Shown here: positions 1 to 64,000 of the stretch, in pieces | Layout: each line of letters begins with the position of its first letter | Numbering within the stretch: position 1 is the first letter of the stretch | Assembly: GCA_002633005.1 (NCBI GenBank) | Contig: NMRA01000735.1 | Coordinates: 1-64,000, forward strand | Source: Phoronis australis | Taxonomy: Eukaryota; Animalia; Phoronida | Length of the DNA: 64,000 bases | Direction: 5' to 3' | The notes under the pieces: model-generated | Told to the model about the DNA's origin: nothing | What the model saw: the letters and a program-made list of their open reading frames with translations, nothing else | Databases searched by the model: none | Program-made: the position numbers and the translations under genes

Positions 1-529
1 GACTATTCGAAAATCGTCTTGGTGGGAAATACCCGACCACGATGCTAGACGAAAAGAAAAGTTGACGCATTACCGTGACTTAAGCGCGGTTGGAATAGGT
101 GTAAATTATGCCGAGAGAAGGAATGTGAAGTATTATGTGATAGCAATTGACACGAGTGTTTTAAAATGTTTAACACATTTTGTTGTTATTATTTTTATTT
201 TATTAGTTTATTTTTCGATCATTATTTATTTAATTTGTAGGAAAGTTTTAGTGTACGTTTTAGTTTGTTTATTAGATGTATTATATGTTGTTTTAATTTT
301 TTTTTATTGATTTTTTTTTCGTGCGTCGGTAAAGTATACATATTTTTTAAGTGTTGTTCAGAAGGAAGTATGCCAATCAAAAGCGTAGATAAACATGGTA
401 GAGTTAGGGCCGGTGACGAAGTGCTTGAAAAGGCCTAACAAACAACATATCCAAGGGTGAGTAGTATCTCCGTATCTTTCATGGAAAGTCGAATAAAATG
501 TCAACAGTGACATCCAAAGGTTTTTTTAA

Positions 530-672
530 TTATTATTATTATTTATTATTATTATAATTATTTTTGACTTTATTATTATTTTTGTTATTATTTTTTATTA
601 TTATTACTTTTTTATTATTACTTTTTATTATTGTTTTGTTTTACTTAGTACCTAAATTTTATTACTATTATT
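530..672. repeat. Degenerate (TTA)n / T-rich low-complexity tract
   Basis: Runs of ttattattatt directly visible. Confidence 0.8.
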
Positions 673-1196
673 TTACCCACCAAAGTGGTTGCGCGCTATA
701 TGAGGACACTTCCATGTGTTAGACGCGGCACTTTCGAGCTTTACCGCACCAGGCTTCAGGGCGATATGGGATAGATTCCCATCTAGGTCTTAACCATTGT
801 AAAATCCCATCTGTTTACATCCATAATACCTCCAGTCCTGTTGGAATAGTACCAACTCTAGTGTTATGTAATTCCTGTATCCGCCATGTACCCAAACCAT
901 AAGTACGTCTGGAGCCGAGGTCACACGCTTGTCAAACCGCTGGCATTCAAGCTCGTTCTACATAGACCCTATTCACGCCGACAGGAGGCGCGTTCCAAAA
1001 CGAGGCTCGCTACGATAGCTCTGTTAGCTTATCGGCATGGGAGTCTGTGTTTCAGTCCGTGTTGTTCCCCAAACGGCTAGAAAAAAATACGTACACGCTT
1101 CACAATCTCTAAAGACGTTTAGATTTGGAAGCGTTGGGTCGTTGCCATACGCCGACGAAGCAAAATATGTCCGTGTAAAATAAATGTTTTCGAAAA

Positions 1197-2172
1197 NNNN
1201 NNNNNNNNNNNNNNNNNNNNNNNNNNNNNNNNNNNNNNNNNNNNNNNNNNNNNNNNNNNNNNNNNNNNNNNNNNNNNNNNNNNNNNNNNNNNNNNNNNNN
1301 NNNNNNNNNNNNNNNNNNNNNNNNNNNNNNNNNNNNNNNNNNNNNNNNNNNNNNNNNNNNNNNNNNNNNNNNNNNNNNNNNNNNNNNNNNNNNNNNNNNN
1401 NNNNNNNNNNNNNNNNNNNNNNNNNNNNNNNNNNNNNNNNNNNNNNNNNNNNNNNNNNNNNNNNNNNNNNNNNNNNNNNNNNNNNNNNNNNNNNNNNNNN
1501 NNNNNNNNNNNNNNNNNNNNNNNNNNNNNNNNNNNNNNNNNNNNNNNNNNNNNNNNNNNNNNNNNNNNNNNNNNNNNNNNNNNNNNNNNNNNNNNNNNNN
1601 NNNNNNNNNNNNNNNNNNNNNNNNNNNNNNNNNNNNNNNNNNNNNNNNNNNNNNNNNNNNNNNNNNNNNNNNNNNNNNNNNNNNNNNNNNNNNNNNNNNN
1701 NNNNNNNNNNNNNNNNNNNNNNNNNNNNNNNNNNNNNNNNNNNNNNNNNNNNNNNNNNNNNNNNNNNNNNNNNNNNNNNNNNNNNNNNNNNNNNNNNNNN
1801 NNNNNNNNNNNNNNNNNNNNNNNNNNNNNNNNNNNNNNNNNNNNNNNNNNNNNNNNNNNNNNNNNNNNNNNNNNNNNNNNNNNNNNNNNNNNNNNNNNNN
1901 NNNNNNNNNNNNNNNNNNNNNNNNNNNNNNNNNNNNNNNNNNNNNNNNNNNNNNNNNNNNNNNNNNNNNNNNNNNNNNNNNNNNNNNNNNNNNNNNNNNN
2001 NNNNNNNNNNNNNNNNNNNNNNNNNNNNNNNNNNNNNNNNNNNNNNNNNNNNNNNNNNNNNNNNNNNNNNNNNNNNNNNNNNNNNNNNNNNNNNNNNNNN
2101 NNNNNNNNNNNNNNNNNNNNNNNNNNNNNNNNNNNNNNNNNNNNNNNNNNNNNNNNNNNNNNNNNNNNNNNN
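1197..2172. other. Assembly gap (N run)
   Basis: Continuous Ns. The ORFs 1024..2190 and 1184..2182 are artefacts of this gap. Confidence 0.99.
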
Positions 2173-2504
2173 TTGGGTTTGAGGGATCATTAAAATCGAA
2201 AGAAATCGGCCGTTAGAAAAGCCATCTGTGGCTACAAATAATAAATAAGGGAAGTATCGTTTGTCCAGGACAATTAACGACGAACGGGAAGGAGTCTACT
2301 AGTTATAAACTTGTCTAATTAGGAAAACTTACGAGTGAATGTACTGTTGCTTGAGGCTGGGCCAACAGGAAGCTGGAGAGAAAGAACAAACAGCGCAACC
2401 ATCGGACTTGGTAGGAACTAACCAGCAGTTGGATATGAAGCATGAAGGGCTCTATAATGGTATTTGCCCAAATAATAGGATTTATGTCAGAGTGCCATAA
2501 ATCT

Positions 2505-5500
2505 CATTATTTTTCGAAGGCAACTGTACAGTGCAATCAATGCTAGTAATGACGCTCTTTTCTCTTATTGCTAACTTTTGCTAAACACTTTGAGAAAATT
2601 AAATTTCATTTGTTGCCCATACGGTGTGATAGATTGAAGAGCGTTTTGGTTATCTATTTCAGTAAAACGAATTACTGTAACAAGGCTGAAATGTTTAGAT
2701 GAAGCGGTTTTCAGGTTGACAATTTTTATTGTTAACCCCGATGCCGCTTTCTAGATTTTCAAGCAAAGTTTTATTAGAGTAATTAATAATCATGCCCCCG
2801 TAATCCAATTGAAATTTAAGGGCAAATAACCTCATAGCTTTCTCTCGCAAGAGAGATTACCTGAAGCGAATAGCTCAGCTTACTCGAAATTCATCTTACT
2901 GGGGTATCTTTAAGGAAGCTAGAAATAAGGTAAACGATGCTCTTAAACGGGATAAGGCTGAGTATTACGACCAAGGTATTAATGAAAATAAATCTAACGG
3001 GAAAACTCTGGAAAATCATAAAATCAATTTTACCTAACAAGTCCAAGTCTGTCGCAAATAAATTTCTAATTGGAAAGATTTTGTTTCGGACAAATGTAAA
3101 ATAGCAAATGCATTTAATGACTTTTTTACTGGCTTGGCCAAAAACTTGCTGAGAATTTCAGTATGTCAACTATTGAGCTCCCGCTCAAGATACAAGAGGG
3201 AATATCATTTAAGTTTCAAGATATTCAAGTTGACTACGTCCGAGAACAAATAAAAACTCTGAATTCTAGTAGTGCCAGTGGCATCGATAGCAATGATGGC
3301 AAACTATTAAAACTGGCTTCTCAACAAATAGCTGAGCCCCTTACCAATATCATGAATTTAAGTTTAAAAACAGCCACAATTCCTAGAGAATGGAAGATGG
3401 CAGTTGTTACTCCTGTTTTTAAAGATGGTGAAAAGTCAAGTTGCAAAATTATAGATCAATATTGGTCCTCCCTGCAGTGTCCAAAATTCTTGAAAGGTTT
3501 GTTCAAAAGCAGCTTCACCAGTTCCTGGAGAAAAATTCCCTTCTCTCGGCAGCACAATCTGGTTTCCGACCCTTGCATTCAATTCTTACTACAAACATTC
3601 ATGCTACCGAGTTTATCTTTAATAATATGGATCAGGGGAGGCTAACTGGTGCTGTCTTTGTTGACCTTAAGAAAGCCTTTGACACTGTGGACCATGGTAT
3701 CCTATTGCTGAAACTAGAGTCTTATGGTGTTAATGATAACGAACTCCTTTGGTTTAGAAACTACTTATACGACCTTAAACAGGCCACCAAAGACGGCGGT
3801 ATACCTCCTGAGTACTCAACCGTAATCACGGGGGTACCTCAGGGTTCCATTTTGGGCCCTCTTTTATTCAGAATTTTTGTTAACGACTCCCTACCCTCCT
3901 CCACAACAGTGTCCCAGTTTTATACGCTGATGACAATGCAATTATGTCCGCAGCTGGATAAGTAAAAGAACTCGAAACTTCTCTCAAAGATGAGCTAGCC
4001 CTTATCCGTGAATGGCTGATTCAAAATAGACTCACTCTTAACGTTAGTAAAACCAAGTCGATGCTGTTTGGAACCCACCAGAAATTAAAACAACAAAAAC
4101 TATCCCTTTCTGTCAACGGTTCTCCCATCGAGAATGTTGATAAGTTTAAGTACTTGGGCCTTACTTCAGATCCCAATCATAAGTTTAATATGCACATAGA
4201 TCATATCACAAAGAAATTATCTAAGAACATCGGTGTACTTAAACGTCTAGGAAAATTTCTTAATGTCAGTACTCTTAAGACCCTTTACCATTCTAGTATT
4301 CAGCCTCATATCGATTATTGTTTACTGGTTTGGGGGCACACTAGTGACACACTTGTCAGCAAAGTCCAAGTAATCCAAAATAGAGCCGCCAGGGCTATCC
4401 TGGGTACTAAAAGTAGGGACACTGGGATTGACGACTTGTATTCCAAGCTGCGATTTATGAAAATAAGACAAAGAAATAAATATCTCTCTGCCTGCTGTAT
4501 GTACAGATGTATCAATGGCTTGGCTTCAGCATATCTCAGCAGTAAATTCAATAGCAGACAAGCTGTATATTCTACACGTTCTTTTGTTGCTGGCAAAGTT
4601 TATTCTAAAAAAATTAAAACCGAGAAGGGCAAGAGATCTTTTATCTATGCAGCTGCTATAATATGGAATTATTTTAGCCCACAAATCAAACGGTCCAATT
4701 CAATTACTACCTTTAAAGTAAATATTAAAAAGTGGTTGTAATTTACTTGACCTTTTACATGTATACCCTGCCTGTCATTTTTTCATTGTCGTAAATACTC
4801 TCACTGTCTAGAATCATCTCTTAATTTCTTTCATCTGATTTGTTAAAATTTTACCATTATTTGTCATTCAGTTATTGTCTTAATTCTCAAGATGTTTTAA
4901 TTGTATCTTTGTTACGTGTATTTCATTGTTGTTTTATTACTTCATTGTATTATATTACTGTTTTTCTTGTTGTGGGCCCTCTTGGAAAGCAGTGCTATCA
5001 CTGAATAGCCCACCTTCATTTTAAATATCACAATAATAAATAAATATATAAATTAATGGTGCAGTCTTGGAGAGATATTTGTCATTAAAGTTAGGCCCAA
5101 TATTTGTGTTTCCTGGTCAGCTGATGGAAGACATTGAAACGTTTGTATGCAACCTGCTCGGCGACTCATCATGAACAGTTCAAAAAGCACGTCACCACAT
5201 ATTCAGGTTGAAATCTGATGGAATTATCTCTGCTTCCTAATCATGCTTGTTTAATGCTACACGCTAAAAGAGCAACTACCAGTGTACCTTGCAACTGCAT
5301 GCCAGTGCACTCCAGCTGGTATTGGGGGACTTTGAGCAGGTTAGTACGAATAGCTACTGGGTGGCTTTTCCTTGAGCCCCACTGAATGTCGTGGAACTGT
5401 TAAATGCAAGGGTAAAATGAGTGGTTGTAATAAAAAATTGGACTCTTGTTTGAAGTGGGGCATGACATGTTCTAAGTACTGCAGTGTGATTGTCGAGATT

Positions 5501-5600
5501 GTGTGAACACGGTGTTTCAAGAAACAACTTTTGATAACTAAAATGATGATATACATACATGGATGAAGTAGATGAAGAAACATAATAAGTGTGTGCTACG
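2505..5600 (+). mobile_element. Academ-type DNA transposon 3' remnant, split by a LINE insertion
   Basis: 2505-2725 matches 23395-23600, and 5055-5600 matches 23620-24150 (HAKRANY..., GW, Cys-rich tail). The two parts are contiguous in the other copy. Confidence 0.7.
2730..5045 (+). mobile_element. 5'-truncated CR1/L2-clade LINE with frameshifted reverse transcriptase
   Basis: ORFs 3163-4741 carry WKMAVVTPVFK, QSGFRP, FVDLKKAFDTVDH, GVPQGSILGPLLF, a YADD (frameshifted, ~3922), KYLG, and IQNRAAR. Ends in an AATAATAAATAAA tail near 5032-5045. Confidence 0.92.
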
Positions 5601-6194
5601 TTGAACTTTAAACTTGTAGCCTAATGGAAAATATTTGCAACATATTATCATGTTCATTGCCGCTAGGACTGCATGGCGTATGTTCTCCCGTGACAGTTGG
5701 AAATGAACTGCAATGTTGATAACCAAAACCAAACCCTAAACTAAAGAACAGATCTATGGATAAATTCGGGTACGTTCTCATTGCCCTGCACTATAAATTG
5801 AACTGAGCAGGAGCAGGTGAGGTCTGCTTCGAGACACCGCGGACAGATACATGTACGACATCATTTGCCTGCTTATGTCAGCTTACAGCAGGCTGTGAAA
5901 ATACAACGATTAAATGCATTTCTGGGCAAAAGCTGCTTCATTTAATTGCTCAGGAATTCACATAACCCCACAACTCAGCTATTGTTCACTCACGGAAGTT
6001 TATAAGCTCCTAGGTATCTGCCTTCATGAGCCCTTACAAAAGATGACCATAACATGGTCTTCTAGACTTCAATATTACTACAGGAATGATTTCGAAATGT
6101 CCTACCCAGTTGCGTTTTGAAGACGATCACAATTCGAACTCGCAGCCATGGACAACCATGGGGGCGAGAAATGCAGCAATAACCTGACCAATGA

Positions 6195-6298
6195 AAATGG
6201 CTTTGACATAACTTTATTTTGCCTTCAATGGGTGGTCAGTACATTTACTTCACTGTGTACATTTCAAATGTCGTCGATGCCGTTGACCATCCAATTCC
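6195..6298 (-). other. Predicted 3'-UTR terminal exon of defensin-like gene A
   Basis: Minus-strand acceptor gatttttag at 6299 and AATAAA at 6213-6218. Both are conserved in the paralog (cattttcag at 47200, AATAAA at 47114-47119). The 3' end is estimated. Confidence 0.6.
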
Positions 6299-9200
6299 CT
6301 AAAAATCAAGCGTAAAACGTCAATTATGTAATTATAGTGGAGCACAAAATGAAAGATACTTATGCTGTGCAGTACAGTGAATAATTCTCAAAACACCAAT
6401 TAGAGTTATACATGTAGTTCTAGTCCGATTTATACTTCTGGCAACAGTGTGTAGATGTTCCAATGTGTACACAAGTTTTGGAAATTACTGCAAGATAGTT
6501 TTTCCAACGTTACGGAGTCGCCTGGCTCACTCTATTCGGAATGAATTGATTACTGACTGTTTCAGACACACAATCTGTCGTCCGCGTCGATTTTCAAAGA
6601 CAGAACTACAAGAGCCCTCCTATGGTTGAAAAAAGGAACAATCAGAATTGAGTTGTTGATCTTACTCGTGGCCCAGAGACTTGCAGCTGTTTCGTATAAA
6701 CACCGGTAGAGAGCTAAGAAATCTTCCCGCAAACTAGCCATTCACGAAATGCTCAGCAGAACAAGCAAGGCGAACAGCTTATTATTTAAAATGACTTATT
6801 CTTATTAAAATGACATAGGCAAAAAATTGAATTTCAGGTCTCAAAAGCGAGCCCCCATATATTAATATAGGGGGTGTCGCCAAAAGGTGGCCGAGAGCGG
6901 GTGCTTTTTATATTAATATTGGTTGCCTTGCCGTAAGGCGGCTGTCTTCTGCCAAGCCTCCCTATATTAATATGAGTGACCTCGCCCTGCGAGCGTGGCC
7001 GCCAATTTTAATATACGCAGCCAACTTGAAGGGGACCACAGAGTCTATAATCTGCCGAAGAGCAAAGTGCTTTACATTTCTGGGATACCCAACATTAGTT
7101 TGGAGGCACCACTGTTTGACTAACTTTGGTCACGGCCCCTGACTATTACAGGAGGTCCCAATGTTCTCGTGGTTTCCGGTAAAATTGCATAATTGGCCCG
7201 CTTTTCGACTGGCATTATGTAAGGCTCCCTATCATAATACATACATCTTTGTTCTCCAGTCGCCTTCGGGCTGGGCCCCTCCAGTCACATGACAGAACAT
7301 GAATCGGAACGTAAATCATAGCCAACTAGCCGTTACCCGTGCCTTCGCAGCTAGTGGGAAACGCGGAGGGGAAATAGCTACACCTAAGAATGAACCGAGT
7401 GTTCATCGCAAGAAACAGGAGTATTACTATAGGGACCGTGTTCAAAGCTTCAAACAGAATTTCTGTCACTGTCAGATATTATTAAGCAAGGTGTGCGGCT
7501 GCGGGATTCTTTCCCTAGGGAGTACAAATTTCTTTCCAGAACATTTGACCCTGCAGTAACATTTACCTTGCCCGTTACAGCCGTTCATAGAAGTAACAAA
7601 TCTATTAAACGTTAACAAAGGAAAATCTGTCGTCGTTTTGAAAATGGTGCATACTTGTGACACGTGCACGTAGGCCTACGCGCTATTTCCTAAAACTTTG
7701 CGATATCTGTCGAGAGTTTGTTCTGAAATTGGGTTTTGTGGAATTATAATAGCAAAAACTTTGAACGAAATGAAACCACTTCCGATTGTTATGATCTGTA
7801 CGCAACCTCGAAGTTGATTGAAGAACATGGAAATTGGCCAATAGGTGACGCAAAGGCACCCAAAGAGGGCCGCATGACAATTTTAGCAGCAGAATAACTG
7901 ATGAACGCCAATGTTCCAACACCCGGGTAAATAATTTAGTTACTCAAGGAAGAGTAAACAATTTTTAATGAGGCATAAGTAATTTAGGCAGCAGCAGGCC
8001 CGATGAATTATATTCGCGCCAAAAGCCGGAGGGAGTGAAATTAAGCCGATGGAGTGACGTCACCCAGGCCGTTGTGCCGACCGACTGACGTCACTAAGGC
8101 CAGTACGAAGCTGACCACCCTCCCTCCGCGTCCGCGAAGAAACGGCCCGCGAGAAAAATATAGGACACCTCGAATCCTTAATTTCCGTTACTAAGCTTCA
8201 TCGAAGATATGTGTAAAAGTAGAAAGAACCACTGAAGAAAGTAAGCTCTTTTTTAAATGATAGGTTTAAGTGTGAAAAGTATTTTTGACGAGGTGAAAAC
8301 TCCAAATCAGAGGCAGGATTTGGCCTACCGCCCTTTTAAAATATATGGGACGAAATTCGTACAGAAAGCAATGTGAAGTATTGCAGCCAGTAAACGGCCA
8401 ACCGAGGGGCTACGTGTTGCCTAGGCAGACGGTAGCCCCTAATTACTAGTCTGCCCCACTGGAGCTACGTCGCACTTAAACCGGTTGAGTTGCCTAATCT
8501 TGACTGGTGAGGGTGTCCGTAATGTTGGATATTCTATTCATGATGTTTTCGATAAATTCGTGTTGGATATATTTGATTTTTCAGTATGATCATAGCGATC
8601 TCTTATCTACAAGTTATTTCAAAGTTTTAGAATAAGGTAATGAACTTCTCTAATTATTTTAAAACTGGAAGTGATCTAAAACTAGCCATAACGTAACCAA
8701 TTAATCAGTTCTAAAAATCACAGTGACTTTACTTTCAGCATAACAGAGGGAGTCCCCGGGTTTTATTGTCATGTCAATGTGCTGACCTACAAATTGATAA
8801 TAGGTTCTAAGTGCATGTCACATTCTAGTTCCTCACACTGTTGTGGTCAACATAACAACTGCCAGGGCTGGGAAACATCAATCTGAAGAGAACTTTCACC
8901 TCTACTCAGAAAACTTATACTTAAATTTAAAACTAATTTGCATCCAAAAAGAAAAAGAAACAGAAGGAATTGCTTTAGTTTATATATGGGTTTGTTTCGA
9001 ATTTATTAAAAATATTCTTTTAGTCAAAAAGCCCACATTTGAAGATAAAAAGTAAGATATTTGGCATGCGACTAAACTGGATTTTGTATACTTTCTAAAA
9101 ACCAAAAGCTAAAGAATGTAATTTGTTGGAGATTGGATGCTACAACGAAATTATATTATCCCAATAAGCATAATTGAAGAAAGAATGTAGTAGTTGACTT

Positions 9201-9479
9201 CAATTTAACACAGGCAAAAGCTAGTGTGTGTTGTTCTAAATACATTTTTAGGATTTCCCATGCCAAATGATGTTTTGTGGATTTCGCAAGCTATTTTTTA
9301 TCTTCTGAGATCTATGCCATAGGTGTAATACAGCTGACTGGTAAATGATAAAACTTGCATGGAAATGATCTGTGTATATGTGCACTTTTTTGCCCAAGCG
9401 CAAGAGTTGATCCCTTCTGCCTTGTTCCAGTTTCGTGTTCAGACATACATACATGTAGTTGGCACGGGAGCGAAGCATT

Positions 9480-9595
9480 GCGTCCCAGGTTCTGTGCGTC
9501 ACAGGCTCTTTGTGTTCCATGCTCTGTGTATTCCGGGTCGTGGGTTCTATGTGTCCGGGGTTCTGATGTGTCCAGGGTTCTACATGTACATGTCA
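9480..9595. repeat. Short degenerate ~17-bp tandem repeat (tgtgtccagggttcta-like)
   Basis: Repeated gttct.tgtgt.c.gg units. Confidence 0.55.
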
Positions 9596-12259
9596 CGTTC
9601 TTTTTGTGACTTACTCCAGGTGCTCAGCAAATGCCATTTTAGGTTGACATGGGAATTTTGTGGTACGAATTAATGAACATATTAACATTTTCATTTGAAA
9701 TTCTTATTTATCTTTAAGTTTGTCTCATGACAATGAAGTAGCTATATTAGGGTAGCTCATTTTCGGTCGTTAATTATAAGCACCACTGTTATTGCTGAAT
9801 GAAATCTGGAAGTAATTAGTCCGAGGTGAAATGAAATTTCTCCAACTCTGTTGATTTGTCATCAAATGCTTTTTGTTCAATTTATTTATTTGCTGGCACA
9901 CTACAGGTCACTTTTTTATCTGATCAATTCGTAATTTACTGTCAATACCCGTCTCATGAATAGCTCAAGTATACTGGCTTTGGTTAAAAACAGAAGTGAG
10001 ATTGCATTGTTACTGCCACTCTTCACCATATTTTGTTTTGCAGAGCCATCCGATGGCTCTGGGCCGTTCTTTCTGGAGGGCCATTGTTTTTCTCTAGAAC
10101 TTGACGTTGCCAGATTTCTGAGGACTGCTTTCCAATAAATCTCTTAAATGAAATAACTTCAGAAATCACACTAACTTGCAAGGCCTAACAGCATAGCCCA
10201 AGATGAAGAAACTGTAGTCAAATATACTGTGTTGGGTGGGTTGAACATGCTTCAACATAATTTCTCACGTAGCTGTCCCGTCCCTAAATTCACTGAAAAG
10301 TTGCCTCGAGATTCAGCAAAGTCGTGCATTGAACCACAACACGAAATGAGGCCACCTGCTGCACTGTATTTATTAACATTACTATCGCGCATTGTTTGTT
10401 TGATCAAGAGTGTCCTTAACACAAAGCTTCATTAGAAATAGTTTGTTGAATCGTGACAGAAACTGCAGGGAAATTGAGCAAAAGTAACATAACCGGAATG
10501 TTGATTGTCAAAAAGTCCCGCAAAGCTAGAGGGAATTACATTAAAAATTCTACGATTTAATCAGTTTATGGAAACTAAGGTATAATGGCATACTACATAC
10601 AATACTTCTTTATTCAGCACTCTCAGGTCACCGCAAACTTTTGGATGATATGCTTCACCCAAGTGTCACATAGCTTTCGTATTTCATACTTCAATGTTAC
10701 ATTGGTTAAGGGGCAAGTTTTACTCAAACATTGGTCTAGGTGCATTTCCCACCTCTATGGTTATCCTAGGCCATCAGCTGTAGCTAAGTTCAAACCAGCT
10801 AAAGCTCTTTCCGTTGATGTAAATGTTATGTAATCAGTACCCTCTGCAGTGTAGGCTTGTTATCAGATCAGGTTATGTAATGTAGAGCAACTTAGCACAG
10901 GGAAGCTGTGAGTGCGATTTGGGGGTTTCTGAAAGTAGGGCGGCCATGACACTGTTGGTAGAGATAAAGTGAGGTGGTTTTGGACCACTGAATGTTAAAT
11001 ATTTCATTTTCTTTCTGCAAAATTATCAGTTTTCGTATCTCTCCAGGCTTTTGAGTTGGGGGGGCAGGTCTCAGGAATCACCTCATGTGAGCGCCCAGCC
11101 TAAAATATAGGGATGTAGGGGGACCCGAATGTTTGGGTTTGTGGATCTGATTACTAAAAAAAACGGATTTCTTCAAGGCCTATGCATTGCATTTGCATTC
11201 AACTACCCCCGGAGCCCTCCTGGCTGCCCTCATATGCTAGTCAGCAATTCGCACCCCGAACTGCGAAACGAAATATGGGAGAATTTCAGGGGGGGCACAT
11301 GTCCCCCCTTAAATCCACCGCTGTTCTCAACAGTATGAGGGAAACTCTCCAATGTAGCCAAATATCTTAAAACCAGGTCATGAACATTCCCACTAAATGA
11401 GGTTATTTCAGACCCTACTGATCAGGGAAAACAGTGGGGTTTAACAGATTGAACTAGAGGGTATTTATCTACCTTGAATGAGTTGCACTGGCTGGGTTGA
11501 GGATCAAAGGATCCCTCCTAGGTGCTCTATTCATCCAGTCACCTGTGAGGATAATTGGCTTCGCTCATGCGAATACGATCAGCTGATTACAATCTTGCCT
11601 AGATGACCGTACTTTTATGGAGAGCATTTTGTGTACAATGTAGTTTTTAATGCAATATCTAAAAAGAGGAGTGAAACAATAATTGTTAAATCTTTTAATT
11701 TTTCAAATCACACCAGGAGAATGATTTTGCAACACAGCAAAACTCACGATTACGTTTATTCGGCACCAAAAATATAGGACCCAAGTTAGGATAGTATAAA
11801 TGTAATCCTACTCGGAGTGTTATTTAGATTTTGAGCATAACCTAAACATTTTCTTGGTGATCTTAAAATCAATTTTGGCGGAAAAAATGGCGGTAAAATT
11901 TTGCGACCTGGAATTTATGAATGGGAGCTGGATTTTGAAAATGCGACCTGGGATTTTGGCTAGCTTGCAAATTGCGATCTGGCAATTTTCATAACATCGA
12001 ACCCTGCAGGAACACGATAAAATGAATTTGGATTTTGACATCAGTCTTCATATAGCTAGCTGGGTGACTTAGGTACCACTGTGTATCTCCGTTAGACCCC
12101 GAAATTTCACACAGCCCCGGTAGTTCTGCTTGTCAGTTCGTGAAATATTATTAACATGTACATGTAGAGCGTAGGACTATTATCTTGTACTACTCCGTGG
12201 TGCAGCTAACGACCGTGGGCCTGCGCATGCAAAATCTGGGAGTTAGCCAACACTCACCT

Positions 12260-13102
12260 TGCACTTTGCAGCCGTTAAAGTAAAAAATCTAATGAACGTC
12301 ATGTTGTTGCATAATTCTTTGTCTTTTTGTAACAAAGAAAAGTCCGTCATCGTTTCGTAAGCAATTCTCTTGTGACACGCGCACGCGCCATTTATTAATT
12401 TGCGACATCTCTGATGATATGATGACAGCTTGTTCTAAAATTTCCTGGTATTAAAATACTGAAAACTTGTAATGAAATAACACCTATTTACCGCAATGTT
12501 GGAAAAATTGGCGTTGTTCTACCATTATTCTACAGCTAAAATTGTGGTGCGATCTTTTGCTTGGCTTTCGGCGCCATTAAATATTGCGTCACCTATTGGC
12601 CAGTTTCTTTCCGACAGTCCTGAAAAAATCATAGTGGGCGCCAAATTTCTAGACCAAAAGCCTCGCCGATGTGTCGGTATTTATCCGCAAATATACACTT
12701 CAAACTTCTGAAGTGCTTCAAAAAGAATTACTTTAAAAATTTTGTAGATCTCACAAGGTACGTGTGTTACTATGGTCTGGCTTTTCAGAACAGACACAGT
12801 GTACTTGTCGACGGAATTGAATCTCGCCATCAGTCGGCGAGTTTTCGCCCTGCGATATCCCCACAATTTTCCGAAAAAGAATTTAATGACGAAATTTGAT
12901 AGCAATGTACCACAATTTTGTGGAAAGTCGATCTGTCGTAGGCTACAGATACGTTGCAGAGCATAAATTTGATGAATCCTAGCTTCGAATCCCACCTGTT
13001 TCGGACACTGTGTTTCAACAGCCTTAGGCTCCAATAAGCGCACCTCCTCTCCTGAAACTAGTTTTTCTAAGCGCCCTAGGGGCTTACTAGGGATAATACG
13101 GT
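12260..13102. mobile_element. Non-autonomous Tc1/mariner-like element, partial copy
   Basis: Internal blocks match 44975-45220 and 45680-45800, and 7575-7870 in part. Ends in ...taatacgg like the 44756-46030 copy. Confidence 0.55.
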
Positions 13103-13439
13103 GTCTATAAATGAGACCAAGAAAGCAACTTGGATTTGGTGGACAGAAAGTCATAACTGTGTAGCTGTCCATTAATTTAAAAGCAGCCATTGATTACGTT
13201 AATTTACCCAATTACATGGCGACATATTGTATCTGCCATTAATTGAAATTTCATCAAATATGTTGCTCTGACATCAAGTTTTTTGTCTGCACTCTACATA
13301 CAGGTTGCACTATTTGTCCAATTGGCACAAGATTCACCCACAACTTCTAGTCCCCGAAGTTCTGGAAGCCTATGGTCGTTCATCATGATCAGATTCAAGG
13401 TGGCGGACGTGTTGGCTATTTTGTTTTCGAAGTCAGATT

Positions 13440-14600
13440 CATATGCTCATAGAGGCCGCATTTCTATGCGCCCACATACCTATACATGTATGTGGGTGCA
13501 AATTGCCTTCATCTCTGTCTGGGCGTCCAGCGTCCGCAGCTGTAATTCCTGAACCCCTCAAAGAATCTTCAACCAAATTTCACAGATGGGTTCATATGAA
13601 GAGGACGACAGCTAGAAGAGGACGAATTTCGGACGAATCTGACTACCGTTGTGCCCCCTAGTGGCAATTTATTTTTTACATTTACCTCTGTCTCTTTAAA
13701 GGTCGTCAACGGATTTTGTGAAACTTGGCATATTGGCATCTGTAAGTAGGATGATGTTATATTCCTGTTTTCGGAAGGAGTCAAGGTATTTTGCGCCACC
13801 TTATGACCATTTTTACTGGGTTTTTTGGCATCTGCCTCTCTATCAACGAAACTGCTATTAAAGATGATTGTAGAAATTGGCATGTATGTTCTTACTATGA
13901 AGAGAAAGCCTGACGATGATTTTCGGATTACTTTGGCTACTGTGGCACCTCCTAGTGGCAGTTCATTGGAGACATGATGCTATCTCCCTGTTTTCCGAAT
14001 TATTTGAGGCATTTTGCGCCACCTAGTGACCATTTATGTTTTTTTTGGCATCCGCTCCTCTATCAACCAAACCATTCTATGGATTATTGTGAAAATTGAT
14101 ATATCTGTTCTTAGTATAGAAAGTACGGCTGACGATGACGACTGACTGCTGTGGCGCCTCCTAGCTTTTTTGCGCCTATAGCTGTATGTCCTAAGCCTAC
14201 TGCAGGATATTTATTAAATTTAGAAAGTGTATTCATGTCATTTTGAGAACAGATATTAACAACTTACAGTTGCATTGCCCCCTAGTGACCATTCCATTTT
14301 TTCCGGTCTTCCTTTGTTTCTCTGAAGTTTCTAGACAGATTTTTATGGAAATTGGTAAATACTTCCTATTAAAGAAACGATGTTTCTGTTTTCGGATGGA
14401 CTTGACATGTTTTGCACCATCTGGTGGCCATTTTTATGATACAAATAGACGTCTCAAGAACTATGATGTTTGCGATGCCCAATTGCTTCAAAATTTTTCG
14501 TCTGATATTTTTTGTAGAATGCTATTATCAGGGCTGCTTAACTGGAAGTTGTATTCAAAATTGCCGCCCTGACTTAGTTTCATTATTTTTCTTTAGTCCT
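13440..14600. mobile_element. Helentron/HINE-like non-autonomous element with internal tandem repeats
   Basis: tgtctgggcgtccagcgtccg head, then recurring units with aaa(c/t)ttggca and gcgccacctagtg at irregular ~70-150 bp spacing. The class is inferred from this layout. Confidence 0.5.
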
Positions 14601-16368
14601 GGGGTGCAACAACGGGAAAAGGAAATAACGTGATTTTTTTCATGTGAAGTCTCGCTCGTCAATCACCTTCCGGCGGTGCGTTCTATATTAATATAGTGGG
14701 CTTCGCTCATAGGCTGCCTTCCGGAGGGGATCCTATATAAATATCGGGGGCCGCAATCTCTGGCCGCCTTTCGGCGAGGCCGCCTATACTATTATAGGGG
14801 AACTCGCTGAAAGGCAGTCGGAAAGCGGAGCCCTTTATATTAATGTAGAGGGCCTCGCCTGAAGGCGGCCAGAAAGCGGACCTTCTATATTAATATAGAG
14901 GGCCTCACTCATCAGCCGTCCTCCGGCGGGGCCCCTCTATATTAATATAGAGGCCCCGATCTCCGACTGCCTTTTGGCGAGGCTGCCTATATTTTTATAG
15001 GAGGCCTCCCCAACAGGATGTCGGAGAGCAGGCCTTCCTATATTAATATAGAGAGCCCCGCTCATTGGCCACCTTTTGGCGGGCCATCTATATGAATATA
15101 TATAGCCCCGCTCGTTGGACACCTTTCTGCGGTGGAACTGTATAATATAGGTGAGCCCCGCTCTGCGGCCGCCTTTTGGAGAGGCCCAAATATGTTTATA
15201 TAGAGGGCCTCGCTTTTGAGGCCTGAAATTCAATTTTTTTTTGCCTATGTCATTTTAATAAGAATAAGTCATTCTAAATTATGAGCTGTTCGTATCTACC
15301 ACGTCGGGATAATTTTGCAGAAAGTTCCAGAAGATCTAAAACGTTCCATATACAGTAGTTGTTCAACAGGGTGAGTCCATGGTAATCGCGGAAGCCGGAA
15401 ATGTCCCAATCGTTCTGATCGTGTTAACGTTTAAAATGATGAACAGATGTTTCTTAAAAATGACAATAAATGATCAAACTAACGTCTCCTCAATTCCTAG
15501 ACCACGGCATCTAATATCCAAAATCATACTCGAATTAGACTTGGACTGAGAACTAAGATCAAGAAGTCGTTTGCGTTTAAGGAGAGTAGTCGAGTTCCAA
15601 CATTGGATAGCTCTATGGAGGTAACTGTGCAATGGTCCCGAATTATCTTTCATCATCTTGCAACCGCCCAACTGCTGTTGAATAAGCTGCCACTAGATTC
15701 TGCACCATACGGTAGTCTAAGTGGTGTCATACCAGGATAGGGTTCAGTAGCTATTTCGTAGCTAGAACAATTTCGAAAAAAATCATGCGTTTTCATTTAA
15801 AATACTCGACAATATCTCTCGTGATGTCGCTAATTACTGGTTTTCCTTAGTGGCCCTGATGTTATTGAACCCTACCCAGTATTAAAAAAGTAGAAATGGT
15901 ACCATTCAATAGCATGCCCAAGGGTTGCAAGGATATTGGGTTGACTAAAATGCCATAATAGGCCCTGGCAGATGTGTATTAGAATTGATGGCGTTACACG
16001 GAATGCGTGTAGTTTTACATTTTAGAATGTACGTAATATACTCTAAAGTGGTGCGTGATTTTTTCCAGCCCAACTCTACAGTGACGCGGTAGTACCGCTT
16101 TGATTGACCGGGTTGATTGCAATCATGGGGTCTAGGGAGCTGGCTGCTACCCAAAACCGCACCACTTGCAACTAAGGATGAGGTGACTTCTCCTAATTTC
16201 TCATGCAATCTTGTTACTTAAGTTTGCATAACTTTTGGAACACAAATTGCCAAAATTGTTGGGTAATGGGTGATAATTTTAAACGTTGGGGTGCAGTTTT
16301 CAAAAAACATTTAGTCGCAGCTCAGAACAAATTATACTATTTTTGATTTTGTATAGTTATATACGTAC

Positions 16369-16481
16369 CTATTTATAACACTTGCAGACTGACGATTCGC
16401 AACGGCCTCTATTTTTGCCGTTAACACGGCAACCTATATCGCAACCAAAACCCCAACATCTGCGGCCTCTTTCCAGTGCAA
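16369..16481 (-). CDS. Defensin-like gene A, coding exon 2 (propeptide end + mature 6-Cys peptide)
   Basis: Acceptor cctctctttcag, phase 1. Reads (V)ALERGRR-CWGFGCDIGCRVNGKNRGRCESSVCKCYK*. TAG is followed directly by GTACGT. 113 nt, same length as the paralog exon. Confidence 0.92.
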
Positions 16482-18264
16482 CTGAAAGAGAGGGGTATTA
16501 TTCAGTTGTAAAATACAGCCGAACTTTATTCTCACCATTCTAACGGTAGACCAGTGCAGCTTCAGCCCGGGGCCGAGATTTGGAGCGAGGGGGTTGAGGT
16601 TGAAACGACACAAGCACCAAATAGAAAAAGTCGGAAATATAACACTTGTTGCTGCTTAAGAAGTGTTGGTGAGGGTGTGTGTTCGGGAGGTCGAGTGTGC
16701 ATGTGACGGGAAGAAAAGACTGGCGAACGTGGAACTGAATGAGAACTGGTTATTATCAATGAAAGCATCCTTGTAGTTCGTGAGGCATACACGTTGTCTA
16801 CCAACGTGTTGAAGGTTTGGTTGATAGCTTCTGAATTTGCTTCTGTTGTCGTTAATGCAATACATTTCCATAAAAAAACTGTTGAAAAAAGTCGATTGAC
16901 GACTACGCTGATGACGGATGCTTTTGAACGTTTTGCAATTTTAAAATAAGTTTTAAAACTTCACGATTTTCTACATTAAACGCATTCGGGAGTAGGCAGG
17001 ATAGTAGTTCCTCGTGAAGAATGCTCAAGAGTGGAAAGACGAACAATCCGAAATGGGTAGGATGTTGCGAGTACTATGCAGTATGGCAATATGATTACCG
17101 CTGACTAGTCTCAAGTACTATGCAGTATGGCAATATGATGACGTTTTCGATTCGTGGTGTATATAGTGTACGTAGATGGAGACGATGTATTTGGTAGTTG
17201 AACGCTTACAGTGTACATTGTAGCACCACGAAGTAGCTTTCTAAACTTTGTACAGTGTGCAATAATAGTATCAGTTCTGATTGTATTTTCTTGAGCATTC
17301 TGTGCCAAGTTTGAATTTCGACCTTTGAAATCAAGCTGATTCACAGTGAGCGCTACTAGTTTAAGTAATTGTTTACCTTGTGACTTCCGCATTCAATGAA
17401 TTGCTAGAAAATTGATTTATTTTTAGTACTCAAGTCGAACGAGTCGTGAACTTACACCAGTGAACACGTCCTGCTTCTTTGCTCAGAATGTCGACCATAG
17501 GTATTAATTTTGGCTTAGATTACCGGATCATCAATTTGTCTTTAATTGAAGATGGCTTTAAAGCCAATAGTTTTTGATTAGGCGAACAAGCGGCCAATAA
17601 AAACTACCTGTGATAATTGGTCATTTGTTATCAAATTTTAATATCATGTGCATACACTTACCGTAGAGTTGCTTATTTTTATTCCTTCTTAAACCCGTGC
17701 TCTTTCAGTCACCGAAAACTGGCGCTTGGATCTGCTTAATCACCAGTCCAAGAAACCACTTTTGATATAACGGAACGAGTTCATTGATTCTCCCTTTTTC
17801 AGCAACCAATCCCCCACTTAAGGTAAATACACCGTATAAGGAAAGTATATACTCATAAATTTACAATCTGATAAAAAATTGCTAATTCCTGTACCGTACG
17901 TTCATAAGATTTATTTGGTTAATTAGAAGGCAGACTCGTTTTTCGATTATTGCCTTTCTCCATTTTTTTCCTCGCCTGAGTTTGTTACTCAAGGATTGGG
18001 GCCTGTTTTGATACCAAGGACTTTCTCGGTATTCAAAGCAATCCTAGGCCTGCATCACATACGTGTAGTCAGTGTTATTGTTTTATTGATGTGTGTTCCT
18101 TGATGTGGAGAGGGAGTTTGTGAATATACATGTACCTGCTTTCTTTACATTAGGATTACGTGCATGTATTCATCAGTGTAGAGACAGTGGCCCTACTATG
18201 AAGCGATCACCAAGCCTACATGTATCTTGTTTAGAATGCTCTTAAAAGCTATTAATGGTGACTA

Positions 18265-19040
18265 TAATGTCAATGATTTGTAGAGGATTGAGATCCCTAG
18301 AAAACCGAAAGGATGTCTTTGGTCGCAATGCTTTTGGCTTTCAAACTTGAAGAATCTACTGCCCTACTTGCACAAAAGCACGGAAAATCCAGACGAGCTC
18401 ACGACCCAATTCATTGGTCCTGCAAGTCAACGGCTGTTCTATGTTCATAAAAAGTTGAGCTTGTGTGGACTGGGTCGAGTGGTTCGTAGGTGTGGGTCGA
18501 GCAGGTCGAGGGGCGCAGGGCTGGAGGAGGTCGAGGGCATTTCAGAACAATTACCTTTAAAGGCGTATTGAAACATTAGTACTTACAATGTATCTTACAA
18601 CAGAACTTTTTGAGCAAGCTCAGGAAGAGTTGCTGAAACTAACGCGTGAATTAGAAATATTCCAGGCGAATATATTAAAAGGACAGAGGCAACAAAATAT
18701 TCTTGTGATAAGGAAAAAAATACACCAGAACAGAAACAAGGATTGTTACTCTATCTGGCAGGTCAGTAACGGCCCAGGAGGAACTACGTGACGGAATTAA
18801 AAGATATTTCGAACATCTAAGAGTGATCAAGTTTCTCCAAACATAATACGTGTTCACTGTATAGCAAAACTAACAAAAATTTAAAAAGATTTTTTGTCAT
18901 AAAAATTTCATTGGCACAACTGGAAAATGTTTTAAAATTGATAAAAAACAATTAAAGTCCTGGGATTGACTGTTCCATGGTGGAGTTTTTTAAGTTATTC
19001 TGAAAAGAGCTGGGACTTCTTCTTCGTTCACTTAACCACA
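18265..19040 (+). mobile_element. Internally deleted L1/Tx1 LINE fragment
   Basis: Endonuclease-like start (ICRGLRSLENRKDVF), coiled linker (ORF 18588-18791), and a KSPG.D-like / EFF segment near 18955-18990. Confidence 0.6.
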
Positions 19041-19571
19041 GATTTACATGTACATTGTGTAGCAAAGTTGAATCCTTATTCTCCGTATCCTTTTATTTTG
19101 GGCGCCAAAATTCTAGGAATACATTTTAGGGAAATTACGCAGCAAAATTGGGGCACTTGTAAACTAAAGTAAACGACGACCGAACTTATCACAGCAGAGG
19201 TAGAACTATGACAGACTCGGCAGCTCTCAAAGTTAGACTACATGAACAGAAATTGGTGCAAAATTCTTGCCTCCCAAAATTTCCTTCCGGAGTTTAGGAC
19301 GAATAAATGTTTAAATTACAAATGCTGTAATTAACTGAAAATATATCTGGGATAATCATGGAACCTTATTTTTGCTAAAGATGACATAAAGAAAGGTTGC
19401 TTTCGCCTTTAATTCACGTCACGTGCTAGACCAGTAGTCAGCTCCACGGACATATACAAACTTCGCAAAAACGTAAAATATCGCGAGACATCGCTGGGCC
19501 TTACAAGCACTGCACGTAATTCCTTTAGCTTTACTTGCAATACCCAGGGCACTCCCAGTTATTGTTCTTAC

Positions 19572-19653
19572 CCTCTTCTTCGCTTTCTACCGACAACGCC
19601 TGGAGGCAGCCCACAGCCAGCATCAATACAACGAATACCGCGACGCACTTCAT
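19572..19653 (-). CDS. Defensin-like gene A, coding exon 1 (signal peptide + acidic propeptide)
   Basis: ATG at 19653. Reads MKCVAVFVVLMLAVGCLQALSVESEEE+G with donor GTAAG. Upstream acceptor ttgaattacag puts the exon start at 19666. This is the most conserved block I saw between the two duplicated units. Confidence 0.93.
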
Positions 19654-20743
19654 GACTTCTAGTTTTCTGTAATTCAATATTACATGAAGTTACGGAGATT
19701 CAAGTATATAAAAAGAGAAACGAGCACACCATGTGTCCCCTGGATTGCCTGTGTATCACAATTTCTGCAGCGCAATCACTTCTAGGTACAGTTAATAAGT
19801 CATATGCACACATCTTTTTCAGAACTGCCCAACTCCATCTTTTGAATTGTGGATTTTAAGAAAATCTTGTAACTAAACATCCAGCAGTTATTTTTGTATT
19901 GAGTTGCCATGCAACGGCAAACAAAGTCAAAGATTTTTTTTGATTTATCTGTTTGCTTTGTTTCTTTACATATCAAAGTCGACTTATCCAGTTCAATTTT
20001 TGAGCAAATCCTATATAAACCTGGTGATGCATGGTAAACTTTGATGTAGGTTGAAATTCGGACAATCACTGCCCGATATCAAGATTATGCAACATGATGT
20101 ATGCCAATCTAAAATAACCCTTTAGCATGTTTGTATTCCTGTGCCTTTTGACGTAGGTAGAAGATATTTCTACAGGTGATAACAATAGTCCCGATTGGTG
20201 AAAGCCCATAGAAACTCGGAATGTCCATATCATTGGAATGCTAATAGGCAGCGGCTGGGGTGGGGTTACGTTTTATAAGGTTTTCTTAACAGGAATAATA
20301 TGAAAGTATCTAATAAAATCTGATGACTTTGCACAATTGAAATCTAATGTTGTTCATTAAGGAAACTGACACTGAATGTATCGGATACAAACGATGTAGT
20401 CTTCACATCGTCACTTCTGCATTGCATCAACTGAAAAATTGGCAACCGAGACACTACAGTGAACTAGGTTCCTGTTATTACAACGACAGCGCTACTGTCG
20501 AGTAAATTAGGTGCCCCCACGACGACACGACGAAGATTGTCAGTTCTGCAATGCATCAGCAGAATAACAGACAATCGAGAAACTACAATATACTGGGTTT
20601 TCGTTTTCAAAACCACAAGTAAACAATGGACACACACTCTTCTATTGTTTAACACGATACGACTAGACGCGTTCGTAACCCGGTACCGTTTTATGGGATA
20701 ACTATGTTTAAGCGTGAGTCTCGTTTAACTCGATGTATACATG

Positions 20744-23700
20744 TAGGCCATAGTCCCAGCTCCCCTATCTTTCACCTCCGTGGCCAGTTTCTGAGGACAA
20801 TGGGAACTTTGCGCTAAACCCATCTACAGATGTTCAAAAGTCAATTTCAAAAAAGTTCCCAAGAATGCACTTACACGTGTAGATAGAATTTTGATTGAAA
20901 AGTTGGAAAAATATAACCTCCAATAATGTGTCAGTCACCAGGTGTCAGTGTAAAATGATCCGAACAACCAATAAAATTCCAGAAAAATATTGTGTCTATA
21001 CCTTTCCCCTTCAAAAGTCGTCTTTTTGGCATGGAAAAATTCATCAGAGGACAGTCAGCTGATGTTGTCGTGCTGGCTTAGCTAGCTCGTTTACTGCTAC
21101 TTACTACATTGGATAGCATTAATTCTTGGATGGGTGTGCAAGTAATACATGTAGGCAATTACCAAGGACCAAGGCTGAAAACCAGCAGTTGGGAATTGAG
21201 GAAAGCCAAATCAAGTGGCCACGAGTGTCATCCTACTGAAACATTTCTTGGCAGATCCCTGAAACCATGCATTATTGAACGAGTGTGCAACTTCACAATA
21301 GACTGGAAGCTGTCTGCCCCTTGCAGCGTTCATGTGTCAGGTTCTGCTCAAATTTTTGAGCTGGAATTTTCAGATATTACCTGGTCTAAGGCTACTGCAA
21401 ACAATTGTATCAACATTGAGTGCAAGAGAAGTATCATTGCTGATAAGTTTCTCAGCTTCTGTGAAATAACAGAGCTGTTGTCATGCGCGCACCCAAGGGG
21501 TGGGAGGCTCGGGGGCTTGAACGAGCCTCCTACATTTGGTAAAGTGGGTAAAAAGGTCAGCCTCAGAGAAACAAAAACTCCGAAACAGTAGAAAACGAGA
21601 CAAAAGTTCACTAAAAAGGCAGGAACTATCAAAATTCGGCGAACGCACAATTTGTAGCTCTGAAGTACCCGTTGAATGTTAATAAATGTCCACATTCTCA
21701 AAAACTCGAGCCCCCCATTTTGGAATATTGTTCTCTGATTGAGTCTATTAGGTCGTTTCTGAGGAGAACACCGTTACAAATGCAGTTAATTAAGATATAT
21801 GGACCAATAATACCTTTTAATATCCGTAATTTTTTAAACTGCACATCAATATGTAAAATGATATATGAAAGTGTCTGCCACAACAACATTTTGCCTATTG
21901 CCCCAAAAAAATTTCAAAAAGAAGGTTATAACTTTCGAAGTGATGACTGGAAAAAATTATATTCACTGTCTTTTAAAACTACTTATGATTTCAAGTTACG
22001 TACACTGCAGTTTAAACTATTACATAGAATACTTGTAACCAACTCTTTTCTTAGAAAAATTAACCTGGTGAACTCTGATGTATGTACTTTCTGTCATTCA
22101 CAAAGTGAAATAGTGGATCACATCTTTTTCGAATGCAATAATATAAAAACATTGATAGGAGAATTACGCATTTGGGTGTTGTTGGTAAAAGGTATGAATA
22201 TGGTTATTGACAAAAAACAATGTTTTTTGGGATGCCAATAAGTAATGAAAATAAAGTTTTAAATTGGATACTATGCTATCCAGGTGTAAAAAAATAATCC
22301 CCAGTTTCTGTCAGTTCCTTAAGATATTAGAAAGAGAATTTTATATTCAAAGAAGGATTTTATTAAATAATGGTAATTTAGATGAATACCATGCAACCTT
22401 GAGAAACTGGTTAACCATAACTTTTGCCTGACAACATCCTACTAAAAGTAATTTGGGGGGGTGCGTGTGGCGTGTATGTTAAGGGTTAGAATGGCTTGAT
22501 TTTTTTCTTACATATATGTATTGCTGTTCTGTATACCAATAAAAAAAATTATGCTTGGTGCGCACTTCTATCACAAGCAGTGTTACAGACACTTAACAAA
22601 TATAACAAAAATTGAAGGAGCTCTTAAAAAAGAAGAAGATACCAAGCTGATGATGGAAGTTGTGTTGAGCCCTCGAGTAAATTATGGAGATTGTCACTGT
22701 CAGTTACATGTACATTTAACAGTGCTCAAAGAAATATACCGTATATGTCTTGCCATCACAATGAACCATTTGCCTCAAATCAAATTTCATCACACTGGAA
22801 CTTCACAAACGAAAGAAAAGTTGAAAACCTATCCCAGTTCCAAACATTCAATTGTAAATAGGCCTAGCTATTCTTAATTTAAAAAAGGTATCATTTATGA
22901 TAAAAAATCTTTAGTTTACATCACAATACAAAAAATTTGCTTGATAAATTTGTATTAATATTCGTATCAATCTCAAATGTACTGGCAGTAGTTTTTACCT
23001 ACATGTGAGTGATCAGCACTGCTTTTTATGAATTTCTAAGCTTATTTTGAGACCACTTTATGTAAAAATCATGAGCAGTGCTTGGAATTTGAGAAATATA
23101 AAGATGGAAATATTGCCTGTGTTCTGTAATTTCATGGATTTTGAAAAGTCAAATGTTGCGCAGATTCCAGTACCTCACGTTTTGAAGATTGTTGAATTGG
23201 AGTTTTTAGCGAAGAAAAATGTTCATTCTTCCAATTATATGCTATTTAAAACAGGATGTCAAATAAAATTTTAGCTCTACGGTAAAAAAGAATCAATTTC
23301 AAACAAAAACTATTGCCAACATGACCATTCCTCTATTTTTCAAAAGCTGAACTACTGCATTACGCATGATAAAAATGTTTCTATATTTTAAATTGTTTGA
23401 AGGCAGCTGCACAGTGCAATCAATGCTAGTAATGATGCTCATTTCTCTTAATGCTTATTTTCGCTGAGCACTTGGACAAAATGAAATTTCAGTTGTTGGC
23501 CATACTGTGTGCTAAGCTGAAGAGCATTTTGGTTATCTATTTCAGTTAAATAGGATTACTGTAACAAGGTGTAAAGATGAAACGGTGTTCAGGTTGTCAA
23601 AACTTTTTTTTTTATTTTGGGTAGGATGCAGGCTTGCAGATATTTTTTAAACTTTTTCTTTGCCATTAAAATTGGGCTCAAAATTTGTGTTTCCTGGTTA

Positions 23701-24645
23701 ACTCATGGAAGACATTGAACTGTTTGTATGCAAGCTGTACGGCGAATCATCAACAATTAACAAAGGGCGCCACAACATATTTAGGTTGAAATCTGTGATC
23801 TGCCTTCTTATCATGATTATTTGCTGTTACATGCTAAAAGAGCAAACTACCCGTGTGCCATTCACAAACGAGCCTTGAAACAGCATGTCAGTACACCATT
23901 TCCAGTTGGTAATGGGTGGCTTTTGGAGCAGGTTAGACTGAAGCTCCACTGGATGATTCTGCCTTTAGCCCCAGAAAATGTCATGAAAAATGTTAATGGC
24001 CAGTGTAAAAGAAGTGGTTGTAGTAAAAATGTGCTCTTGTTTAAAGTCAGGCACGCCATGTTCTGTTGGGCGACTGTCCAGACTTTGTGACAACGGTGTC
24101 TCAGTCAAAAAACAACTTTTGATGACAATAAGGATGATAAAAAAAAGTGATGACAGTGAATTTCTTTCAGTTGTGTTGGAATACATTGTTCATATGTAGG
24201 TTGTGATATCAAATCTTTATCAAGTTCCATCCAAATGTTTAACAGTATTTGTTTGTGGCAGATCAGAATATAGTAGTATGTTTTCTGGCCAAAAGGCGGC
24301 GCTTCTAATATATATTTATTTTTCTCTTTTTTGAGCAATTTTCCACCTAATATCATGATATATATCACCTTCCTTGTTCAATAACTTCAAATGAACAAAT
24401 CCCAATCAAATTATCATTCCGTTTTTGTCTAGTGTTGTGGGTTTTTGAAGATTGCTTTTCTGTGCTAAATTATGCAAAAAGTCAGAATTTTGAGGTCAAA
24501 TTTCTCAAAAACGTGCTTGGAAACTTTTTGGACTCTTAAAGTATAGTACTTAATGACCTTCAAAAGACCAAAATTATCTTGCCCCCAAAAAGTGGCCATG
24601 GAATTTTCTTTGTAGGCTTCCTAAAGTCGAATGGACTATGGCCTA
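20744..24645 (+). mobile_element. Academ (AcademX-like) DNA transposon, internally deleted, with both ends
   Basis: Perfect 13-bp terminal IR TAGGCCATAGTCC plus degenerate extended IR. 3-bp TSD ATG on both sides. C-terminal LLHAKRANY...GW...HWM..P.AP...CK..GC...CSC Cys-rich remnant at 23821-24100. Absent from the paralog at ~53210. Confidence 0.82.
21670..22548 (+). mobile_element. L1/Tx1 LINE 3' fragment (zf-RVT region) nested in the Academ element
   Basis: QFKLLHRILVTN...CTFC...E..DHIFFEC motif. Ends at aataaaaaaaa. Confidence 0.88.
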
Positions 24646-24774
24646 ATGTACTTGTTAGTATTAAAAACGATGCAGCAAGATTTGCGTTTTATACCAGCAT
24701 CCCAGATGTTTTTGGGCATAAAAAGTAGGCCTGAACAATATTCGTTGTTACCACAGTGACCCATGGTTATCGCA

Positions 24775-25600
24775 CTGCTAGGAATTGGCCCAGATCAACT
24801 TTTCTGGTAACCACCTTAAAATACCTGCAACACCAACTACTCAATTCATAGTATCAAAATTATCCACTGCGACACAATTTCAGGGGTGGGTTACTCCGAC
24901 AAAAAATATTGTGGTCCCAAAATTGAGATGATCAGTCCAAGAGGTAACGGCGTAAAACTGGTTACAAATTAATCATCATAGAGCAATGCATCATGCATAG
25001 AGAGTGCTAGCCAAAATCAGTAGCGGATTACCAACGCCAAACACGTCCAAATGACGTAGCCCAAATCACCAGGTAACTGGTTGAAACCAATTGTTTAACA
25101 TCCAGCATCACTTCACTGAGAGCAGCAGTTATGTACCAGACAATGTCAGTGAGAGTTGCTCCAGTCAGATAACAATAATGGGGTCCCAAACTTGAGCAAG
25201 ATCAACCCAAAAGTTAACTGAAGAAACTCAGTAATAAAAAATTCAACAGGACCGCGTGTATCTCTAAATAACACTGCTAGACAAATCCACTGTTGAGTAA
25301 CACCGCCAGACAAGCCCAAATCTCAGAGTTGAGCTAAATCAACCCACAAGGTAACCAGTTAAAGCAAAGACAGTTTCACTGATGGGGGGCCTTTGACAGA
25401 CGAAAAATTATGCGGCCCCAATATGAGCTTCATCAAGCCGAGAAGTAACCATTGGAAACTTGTTGCAAAACATCCAAGATAAATCCACAAGGGTTTGCCA
25501 GATAAATCAGAGGGTAGGTTACGCCCGGTTTCCTGGAACGCCCAAACCTGCGAGTTGTGTTAGATCAACTCACCACGTAACAGGTTGAAACCAATAACAG
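24775..25600. repeat. Degenerate ~130-bp tandem repeat (about 7 units)
   Basis: Recurring cccaaa..tgag...atcaaccc..aggtaac core near 24806, 24942, 25071, 25213, 25351, 25444 and 25577. Confidence 0.65.
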
Positions 25601-26799
25601 CATGTTCAGGGTCACTCCGAATTCCACAACCGTTACATGCCAGACAATTTCGGAGAGAGGATGCCACAGGCAGAAAAAAATAAAAAGTGAAACTTTCGAG
25701 AAATCTAATTTACGACTCATGGAAACGGTTCGATTTCTTTGAGAGTGATTCAAATAATCTAATGAACTGACTCAATTCCATTTCAAATTTCCTTGACGAA
25801 ATACCAAGCAATTTTTAATGGTTGCGAGGAAAGTACCTGATATGACAAGATAGTTGTATTTTAAGCTCTTTGCATAACACCTTACGTAAAGCAAATTTTC
25901 ACAAGGCATGGGGCCGCTAACGGTTTACGTAGTATGAGCATCAGTGCCTTTCAACTCCTCCTGGTGGCACTCATTTGAAACAATAAAATCGACTGGACGA
26001 TTCAGTGTTAGTGCTTTGTTCAAGGACACAATCGTCAGTGCGTGAGACATTTACGAGTGGACTCCACTTAACGCAAATTTAAGGAAAGTTGCGATATTGA
26101 AGGAGTTGTGTTGTGGGATACGAGTATAAAATCGCGTACACAATTTTTGCGATCCGGGTGCCGTCGTCATTTTTGAAGCTGTTTTGTGTGGATACGCTAA
26201 TTCAGAGACTACATGAACATCAACTGTGCCATGCGCACAGGTCTAAATCACAATTCTCCACCCTCTCAGCAATTTTCAATAACTTGATTTACCGTCACTA
26301 CGAAATTGAGGAATGAGACAAAAAATTGCTATTACCATTGTTGGTATAATAGGTTATTAACGGCGAAATCGTAAGAGGTAAACGGAATAATTGCATAAAT
26401 AAGCTAACTTCCAGTTGGTAGTTGAGGTTCCAGTGGATTACAACACCTATTCAACACCGGCCCTTGATGAAGAGCGGCGAGTAGTCACCAACAGTGAAGG
26501 CGTGATGCCGAGTCAATATTATTTCTTTAAACCGACTGTTTGAAATCATACACACAATTATTTATTTTGCGCATCTGATCAACTTTGATTAAGAAAACCT
26601 GTTATTAAGTTCATCATCTGTCAATGGTTTTTTATTGTGACTATGAACGCTTTCTCGTGAAATACAGGCATTTGCGCTGCATTCATAATATAGACAACAA
26701 AAATGCAACCCCTTATTTGCTAGCCTGGAGAAACCATAGTATTGGTTTGGGTGAGAATCCTCAGAGAGTAGTCGGCCTTGATAAAACATGCCGATGAGA

Positions 26800-26978
26800 A
26801 ACCGGCTTCCTGTTCAGTAACGCTAGAACCTCGCTAAAAAGCAATACTTTGCGAGACTACGAGAGATATCGTCGTGTATTGTAAAAAAGGGCACGTGACG
26901 GTGGCTAGATTTTAGCTACAATTTACATGTGCATGTAGGTCCTAGCGTAGGTCCTAGCGTTACTGAACGCCCTCCTGG
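26800..26978. mobile_element. MITE (~180 bp); inverted copy at ~45808-45970
   Basis: IR gttcagtaacgctag / ctagcgttactgaac. Reverse-complement match to the second copy. Confidence 0.75.
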
Positions 26979-27829
26979 TTTTTGCCATGTACAGTGTACA
27001 TTTGTCATGGATGGGTGTTAGCGGAAGCTTATTTTCAATATTATGTGTTGTTGATGTTGTTGTGGTTGTTGTTATTGTTGTATAGATTTCTCTGTCGATG
27101 GACTTGTACACTAAACAACTGAAGCTGGAAGTAAAGCTGGACTGAGAAATCGACAGTTTTCAGTTGAGGCAATTTTGCTACTAATAGTCATGTTCGCTAT
27201 GTCAAAAATTTGACATTCGTTGGATTTTTTTGGTAAAGTGAAACTATACATTTTGTACACCTAATGGAATGGCAGACAAGAAAATATTTGATTCTACTTC
27301 GGGAGCCATCTTGGCATCCATCTTGAATTTTCAAAAATGGCTCCGGCACAGTAGAGTTTGCCCACTATCTCCACCGTTGGGTCATATAAAATGTTACTTT
27401 TTATGCTACACTTGCATTTATGAGGACAAGGAATTGCAAATTTTAATTTTATTGGCAGCCATCTTGGCGGCCTTAAAGGAGTTTCAAAAACGGAGCCCGT
27501 AAAATGCATTTTGCTCAGTATACATGTATCTGCTTTATGTCACTTGGAATGCTACTTTTGATGGCTGAGGTACTTTTTGTTTCTTAAGGAATTGAAAAAC
27601 ATTATTTCAAAAACGATATATGTTCTATAATATAAGGTATTGTTAATAGCAGCTATTAACCCCAGAATATTGAAAAGAATTACAGAAACGGAGATTAAAA
27701 TTTACAAGTACATTACAGTATATCTATAGATTTTTTAATATACAATTGAGACGCAACTTGTGAAGATTTTAATATTATTTTGCTTGTTAACTTTCGATTT
27801 CACCTCTTCTCTACTCAACGGAGTTATTG

Positions 27830-28260
27830 TTTGCGTTTGACAGTCGGATAGCAGATAACTTTGACAGTAACCAGGCTGAGGATCAATGACGAAAACAACA
27901 GGAAGGTCCCATTCTGGGAATGCTACAACTCACTAATCTCTACAAACCAGTCTTTCACTGAGTTCGGCGCCTTACCACTTCTTCAAGAGGTGGCCCATAA
28001 GTGGTCGAACTTATTAACAATTGTTATGCAGAGGTGACACTTGAGGAGGCTGGTTGTTCACGAAGCTCATCCAACTGTCATTCCCCGCGACATGGATCTA
28101 CACCAGAAGGTTTTGCATCTCCTATTTACCAGACCTGAACGCAAGCAAACAGTGATCCAAAGACTTGGGCATTTGCATGCTGCAATGGCATAGAGAATTC
28201 TGAATACATGATGCCTGGATAGAAGCCACCTTCTGTGGCACCGCTGCAACTTGACAGATT
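27830..28260 (+). pseudogene. Academ transposase core remnant
   Basis: Frameshifted DNFD..., LPLLQEVAHKWSNLLTIV, DMDLHQKVLHLL...RLGHLHAAMA, and DAWIEA. These resemble my recollection of the Academ transposase core. Confidence 0.62.
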
Positions 28261-28306
28261 CTAAAGTGCACTCACTTCAAGCACACTCACAGAGCCTACA
28301 TTTATT

Positions 28307-28350
28307 CATGTACATGTACATGTACATGTACATGTACATGTACATGTACA
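28307..28350. repeat. (CATGTA)7 microsatellite
   Basis: Perfect hexamer run. Confidence 0.95.
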
Positions 28351-31104
28351 ACAGTGTTCGAGAATCCTAAAGGAACTCTAAAGAAAACTCCCAATTAGAA
28401 GCCATCTGCTGTGAGGCTGTATAAACAAGAGGGGCAGCCTGAAAAGGACAAGAGCAGAAAAGCCGAGAGTACAAAGCAAGCTCACCACAATTTCTTTGAC
28501 TTGTTAACAATTACCGATATCAGTTGCAGCACCTCGAAATATTGACTTGATTCTGCATCTCCAGGCCGCTGATGCAATAAGCAAGACGTTGTTAGATTTT
28601 GATCGCATGCAATACCAAAGAGCCAACCACCCCTACACCTAGTGTACTCAACTCGGTTCAGGCAACTTATAAAAACGTCACATAGCAGGGGTGTTTCTAC
28701 TAACATTTAGATAATCAACTTACCAAACTTTTTGGTAGGAAAACATATTTATTTAAACGCAAGATATCCTTATTATTAAACACCTAGAACAATATCCCTG
28801 ATATCTTACTGCGACACTGGTCGGCCCTGTTGTTTGCGCGCAAGCGGTGTCGTGGTAAACGGTCGCTACTTAGAAATGTGCCTCTCAGCGTCTCGTTTTT
28901 ATAGCAAAAGAATAGAAATGTGAAAATAACCGCCCCATTATTCGTCAAACGACAACCACGTCTTTAGTTTCATCAAAGTACGCGACATATGGGTCGTCTG
29001 TCACATGTTTCTGTCAATGTCAATCGTCAGCCTACTCCAGCAATTCAAGTGAGTGAGCTCACGCGTGCACTGACACGCCGTAAAATGCAACAATTTCGTT
29101 AAATGTAACAACTTTTACATCTCACGTCATTGATACATTTTGCGTTGCTTAGCCCCTACTAAAATGTAACAAGTTGTTACATTTCACGTCAAACGCAAAT
29201 GCGACAAATGTAGCGTTGTACGAAACCCACTCCGCTGCACACCAAAAAAGAGAGAGTCCTAAACAAAAGATTAAACCTGCTTGGCCCCGTTAGGCACCCG
29301 GGTGCCAATGATTTCTTTGTCAATGAACGCTTATAAAATGCCCGATGCTTAACGATAATCCCTGAGACCGATATAACCCAGAACTGATATTTTCGTGCTC
29401 CGATTTCCCAGAGTGCCAGGCCCGGTGTTCTATGCCCGTTGCCAGCTATCTGGCAAATTAAATGGGGAAATTGTGGTTAGCGAGCCTTTTCTTCGCCCTT
29501 TTATACACCACGCCAATTTTTGTGTTCCCGGCCAACCAGAAGAAAAAATTTTCAGACTCCATTACAAAGAATCTTTGTTCTGGCGGAAGGCTAATAATGT
29601 ACAGTGTATCTGGTAAAGATAGCCTAGTAGATGTTGTTTTCCACGCAAAATCAAATTATACTTGTAATAAAGTTCCCTACTATTGGAGTTTTTGAATATC
29701 TTATTACCGCACATTGGTTAACGGCAATGCTCACTCATGCACCTAAGTCTACCTACCTTTGACGTGTTTCATAATAAGCTCTCATTGCTCCACTAAACCT
29801 TGACCATCAACTTTTCAGAATTTCCAAATGAGCGCCTACAGTTCAGGCTAGCGACCATCATAGTGCAATACAAACGACGTACGTGTAACGAGTTACTCTC
29901 ATTTTACACAACAACAATTTTTGTTTTCTAAAAATGTCTTTACTCAATGTGTAAAAGCCAAAAATCGGCTTTGTTTTATACCTCCGAGAGGCAGTTAAGA
30001 CTAGTGGCATGCGTTTCGTTTGGTGACTGATCTATATTTCGAGTACGTGGAAGGTATTGCGGAGCAAACTCCATTGCCCGATGGCAGCCCTCACAGAGTA
30101 GGAAATTACCGGTACTTCGAAACTTTTCATTTCAAGAAAAATTATTGAGTATGTAAACGGCATAAGTACCATACATTTGTGAAATTTGCAGTGAACTGTC
30201 CCCGCGCATCCGAATACGACATTCGGCGAGGACAACGTTTCATTGATGCTTTTGGACAGGACGCTATTCAAATTTCGAGTTAAGTTGCAAAAGTTTGGCT
30301 GAAAACAAAAAATAGAGGGAGTTTGCACAGAAAATCGCGGATAACTTTTCAACGAGTATTTTCTCCCTTTTCACATTGCAAACTTAGCTACTACAAAGTG
30401 CACGTGTAGATTAGAGAGAACTGGTTCAACTTCCACAGCGGCAACTAGTCTTGGACTCTTGAACCTTTCAATGGCGATCGTAAAGGACAGTAACGCAATC
30501 TTGCAACCTGGAATTGATGTGTATATAACGCCGCAGGTAAGAGATAATCAAAACAGTTTCTCAATGATCTGTCAAAATTACATTTGGCGCTTAAAAATGG
30601 TGGACCACTTTTGCGACCTGGCATTTATGATTGCGAGCTGGATTTTAAAATTGCAATCTGAGATTTTGGCTCTAGATCGCAAAATGCGACCTCCCGATTT
30701 CCTTAACGTCGAGACCATCTCATACAGTGTATGGTTAGATGCCAGTGCAAAAAAGATAATTCTTCCCACAAATGCTCCTGTGGTATGTCTCACTCTACTC
30801 GTTGTATCATTTTTAGTGTTTAAAACGGTGCAGCGAGATTTGCGTTGGTCTCGCTGTAACGTTCCAAGCAGTTACAACGTTGAAGCGTGATCTCCTTCTA
30901 CTCACTGTATCGTTCTAAGATTTAAAACGATATAACAACACCCGCACTTATCACGTAACAAGATTTCTTTTGTTTATTTCTTTTCTGTGAAAGACCATCG
31001 TTTTTGTGTATTTTACAGTAAGAAGAAGAAGAAGTTACGAAATCTTGTTAACTATATTTTGATTGACATGATGTAGCATTGATGCAAACACGTACTGATT
31101 TACG

Positions 31105-31254
31105 CATAGGAGGATCCAGAGTGGTCAAGGGTCTGGACCCCCTTTTTACCTTGATTTTAGTAATACCAAATCTATCATATTCGTATGGTTGACTTGGACT
31201 GGCATTTTAAAAACCATTGATCCGATCCCCCTCCCCTTCGAAAATCCGCCCCTG
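31105..31254. mobile_element. hAT5-like MITE (CAGGGGCGGATCC type); orthologous copy at 55963-56120
   Basis: Ends ...atccgcccctg. 5-bp flank ctacg on both sides of the B copy (ttacg/ctacg in A). Confidence 0.65.
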
Positions 31255-31399
31255 CTACGTTTGATCTTGTGTCACTGTTAAACTACTGTAAAATTGAAAT
31301 AGACAGTTCTCGCTCTACATGTGTATAATAGCTTCGCAAATGCACACCGTGAGATCATTCTGTTGCACTTATATCGTGCAAGTCTGACATATTTAATAG

Positions 31400-31668
31400 T
31401 ATTAAACGTGGGTCTGACCAAGTCTAAATTTAAACCTGGTTTAAGACCGTAATACAGGTTTAAGGAGTATAGACCGCTTTGGTGAAATCAAATCTTACTT
31501 AGACCAGGTCTAATCTTGGGTTAAACCAGGTTTCACTACACCCTTGGTCTCAAGGTTAAACCAACTTTATGAAATGCAGAATATCGTTAATTCAGTTCTA
31601 TGTCCAGTTTAAACCACGTTTAAAATTAAACCAAGTTTAAATTAAAGTCACCTTTATGAAATCGGCTG
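31400..31668. mobile_element. Palindrome-rich MITE (ttaaaccaggtttaa subrepeats); orthologous copy at 56255-56505
   Basis: Repeated TTAAACC(A/T)GGTTTAA units. Both copies end with tttatgaaatcggctga. Confidence 0.7.
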
Positions 31669-32188
31669 ATAGTCTGCTGCGAGTTTAGAACTCTGTAAGT
31701 GCGTTCACAAAGTGTCACCTTTTGTGTTCTATTTTCTATTTTGTGTTCTAACGTAGAACAAATATGTTTCGGGTCTCCGTCTTCGGTGGCCCCTTACAAA
31801 CGATGACCACTACATGGGCGTTTTACGTACTTAAGTAGTATAGGATATTTATCGCTCCTTTTTTTAAGCTTCTAAAATTTGTTTGCAAGACATTCCTTCA
31901 GAATGATACGAAAATCTGAAGAAGAGTACAGTTTGTATAACAGATAGTGATGTTTTTGGCGACTGTTTTGGAAATTTTCAGAAAGTCTTCACGAGTCCGT
32001 AAAGTCACTCTAATTTAATATAATTCGTGATTTTCCGCACCACGTCACAAAAAGCATGCATGAGCTAAGCTTGAGCATAGATTTTTTACCAAATCGGGTC
32101 CTTTTGACGGAGTTGTAAGGAACTAAATTGTAGGCAATCTCTTTTACTAGCCTTGGTAACACCATGCAGGGAACATTTAACTTCTTAC

Positions 32189-32230
32189 CTGAACAATCAC
32201 AACTGTTGTGTATGCCGTACATGTACATCT
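32189..32230 (-). other. Predicted non-coding exon 1 of gene A
   Basis: CAG|GTAAG donor at 32189/32188, conserved in the paralog at 57152. Lies ~30 bp downstream of a TATA-like box. The start is estimated. Confidence 0.62.
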
Positions 32231-32249
32231 ATGGAACAATTCTTAGACC

Positions 32250-32350
32250 AAGCTTTCATTTAAGCCATTTGAAAACCTTCATCCACGTTTCTATTGGTAG
32301 ATACTTGGAACATCACTCAAAGCCTAGGAAACACGTCGTTCAGCCAATCA
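32250..32350 (-). promoter_or_regulatory. Predicted core promoter of gene A
   Basis: TATA-like TTAAATGAAA at 32254-32263. CCAAT boxes at 32293-32297 and 32344-32348, both conserved in the paralog. Confidence 0.55.
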
Positions 32351-35300
32351 CGCATCATGTCATTCTTACCTCAACGAAAGAACATTGTGTCGATATTGAT
32401 TTTTTGTCTACGCACCTGTCGTCAAACTCAAGTGCTAAAATGAAAAAATATGTGTATCCCTGATGTATAAGCTGCGCTAGATCAGTTTTTAGTGTTTGGT
32501 GAGTGCTTTATTGAGTTGACCATGTGCGAAACTTGGAACACAGAAATAAGTATGGAATTCCAAGCTGGTTCAAATTATACGAAAAGTAGGAGTCTATAGA
32601 AAATACTGATACAAAAATGGTAATAAGCTTTGTTTTATTTAAAGTCGAGGTTGGTTGAGTTTACCTAAAGTTGACGCATAGGCCTACGTAATCTTGGGAA
32701 AACATGTCATTTAAGCTATTCGTCGTCTGAGAAATTAACCAATCAGCGAGTGGCTAAGGGGACTAGTCCTTTGTTCGAATTGTGCAAAATTGACTATTAC
32801 AGGCGTAATTTGAACAAAATCAACGGGAGATGCGACGGACACCATTGCAAACATGCCAGTGACTATCCACACAGCATAGAAGTTTGACGTGATAGCAGAT
32901 TTTATTTTTTTAATGTGGCTAACCAGGTAAATTTATTACAAAAACTTGTGTTACTAGGTGGAGTAACAGTACATGTACACGATAATAAAATCTCAAATGG
33001 ATGACTTTATCGAGCGAACTGGCGTTACGCAGCCGTTTACCCTCAACAGTATGTGCGTATTCCTTCCGGAAGCATGTACAAGTGATTAATAGAAAATGAA
33101 GACTTTAAAAAGTTGTTTAATGCTGTGAATCTGCAAGACAGTCCATATAGCCTGGGGGTGGGGGGGGGGTCTCCGGCGGAAACATCCAGCCCGAACTTAT
33201 CCGTTAAAGATATTACGTAGCACATGGACAACACCACCAAAATTGCTGCATCTACTGGTATCACTAATTACATTGATAACTGTTTTACTGATAATTTTGA
33301 ACTTGCTTCTGATTCAAAGTGCTTCAAGTAATCATAGGGCAAGATTCTTCCTAGTGGTGTTTTCGTAAATGACAATATCGTCTAGACTATAGGAGGACCA
33401 AAACTGTAGGCAGCTTTGCGCGGGGAGATTTTCGAAATTCGAAAGCGGTGACCTTTGATGTGTTGCAAAGGTCGACACTGCAGAGGTTCCGGCATGGCCC
33501 TTGACAGCTTCAGTAGAGGGAAAGGAAATTTGTATACACAACAGTGACTCCCATCTCTATGTTTCTGAGATGAGACGGAAATGATGATGCCTTCACGGTT
33601 GCTCGTAAAGAATGGGACTCAACTTCGGATATGTACTTTGGTTAAGAAAGAAAACGCTCTTGCATTACCGAGGAGAACTTTCCAAGCAGGCGTGCATCAA
33701 TGTATAATTGCACCTCAATACATACTGGGACGAAATTTTTTAGTCTGAGAAGACTTGACGAAAGTTTTTTATCTGTTTGCATGTAATTTAAATCGCTGGA
33801 TTCGGGAACCACTCACTAAAAGTTCACTACTCGGAAGGTTAAATACTATGAACATATCTATAATTTAGGACTCAAGTTTAAGGTTTCTACTTTTGCATGC
33901 GAAGTAAACGATGCTTCGGTAATTAGATGCACTGGGTGGTGTATATGTACTTATGCAAATAATTTATTAATTTGTTGCGCATACGAAATTGCCCTCATGT
34001 ATTACGAATACGGAAAAATGAGTACGTTATTGCATTTTAAATGGGTTCCAAATCCGGTTTGGGCACACACTGAAAATGGCTTTCCCATCCAGTTCTCTAA
34101 AAAAGATACGCTCTGTAATCCTTGACAACTCTCAAATGTTTGCTGAAAACATTGAAAGCTCCTTTCAATGATTGTTAAACGGGCAAGTGTGGTATGCGCT
34201 TTTTGCGAATTACACGGTAACTGTGGGGAAAAGACCATCTAACACGGACCATAATGTCTAAATTGTGACAAAGGGTGAATGAAATTTTAATTGATTCTGT
34301 CCATAAAAAGGACACTCAACCTTGTTTTGACGATATCAACCAATCCTCAATCTATCACCTGTTGATGCATCAATGGATTGAATCTTGAAAAATGGAAGCG
34401 GGAATCAACGAAGAATTCATAGCAAGTCTCACGAATTGGCCATTATGGACCTTGGTGAGTGGTCTTTTCAGACAGATGACGTGTAACTCGCTAAAAGCGT
34501 ACGCCACGCTTGCCCCTTTAGAGGACTTTGAAAGGAATTTTCTAAATTTCCACAAAATTGTTGGGGGCTGTCGAGCCTTTAGAGAGCATTATTGTTGGCA
34601 TTATGTTACAGAGAACTAGATAGAGAAGTCGTTTAAGCATATGTCATAATCGGCCAAAATCGGATTTACTATATTTTTACTTAGAAGATTGACGCCAGTG
34701 ATACGTTAGCAGGTCACAGAACGAGGATTGGTGGAAATCATCATAAAACTGGGCTTAGTATCCTTTTAAAAGAATATGAAGTAAGGAAACTGATGAATTA
34801 TCAGCCACGTTCCCTTCATCACTTCTATGTCAATTTCGCATCATTTCACAGGGCGAGTGATCTAGTATAGTATGGAACGACAATAGCGTCACCTTGTGAC
34901 GGGTCTTTTCTGACACGTGACGAGTAGTATTTTTAATACTCTGCCGGGGCCTATTTGTGAAAGAAACTGTTAAACAACGGTATCAAGATTTTTGGGTTGT
35001 GGCTCAGCCCCTGCCTAGGTGGTTTAGGGGTTCCTGGCCCCATATGACAAACTCACTGATCAACCATATTCTTGGGTTTTGATGTCTTGATGTTCCTAGT
35101 TGTGTTCTGTTACTAGCATAAAGCAGAAAGTCAAAAGTTGAAGTCACTGATGAGATGTAAATGCTCGATTTCTTTGTTGCACGCTTTTCAAAAGTTGACT
35201 AAAGTTTGTTAACACATTGATTTCTCTATTTTCGTTGTAAGAGACTGACATCTCAGGAAAGTACGATTCGGTACTTCTTCATGAGGGGACGAACGACATA

Positions 35301-35568
35301 GCAAAGAAACACCACCTGATAACGACTGCACACGACCATCAAGCATGGATCTACGAATGTATCGTCCCTTCTGCCCCGTTTGGACAAAACGTAGTTTAAT
35401 TTAGTAAGTGGTGCTCTGGGATATACATTTATTTTGTCATCTCTATTACCATGTTGTTTTTGATGAAATGGCCCAGTAACACAACGATATTACTGTCTAT
35501 GAGATTGAACATTTTAGTACTGTCCACACAACAGCTAGTACAACTTACCCAAATTTTAAGTGGAATGT

Positions 35569-35569
<1 letters not shown>

Positions 35570-35616
<47 letters not shown>

Positions 35617-35618
35617 AC
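35570..35618. repeat. (CA)n microsatellite
   Basis: Direct dinucleotide run. Confidence 0.98.
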
Positions 35619-38600
35619 ATGTCCAATAAATAGGGTAAGACGTTAGTTGTCGCTCTGTGCTTGACAATGAACAGCAGATACGAAAATGGGAAACAAATGG
35701 AAACTTTTCTGTACGTAATCGCACATGATAATACTTCCCCTTTGCCCCAGATTTGCAATCACCCAAGAATTTAGAAGTGGCACCAGTTTGAATAGCATCC
35801 ACGCAACCGTAAAACATATCTACAACATCTTCCAGTAGATACCTGTTCTAAAGTAAGGTTTTATGTGGATGGCATTTATGATTTAATTTGGTTACATTTA
35901 TAATTTAGAATCATACAAGAAATGAACTTACAGGAAACCAGTTGTATCATGAAATTCAATTTTCACCTACACATTTTTGTCATTTTATCGATCAGGTACA
36001 CTGCATTTGTTAGTACGTGTCATGTAGAGGTACGGTGTTTTGGTTATAATTGGTCAGTGAGGAAATGCTGACTAATAACATACAAGCGTTCGTCCATTTT
36101 ACAGCTGGCAGTCAGGTAAATTTGTGTGTGACCGAATGAATACCTGCTTGTGCTTTAATATACCACACTGCATATTGTGCCTATCCTTACATTTCTTGCT
36201 TTCAATAAACTACTTCATCTGGTGTGCTTTTGCTAATAACCTGCATTATCCCATATACGTATGTACTTGTGAGTGCAACCCAGGGACCAATCAGACTCAA
36301 GTTCTGGAAAGTATGTATTTCACTATAGATCCACATTCCTCTTTATGTGTACAATCACTACCAAGACATTTCGTGAAGACTTTCAAAACAATAGCAACTT
36401 CAACTCAGTGTACACAATGACTTTCCTGTAGAAAATCCTGTAACTTGACTGCTCTGGGTCTGCTTGCACAAATGCCTTATCCTGATCCTCAATTAATCTG
36501 AATTGTCCTTCTTCAAAGTGAATTCAAGATAGGATATAGTTATTTTGTATTCATAAGTATGTATGATAACATATAAGTTACTAGTGGCCCACTGCCACAT
36601 GCATCGGATCAATTCCTTGCTTAGCTAGCTTCAACGACTTGCACAATCTCCATTGTAGTTCACCACATTCTTGATAGGCAATTTTTGTTTTTGTTAGTGT
36701 TTCCTGAGGTATTCTCACTCACATATTGTGTTGTTTTGAATTGACAGTGTCATTTTGCTTAGGGTGTGTGTCCTAGTTTGTATAGTCTCCTTCTTCACCT
36801 ACATTTTAAAAGGCATGCAGCTGCATCATGTACGTACAACACAGACCATCTGGAGCCACTGGTTAGGATGGTGACGTTAACGGACGGACGGCAACTTATA
36901 CTACGTGGATTACACATCATGTTTCAATAAATACTGCCTTCGCCAACTTTTGTCTAGGCATTTCTTCATATACTTCGATTTATGTCTGCGTGACTGCATA
37001 ATATGTATTGCAAATGATTTCGATGGGGACAGCACTGGAATTTTTTGCCTAGGTTAAGTTGTGGGTTGCAATCCACAATTCATAATATTTTCCTTATTTA
37101 CGTTGTGAATACTATGTATTTTTCATCCTGTTATAATGATTAGGAATAGTCTTTTATTTTGCAGCTTCTCTTTGATGTTGACTGTATTTTACAATTGGCC
37201 TGCTTGTTACTAACATATGAAAATGATCTACACCCGATTCAAATGACTCAAGAACTATATAAATAATGAACATGGTGGGTTAGGAATTGAGGGTTTACTA
37301 CTAAACATTGACAATGTGTTGTTTAATAATTACTGTTATTCTATAGGTATTTCACCAATCATTGTAAAGCTTGATTACAGTAGATATTTTATTTTCAGAT
37401 GGATAAGTTGTAGTCTGTGTCACCTACTGGTCTTATTTTGTTATTTTCGCTTCAGTTTAGATGCCATTTTAGTTCCAAAGTGCTCAAATGTTGGAAAATG
37501 TTGACAACAACACAACTGATGTTGTTTTTTAACTTATTCTGCATCAAGTAGTAGTCAATATTTGATAACAATCAACATCTATTCTCAGTACTCAGTGTTG
37601 CTGTTCTTTGGTGTAAATCATTTGTAATTATAATTCAGGATAAAAATACATCTGTTTTTAGGGGATGGGTTGTTTATTTAGAAGGTGGTTGCTTTTTTGA
37701 GCAGTTACTGCTGGATGCATAACTTTACACCCTCTTTAGCAACATCCTCAGTACAAGTAAAAGTATGTTGTTCAATAAAAACAAGTTTAACTTTATTTGA
37801 GATGTCAGTCAGAGGGGCATTGATTTATCAGCTACACATATTTAATAACAAGTTACCCATTGACTTGCCATTCTCTTCATTGTGTGCACGCAATTATTTG
37901 TATTGCAAAACTATTTTTTTTCTGAAAATGTACACTATAGTGGGCATCATTGTTTTTCTAAATAATAAAGTTTAATATTTGTAAAATATGTATTTCGAAA
38001 TTTGTATTTGTACTCAAAATGTTGCAACAGGTTGAAATTTGTCAGTTGAACGTGGATAAGACACAGGGTTGATTCAGGTGTGGCGCATTTTGTGAACTAG
38101 TTTCTCCACTGAATAACAGGCATCAAAGTGGTTCTCAAAATTAGGTTATGGCATATCCGACTATAGTCCACTATTCAATGTGCATGAGATTTTTATTTCA
38201 AATTATTCAATGATCATTTTTATTCTTCCTCAGTTGTTTGAGACTTCGTTTGTTCTGCAGGTGCCTGCTTTGAATAAGTCTCTTCAATGCTAATTAATAC
38301 TGTTTATCTAGAAATACAGATCCTTAAAGATGGCTCTTATGTGCCATGAAACAATGCAAAATAAAATGAATCACCTGCAAACTACAAATTCTATGTTGTT
38401 TTCTCCAATGGTTAATACAAAATTTCTTCTTGCACTAAGTTTTATGGTGTTCAGAATGTTGAAATAAGCCTACATGTACTACATTATATTTTTGAGTTTA
38501 GGCTTCATTGCACACCATTTCACTGCAAGAAATGAAATGCGACCTCGCTTTACGCTTTTAAAATGCTCTTATAAGTTTTACCTTGATAGGATTACATTTC

Positions 38601-38661
38601 CATTCACCAAGAAGAACTACCTCTTGACTAAAGAAACACCTTCAGAATTCACGGGAATTAG

Positions 38662-38939
38662 CATTGGTGGATTTAGGGGGCCCGCCCCGCCCCATAGCTG
38701 CCGTAAGCAAAATGAAAGGAGGAAACAAATATTGAGTCTAGGAAGCAGGACCGGTTGCGGTGAACGTCCAGGTTGCCACGGAGTGGCTGCTCCATTTTTA
38801 GTCGAATGATAGATTTTCCTGAACAGGCTGGCTCCCTCCCGTTGTGGGCCACCTACGCACGTGCAATTGCCAATCACACCTTGCAAAATTTCCCGAGGCA
38901 ACATGTTGCCCCCATTATGGTATCCTAGATCCACCACTG
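38662..38939. mobile_element. hAT5-like MITE
   Basis: IR cattggtggatttagg / cctagatccaccactg with a 5-bp TSD ATTAG on both sides. Confidence 0.82.
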
Positions 38940-40299
38940 ATTAGCACGACCAGTTCCTCACATTTGCAAATTGGTTTGTGTTCGCAGCACTGCATGTTAT
39001 CTGGGCATTGACAAATTCAAAATCTGTTTAGCTGAACATGTTGTCTTCAAATGCAAGTATTGACAACCATGCAACGTCAAATAAACAAAACATCGGCTTT
39101 GTGACCAACTGTGTAAGACTGAGGAGTAGAGGAAGTGTGCAATTTACAATCCAATTACCTATGTCGAAAGTTATATTAGGCAAAATGCGAGGTATATCAT
39201 AAGCACAAAGGCCATGAAATTGGAGTAGTTTTGTTTACACCTTTACAGATTATCAAAGAATACAACTGCAGTGTAATTTGAAAACAAAAAACAAAACCGT
39301 CCTCCGCAAGTGTTTGCTTCCTATACATGTATAAAATACTCTTCTACTTGTGAAGTCTCGGGTCATTCTATTAACGCGCATGTCATCAAATCGCTATCTG
39401 GTTGTTAGATGTCGCTAGAGTAAAAAAGGTAATTTTGCGACTGGGTGGCGTTTACGAGTCACACGCCAGGTCACGCGCTTCGCTCAGTCTCGCAGTAGTC
39501 TTTGCCTTATACTCACGTGACTCAGTTTAAATACGTCATGGTTATCGCGCGCTCGGGGTAAATGTTAACTGTAACCAACAAAAGTGGAGTTGAAATTCTT
39601 CTCCAAAGTCACTTAATATTCATAGCTATGCTTCATTGAAGATATCAGATAGAAAGAATCACTGAAGAAAGTAAGCGCAGTGAGCAGATATCGCCTACCG
39701 TCCGTTTAAAATACACGGGACGATATTAGTACAGAACGCGATGGGACGTACTGTAGCGCAAATCGTGGTTACATTTCGCTTAAGAGCAATGCTTGTTTAG
39801 CATTTTCCACATTAAAAGATTAAAAACACGCACTATAGAACATGTATGCATAATGTATGCTTGCACTAAAACTACATTTTGTTCAAATTGGCGTTAGTGA
39901 TATTTATGACAATATGCTGATCGGGTAAGTGGCTCAAAGGATGGACATTGAGGTGCATTTTCATACTGCTGTTGGTCGGTGGATGTACAGTACGTCTAAA
40001 TTTAATTGTACGAAGCCCTGCGAAGTCTTCGAACCAACTAAGGCTTCGTTGTTTTATTATTTGTATTTATATAAATGTTAAGGAAATATTCCGTGCAACA
40101 AAGTTGTTCATTAAGTATGGATGCATTTTTATTAAATTATTGGTTTGCATGAGCAAACTACAATTTTTTGGGAAAATTGGGAAATGTCGAACACCAAAAA
40201 TCAAATATCAAAAATAAAGCTTCAAAACTTGAAAAAAATATTTTGATCACTAATATAGTTTTCAGTAAATTTATGATTTGAACGAACGAAAAACTGAAG

Positions 40300-43200
40300 T
40301 TTTTTTGTTTTATTCGGTTACTTATTATCATTTATAAAAAAGTACAAAAAACCAATAAGCAAATACATACATCCATTCATTGAGGCATGCACACGTCAGG
40401 AGAGACCATTTTCGTAACTCGTATCAAGCAAAAAACTTCTACATGGAGTTAACGTGAACAATAATATTTTCCCATTTCGCTGAGATGTCATACACAAAAG
40501 TTTTTATGTAGAAAAATCAAGTATTTCATTACTGGCCAATCTCAGCGTCTATATATTTACAAAGATTTCATATACAATTAATTTTTCACCATTAAAGCAC
40601 TCGTAAATGTACGTAACGAATTTGTGAAAATTAAGTATATTTTTGTAAATGTATTGCATTGCCAGTGCAAGCAAAATTCTAAAAAGAAAATCGTGAGTAT
40701 CATAAAGTCCCAAAACAACACGTTCACAAGAGAGACAGTTGTGAAGCTGAATGCGACACTTTTGAAGGAGCTTTCCGAATTCCTTCCAGAAGTTTGTACA
40801 AGACGACATTCCCTAAAAGATGTGACAGCGTCTCTGGCACTTTAATACAAAAGGAACATAAATTAGAATTCCGGACACGGATTTTGTTTTAACAGGTGCA
40901 TGTATTTATTTCAATAATCCTGTGTAGTATTCTAAATTCGTACTATCCAATGTTCGGATCCTTTGTCATTTCATAAGACTACACCCATATTTACTTTCAA
41001 TCTAAACTATCTCCTAACTTTGTTTCCCATTTACACTCAGACTTAGAAGGTTTCTTAACACCATTAAAAAAACTGAAGAAATATGTCTACTACCCTTCAA
41101 GTAATTGCTAAGGGCCTGCACGGAGAGTAGATATTAAAACTTTTAAATTTACTTTGAAATAAACTTTTTGAAACCTTCTTAGAACAAAAACACCGTTATA
41201 TTAAGTTGGTTTTTACATCTAATTTTCATATGGTTCAACTTTACGAAATCGCCGTCAGAGGTATACATATCTCTAATAAATCTTAAGCCTTTTACCCACC
41301 AAGGCTTATAAAAACACTTGAGCCTCCGATCGCCAAGTTACTATTAAACCACAAAGGTTGATTCAAAAAGTCGCCTTTACTCGCAACAATTATTTTCTGC
41401 TAGAAAGCTGTCATACTTCCATATACGTCGCGGAAGTTGGAATTACCAATTACAATTAAATTCGTTTTAATAATGTCATCTCCAAATGAGGCAAAATTCT
41501 TTAAGAAAAGGTAGAATGAGTAAGGTAATTCACCACTTTTATACACCGGGCTTTCAAGATAAGGCAATGGCGAGTTTTAAAGCTTTGCAGTAGTTTGTTT
41601 AATTTTATCATTACGAGCCTGTCACACAAATCTAAAAATTCTCGTATTCAATTTTACGGGTAGATTTGGTAAGCTTGGCAACAAAACTCAAGTTTAGAAA
41701 TAGCTAATGGTTTAAGTGCAGTTACTCTACCAAACGGCGTTAAATTTCATCGACACTTTTTAATAAAGACTTAATCTCAGTTATTGCTGCATTGAACTTC
41801 TTATGCGTAATACTATCCAATTGGGTGTCAAAATCCACCCAAAGAATCTAAAAGATTGCTTTTGTCTAAGACAGACTTTCTTTTGTAGGAATCACGTTAT
41901 CACAACCAGTTCTACTTCCAAACCATATGGCTTTTGTTTTATCCACATTCACATGGAGACCGGAGACACTAGCAAACAAATTTAGACCCTTCAATGTGCT
42001 AGTCAATGACAAGGTCGGTCCATCCAACGTAATTGATCTGTCGTCCGCATGTTGCAAAATCAAAAATTCATTTTTCCTGCAACTACAAAAGTAATCTTTC
42101 ATATTATTCTTGATTACATACGTCAAGATCTCCGCGCAAAATATGAAAATGTAGGGAGACAAAGGGTTACCTTGCCTACAGCCACTCGAAATATTGAAAC
42201 AGGAAAAGGGGTGACCATTTACTGCAACACAGGAGTGAATATTACTGTAAAAGTCTTTCACCCGCCTTCTGATCAACCAACCAAATTTAAGGAAATATGA
42301 TTTTTTAATAAAATTCTACAATAAAGAATGTAAAAATCAATCAGTAAAAGCCAGTCTGGTTTGTTGGCTGTCTGGGCGTAAAACATTAAATCAAATAGCA
42401 CGCGGATATTTTCGTTCATATTTCTTCCAGAAACGAAACCTGTCTGATCCTTACTGACTAGATTTCATTAAACGGATTTCAACCCTTCAACCACAGCCGA
42501 AGAAGCCAATTTATATGTCACATTGAGTAAGGATATGGGTTTCCAGCTATTCAAATAATGTTTACTTTTATCTGCTCCCTTAGGGTTGGATACACCAACC
42601 TTATCAAGAAGATTTTTTAAAGCAGTATTGTTAGAATGCGTATACTTGTATACATCTTCAAAATAAAATTTTTGTTCCTGAGTAACCTATTCTTCACTAT
42701 TGAATTTAGTATTGTCATACTTCCACAAAAATGCATGCAATTACTTTTGTAATTCCTATTTTCCAGGTAAAGAAAATATTTGTAAGGTTTTTCACTCTCT
42801 TCAATCCATCTTGCCGTCGACCCAGTCCTAATACCTCTAAACTTATTTTGCCTTAGCTCTGGAAGTCGATTATGTTTTGTTCCAGTAGTTCCCTATCAAG
42901 GCTTAGAATTTTTTCCAACAATGTTATTTCTTTGATAAAATGCTCTTTATCTCTACCACTTTTCTTTTTTAGTAAGTAGCAATGGAAACTATTTTGCCGC
43001 GAATCTCCAAGAACAACTTTTCAAGCAAAAGTTGATCCTTTATTGACACTTGTAAATCTGAATTACATGTACTATCAACTGTTATTTAACTAATTTAACA
43101 GTATCCTTGACTGCAGCAATATATTTAGAGTTTTTTAGGAGAGAGTTATTAAACTTCCAAAATGATTTCCTTTTCCTGGAACCATCACTTTGAAAAAAAA

Positions 43201-44150
43201 ACATTACCATTGAATGAACGGACCGGTAACCAAATTCTATTATGGAGTCGTCAATGTCGGCTAAAAGGTTTTCAGGTAATAGAAAAAATCTAGTCTGGAT
43301 CGTTTACTTCCAAATCCCCATGCGTATTCTTTACTATTGGGGTATAGTTCCCGCCACATATCAGCAATAGACAATTCTGTAAAAATCTCCATCAACTTAT
43401 TCCGTGACTTCGGGTAATGAACCTGTCGATAATTAAGCGTTTCCTTAGAGCAAGATTAAAATCGCCTACCCAAATAACAGAGTAATTTCCTATATCTTTA
43501 ATATCTTGTTTTATTCTTTCAAAAAGACGGCGAGTCCCTATTTGGATAATACGTATGAATTAACGTTACTCTTGTCTCATTAATAGTAATACCCAAAATA
43601 AGTTTATTACCCTTGTAATCGTGCCTAATGTTATATAATTTATACTCAGAAATGTTCCTAAAGTGGATCGCCACTCCGCGGGAGTATGAGGTATTTGAAT
43701 TGAAAAAAAAAATCATCTCTCCCACATTGATCTAATATTCTTCGCTGAGTAAAGTGTGTGTTTTGTTGGCAATAAATGGAGTACTGTTTTTCTCCAACAT
43801 GTACATGAAAGTATCTGAGAACATCTTTTCGTTTTTCGCGGAGACCCTGCCCTCTGCAGTTCAGTGAGGTTACTTTAAATTCACCTGTCATTAACGGTTA
43901 TGCATACACTGTATATATCAAATGGCAATCAAAAATAGTGGTACAGTCCTAACTCATTCACACGACATACACACAGAACAAAAGAAAAACAATACAAACA
44001 CACCCACAAGCACATCGTAGATTTCACGGAGTACAACATCCATACAGGATAGAAAACAAACGGAGCCTGATCCTCATGGTGAGGCTTATTCTCCCAGTAT
44101 TTTTGATAATGAGGCTATAATAACATTTAGAAACATTGCCCACATGGTTC
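40300..44150 (-). mobile_element. Degenerate L1/Tx1 LINE with near-complete ORF2
   Basis: Endonuclease start VTSLNCRG...KRKDV...IYCQQNTH (43891), YYPNRDSP, RT GCRQGNPLSPYIF...QHADD...SGLHVNVDKTK (41866-42276), Cys region near 40800, A-rich tail near 40300. Confidence 0.92.
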
Positions 44151-44755
44151 TCATAAAAAACAAGTAGAACAAAGGATCAGTGCATTTCTATAAAGTGATT
44201 TGACTCTATTCACCTATTTCACGAAAGCGCCATCTTCCCGCGCCATCTTTAAATACTGATCGAAAACGAGGCACACTGATAAAACCTCGTGAGCGGTCGT
44301 CAGCTGGCCTTGATGGTGTACTGTGCAATGCCTGAACGTACAAATTCCAACTCGTCGGTATCTTTCGTATAGATATACTTAGCCACTCGTGCAGTCGCCA
44401 ATGCGAGTAAAAATGATGCTGGGCGAGTAGAAGTTGACTTGCCGGTCGCCCAGGTGGCGAGCGAATTTCAAAGCGCAAAAGCATATCGTTTCCCAGATGA
44501 ATATGAATAATTTTCCTCCTCCTTGTGCTGTTTTTACCATGAATTCAAGGTTCAGTTTGGTCATCGTGTCGATGCTCCGGCAGTAAAAAACATCGGCGCA
44601 GTGCGACCCTACCGATTCAGTACATGTCACCCGTTACGCGATTCGTCAAAAAAATCACCGTGTGTGGTCATGCACAAAGAATTTGTGGACTAGTCTGAAA
44701 CGAAGAAAAGGGGAGAAAGGTGGAAGACCGGTCCATGTGCTCATAGCAAATGAAA

Positions 44756-46030
44756 TACCATATTTCTTGGAAGTGATTCCTTTTTGTAATGTACAATGTC
44801 ATTTTAGCCAAAATTATTTTATAACATAAGCGCCCATGCCCCTATAAGCGTCCCCACTGGTTTCCAGACTTCGATAAAATAAGCGCCCAGTCCATGAATG
44901 TGTACATATTTGTGCGCAAAATGTCTTACCTCACAGTTCTAAAATTCTCCAGTAATGTATTCAAATAATCAATAATATCCGACAGTTCTGAAAAATCATT
45001 GTGCGCGGAACTTCTAGTAGAGCACGAGTCTCGCCCTTATGTCGGTATTTAGCCGTGGCTGTTTGGTACACCGTGCTTCAAACCGTTCCGCAGTGCTTCA
45101 AAAAGAACGCAAAAGATTTGCTGATCTTGCGAGGAAAGTGTTAATTACACAATATGGTCTGGCCCTGCGAAGAGACGCAGCGTACTGGTCAACGGAATTG
45201 GTATTGTATCTTTCCCGTACAGATTTTCTCCCACAACAGGAATCCAGATTGCTTTGTACACGTAAAATTATAAAAACCGCGAATCAAAACTTGGCCAAGA
45301 AGCGCGCGCTAGGGCGTACATGTGGGCCTGCTCAATGAGATAAATATAACTACTTATAAAGCTCATTGGGCCTGCTACTCTGGCAAATGAACTCTGATGA
45401 CACGCACGCGCTCGCTCACTCGGTGCACACCTGTTGACTCACTTCAATACAAACGTCCCGTGACAACAACATATGTGTTCGTCCAGATTTTTCTCGTTGC
45501 CGGGTGCGATCTAGCGCAGATTTTGACTTAATCTGCGGTTAATCCCGACTCCGAGTCCACAGGAACTTAAGAATCTTAGGAAAGGCTATTTCGAAAACTT
45601 AAGGAGGATTTGAGGTAATTTGAGTTGAAACTATTTTTACTCAAGAATTCAAGCTGTCCTATCGACGAAGCAGCGACGCATCAGTCGGCAAGTTTTCGCC
45701 CTGGGATTTCAGCACATTTTTTTAAAGATTAACAACAGAGTTTGATAGCAACGCACCACAGTTTTGTAGAAAGTCTGTCATAGGTTACACATACGTCACA
45801 GCGGAGACCGGGCGTGCGTTCACTAGACGCTAGGACCTACGCTAGGACCTAGCTAAAACCTAGCCAAAGTCACGTGTTCTCATTTAAAATACACGGCAGT
45901 ATTTCACGTAATCTCGCAAAGTCTTGCTTCTTAGCGAGGTCCTAGCGCTACTGAACGGGAGGCGGGTTTTAACTGCCGTAGGCTACAAAAAGCGTCCCCC
46001 TGGGCGCTAATTATTAGGGCAAATACGGTA
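44756..46030. mobile_element. Non-autonomous Tc1/mariner-pogo-like element carrying a nested MITE
   Basis: TA-CCATATTT ... AAATACGG-TA ends. Subterminal taagcgccc motifs at both ends. Confidence 0.6.
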
Positions 46031-47094
46031 GCCCTAATGGTGACATCAGTGCACGAGACGATGATTTTTATTTAAAGTATTAGCAAGTTTGTTGTGGTGA
46101 CTGGCGCCAACGGCCGGGTGACTGAACTTCGGGTGAGTAGATTTTCTGGCTCCGGCACTCGCCCAGCTGGAGAGCAGGATTTTTCAAGACTAAAAGCCTG
46201 GTAAATCCCTGACTTCCACACTTTTCCAAAAAAGGGAAAACTACGGAAGAATGGATGAGGAGGGTAAAAGTCTAGTTGGCGTGCGTATTTGGAGATCGAT
46301 TCAACATCAGACAACTTAATTTTTGCTAACGTTGACAAGTCTTTTGACCACACCACCTTGCATGTTTGTCAAGGCGCCTCGTTTTCGATCAACATGACAG
46401 CAACGCCGCGCGTTCGTGAAATAGGTGAATAGTATGCGTCTGTTAATTGTCGGGAGACGAGCACGGAGCAAACAGATCACACAAATTAATAATAAGTTTG
46501 CTTGTACTCTGTGCCTACACGCAATACAGAGCCCTCTCATAAATAGCCCCCCAGATAGATTGCTCAGCTTATACCAAAATAGTACAACATAGAACAGCAA
46601 CAACAATAAAACTACCTGACACGGTTGTCACAAACTTTGGCATAACCTGAGAAGCAGGAACTGTATAGGTCAGCTGTGAAGACGATATGTTGGTCACAAC
46701 TTTGTTATAACATGAAGGAAAAATAGGCTAATCATCATATACATGCACTGTAGTAATGGTAAGTTATTTTTTTGTAAGTGATAGTTGAGCTGGCAGCTCA
46801 AGTTAAGGTTTTGAAATATCAGAACGATTTGATGAATTACATGTAACTTCTGCTCCATTCAGTTGTTCAGTCCTTGAAGTTACTCCTCAGCCCACTTGTG
46901 GCAGACAGTTCATCACCTCTTTGGTACATGTATCTGTCTTTTCTGGCCCATACAAAGGATGTCTACAACATCGCCTTTTTAGACTTCAACAGCATTACAT
47001 GAACGATTCTTTAATATGGTACCAGTTGGGTTTTGAAAATGATCAAGATTCAAACTCGCAGCCAACGACATCCACGGGAGAAAGAAGAGCGGAT

Positions 47095-47199
47095 GAAAGT
47101 GGTTTGACATATTTTTATTTTGACTTCAAATGGTCGCCAGTAAATATGTTTAACTAGGTAAATTCCAAAAGTCGACCATGCCTTTGACCAACCAATTTC
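47095..47199 (-). other. Predicted 3'-UTR terminal exon of gene B
   Basis: Acceptor cattttcag at 47200 and AATAAA at 47114-47119. Collinear with 6195-6298. Confidence 0.6.
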
Positions 47200-48773
47200 C
47201 TGAAAATGAAGTCCAAAGCGGTAATTATGTAATTACAGTCATCATAAACTAAGACACAAAATGAAAGACACTTGTGTTGTGGAGATTGAGCTACAACAGT
47301 AGAGTGAAAAAATCTCAAAATACAAATTATTCGTGTAGTTTTAGTTCGAAGAATAGATTTCTGACGACAACAGTGTGAAAATGTTCCAATGGGTACAAAT
47401 CATATGTTGCGGCCTTTTGAACATACTGCAAAATAATTTCCCCCACCTACATGTAACTGAGTTGCCTGGCTCCTTCTATTGATGACTGACCGGTTCACGC
47501 GCAAGGTTCGTCGTAATCAGCCGATTTTCAAAGACAAAAACTGCAATAGCTTCTCTATGAATGAAAAGGAGACGTCAGACTCAAGGCTTGAGTTATTTCA
47601 CCCGTGCTCCATAGACTTGCAGCTGTAGTCTAAGAACACTGGGAGAGGGCGACGAAATTTTCGCGCAAAATAGATATTCAACAATGCCCAGCAGGAGGAG
47701 CCACTCGGCTTTACCACGTCGGGACAATACTTTCTCAGAACCTTCCAAAAGATCGTATTTTTTCACCAATTTTTTAAACTGGATATGTGCCCTGTAATCA
47801 CCGCCGTCTTAAATGTCCCCATCTTTGTAAAAACGCTAACGTTTAAATTGATGAACATATATTTTTAAAAAATACATGTAGCAATAACTGCTAAAGTTAA
47901 CTTATTCACAATTCCTAAACGTGGAGTACACTCTCGATTTTTGGCTTAGTAACAAAACTAAAACTCTGCATTAAATTTAGGAAGATCAGTTGAGTCTCAT
48001 CTTGGGTCAGTTTCATAGAGGCAACCGGGCATTTGTCCCGAATAATTTTTCATTATCATCTTGTAATCGCCACCTTCCTGTTTAAGAAGCATCGACTAGA
48101 TTTTGCCTCACACGTTACATGTACGTGGTATCATAAAAGGATAGGACAATACCTGTCTTGCGGCAGGATCAATTTAGCCAAAATCACGCGTTTTTATTTA
48201 CAATGCACGGCACTATCTCGCGTAATTTCGTGCAGTCGTGGTTTTCCAGGGAGGTCCCAACAACACTGAACTCGTTCCATTATTGGGAAAGCAGAAAACA
48301 AACCCTTTTGTCGTATTATTAAGTTTTAAAAGGATCTTGGTTAGATTAAAATTCATAATAGGTCCTGGCCGATGTTTTTGAGAATTGATACGGCATGCAT
48401 GTACATGTACGTTTACACTTTTCGAAGTCACATGATATACGCTAAAGTGGTACATGATTTTCCAGCCCCGACAATTCAATGACACGGTAGTACCGCTCCG
48501 ATCATGAGGGGACGATTGTACATTCTCGGTGAGTTTATGCAGATGGTCACAGCTCAGAACCAAACCACTCGCCACTAAGGTGGTGATTTTATATATTTAA
48601 GTTACCACAAAATGTTGTTAAGTACGTTTGTGTAGCTTTTGGAACACAATCGCCAAATGGGCTCATTTCTTCTTTAAACAATGAGGCGCAGTTTTCAAAA
48701 AACCTTTAGTCGCAGACCAAAACAACGTATAACCATTCCAGTTGAATTTGTAAAATTTTATACATGTACGTAC

Positions 48774-48886
48774 CTATCCTATGCACATACAAGTTGACCC
48801 ACGGCACGTACCGACACCCTTGCCCGAAAATAAGCATGAAAGATAGCAACTCCCACCTGAGCATCTGCGGGATCTTTGCAGTGCAT
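48774..48886 (-). CDS. Defensin-like gene B, coding exon 2 (propeptide end + mature 6-Cys peptide)
   Basis: Acceptor cctctatttcag, phase 1. Reads (D)ALQRSRR-CSGGSCYLSCLFSGKGVGTCRGSTCMCIG*. TAG is followed directly by GTACGT. 113 nt. Confidence 0.92.
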
Positions 48887-50169
48887 CTGAAATAGAGGAC
48901 ACTATTCACTTGTAAAATGCAGTTGTACTTCATTCTCACAATTCTAAAGGTAAACGCGACTGTATCCGTGGCCAATGTCTGGGGGGAGGTAGACGTTCTA
49001 ATGACACGAGTACAATGTATAAGGTGACGGAAACATAAACCCTGTTGTTGCATAACAAGTGTTAGAGAAGGGGCGTGTTCCGGGGGGGAGGGTTGTTCCC
49101 GGACGAAAAGACTAAGGCACGTGGAGCAGAACTATAAAAAGTCCATGCGCGACTTTATTAATGAAGAACTTTTTGAATACTTATCTTAAAATCCGTTTTG
49201 AAACGTAACGCTTTTTGTAATCTCTTCGTCTTCTGGTGTAGGCCATTCAGCAGTTTATTTTGCAGACTGTTTAAGTGGGGTAAGTCAACAAGCTGGATTG
49301 GGTAGGATTTTTGTGCGTGCTCTCCGGTATGGCATTGTGACTAGCAAAGGCTGGTGCCGTCACGCTGTATTCGATTCTTGGTGTACGTAGATGAAACCGA
49401 TGCATTGGTGGGTTGAACGCTTTGATTGTAACATCACAAAAAATAAGGTAGTAAACTGTGTACCGCTTGCAATCCGCAGAATACGTTCATATCATTTTGA
49501 TAAATATACCGTTTCACTTTTGAATTTCGATGTTGAAATCAAGCTGATTTACCGTGAGCTCTACTTAGTAAACTGGCAATTACTTTGGGTCCTCCGGTTT
49601 AATAAATCGTCAGTCGATTGGTTTGATTTTTGTTACTACTCAGATTAATCGTTTCGTGAAATTACACCATATAACACTTCCTGTTTCTATGGTCAGGATG
49701 TCGGCAATAAGTATTATTTTTTACCTTAGAGAACACGATTACTATATTATCTTTAATTGAAGATGGCTTGAAAGCTTTCCATTTTTGACCCGGCGAAGTA
49801 TCAGCCAATATAGACTGTCAGTGATAATTGGCAACTTCGTAATCAGAATTTAATTTTGTGAGAATGTACTTTCCTTAAAATTATTTATTTTTATTCTTTC
49901 TTATGCCCGCAGTTCTTTCAGTCACCGAAAAGTGGCGCTTTGAACTACTTGATTACCAATCTAACCAATATGATCCCACATAAGCTATGGCGGCATGGGG
50001 TTATTGATTCCCCCCTTTTTGTGCAACCAACCCGGAAACTGAAACTTCAAGGGGATGGAGTGAGAGAATTGGTAACTACAAGGTAAATATATACTCACAA
50101 CAGTACAATTTGATAACAAATTAGTCAATTTTATGTCCTATATAATACCTTAAACTTAGCTATGTATAA

Positions 50170-51950
50170 ACTTGATTAAAAAGTCGAGGAGGATGTGGGT
50201 GTACGTTTCAGAAAATACATACAAAACAAATATATGTCTACATATATATTCAAACTGGGTTCAAATGTCGAAATCACCAATAAGGATTTAAGATAAACCT
50301 GAGACCAAACTCAGTGCCCAAAAGTGAATGAAACTATATGAAAAACTTATCTCCTGAAGAGTAACCCGCACAAGAAGGTGCAGCAACACATTCATAACGG
50401 AAAAAATACACAAACTCAATGCCAAAAATTCTCACTTACTGCTTGCAAAAAGTGTTTAAGTAAGGTGAACTTTGAATACCATTCACAAAAAGGCCAAATG
50501 ACTAAGTACATGTAGGCACACCCTTTGAGAAAACACACAAAGGGTCAGTACTACGAGTAAAGCGTATTAATGTACAATACGACTTGGAGCGAACTTACAG
50601 TAGGATTGAAGTCATACATGTACATATAAGCCAGTCTAATGGTTTTTAATAACTTATTTCGTTACTACATGTACATGCAAATTACAACAACTGTTGGTAT
50701 TCAGAGACTTAGAAACTCCTCTGCTCTCGAGAGGTATATCGACATGCAACGCTTAGGGTCCACAATTTTGGTCTTAGAAATCCTAGATTAAAAAGTGACT
50801 GAGTGTTTTTCGCTTGGAAGGTAAATGTCATATGAATGGCAGGCCTGTTTTTTGGACAAATGCTGAGCTTTCACCTAAATATAAGTCTTTGCAGCTTCTG
50901 AAAGACATAATGGAAATAATAAAATAAGTTTTCCGAGAGATATTTTATTTTTGATTTCATCCCAAGGAGCACCTTTCAAGGCCATAAAACAAGAAATAAG
51001 CCTTGATCAGGAAAAGTTTCTCAAGAGGTAACCCATTGCAGGTGCCTCTTAACAGCCTACCGACGCAAGGATGCTACCTCACTGGGAATGTACTCAGTGG
51101 TAATAATACAGCAGATAACATTGACCGATACCCTGCCCAAGTAATGTTAGCAGTTCTCGATGAACCTTGTAAGGTAGGAACATTCAGACAATCATTCAAA
51201 AGAACCCGTAAAATGGTTAAATTGTTGTTTGACACATTGGTTACTGAAACACCTAAATTTTGACCTGAAGTAATGGTATGTACATGTACTTGGGTTATGC
51301 AAAATGCGACCCCCCTAACAAAACTAGAAAGTCTCGAGTCGTATTGTGAAGTTTCAATAAGCGCAGAGATGAATGATTTAGACTCGCCACTCGGTCTGCA
51401 ATAGGAAAAACCAGAACTTTGCCTTATCGAAACAGACCCCAATATAAGACACAATGTGAAATTGAGCAAGAGCAGACTTGTCTAAACTTGCTATAAAGCC
51501 TAGATCTAACAAGAAGTCCACAGAAAAACACGTGTCGGCAAGGAGATTGGTTCTGGAATCATCGACCATTCGTCAAGATACGTCACTAGGCGAACACTGT
51601 GTCAACGCAGAGAGACTGTGACAACACTGATTATTTTGCAAAAACCTCTCAGTGCCACCGGAGGACCAAAAGACATGAAATAAAATTACTTTGCAAAAAA
51701 CTCTTAGTGCCACCGGAGGACCAAAACACATGGACTAAAATTGTAAACTTGGGAATCGAAGGTTAACATTAAACACTGACGACGAGGCTTCTGAATTTAT
51801 GTGTGAAAAGAAGCATCTTTCAGTGCCAAAGACAGGCCTCAATCTCATCTTCGAACTAAATTCAACATTAAGCAGGCTTCGAAGAAGAAGCAAACGAAGT
51901 GGAAGGCCGGTATGTATACATGAACAGGTAGCGACTCCACCACTCTGTCC
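50170..51950 (-). mobile_element. DIRS-type tyrosine-recombinase retrotransposon remnant
   Basis: TYLDEW (YLDDW-like) near 51575, then LLDLGFIASLDKS...YIGVCFD (RT C-terminus), and DPKRCMSIYLSR near 50730-50765 (CPVRAL..YL.R-like YR segment). Absent from unit A. Confidence 0.7.
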
Positions 51951-52083
51951 AAATCTGGGAGCCTGGGTTCAGTGTGAAACGAGACATCGCCACGCATTGC
52001 AAGCACTGCCCGTGATCACTTTAGCTGTACTTGTGAAATTCGTGCGGAACTCGGTCCATGACACTGACAGTTATTTTTCTCAC

Positions 52084-52165
52084 CTTCGTCTTCGCCATCT
52101 ACCGGCAGCGCCTGGAGGCAGCCCACAGCCAGCATCAGTACAAAGAATACCACCAAGCACTTCAT
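52084..52165 (-). CDS. Defensin-like gene B, coding exon 1 (signal peptide + acidic propeptide)
   Basis: ATG at 52165. Reads MKCLVVFFVLMLAVGCLQALPVDGEDE+G with donor GTGAG. Acceptor ttgaattacag puts the exon start at 52178. Confidence 0.93.
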
Positions 52166-53409
52166 GACTTCTAGGTTTCTGTAATTCAATGTCAGACCAA
52201 GTTAAGGAGACACAAATAAATAACAGATGAAACAAGTGCATGAGATTTCAGTCTCAACCAAAATTTGCAATTACCCTTTCTTATTATCAACTACAAATAG
52301 AAACAAAGCGAGATCTTTTGCACAATATGCGCCTCCTAGGTTGCCTGTGTAACACAAGATCTGCAGCCCAATCATTTCTAGGTACAGTTAAAGAGTCAAG
52401 TATCTGGACGTGTCTCTTTGAGAACTGCCTAACACCGTTTTGTGAATTGTGGATTTCATAAACGTCTTCAAATTAACAACCGAAAGTACATAGGAAATGC
52501 TTATCTTAGGTTTCATATTGAGTTGCCATGATAAACAAGTCAAAGAATTGATGTGGTCACCTGTGAGTTTCTTTACCTAAGGTAGTCGATTTATTCAGTA
52601 CAATTTTTGATTACTTACAGTGTATGAGCAAATGGTATTTAAAGCTGCTGATGTATAGTAAAGTTTGACATAGAATGAAATTCTGAACAATCACGACTAA
52701 ATATCAAAAATTACTACGTGATTTATGCCGGTCTAAAATTATCTTTTAGGAAGTTGGTATCTAGGGGGCCTTTTCACGCAGGTTGAAGAAATTTTGACTG
52801 TTTTATGCCAATTTGCCCCACCTGGTGGCAGCCAGTGAAACCTCAGGATTCCATTGATTCAAATCGGCGGCGGTTGGGGCGGGATCCGGTGTTATGAGTC
52901 ATCCCCAATAGGAATAATATCTAAGATGTCTTAAAAAACCTGCTAATTTTGCACAATTTAATCTGGTGTTGTCCAGTATAGAAAGTGACACTGAGTGCAT
53001 TGGATACTGACTACCAATGAAGTTTTGAGACCGTTAACCGAATGACAGACAACCAAGACATTACAATGTGCTGCATTTCCGCTATAACAGCCACAATTAG
53101 ATAATGGAGACACAATTTCCTAGAGTTTAATACGATACGACGAGACTTGTTCTTGACGCTGTATTGTTGTAACGGATGACGATGTGTGTCTCGTTCGATG
53201 TACAGTATACATGAAGTTCTTAAGCTTTAAAACCATACATGTACACTGAGATTCGCGTTTTAGACCGGGATCCCAGATGTCTTTTGGCATGAAAAGGTAA
53301 TCAGTGGTACCTTGATACCACAGTGATCCATGGATATCGCAAAGCTAGGAAATAGCCATCTGACATGTTTGGTCTGGTGCATGTGTTCGGGAGGCATGAC
53401 AATAACACT

Positions 53410-54040
53410 CGAAAATGTATCGTTCTAATGGGTTACAATATAGCGCGGGTCTCATCCCACTAGCTGTATCGTTTTAGAGTTTCAACGATACATCAAGATT
53501 TGCGTTTTTCACACTGTGTCGTTTTCAAAATAACAGCGTTACTGCTAGCGTTCATTTCGTTGTATTTGCTGTATCGTCATTAGGCTTTAAAACGATACAA
53601 CACGATGCGATCAGTTTGTCAGGCTGTATCGATCTAAGAGGTTGCAACGTTAAAGCGCGGGTCTGGTTCAACTCGCTGAAGTATACATGCAGTTCTAGAC
53701 TTTTATAGGATACAGCGAGACTAAAGTTTATCACGCTGTATCGTTCAAAGGGTTACAACGTACGACCGTGCATCTCCTTCAAATTGCTGTATTATTGTTC
53801 TTGGGCTTACAAACGATGCCGCGAAATGCGCGGTTGTCACGCAGTATCGTGTTTAGAGATTACAACGTAAAAGCGTGCGTGTCGTTCCACTGGTTTCATC
53901 GTTGTTGGTTACAGTATTTCGTTCTACATTAGGTGCTATAACGCTAAAGTGTCCTTCTCATTATTCGCTGTATCATTTAGGCACTTCAACACCACACAAC
54001 GGGACGCGTGTTTGTCTCCCTGTATCGTTAACGGTTATAT
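53410..54040. repeat. Degenerate ~105-bp tandem array with internal inverted repeat; shorter version at 30790-30940
   Basis: Recurring acgatacagcg ... cgctgtatcgtt ... ttacaacg. Confidence 0.65.
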
Positions 54041-57000
54041 TGTTAATGCGTTCAATTTTATGAATTGTTCTAATCTTTAACGTAGGTGGATACACAAAAA
54101 AATTAATTTTGACTGTTTTTTACATTTTCATATCATCCTAATCTTTAATTCTTGATGCACAGTATACTGAAGAAAAATAAAATCATTCTGAAAATCCAAA
54201 GTTGTTTTTTAGCTATATTTGACCAAGCCTCAGTAAGTCATATGGCTTGAGTGCTCACCAGCTCAGTGATTGACAACTGGGGCGGAGCTTATATACAAGG
54301 ACACTAGCTCTAATCTAACCCTGTCAACAAGTATTGCGTAACCGGGCAATCGAGAGTGATGTACCAGCTGATATTGGTGTTGTAGCAAGACCAAGAATAA
54401 AACAATTCTATTTTTGACCATGTGAAAGTTAGTAGTGAAATAGTGAACTAGCTCCTGTTCCGAGCCTGAGCCTGTATGTCTATCAGCAAAAAATTAAGTT
54501 GAGTACGCCAAGCCCTACCGAAGCCATCACTGCACTCATCTTGAGGAGTCCGTGCAGAAATTGTGCATGTTTAAGAGAAGTCGGTAATATAAGGTCAGTT
54601 GTCTTGCGAGAGGACGCAGAGTGTCGACGTGGGTGGTGTTGCACGATTCGGTGAGAGTGCATACACGCGCTGTGAAGACAAGCCGCGCGCGCGACACATG
54701 GACAACTACATGCCGTCAGAGTAGAGTCTTCGCAGATAAACCGTGCTTCTGTGCTGGGAACGTGCCGTGGAGAAACTAGGCTGTCAAACCCAGAGGATTT
54801 TTAACTTGCCACTGGCCGTAACCCAAAGAATTAGAAAAATGACCCAGTGTTCAACATAACAAAAAATTTTCTAGTGCATAGATTCTAAAACGGAACCCTG
54901 AATTAAAACTCATGATATTATACGATTTTAGAGGAAAGCAATATAAGAAACTTTAGTAACTTGAGAATCTCACCCAAGCGGCGCTATTTGCGCAGAAAGT
55001 GATATTTTCTTAACCCAAAGTCCATTCTGTACAGGCACGTAAAAATGTTGAACCATTACTATGAAAGTAGTTCTTTATCCTCGTCGCCAATATTGTTACG
55101 TAGGCAGTAACGCGGCGATTTGATATAACACATATATTGGTTGAGGATAATATTGGAATATTAACAAATAGGTCTGTGTAATATAGTCAGAGAGTCTTTT
55201 ACAAACTGAGTGGAGAGTTCAGATGAATCGTATAAACATCAACACATGGTGGTCGGCACACCAGTACAGCAGACAATAGATCAACGCTAAGCTCCGCCCA
55301 CGTGACAGCCATATTTGTTTTGGTCGTCTGTCGTGCATCACAAGTTCGAAAAAATGATTAAAATTACGCTGTAAACAAACAGGTATGTCACATTTTCTAA
55401 ATATGAAGTAAATATCAGCTTTATTTCTAGTACTTCAACAAAAATTGGAACATAATGACCACGCATTCTGAACGAAATTTGATCTCAAGTGGCAATCGAT
55501 GACCGCTTAACTTCAAAGCCGTTTTTCTCGGCTCGTGATTTCAGGATAGTGACACGATTCTCGGGCCTATTTTTCCACAACACGTGGGTCAATTTTAACG
55601 AAAGTTGCAAATTTGAAATCCTCTTGGACTGAAGTAAAATCGCGTGCCAGGGTTTTTTGATAAATGGACCAGATTTTTAGTTATTAGACGGAAAGTGACC
55701 AAATGACAAAAAGTGGCGTGCTTGCCCCAACTCACACACAAAAAATGCCACAAAATCAAGATCATAATGATTTTGTACATATATTTGGTATGGATAAGTA
55801 GAATATTGCGTAAGGAAATAGTTGATGATGATCCCTGTGCATTTTGAAAAAAAATTCGAGGTAAAATTGGATTTGTTGAAAATTAAAAAATACGATTTTT
55901 NTGCTCGACCAGTCATATTCTGAGGAATCCGCAGGACACACTCCAGCACGTACTGGTCTACGCATAGGGGGATCCAGGGGGGTCAAGGGGTCCGGAGCCC
56001 CCTTTTTACCTTGGTTTTAATGATGTCAAATCTATAATTTTCAAATTGTTGACTTGGTCCCCCCTTCCAAAAAGTACTTGACCGTCCCTTCTCCTTTAAA
56101 AAATCCTGGATCCGCCCCTGCTACGTTTGATCTCGTGTCGTAGTAAACCTGAATAATGAAAATAGTCCATTTTCGGTCTAAAACTGCGTCGTAATTGCAC
56201 ACCGCGGCATCGTTCAGTTGTACCTATACCATGCAAGTCTGACATATTTAACAGTTAAACCTGGGTCTGACCAAGTCTAAAGTTAAACATGGTTTAAGAT
56301 CTTAATACAGGTCTAAAGAATATAGACCTCGTTGGTGAAATGAAAACTGACTTAGACCAGGTCTAAACTGGAGTTAAACCAGGTTTTACAAGACCACTGG
56401 TCTAGAAGTTGAACCACCTTTATGAAATGCAGATTATCATTAAACCTGGTCTAAGTCCAGTTTAAACCTGGTTTAACTTTAAACCACCTTTATGAAATCG
56501 GCTGATAGTGTTAAGTACAACATGCGTCAAGTGTGTCAAAGGCGTTCTCTTTTGAACACCGTGTACCACATTTGTTGTATTTTGAACAATTTTTGTGGAA
56601 TGGAGTTTGAACGTCAGGTATGCCGAAACAAACACATAGTGTGCTACGCCTTTAGAACTCTATAACGGCAGTCTTACATTTCTGTGTTCTAGTTTTCATT
56701 TTTATTCTAAAATAAATTAAATGTGTTTAGGGTTTCCGTCTTCCTTGCCTTACAAACGATGACCACAAAATGGGCGTTCACGTACTTAAATAGCACTAAA
56801 CAGAATAGTTCACAACATTGGTCCTGTTAAAGTTTTTAAAAAATATGTGAGCAAGCCATTCCTTTAGAAAAGATAAGGCATTTTGATGAAGAGCACAATT
56901 TGCATAAAAATAGTGTTCTTTCCTTAAGGACTGTTCTGGAAATTTTCTGAAAGTCTTCACGAGCGTTTAGGTCAGCTCATTCAATACAGTTCGTGATTTT

Positions 57001-57151
57001 CGGTATTACGTTACAGCCATGCATGTATAAGCTTGAGGGACAATTTTTTACTCCGTATCGGACTTTTCTAGCGGAGTTTTTACGGAAGTGGCATTGTTTT
57101 TCACAAGTGTAATACCATGCAGCCGTATGCAGTGAGCAATAAATTCCTTAC

Positions 57152-57185
57152 CTGCAAAATCACCACTTGTTGAGTTTGCCGTAAT
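57152..57185 (-). other. Predicted non-coding exon 1 of gene B
   Basis: CAG|GTAAG donor at 57152/57151. Collinear with 32189-32230. Confidence 0.62.
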
Positions 57186-57204
57186 AAGCAATCCTTAGAC
57201 GATG

Positions 57205-57302
57205 GCTTTATTTAAGCCATTTTAAAACCCTCCTCAAAGTTTTGATTGGATGATACTTAAAACATCACACGCAGTCGAATAAACACATTGCTCAACCAAT
57301 CA
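57205..57302 (-). promoter_or_regulatory. Predicted core promoter of gene B
   Basis: TTAAATAAA at 57207-57215 (minus strand). CCAAT boxes at 57245-57249 and 57296-57300. Confidence 0.58.
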
Positions 57303-59264
57303 CTTGCCATGCCATTCTTACCTTGAAAAATTGAATATTTTCTCGACATTAAGTTGTACTGCGCCTCGTTTGCCTGAGGTTCACCCATCCGAGAACGCAC
57401 CTGTTGTCAAACGCACGCGCCTCACTGCAGAATTTTTATCTAGAAGATTACCGTATAAGCTGCGATGTATAAATTGATCGTGTTCGGAGAATGCCTTGTT
57501 GAATTAGTCGTGTGCCAAACTTGGAACACCGAAATAAGTATGGAATTGCGAGCTGGTTAAACTTGTATGAGGAATAGGTGTTTCTAGGAAATACTGATAC
57601 AAAAATTGGTTATCTGTTGAAAAAATAGATTGTATCTGACCCGCTTTATGCAACAGTTTGTCTACAGATGTTTGATAGTTATATCTTCACCGGTGACAAT
57701 ATAGCCGGTTGAATGTGCCTTTCAGTTCAGAAATGTCGCCACGGATAACAACAACATAATTGTTGCACTTAGTGATACCACTAATTACAATGGTAACTGA
57801 GTTTGCAATAATTTTGAACTTGCTTTTGATTTAAAGCGCTCCATGTAATGATCGAGCCCGGGTGTTGTTAGAGGACCAGGCTCCTAGCCAGCATTGCGCG
57901 GGGGTGGTTCGGATATCTAAAACAGTGGACCTTTGATAATCTGCAAAGATAAGCACTGTAGAGTTTTCAGTAAGGCCAGACGCATATTAATTAGGGGGAA
58001 AGATAATCTATACACATGGGTGACTCTCAGCTCTGAGACGTGACGGAAATGAGGATGCCGTGACGGATGCTCGTAATGAATGGGACTCAAATTCAAATAT
58101 GTAATGTGGTCCACAAAGAGAAAGTTCTTGCGTTACCTTCAGCAAAACTTTCATATCAATCTGAGAATGACTAGACAAAATCTTTATCTGGTTGTATTTT
58201 TGCGTGTTACTAACATAGCTGAAAATGGGAACAGCTCACTATTCTGAAGATTCACTACTCCGAATGTTCAGTGCTCCACAAATATATAAAATTCCCAAAT
58301 CAGGTTTAAAATTGTACTCACGCATGCAAAAGTATACGATATTTCGGTTATTAGATGCACTGTGTGGTGTACTTACACTGAAAACAACGTCCGGGTACTA
58401 TTGATTTCACGCGCATTCGAAATTGCCAACATACCTCACGTATACGGAAAATTAGTACATTCTTGCATTTTTAAAAGGACTTTAAATCCGGCTTTGGCCA
58501 TTTGAAAACAGATAATAAAAATAACTTCCCCGCCCATCCAGTTCTCTTAAAACATAATGCTCTGTAAACCTTGACACCAGTCAAAGGTTTGCTGGAAAAT
58601 GAAAACTCCTTTCAAAGTTTGCTAAACGGGCAAGCGTGAACAACGGTTTTTGCGAATTACACAGAACTATGGGAAAAATCATCCACTAAGTACCATAATG
58701 TCCAAAATGTGACATGGGGTGCATGCATTTTTAATTGATTCATTCTTTAAAAAGGACATTAAGCTATGTTTTTATGATTTCAACCAATTCTCGTTATCTC
58801 ACATGCTGATGCATCATTAGCGTCAATCTTGAACGATTATAGCAGGAATCAACTGAGAATTCATTATTGTTCTTGCTAGATGGTCTTTCCCACAGGTGCC
58901 GTGTAACTCGCTAAAACGTTTTCTAATTTTCTAATTTTTTACGCAAAAATGTATCATTTTCATTACACCATATCTTATATGTCAATTGTCATTTTGTGTT
59001 TGATTTTACTTTATTTCTGTTTTTGTTGATAAAGGAAGTTGTTACCTCCGAAAATTTCAAATTTCAGTTGATCCATTCTTGTTGTTTTATTTACCGATTT
59101 ATATTCTTCATTTCATGAAACAATAGTATCCTTGGGAGGATCTGGATCGCCTTATTTAGTTTCAGATATATTTTCTACCTAATTTTCCTCAAAACTTTTG
59201 ACGATTGTCGTGCCCGTACAGATCGTCCTTTTTCTGAGAACTTGATAGGAAAGTCGTTTTTAGT

Positions 59265-61620
59265 TTCAATCAATCAGTCAATCAATCGTTCATTTCAGTG
59301 AGCTGTAGTAATTGGTACCCAGCCAAAACTTGGGCTTATAAGTCACAAATTCAAAGCGAAAGTACACAAAAGGAAACGCATACATATAGACAATGACAAA
59401 AAGAAAAGAAAGGCAGATCAAACCCACCTTCCCAATCATTACTTATTAAGTTGAAAATAACAATTGTTTTCGCCTGAGAAATGAAATGCATTATTAATAA
59501 AACTTCTAACTAATTTACACACAGTTGTGTTAGTCATTAGGAAAACAAACTGCTTCGGGATTTCTAGCTCACCAAATGAAGGGCAGACTAACATGACCTC
59601 TGCCAATAATCCGGTTATGAGAGCACTGTAGAGATCGCAGAAGCAAAGGAAATGTATTGTATTTCATAATCTACGTATGAGGCAGTGCAACAATCTCACA
59701 AACGCTTGTTTCCACTTTCAGCGGCAGTAATCCACATCTAAATTGAGAAAAGAGGGATTTATTTTCTCTAGACATGCTCATTTTAAATTAACTTCCGTTT
59801 GATAATTTTTTAAATTATTTACGTATTCCTAGTTTGGGATTGCGCAAAATTTCCACCCTGCATTCAGACTCGAAAAGATTCTTGTTTTGGCCTTTTCCAG
59901 ATCACAAACTGACTTTTGATAAAATGCTTCAATTTGATCAACCTCAGTAAAATTTTGAAAAGAACTTTTCGACCAATTATCCTTCCTGTACTTGAGGTCC
60001 CAGTACAATACATGCACTTAATATTTGTGAGACGATTATCAGGCATGCGATAAGTCTATACCAGACCTGTAATGAACACAGTTTCGTGCGAACTGTACTA
60101 GGTTTCCACCCCATATCTCCATTATTCGCCGTGATTGGAGTAAATTTGTGAACCCCAAGAAAGTATCAGAAGACCCGATTTTATATTGAACGTCACAGAG
60201 GAAATAGCCCTGCCCTCCAAGCACCAGCGCAATAATCAAGTGTCGGTATAACACACGCATCACATAATGTGGTGTATGTATTGAACACAACATCACGCAT
60301 TCAATTGAATTTAGATAACTTAGCGCCAACTGCACGGCCACCAGATGCTGCTACTGCGGCAGCGGCTATTTTAAATTGCAAATGTTCATGCAAAAGGAGA
60401 CCTAAATATCGATGCTGACTTACAATAGAGAGCAGGCTGTTCGCACAATTGATGAAAAAGTTGACCCGCCTCGCACGGGGCTTACGAAAATGCATAACTT
60501 CAGTTTATTCAAATTCATCTCCGTCCTGCATTGTTTACACCAAATGGGCAAAAGATCCAGTATAGCCTGCATATCATGATCACGTGACTAGAGTAAGGCA
60601 AAGTCGTCAGCATACAACAAGGACCTTATTACATGTACATTATTTCCTATAGAGATACATGTATCACGGTTGAACAGATTCAGTTCATCAGGAAAGTCAT
60701 TTATAAAAAGACTAAAAGAGTTGGAGAAAGCGTTTCCCCATGACGTACACCAAAACTTATAGGGAACAGTGAAAGTTTTTCAAACTCTGGACACGAGCCA
60801 CAGGATCGGAATAAATACATCTTATCGCATTATTTATGTTCGTATGACCGACAATATTATTTAATAGAAGTTTATAAACAAATATACATGTATGTCTATC
60901 TACACTGTCCAATGCTTTCTTCATATCAGCAAATGTTACAAGTATTGGAAATGTTTTCATTTTTCCTGTTTTGGACTATAGACGCCAATGAAATTACATG
61001 GTCGATACATAATCTACATGTACCTTTACGAAAACCATTTTGCTCCTCAGCAAGCAAGCTTTAATTCTCACCTTAAGACGATATCCTGGCATCCAGAATA
61101 CCCCTTTAGAATTTCTAAACAAAGGAAGGCATGCTTTTCCCCCGACAATTCAATAGAACACAAGGATCCTTGTCTGTACATTTCGGAATAGGAATAATAT
61201 TGGCTTTCAACCATACTGAGCGGACATACTGCGAAACAAAAATAGCTTGAAATAGGTTATGCAAAGCAGCAACCACCGCCGGGTGCTTAAGAACTTTATT
61301 GGGGATATGGTCAGTACTCATTGCTTTGTTAGGATTTGCCTTAGATAAAATTATCAGAATTTCATGCTCAGTAGTGCAAGAGTTCCTTTCGTCATTGCAT
61401 ACACATGTTTGTAGTCAGAGGACGACATTAAAGCTTGAATGTATTCTGTGGCTTGTAAATTGTTCTAATGAAATTTATTATCAAAGGGAAATTCTGGAAC
61501 AAAACCTGAGTAAAGGGATTGATACTCTGTCATCCTGTTATTACGTACCAAATTCAGATTCGTGCGAACTGAATTATCTTCATCATAAACCTCGAAAGGC
61601 ACAGTTTTAGTAATTTTTGG
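59265..61620 (-). mobile_element. Degenerate CR1/L2-group LINE, 5'-truncated
   Basis: DHIPNKVLK...W.KANIIPIPK, FADMKKALDSVDR, GVRHGET.LS..F.LFIND-like, LLYADD (60603-60620), RYLG. (GATT)n-type tail at 59265-59287. Absent from unit A at ~34635. Confidence 0.88.
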
Positions 61621-63549
61621 ATCGAGTCTGTCGACAGACTAAAACCGGATTTGGTATAGTTTGACGTCAGTGATGCATAGCAGATAACAGAACTAGGATT
61701 GCTGAAATCATAATAAATCCTTTTAAAAGAATATGAATTAGGAATATTGATGAATTATGAGACAAGATACATTCATCAAATCTATTCATGCATCAAGTTC
61801 GCATCATTCCACAGCGCGACTGTGGTAGTTTAGGGCCGCTGCGCCTCAACCTCACCCAACAGAACCGCGCACACTTCCGGTAAAAAATAAATGTATAGTA
61901 GTTAGAAGGCTACCCTGTGCTAGCCAGTCTTCAAAACGCTAGACAGTCCCGTTTAGTTTTCTTAAATTTAAAAGTACCATTGGTCGTCGCATCCCTGAAC
62001 CGTGCCCCAGATGTTGTCCCTCCCTAAGAATGAGTAATTACGGTAAAGTCGCGTGATTTTCGGACACTGAAAATTAATTCCAATAGAAAAAATTCATTCC
62101 TGGACGAATCTCGCGAAACATCATTTCTGTGGTGTCCGAATTTGGCGGACCTCCAAATTTGGGTTTCGGCTAGTGTCCCAATTTCGTGGTTGTACATTAT
62201 TTCGATAAGCGGTCGTAGTATCAAACATTGCTGGCTCGGTCATTTGATAGCAGCATAATTGCTGGTCAATAAGACTCAAACGGTCTGCGCGATTAATTTT
62301 TGAAAATCTGGCTTTCCCAATAAGAAATGTGCGTTGTCAACGCATATATACCTTTCTCGACAAGTGTTGGTTCTTCTTTTCAAAGATGCCCTTTCTCAAT
62401 ATGAAATATTCGGCTTGCTTCGCCGATGCTCAAAAACTGTTCTCGGCAAGTGACGGAATCTTATCAAAAAATGCGCTATCTCACTTGAAATAGCGGCTGC
62501 GTTGTGAAAAAGGAGTCTTCCTGGTGACAAATATGGGCTTTCCAATGACTGGGTCTGGTTTGCGTTGTTGACTCACATGAAACGTTCCAGACAACTGATT
62601 CTCTTTTGTAAAAATGCGTTTTCTCAATAAAAATGTCGAGTTTGCGCTGTCAACACACAAAGAGCGCCTCGAAAGGCGCTTTTTTAATATGGTTTCGCAA
62701 TAAAAAGCTTTACTTGCGTATTCGACGCACAAAGAGGGTTTCCGACCATCAAAACATGCGCTTTCTCAATTTTAACGAATATTGCATTAAACGTAACAGT
62801 AATGGATGTGGGAACGATTTCAATGAAGAAAGTGACGAACAATGACAAGAACATAGCATATATTTATGTTTGTTCAACGTATCCATGCATTGTCTGCTGG
62901 TTACAAACCGAAACGCAAGTTAACGCTGACACGTTTATTTCCATTTTACCTGAAAGCTCAGTTTCAACATGAAAACTTCGAATGAACAATTACCTAAAAT
63001 AGATTACAAAGACAAGCATGATAGTAAAATGAGTAGTTTCTCATCGACTCGTGATCCCCATTCGTCGTTCTGGTAGTCATTGAATTGTTGAAGAAGCGCT
63101 GTCGTTCTACATATGTTTAGGCCTACTGCAAACTATGGGAATGCGTCTACTGGTACAGTGCTGCGCGGCTGAAGACACGATTAACTAACACATTTTATAT
63201 ATAAGGGCGTTGTCTAGAAAGCGAATGCAATTTCGAATGCTACCAACATCAAATTCACCCAACAGTTTTTTACAATTAAAACCTTTCTCATCCACAGCCT
63301 TTGAAACGCCCGATGTTACTCAGTGATACACAGGCGCGTCTTCATGCAACTGAGGTGACCTAACACATCTGGGTTCGCTTACGTTTTTAACCACAGTGAA
63401 AATTCTAACTTGTGAAATCGGTTTGTGGATGAAATGAAACTGATAATCGTTAACATTTTCTGATAATCTGCGTGGAAGACAACAGGGCCGTTTATTCTGG
63501 TCGTCACCAGTTTCGTGCAGCTGTCTCTCTCAGTCAATCCTAATTTTCC

Positions 63550-63556
63550 NNNNNNN
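63550..63556. other. Small assembly gap
   Basis: 7 Ns. Confidence 0.99.
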
Positions 63557-64000
63557 CCCACCAAGACCGTTCTTGCGCCCGTTGGTACAATAGGCTACTG
63601 GGCAGATCACGACTGTTAGAAGAATCGACTAGAGACGACCTGAAAAGAAAAACGAAAACATCGGGGACAGCGTGAACTCATCAAGGGCGCAAGTTAAGAA
63701 CCGGTCAACTATTTATATACTCAATTTTCTTCCTTAATGTATACTTAACCAATTACAATCCATCTATGTCGACCGTTTTCATTCCATTGCGTCACATACA
63801 CGTACATGTACATGTATTTGCTACAGTTACGGAAAATAGTTCTTCCTACAGTTATCTGCTGATGGACGTCACACACTTACAATGAATGCTTAAATTTAAA
63901 GTATGATCACTTGTGAGTTTACTGAAGTCTCATTGTAAGTACAGAAATATTGTTGAAGAATAACAGTGACTATCTGAAGAGGGGAATACATAACAAAATA

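Follow-up and report, generated by a model that had tools for sequence, protein, structure and literature searches.

The locus analysed here raises the question of whether two very short, intron-split genes are real and, if so, what kind of peptide they make. The initial annotation of this stretch of DNA, whose full length of 64,000 nucleotides we call the window, proposed that in each of two duplicated units an 82-nt and a 113-nt coding exon join into a 64-aa secreted precursor with a furin-type site, and that the products adopt the cysteine-stabilised alpha/beta (CS-alpha/beta) fold. We find that these genes, A and B, are transcribed and spliced paralogues of a multigene family, and we consider it probable that this family consists of lineage-specific antimicrobial defensin-like peptides, predicted to be secreted, with an insect-type precursor and a short n-loop.

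Self-alignment of the window delimits two units, at about 6014-34420 and 46930-58864, and their identity of 67-76% indicates that the tandem duplication is old. Both genes lie on the minus strand and have four exons each (Table 1): a 5' UTR exon, an exon coding for the signal peptide and half of the propeptide, an exon coding for the remaining propeptide and the whole mature peptide, and a 3' UTR exon. The lengths and coordinates first given for the coding exons, their GT-AG phase-1 introns (3090 nt in A and 3197 nt in B) and the 64-aa stop-free products proved exact for both genes; the two coding exons per gene are confirmed, and two non-coding exons per gene, missing from the initial annotation, must be added to them. 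The stop codon forms the last three bases of exon 3 and an intron follows right after it. This third intron measures 10070 nt in A and 1574 nt in B, and the 8.5-kb insertion that it contains in A is likely a transposon relic. The AATAAA motif in exon 4 is conserved between A and B. A broad regular expression for CS-alpha/beta cysteine patterns, applied to six frames, matched the window twice, both times in these exons, and gave no match in 100 block-shuffled versions of the window; neither a further gene of this kind nor remnants of such exons turned up elsewhere in it. The window is animal-like, with 38% GC, spliceosomal introns and LINE relics. A Pfam scan of 85 of its 116 stop-free stretches of at least 75 aa matched reverse-transcriptase pieces only, and Rfam gave no match to the window. 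The papers listed for TACATGTA concern oomycetes and a fungus.

Table 1. Features of genes A and B, with positions in the window.
Feature	Position	Strand	Remarks
Gene A promoter-like motifs	32254..32297	-	CCAAT 32297, TATA-like AT-rich box 32263-32254; position conserved with gene B; putative function
Gene A exon 1	32189..32214	-	5' UTR only; GT donor 32188; 5' end not fixed; from read loose end
Gene A exon 2	19572..19666	-	13 nt UTR, ATG 19653; 82 nt coding (19653-19572): 19-aa signal peptide (putative cleavage), 8 propeptide residues; phase-1 donor
Gene A exon 3	16369..16481	-	113 nt coding (16481-16369): propeptide remainder, R-G-R-R, 29-aa six-Cys peptide 16458-16372, TAG then GT donor; 551 X3 junction reads
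Gene A exon 4	6195..6298	-	3' UTR only; AATAAA 6218-6213; 3' end not fixed; one-strand reads; 76% homology to B exon 4
8.5-kb insertion, intron 3 of A	6771..15292	.	inverted repeats I2, I5 at borders; A/B alignment break; absent from B
Gene B promoter-like motifs	57207..57249	-	CCAAT 57249, TATA-like box 57215-57207; about 35-40 nt upstream of read 5' ends; putative function
Gene B exon 1	57152..57174	-	5' UTR only; joint 52178/57152, 27 X3 reads; 5' ends at 57172-57174, 19 molecule ends
Gene B exon 2	52084..52178	-	ATG 52165; 82 nt coding (52165-52084): signal peptide and 8 propeptide residues
Gene B exon 3	48774..48886	-	113 nt coding (48886-48774): R-S-R-R, 29-aa six-Cys peptide 48863-48777, TAG then GT donor
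Gene B exon 4	47096..47199	-	3' UTR only; AATAAA 47119-47114; 3' end not fixed; joint to exon 3, 58 X3 reads

Transcription was followed in four RNA runs carrying the same species label and aligned to both units, three of them raw reads (X1-X3; about 18-19% of each run was read) and one made of contigs (X4). Both predicted coding junctions were recovered in X3. That of B, 52084/48886, is crossed by 150 reads with 55 starts (1 read in X1, none in X2), and all three B introns are seen in this run, the last of them, 48774/47199, being reported as 47198/48773, with the cut shifted by +1; six X3 reads skip the peptide exon of B. The coding junction of A is crossed by the 551 reads of Table 1, with 90 starts, and by none in X1 or X2. 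Its reported form, 16482/19574 with one letter in addition, equals the predicted 19572/16481 once a SNP at 19573 is allowed for; this SNP turns codon 27 from Glu into Asp, and the same allele recurs as a loose end in reads on unit B. These counts correspond to 50 junction reads per million for A and 14 for B, all of them first-mate-plus, that is, from a single strand, which is what minus-strand RNA should give in a usual stranded library. Exon 1 of A is placed by a loose end of 403 X3 reads at 19669 that matches 32192-32214 exactly. Coverage of exon 4 of A in X3 reaches 85 reads at 6276, all from one strand, and its joint to exon 3 (16369/6298) is not among the 15 joints listed out of 92. Read-through without splicing would give frames of 40 and 49 aa that gain two cysteines; these were rejected as the main product, and the adjacent intron bins have low depth. 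The X3-restricted expression of A and B may reflect tissue, stage or induction, or the absence of the genes from the X1 and X2 individuals.

The reads also extend the family beyond these two genes. Loose ends reveal transcripts that share the signal exon and the 3' UTR exon and have other middles, none of which is present in the window when two mismatches are allowed. A propeptide ending A-L-Q-R-T-R-R, followed by I-T, occurs in all three raw runs (1198, 2139 and 2806 reads), and a V-D-I-Q-E type in 335 and 215 reads, with a variant in one X4 contig. As for C-termini, V-C-V-C-R-R-stop is spliced to the shared last exon in 211 and 227 loose ends and in 98 reads of X1, and C-Q-C-V-stop is found in X4 contigs with a summed depth of about 25,000. 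In all these C-termini a C-x-C stands just before the exon-end stop, as in A and B. These fragments, none longer than 30 nt, imply a minimum of three more genes outside the window. The ratio of reads with the V-C-V-C-R-R end to reads with the abundant propeptide is constant (0.082, 0.099 and 0.081), and this ratio suggests that the two belong to one transcript.

Each precursor comprises a 19-aa hydrophobic signal ending in Ala (best 11-residue Kyte-Doolittle mean 3.4), a 16-aa acidic propeptide, R-x-R-R, which is the furin consensus, and a 29-aa peptide, the putative cleavage sites being judged by eye. This layout, present in both genes, agrees with the secreted, furin-processed precursor first proposed. 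The two mature peptides have cysteines at positions 1, 6, 10, 20, 25 and 27 (spacing 4-3-9-4-1) and no adjacent cysteines; both combine CxxxC and CxC, the CSH motif, with two further cysteines, and both have a GxC gamma-core at the fourth cysteine. Their n-loop of 4 residues lies inside the 4-16 range given for the six-Cys CS-alpha/beta type (Tarr 2016, PMC5116183). The KCxN signature is absent from the fourth cysteine of either. Net charge is +3.7 for A and +1.7 for B, which is weakly cationic, with two basic residues, and hydrophobic (GRAVY 0.62). The calculated average masses of the oxidised 29-mers are about 3223.7 Da for A and 2832.3 Da for B. The initial annotation took the compact spacing to be unusual. 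This does not hold, as the same 4-3-9-4-1 is listed in at least four rows of a supplementary table (Tarr 2016, PMC5116183), those of cobatoxin, BmBKTx1 and two Peripatopsis (velvet-worm) peptides, and A aligns with BmBKTx1 without gaps.

The sequences themselves had not been recognised at the outset, and no true sequence relative of A or B was found in any protein collection searched. Against Pfam Defensin_2, A scores 17.2 bits (E 0.0049), under the gathering score of 20.4, and B gives no match; the sole Pfam row for B is SLR1-BP, a plant pollen-coat CS-alpha/beta family, at 16.7 bits (E 0.0099) against a cut-off of 22.7. Toxin_2 gave no row for either peptide at E up to 10. A sequence search of the PDB returned 9 matches for A, at least seven of them scorpion peptides by name, the best being alpha-KTx 19.1 (BmBKTx1), for which E is 0.015 and the six cysteines all align; among the 30 matches for B, many are antibody loops matched by chance, and others are scorpion toxins and nasonin-1. 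In the language-model Atlas the nearest clusters of both are Toxin_2, at 0.86-0.87, where scores under 0.9 are leads only. A word-index protein search, covering lengths of 23-74 aa, yielded no candidate for the mature exon of A or for B's signal exon together with adjoining intron sequence, and an exact 26-nt signal motif had no match in a metagenome scan. Two kinds of candidate were rejected: two Sushi-repeat proteins that HMMER matched to the 36-aa exon of A among 1.84 billion representatives, through summed-repeat scores, and the one of 287 metagenome candidates that passed alignment, a 12-residue chance match followed by a stop on a bacterial-looking contig. The absence of the family from these collections is attributable to its coding exons being 27 and 37 codons long. 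No published description of the A or B peptides was found in searches made without the name of the host species, so that the family may be in print. Fold and cysteine spacing are already known, and the sequences have no recorded relative in the collections searched.

An AlphaFold model of B, built on a two-sequence alignment with B first, has a helix (10-20) and two strands (24-28 and 31-35), with pLDDT 84-89 over the mature part. Foldseek gave no match to it at E 0.001, as expected for 30 residues, but what it ranked were CS-alpha/beta peptides, with BmBKTx1 at an rmsd of 0.7 alongside tamapin, nasonin-1 and a scorpion defensin. In VIA, Z was 4.4 for navitoxin, 4.3 for BmBKTx1, 3.6 for both nasonin-1M and drosomycin and 3.5 for termicin, and nearly all of the 37 rows with Z of at least 2 are CS-alpha/beta peptides by title. 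B is therefore predicted to fold as a CS-alpha/beta peptide of alpha-beta-beta topology, with an rmsd of about 1 A to known folds, in line with the fold first proposed for it. The single-sequence AlphaFold model of A is all-beta, with no helix, pTM 0.37 and no fold match; by homology to B, A would share the CS-alpha/beta fold.

The two genes have diverged very unevenly. Identity between A and B is 91% in signal codons and 72-75% in alignable introns, and falls to 47% in mature codons (38% outside the cysteines). With a gapped aligner and gaps counted, the mature region, at 0.51, lies under all 37 intron segments of the same length (mean 0.68, minimum 0.53), a comparison of two sequences only, with segments drawn from stretches chosen for aligning; it is the lowest although the six cysteines stay fixed. 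Positive selection is not shown by dN/dS (dN 0.78 and dS 1.68 over 29 codons), because synonymous sites outside the cysteines have diverged as much as non-synonymous ones (pS 0.62, pN 0.63). This fast divergence could stem from diversifying selection with multi-base changes, from an exon exchanged with a third paralogue or from gene conversion acting on the flanks. Exon exchange would be easy for a mature peptide held in one exon, with a phase-1 intron before it and an intron after the stop.

Among described systems, the nearest architecture is that of navidefensin3, which, like other short-n-loop insect defensins of Nasonia vitripennis described in PMC2853521, has a signal, a propeptide and a six-Cys CS-alpha/beta peptide with a short n-loop; no sequence similarity to it is shown, and A and B differ in their four-exon genes with an intron directly after the stop codon and in a host that is probably no insect. 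Nasonin-1 (PDB 2koz) has equal length over the cysteine span and an rmsd of 1.0-1.1 A to the B model, but the identity is about 30%, and the nasonins, as described in PMC2853521, are made without a propeptide, whereas A and B have one of 16 aa. The same source gives 1.5 and 15 uM as the concentrations at which nasonin-1 is lethal to two Gram-negative strains. Classical insect-type defensins (Drosophila, sapecin) share the precursor layout, that of Drosophila being given as signal, acidic propeptide and Kex2-type site (PMC11116330), and one paralogue of the present family has the V-C-V-C-R-R ending that the same source describes in many Drosophila defensins; their n-loops, however, are mostly 12-16 residues long, and A and B fall under the Pfam cut-off. 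The CS-alpha/beta defensins of amphioxus (Branchiostoma floridae), a marine invertebrate, belong by description to the same superfamily, but they have a phase-0 intron in the c-loop (PMC4165938), while the mature region of A and B is intron-free. Mytilus CRP-I peptides resemble A and B in that their genes lie in tandem and begin with a non-coding exon, and in that a conserved signal and propeptide and a dibasic site are combined with a hypervariable six-Cys peptide (PMC10138031; for mussels see also PMC7168163), yet they have a knottin C-C-CC-C-C array and code the peptide in the last exon (PMC10138031), so that the likeness is an analogy only.

Several of these observations argue for an antimicrobial role: the precursor layout, found in Drosophila defensin (PMC11116330) and, together with the short n-loop, in navidefensin3 (PMC2853521); the V-C-V-C-R-R ending of a paralogue; the net charges and the score of A on Defensin_2; the match of the B model to nasonin-1, termicin, drosomycin and scorpion defensin as well as to toxins; the absence of KCxN; and the pairing of a conserved signal with a hypervariable mature region, which is the pattern of the mussel CRP-I defence-type peptides (PMC10138031). 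Against it stand the best sequence, language-model and structure matches, all weak, which are scorpion K+ channel toxins; the six-Cys pattern, which alone cannot separate toxin from antimicrobial (PMC5116183); the Defensin_2 cut-off, missed by both peptides; the weakly cationic, hydrophobic character of B; the A model without helix; promoters with no kappa-B-like site common to A and B; and the assignment of V-C-V-C-R-R to the abundant paralogue, made through the read ratio of 0.08-0.10 only. The choice between antimicrobial and toxin, which the initial annotation left open, thus leans towards defensin on the strength of the precursor layout, the paralogue C-terminus and the missing KCxN.

If the peptides are antimicrobial, the signal peptide would direct the precursor into the ER, and the acidic propeptide would offset the cationic peptide until cut after R-x-R-R by a furin-type protease. 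Three disulfides, expected from the pattern to be 1-4, 2-5 and 3-6, would link the helix to the beta-hairpin, and the 29-mer would bind a target in the microbial envelope. Standing defence would come from one highly expressed paralogue, expression of A and B would be confined to a certain tissue, stage or condition or to certain individuals, and the mature-peptide exon would change fast to track changing microbes.

The toxin matches could instead mean that A and B are ion-channel toxins or deterrents of skin, mucus or a feeding gland, recruited from a defensin family and convergent on short scorpion toxins. The gap-free alignment of A to alpha-KTx 19.1, the Toxin_2 clusters nearest to both peptides, the top fold rows of B (navitoxin and BmBKTx1) and the short n-loop point that way, one-run expression and a hypervariable mature exon fit toxin families, and defensin scaffolds have been recruited as neurotoxins more than once, according to the title of PDB entry 6px8. 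We nevertheless judge this unlikely: the Atlas scores are leads only, CS-alpha/beta peptides of equal length match through cysteines and size alone, and the family members are defensin-like at both ends. KCxN is linked to channel-toxin activity, and a short n-loop together with KCxN suggests toxicity (PMC5116183), but both peptides lack KCxN and have no Pfam Toxin_2 row at E up to 10. Cobatoxin and alpha-KTx 19.1 share the spacing and have an rmsd of 0.7-1.1 A to the B model; the E-values of A and B against short scorpion K+ toxins are 0.015-0.12, and A and B differ from these in having an acidic propeptide and a furin site. Most alpha-KTx precursors are not known to have these two features.

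There is likewise a small chance that A and B are secreted non-killing ligands on a defensin fold, acting in immune signalling, wound response, protease inhibition or gamete or larval recognition. The hydrophobicity of B, its two basic residues and its below-cut-off SLR1-BP row, together with sample-restricted expression, fit such a role; recognition proteins also evolve fast, and cytokine-like roles have been proposed for some mussel antimicrobial peptides (PMC10138031). But A is clearly cationic, and both the acidic propeptide and the sequences of the other paralogues are as expected of antimicrobial defensins. It is highly improbable that A and B are still transcribed but have lost their function, as decaying copies of the abundant paralogue. 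Their near-absence from X1 and X2 and the equality of pN and pS outside the cysteines would agree with decay. Yet although 53% of the mature-region bases differ, the two genes have retained all six cysteines and both glycines, the furin and splice sites and the lengths of the exons, and have acquired no stop or frameshift; the signal exon is more conserved than the introns, and junction reads are plentiful in X3 at the rates given above. A long shot, finally, is that a lineage-specific defensin family is here turning into toxins, in an animal group from which no CS-alpha/beta peptides have been described: the abundant paralogue would still be an insect-like defensin and A and B would have shrunk to scorpion-toxin size and act on channels. 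The mature exon would then, like hypervariable conotoxin-type sequences, outpace neutral introns even at its synonymous sites.

A and B show that an entire family of expressed peptides, one paralogue of which is very abundant, can be missing from the protein collections searched. The two 29-mers, which lie at the short end of the CS-alpha/beta range, can be synthesised and are candidates for antimicrobial testing. With the paralogues seen in the reads, A and B form a natural set for studying how the defensin scaffold diversifies; a mature exon that outpaces its own introns is a testable evolutionary signal. The finding would carry much greater weight if no CS-alpha/beta peptides have so far been described from the host phylum, or if A and B prove to be channel-active although they lack the known toxin signature.

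At least three additional paralogues of A and B, the tandem minus-strand genes for 64-aa precursors of six-cysteine defensin-like peptides, are located outside the window. The evidence comes from RNA reads at positions 19572-19666, 52084-52178 and 47158-47201 of the window. One outside paralogue is expressed in all three raw-read RNA runs (X1, X2 and X3), at 94-254 reads per million with a loose end, that is, matching a window exon and then continuing into sequence without a match there; in X4, the fourth RNA set, which consists of contigs, contig depth for one outside paralogue reaches about 25,000.

Transcript variants of the two genes in the window were also considered. A minor isoform of B joins 52084 to 47199 (6 reads, X3) and thereby omits the peptide exon, leaving the signal and propeptide half followed by a 16-residue tail without cysteine; this form is probably splicing noise. 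Retention of the coding intron would extend the frame of A (19653-19534) to 40 aa and that of B (52165-52019) to 49 aa, with two cysteines gained, and no reads supporting these unspliced frames were seen.

The window also carries repeats, LINE remains, an assembly gap and a few other N, as listed in the table. Its CpG observed/expected ratio is 0.84, and its most frequent 8-mer is TACATGTA, with 86 counts on both strands at 43 sites, a motif that we take to occur in several marine invertebrate genomes.

Repeats, LINE remains and N positions in the window
Feature	Position	Strand	Remarks
LINE-type reverse-transcriptase piece, broken (RVT_1, zf-RVT)	3121-4741	+	
same	21615-22241	+	within intron 1 of A
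same	41866-42315	-	
Repeat element common to A and B	31089-31673 and 55947-56509		intron 1; copies 76-84% identical
8.5-kb insertion	6771-15292		intron 3 of A; inverted repeats at its bounds, 88-95%
50-51-nt palindromic minisatellites	6840-6985, 14683-15214		both ends of the insertion
Repeat	13627-14447		intron 3 of A; strong RNA depth on one strand
(CATGTA)7 array	28307-28350		
Assembly gap, 976 N	1197-2172		
Single N	55901		
7 N	63550-63556		

The insertion in intron 3 of A is foldback- or DNA-transposon-like. RNA depth at the repeat at 13627-14447 in this intron was strong in all three raw-read runs (113-141 in the bin), with numerous loose ends among the reads, and this RNA is likely derived from other genomic copies. 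The element common to intron 1 of both genes has RNA reads on both strands and is older than the duplication that gave rise to A and B.
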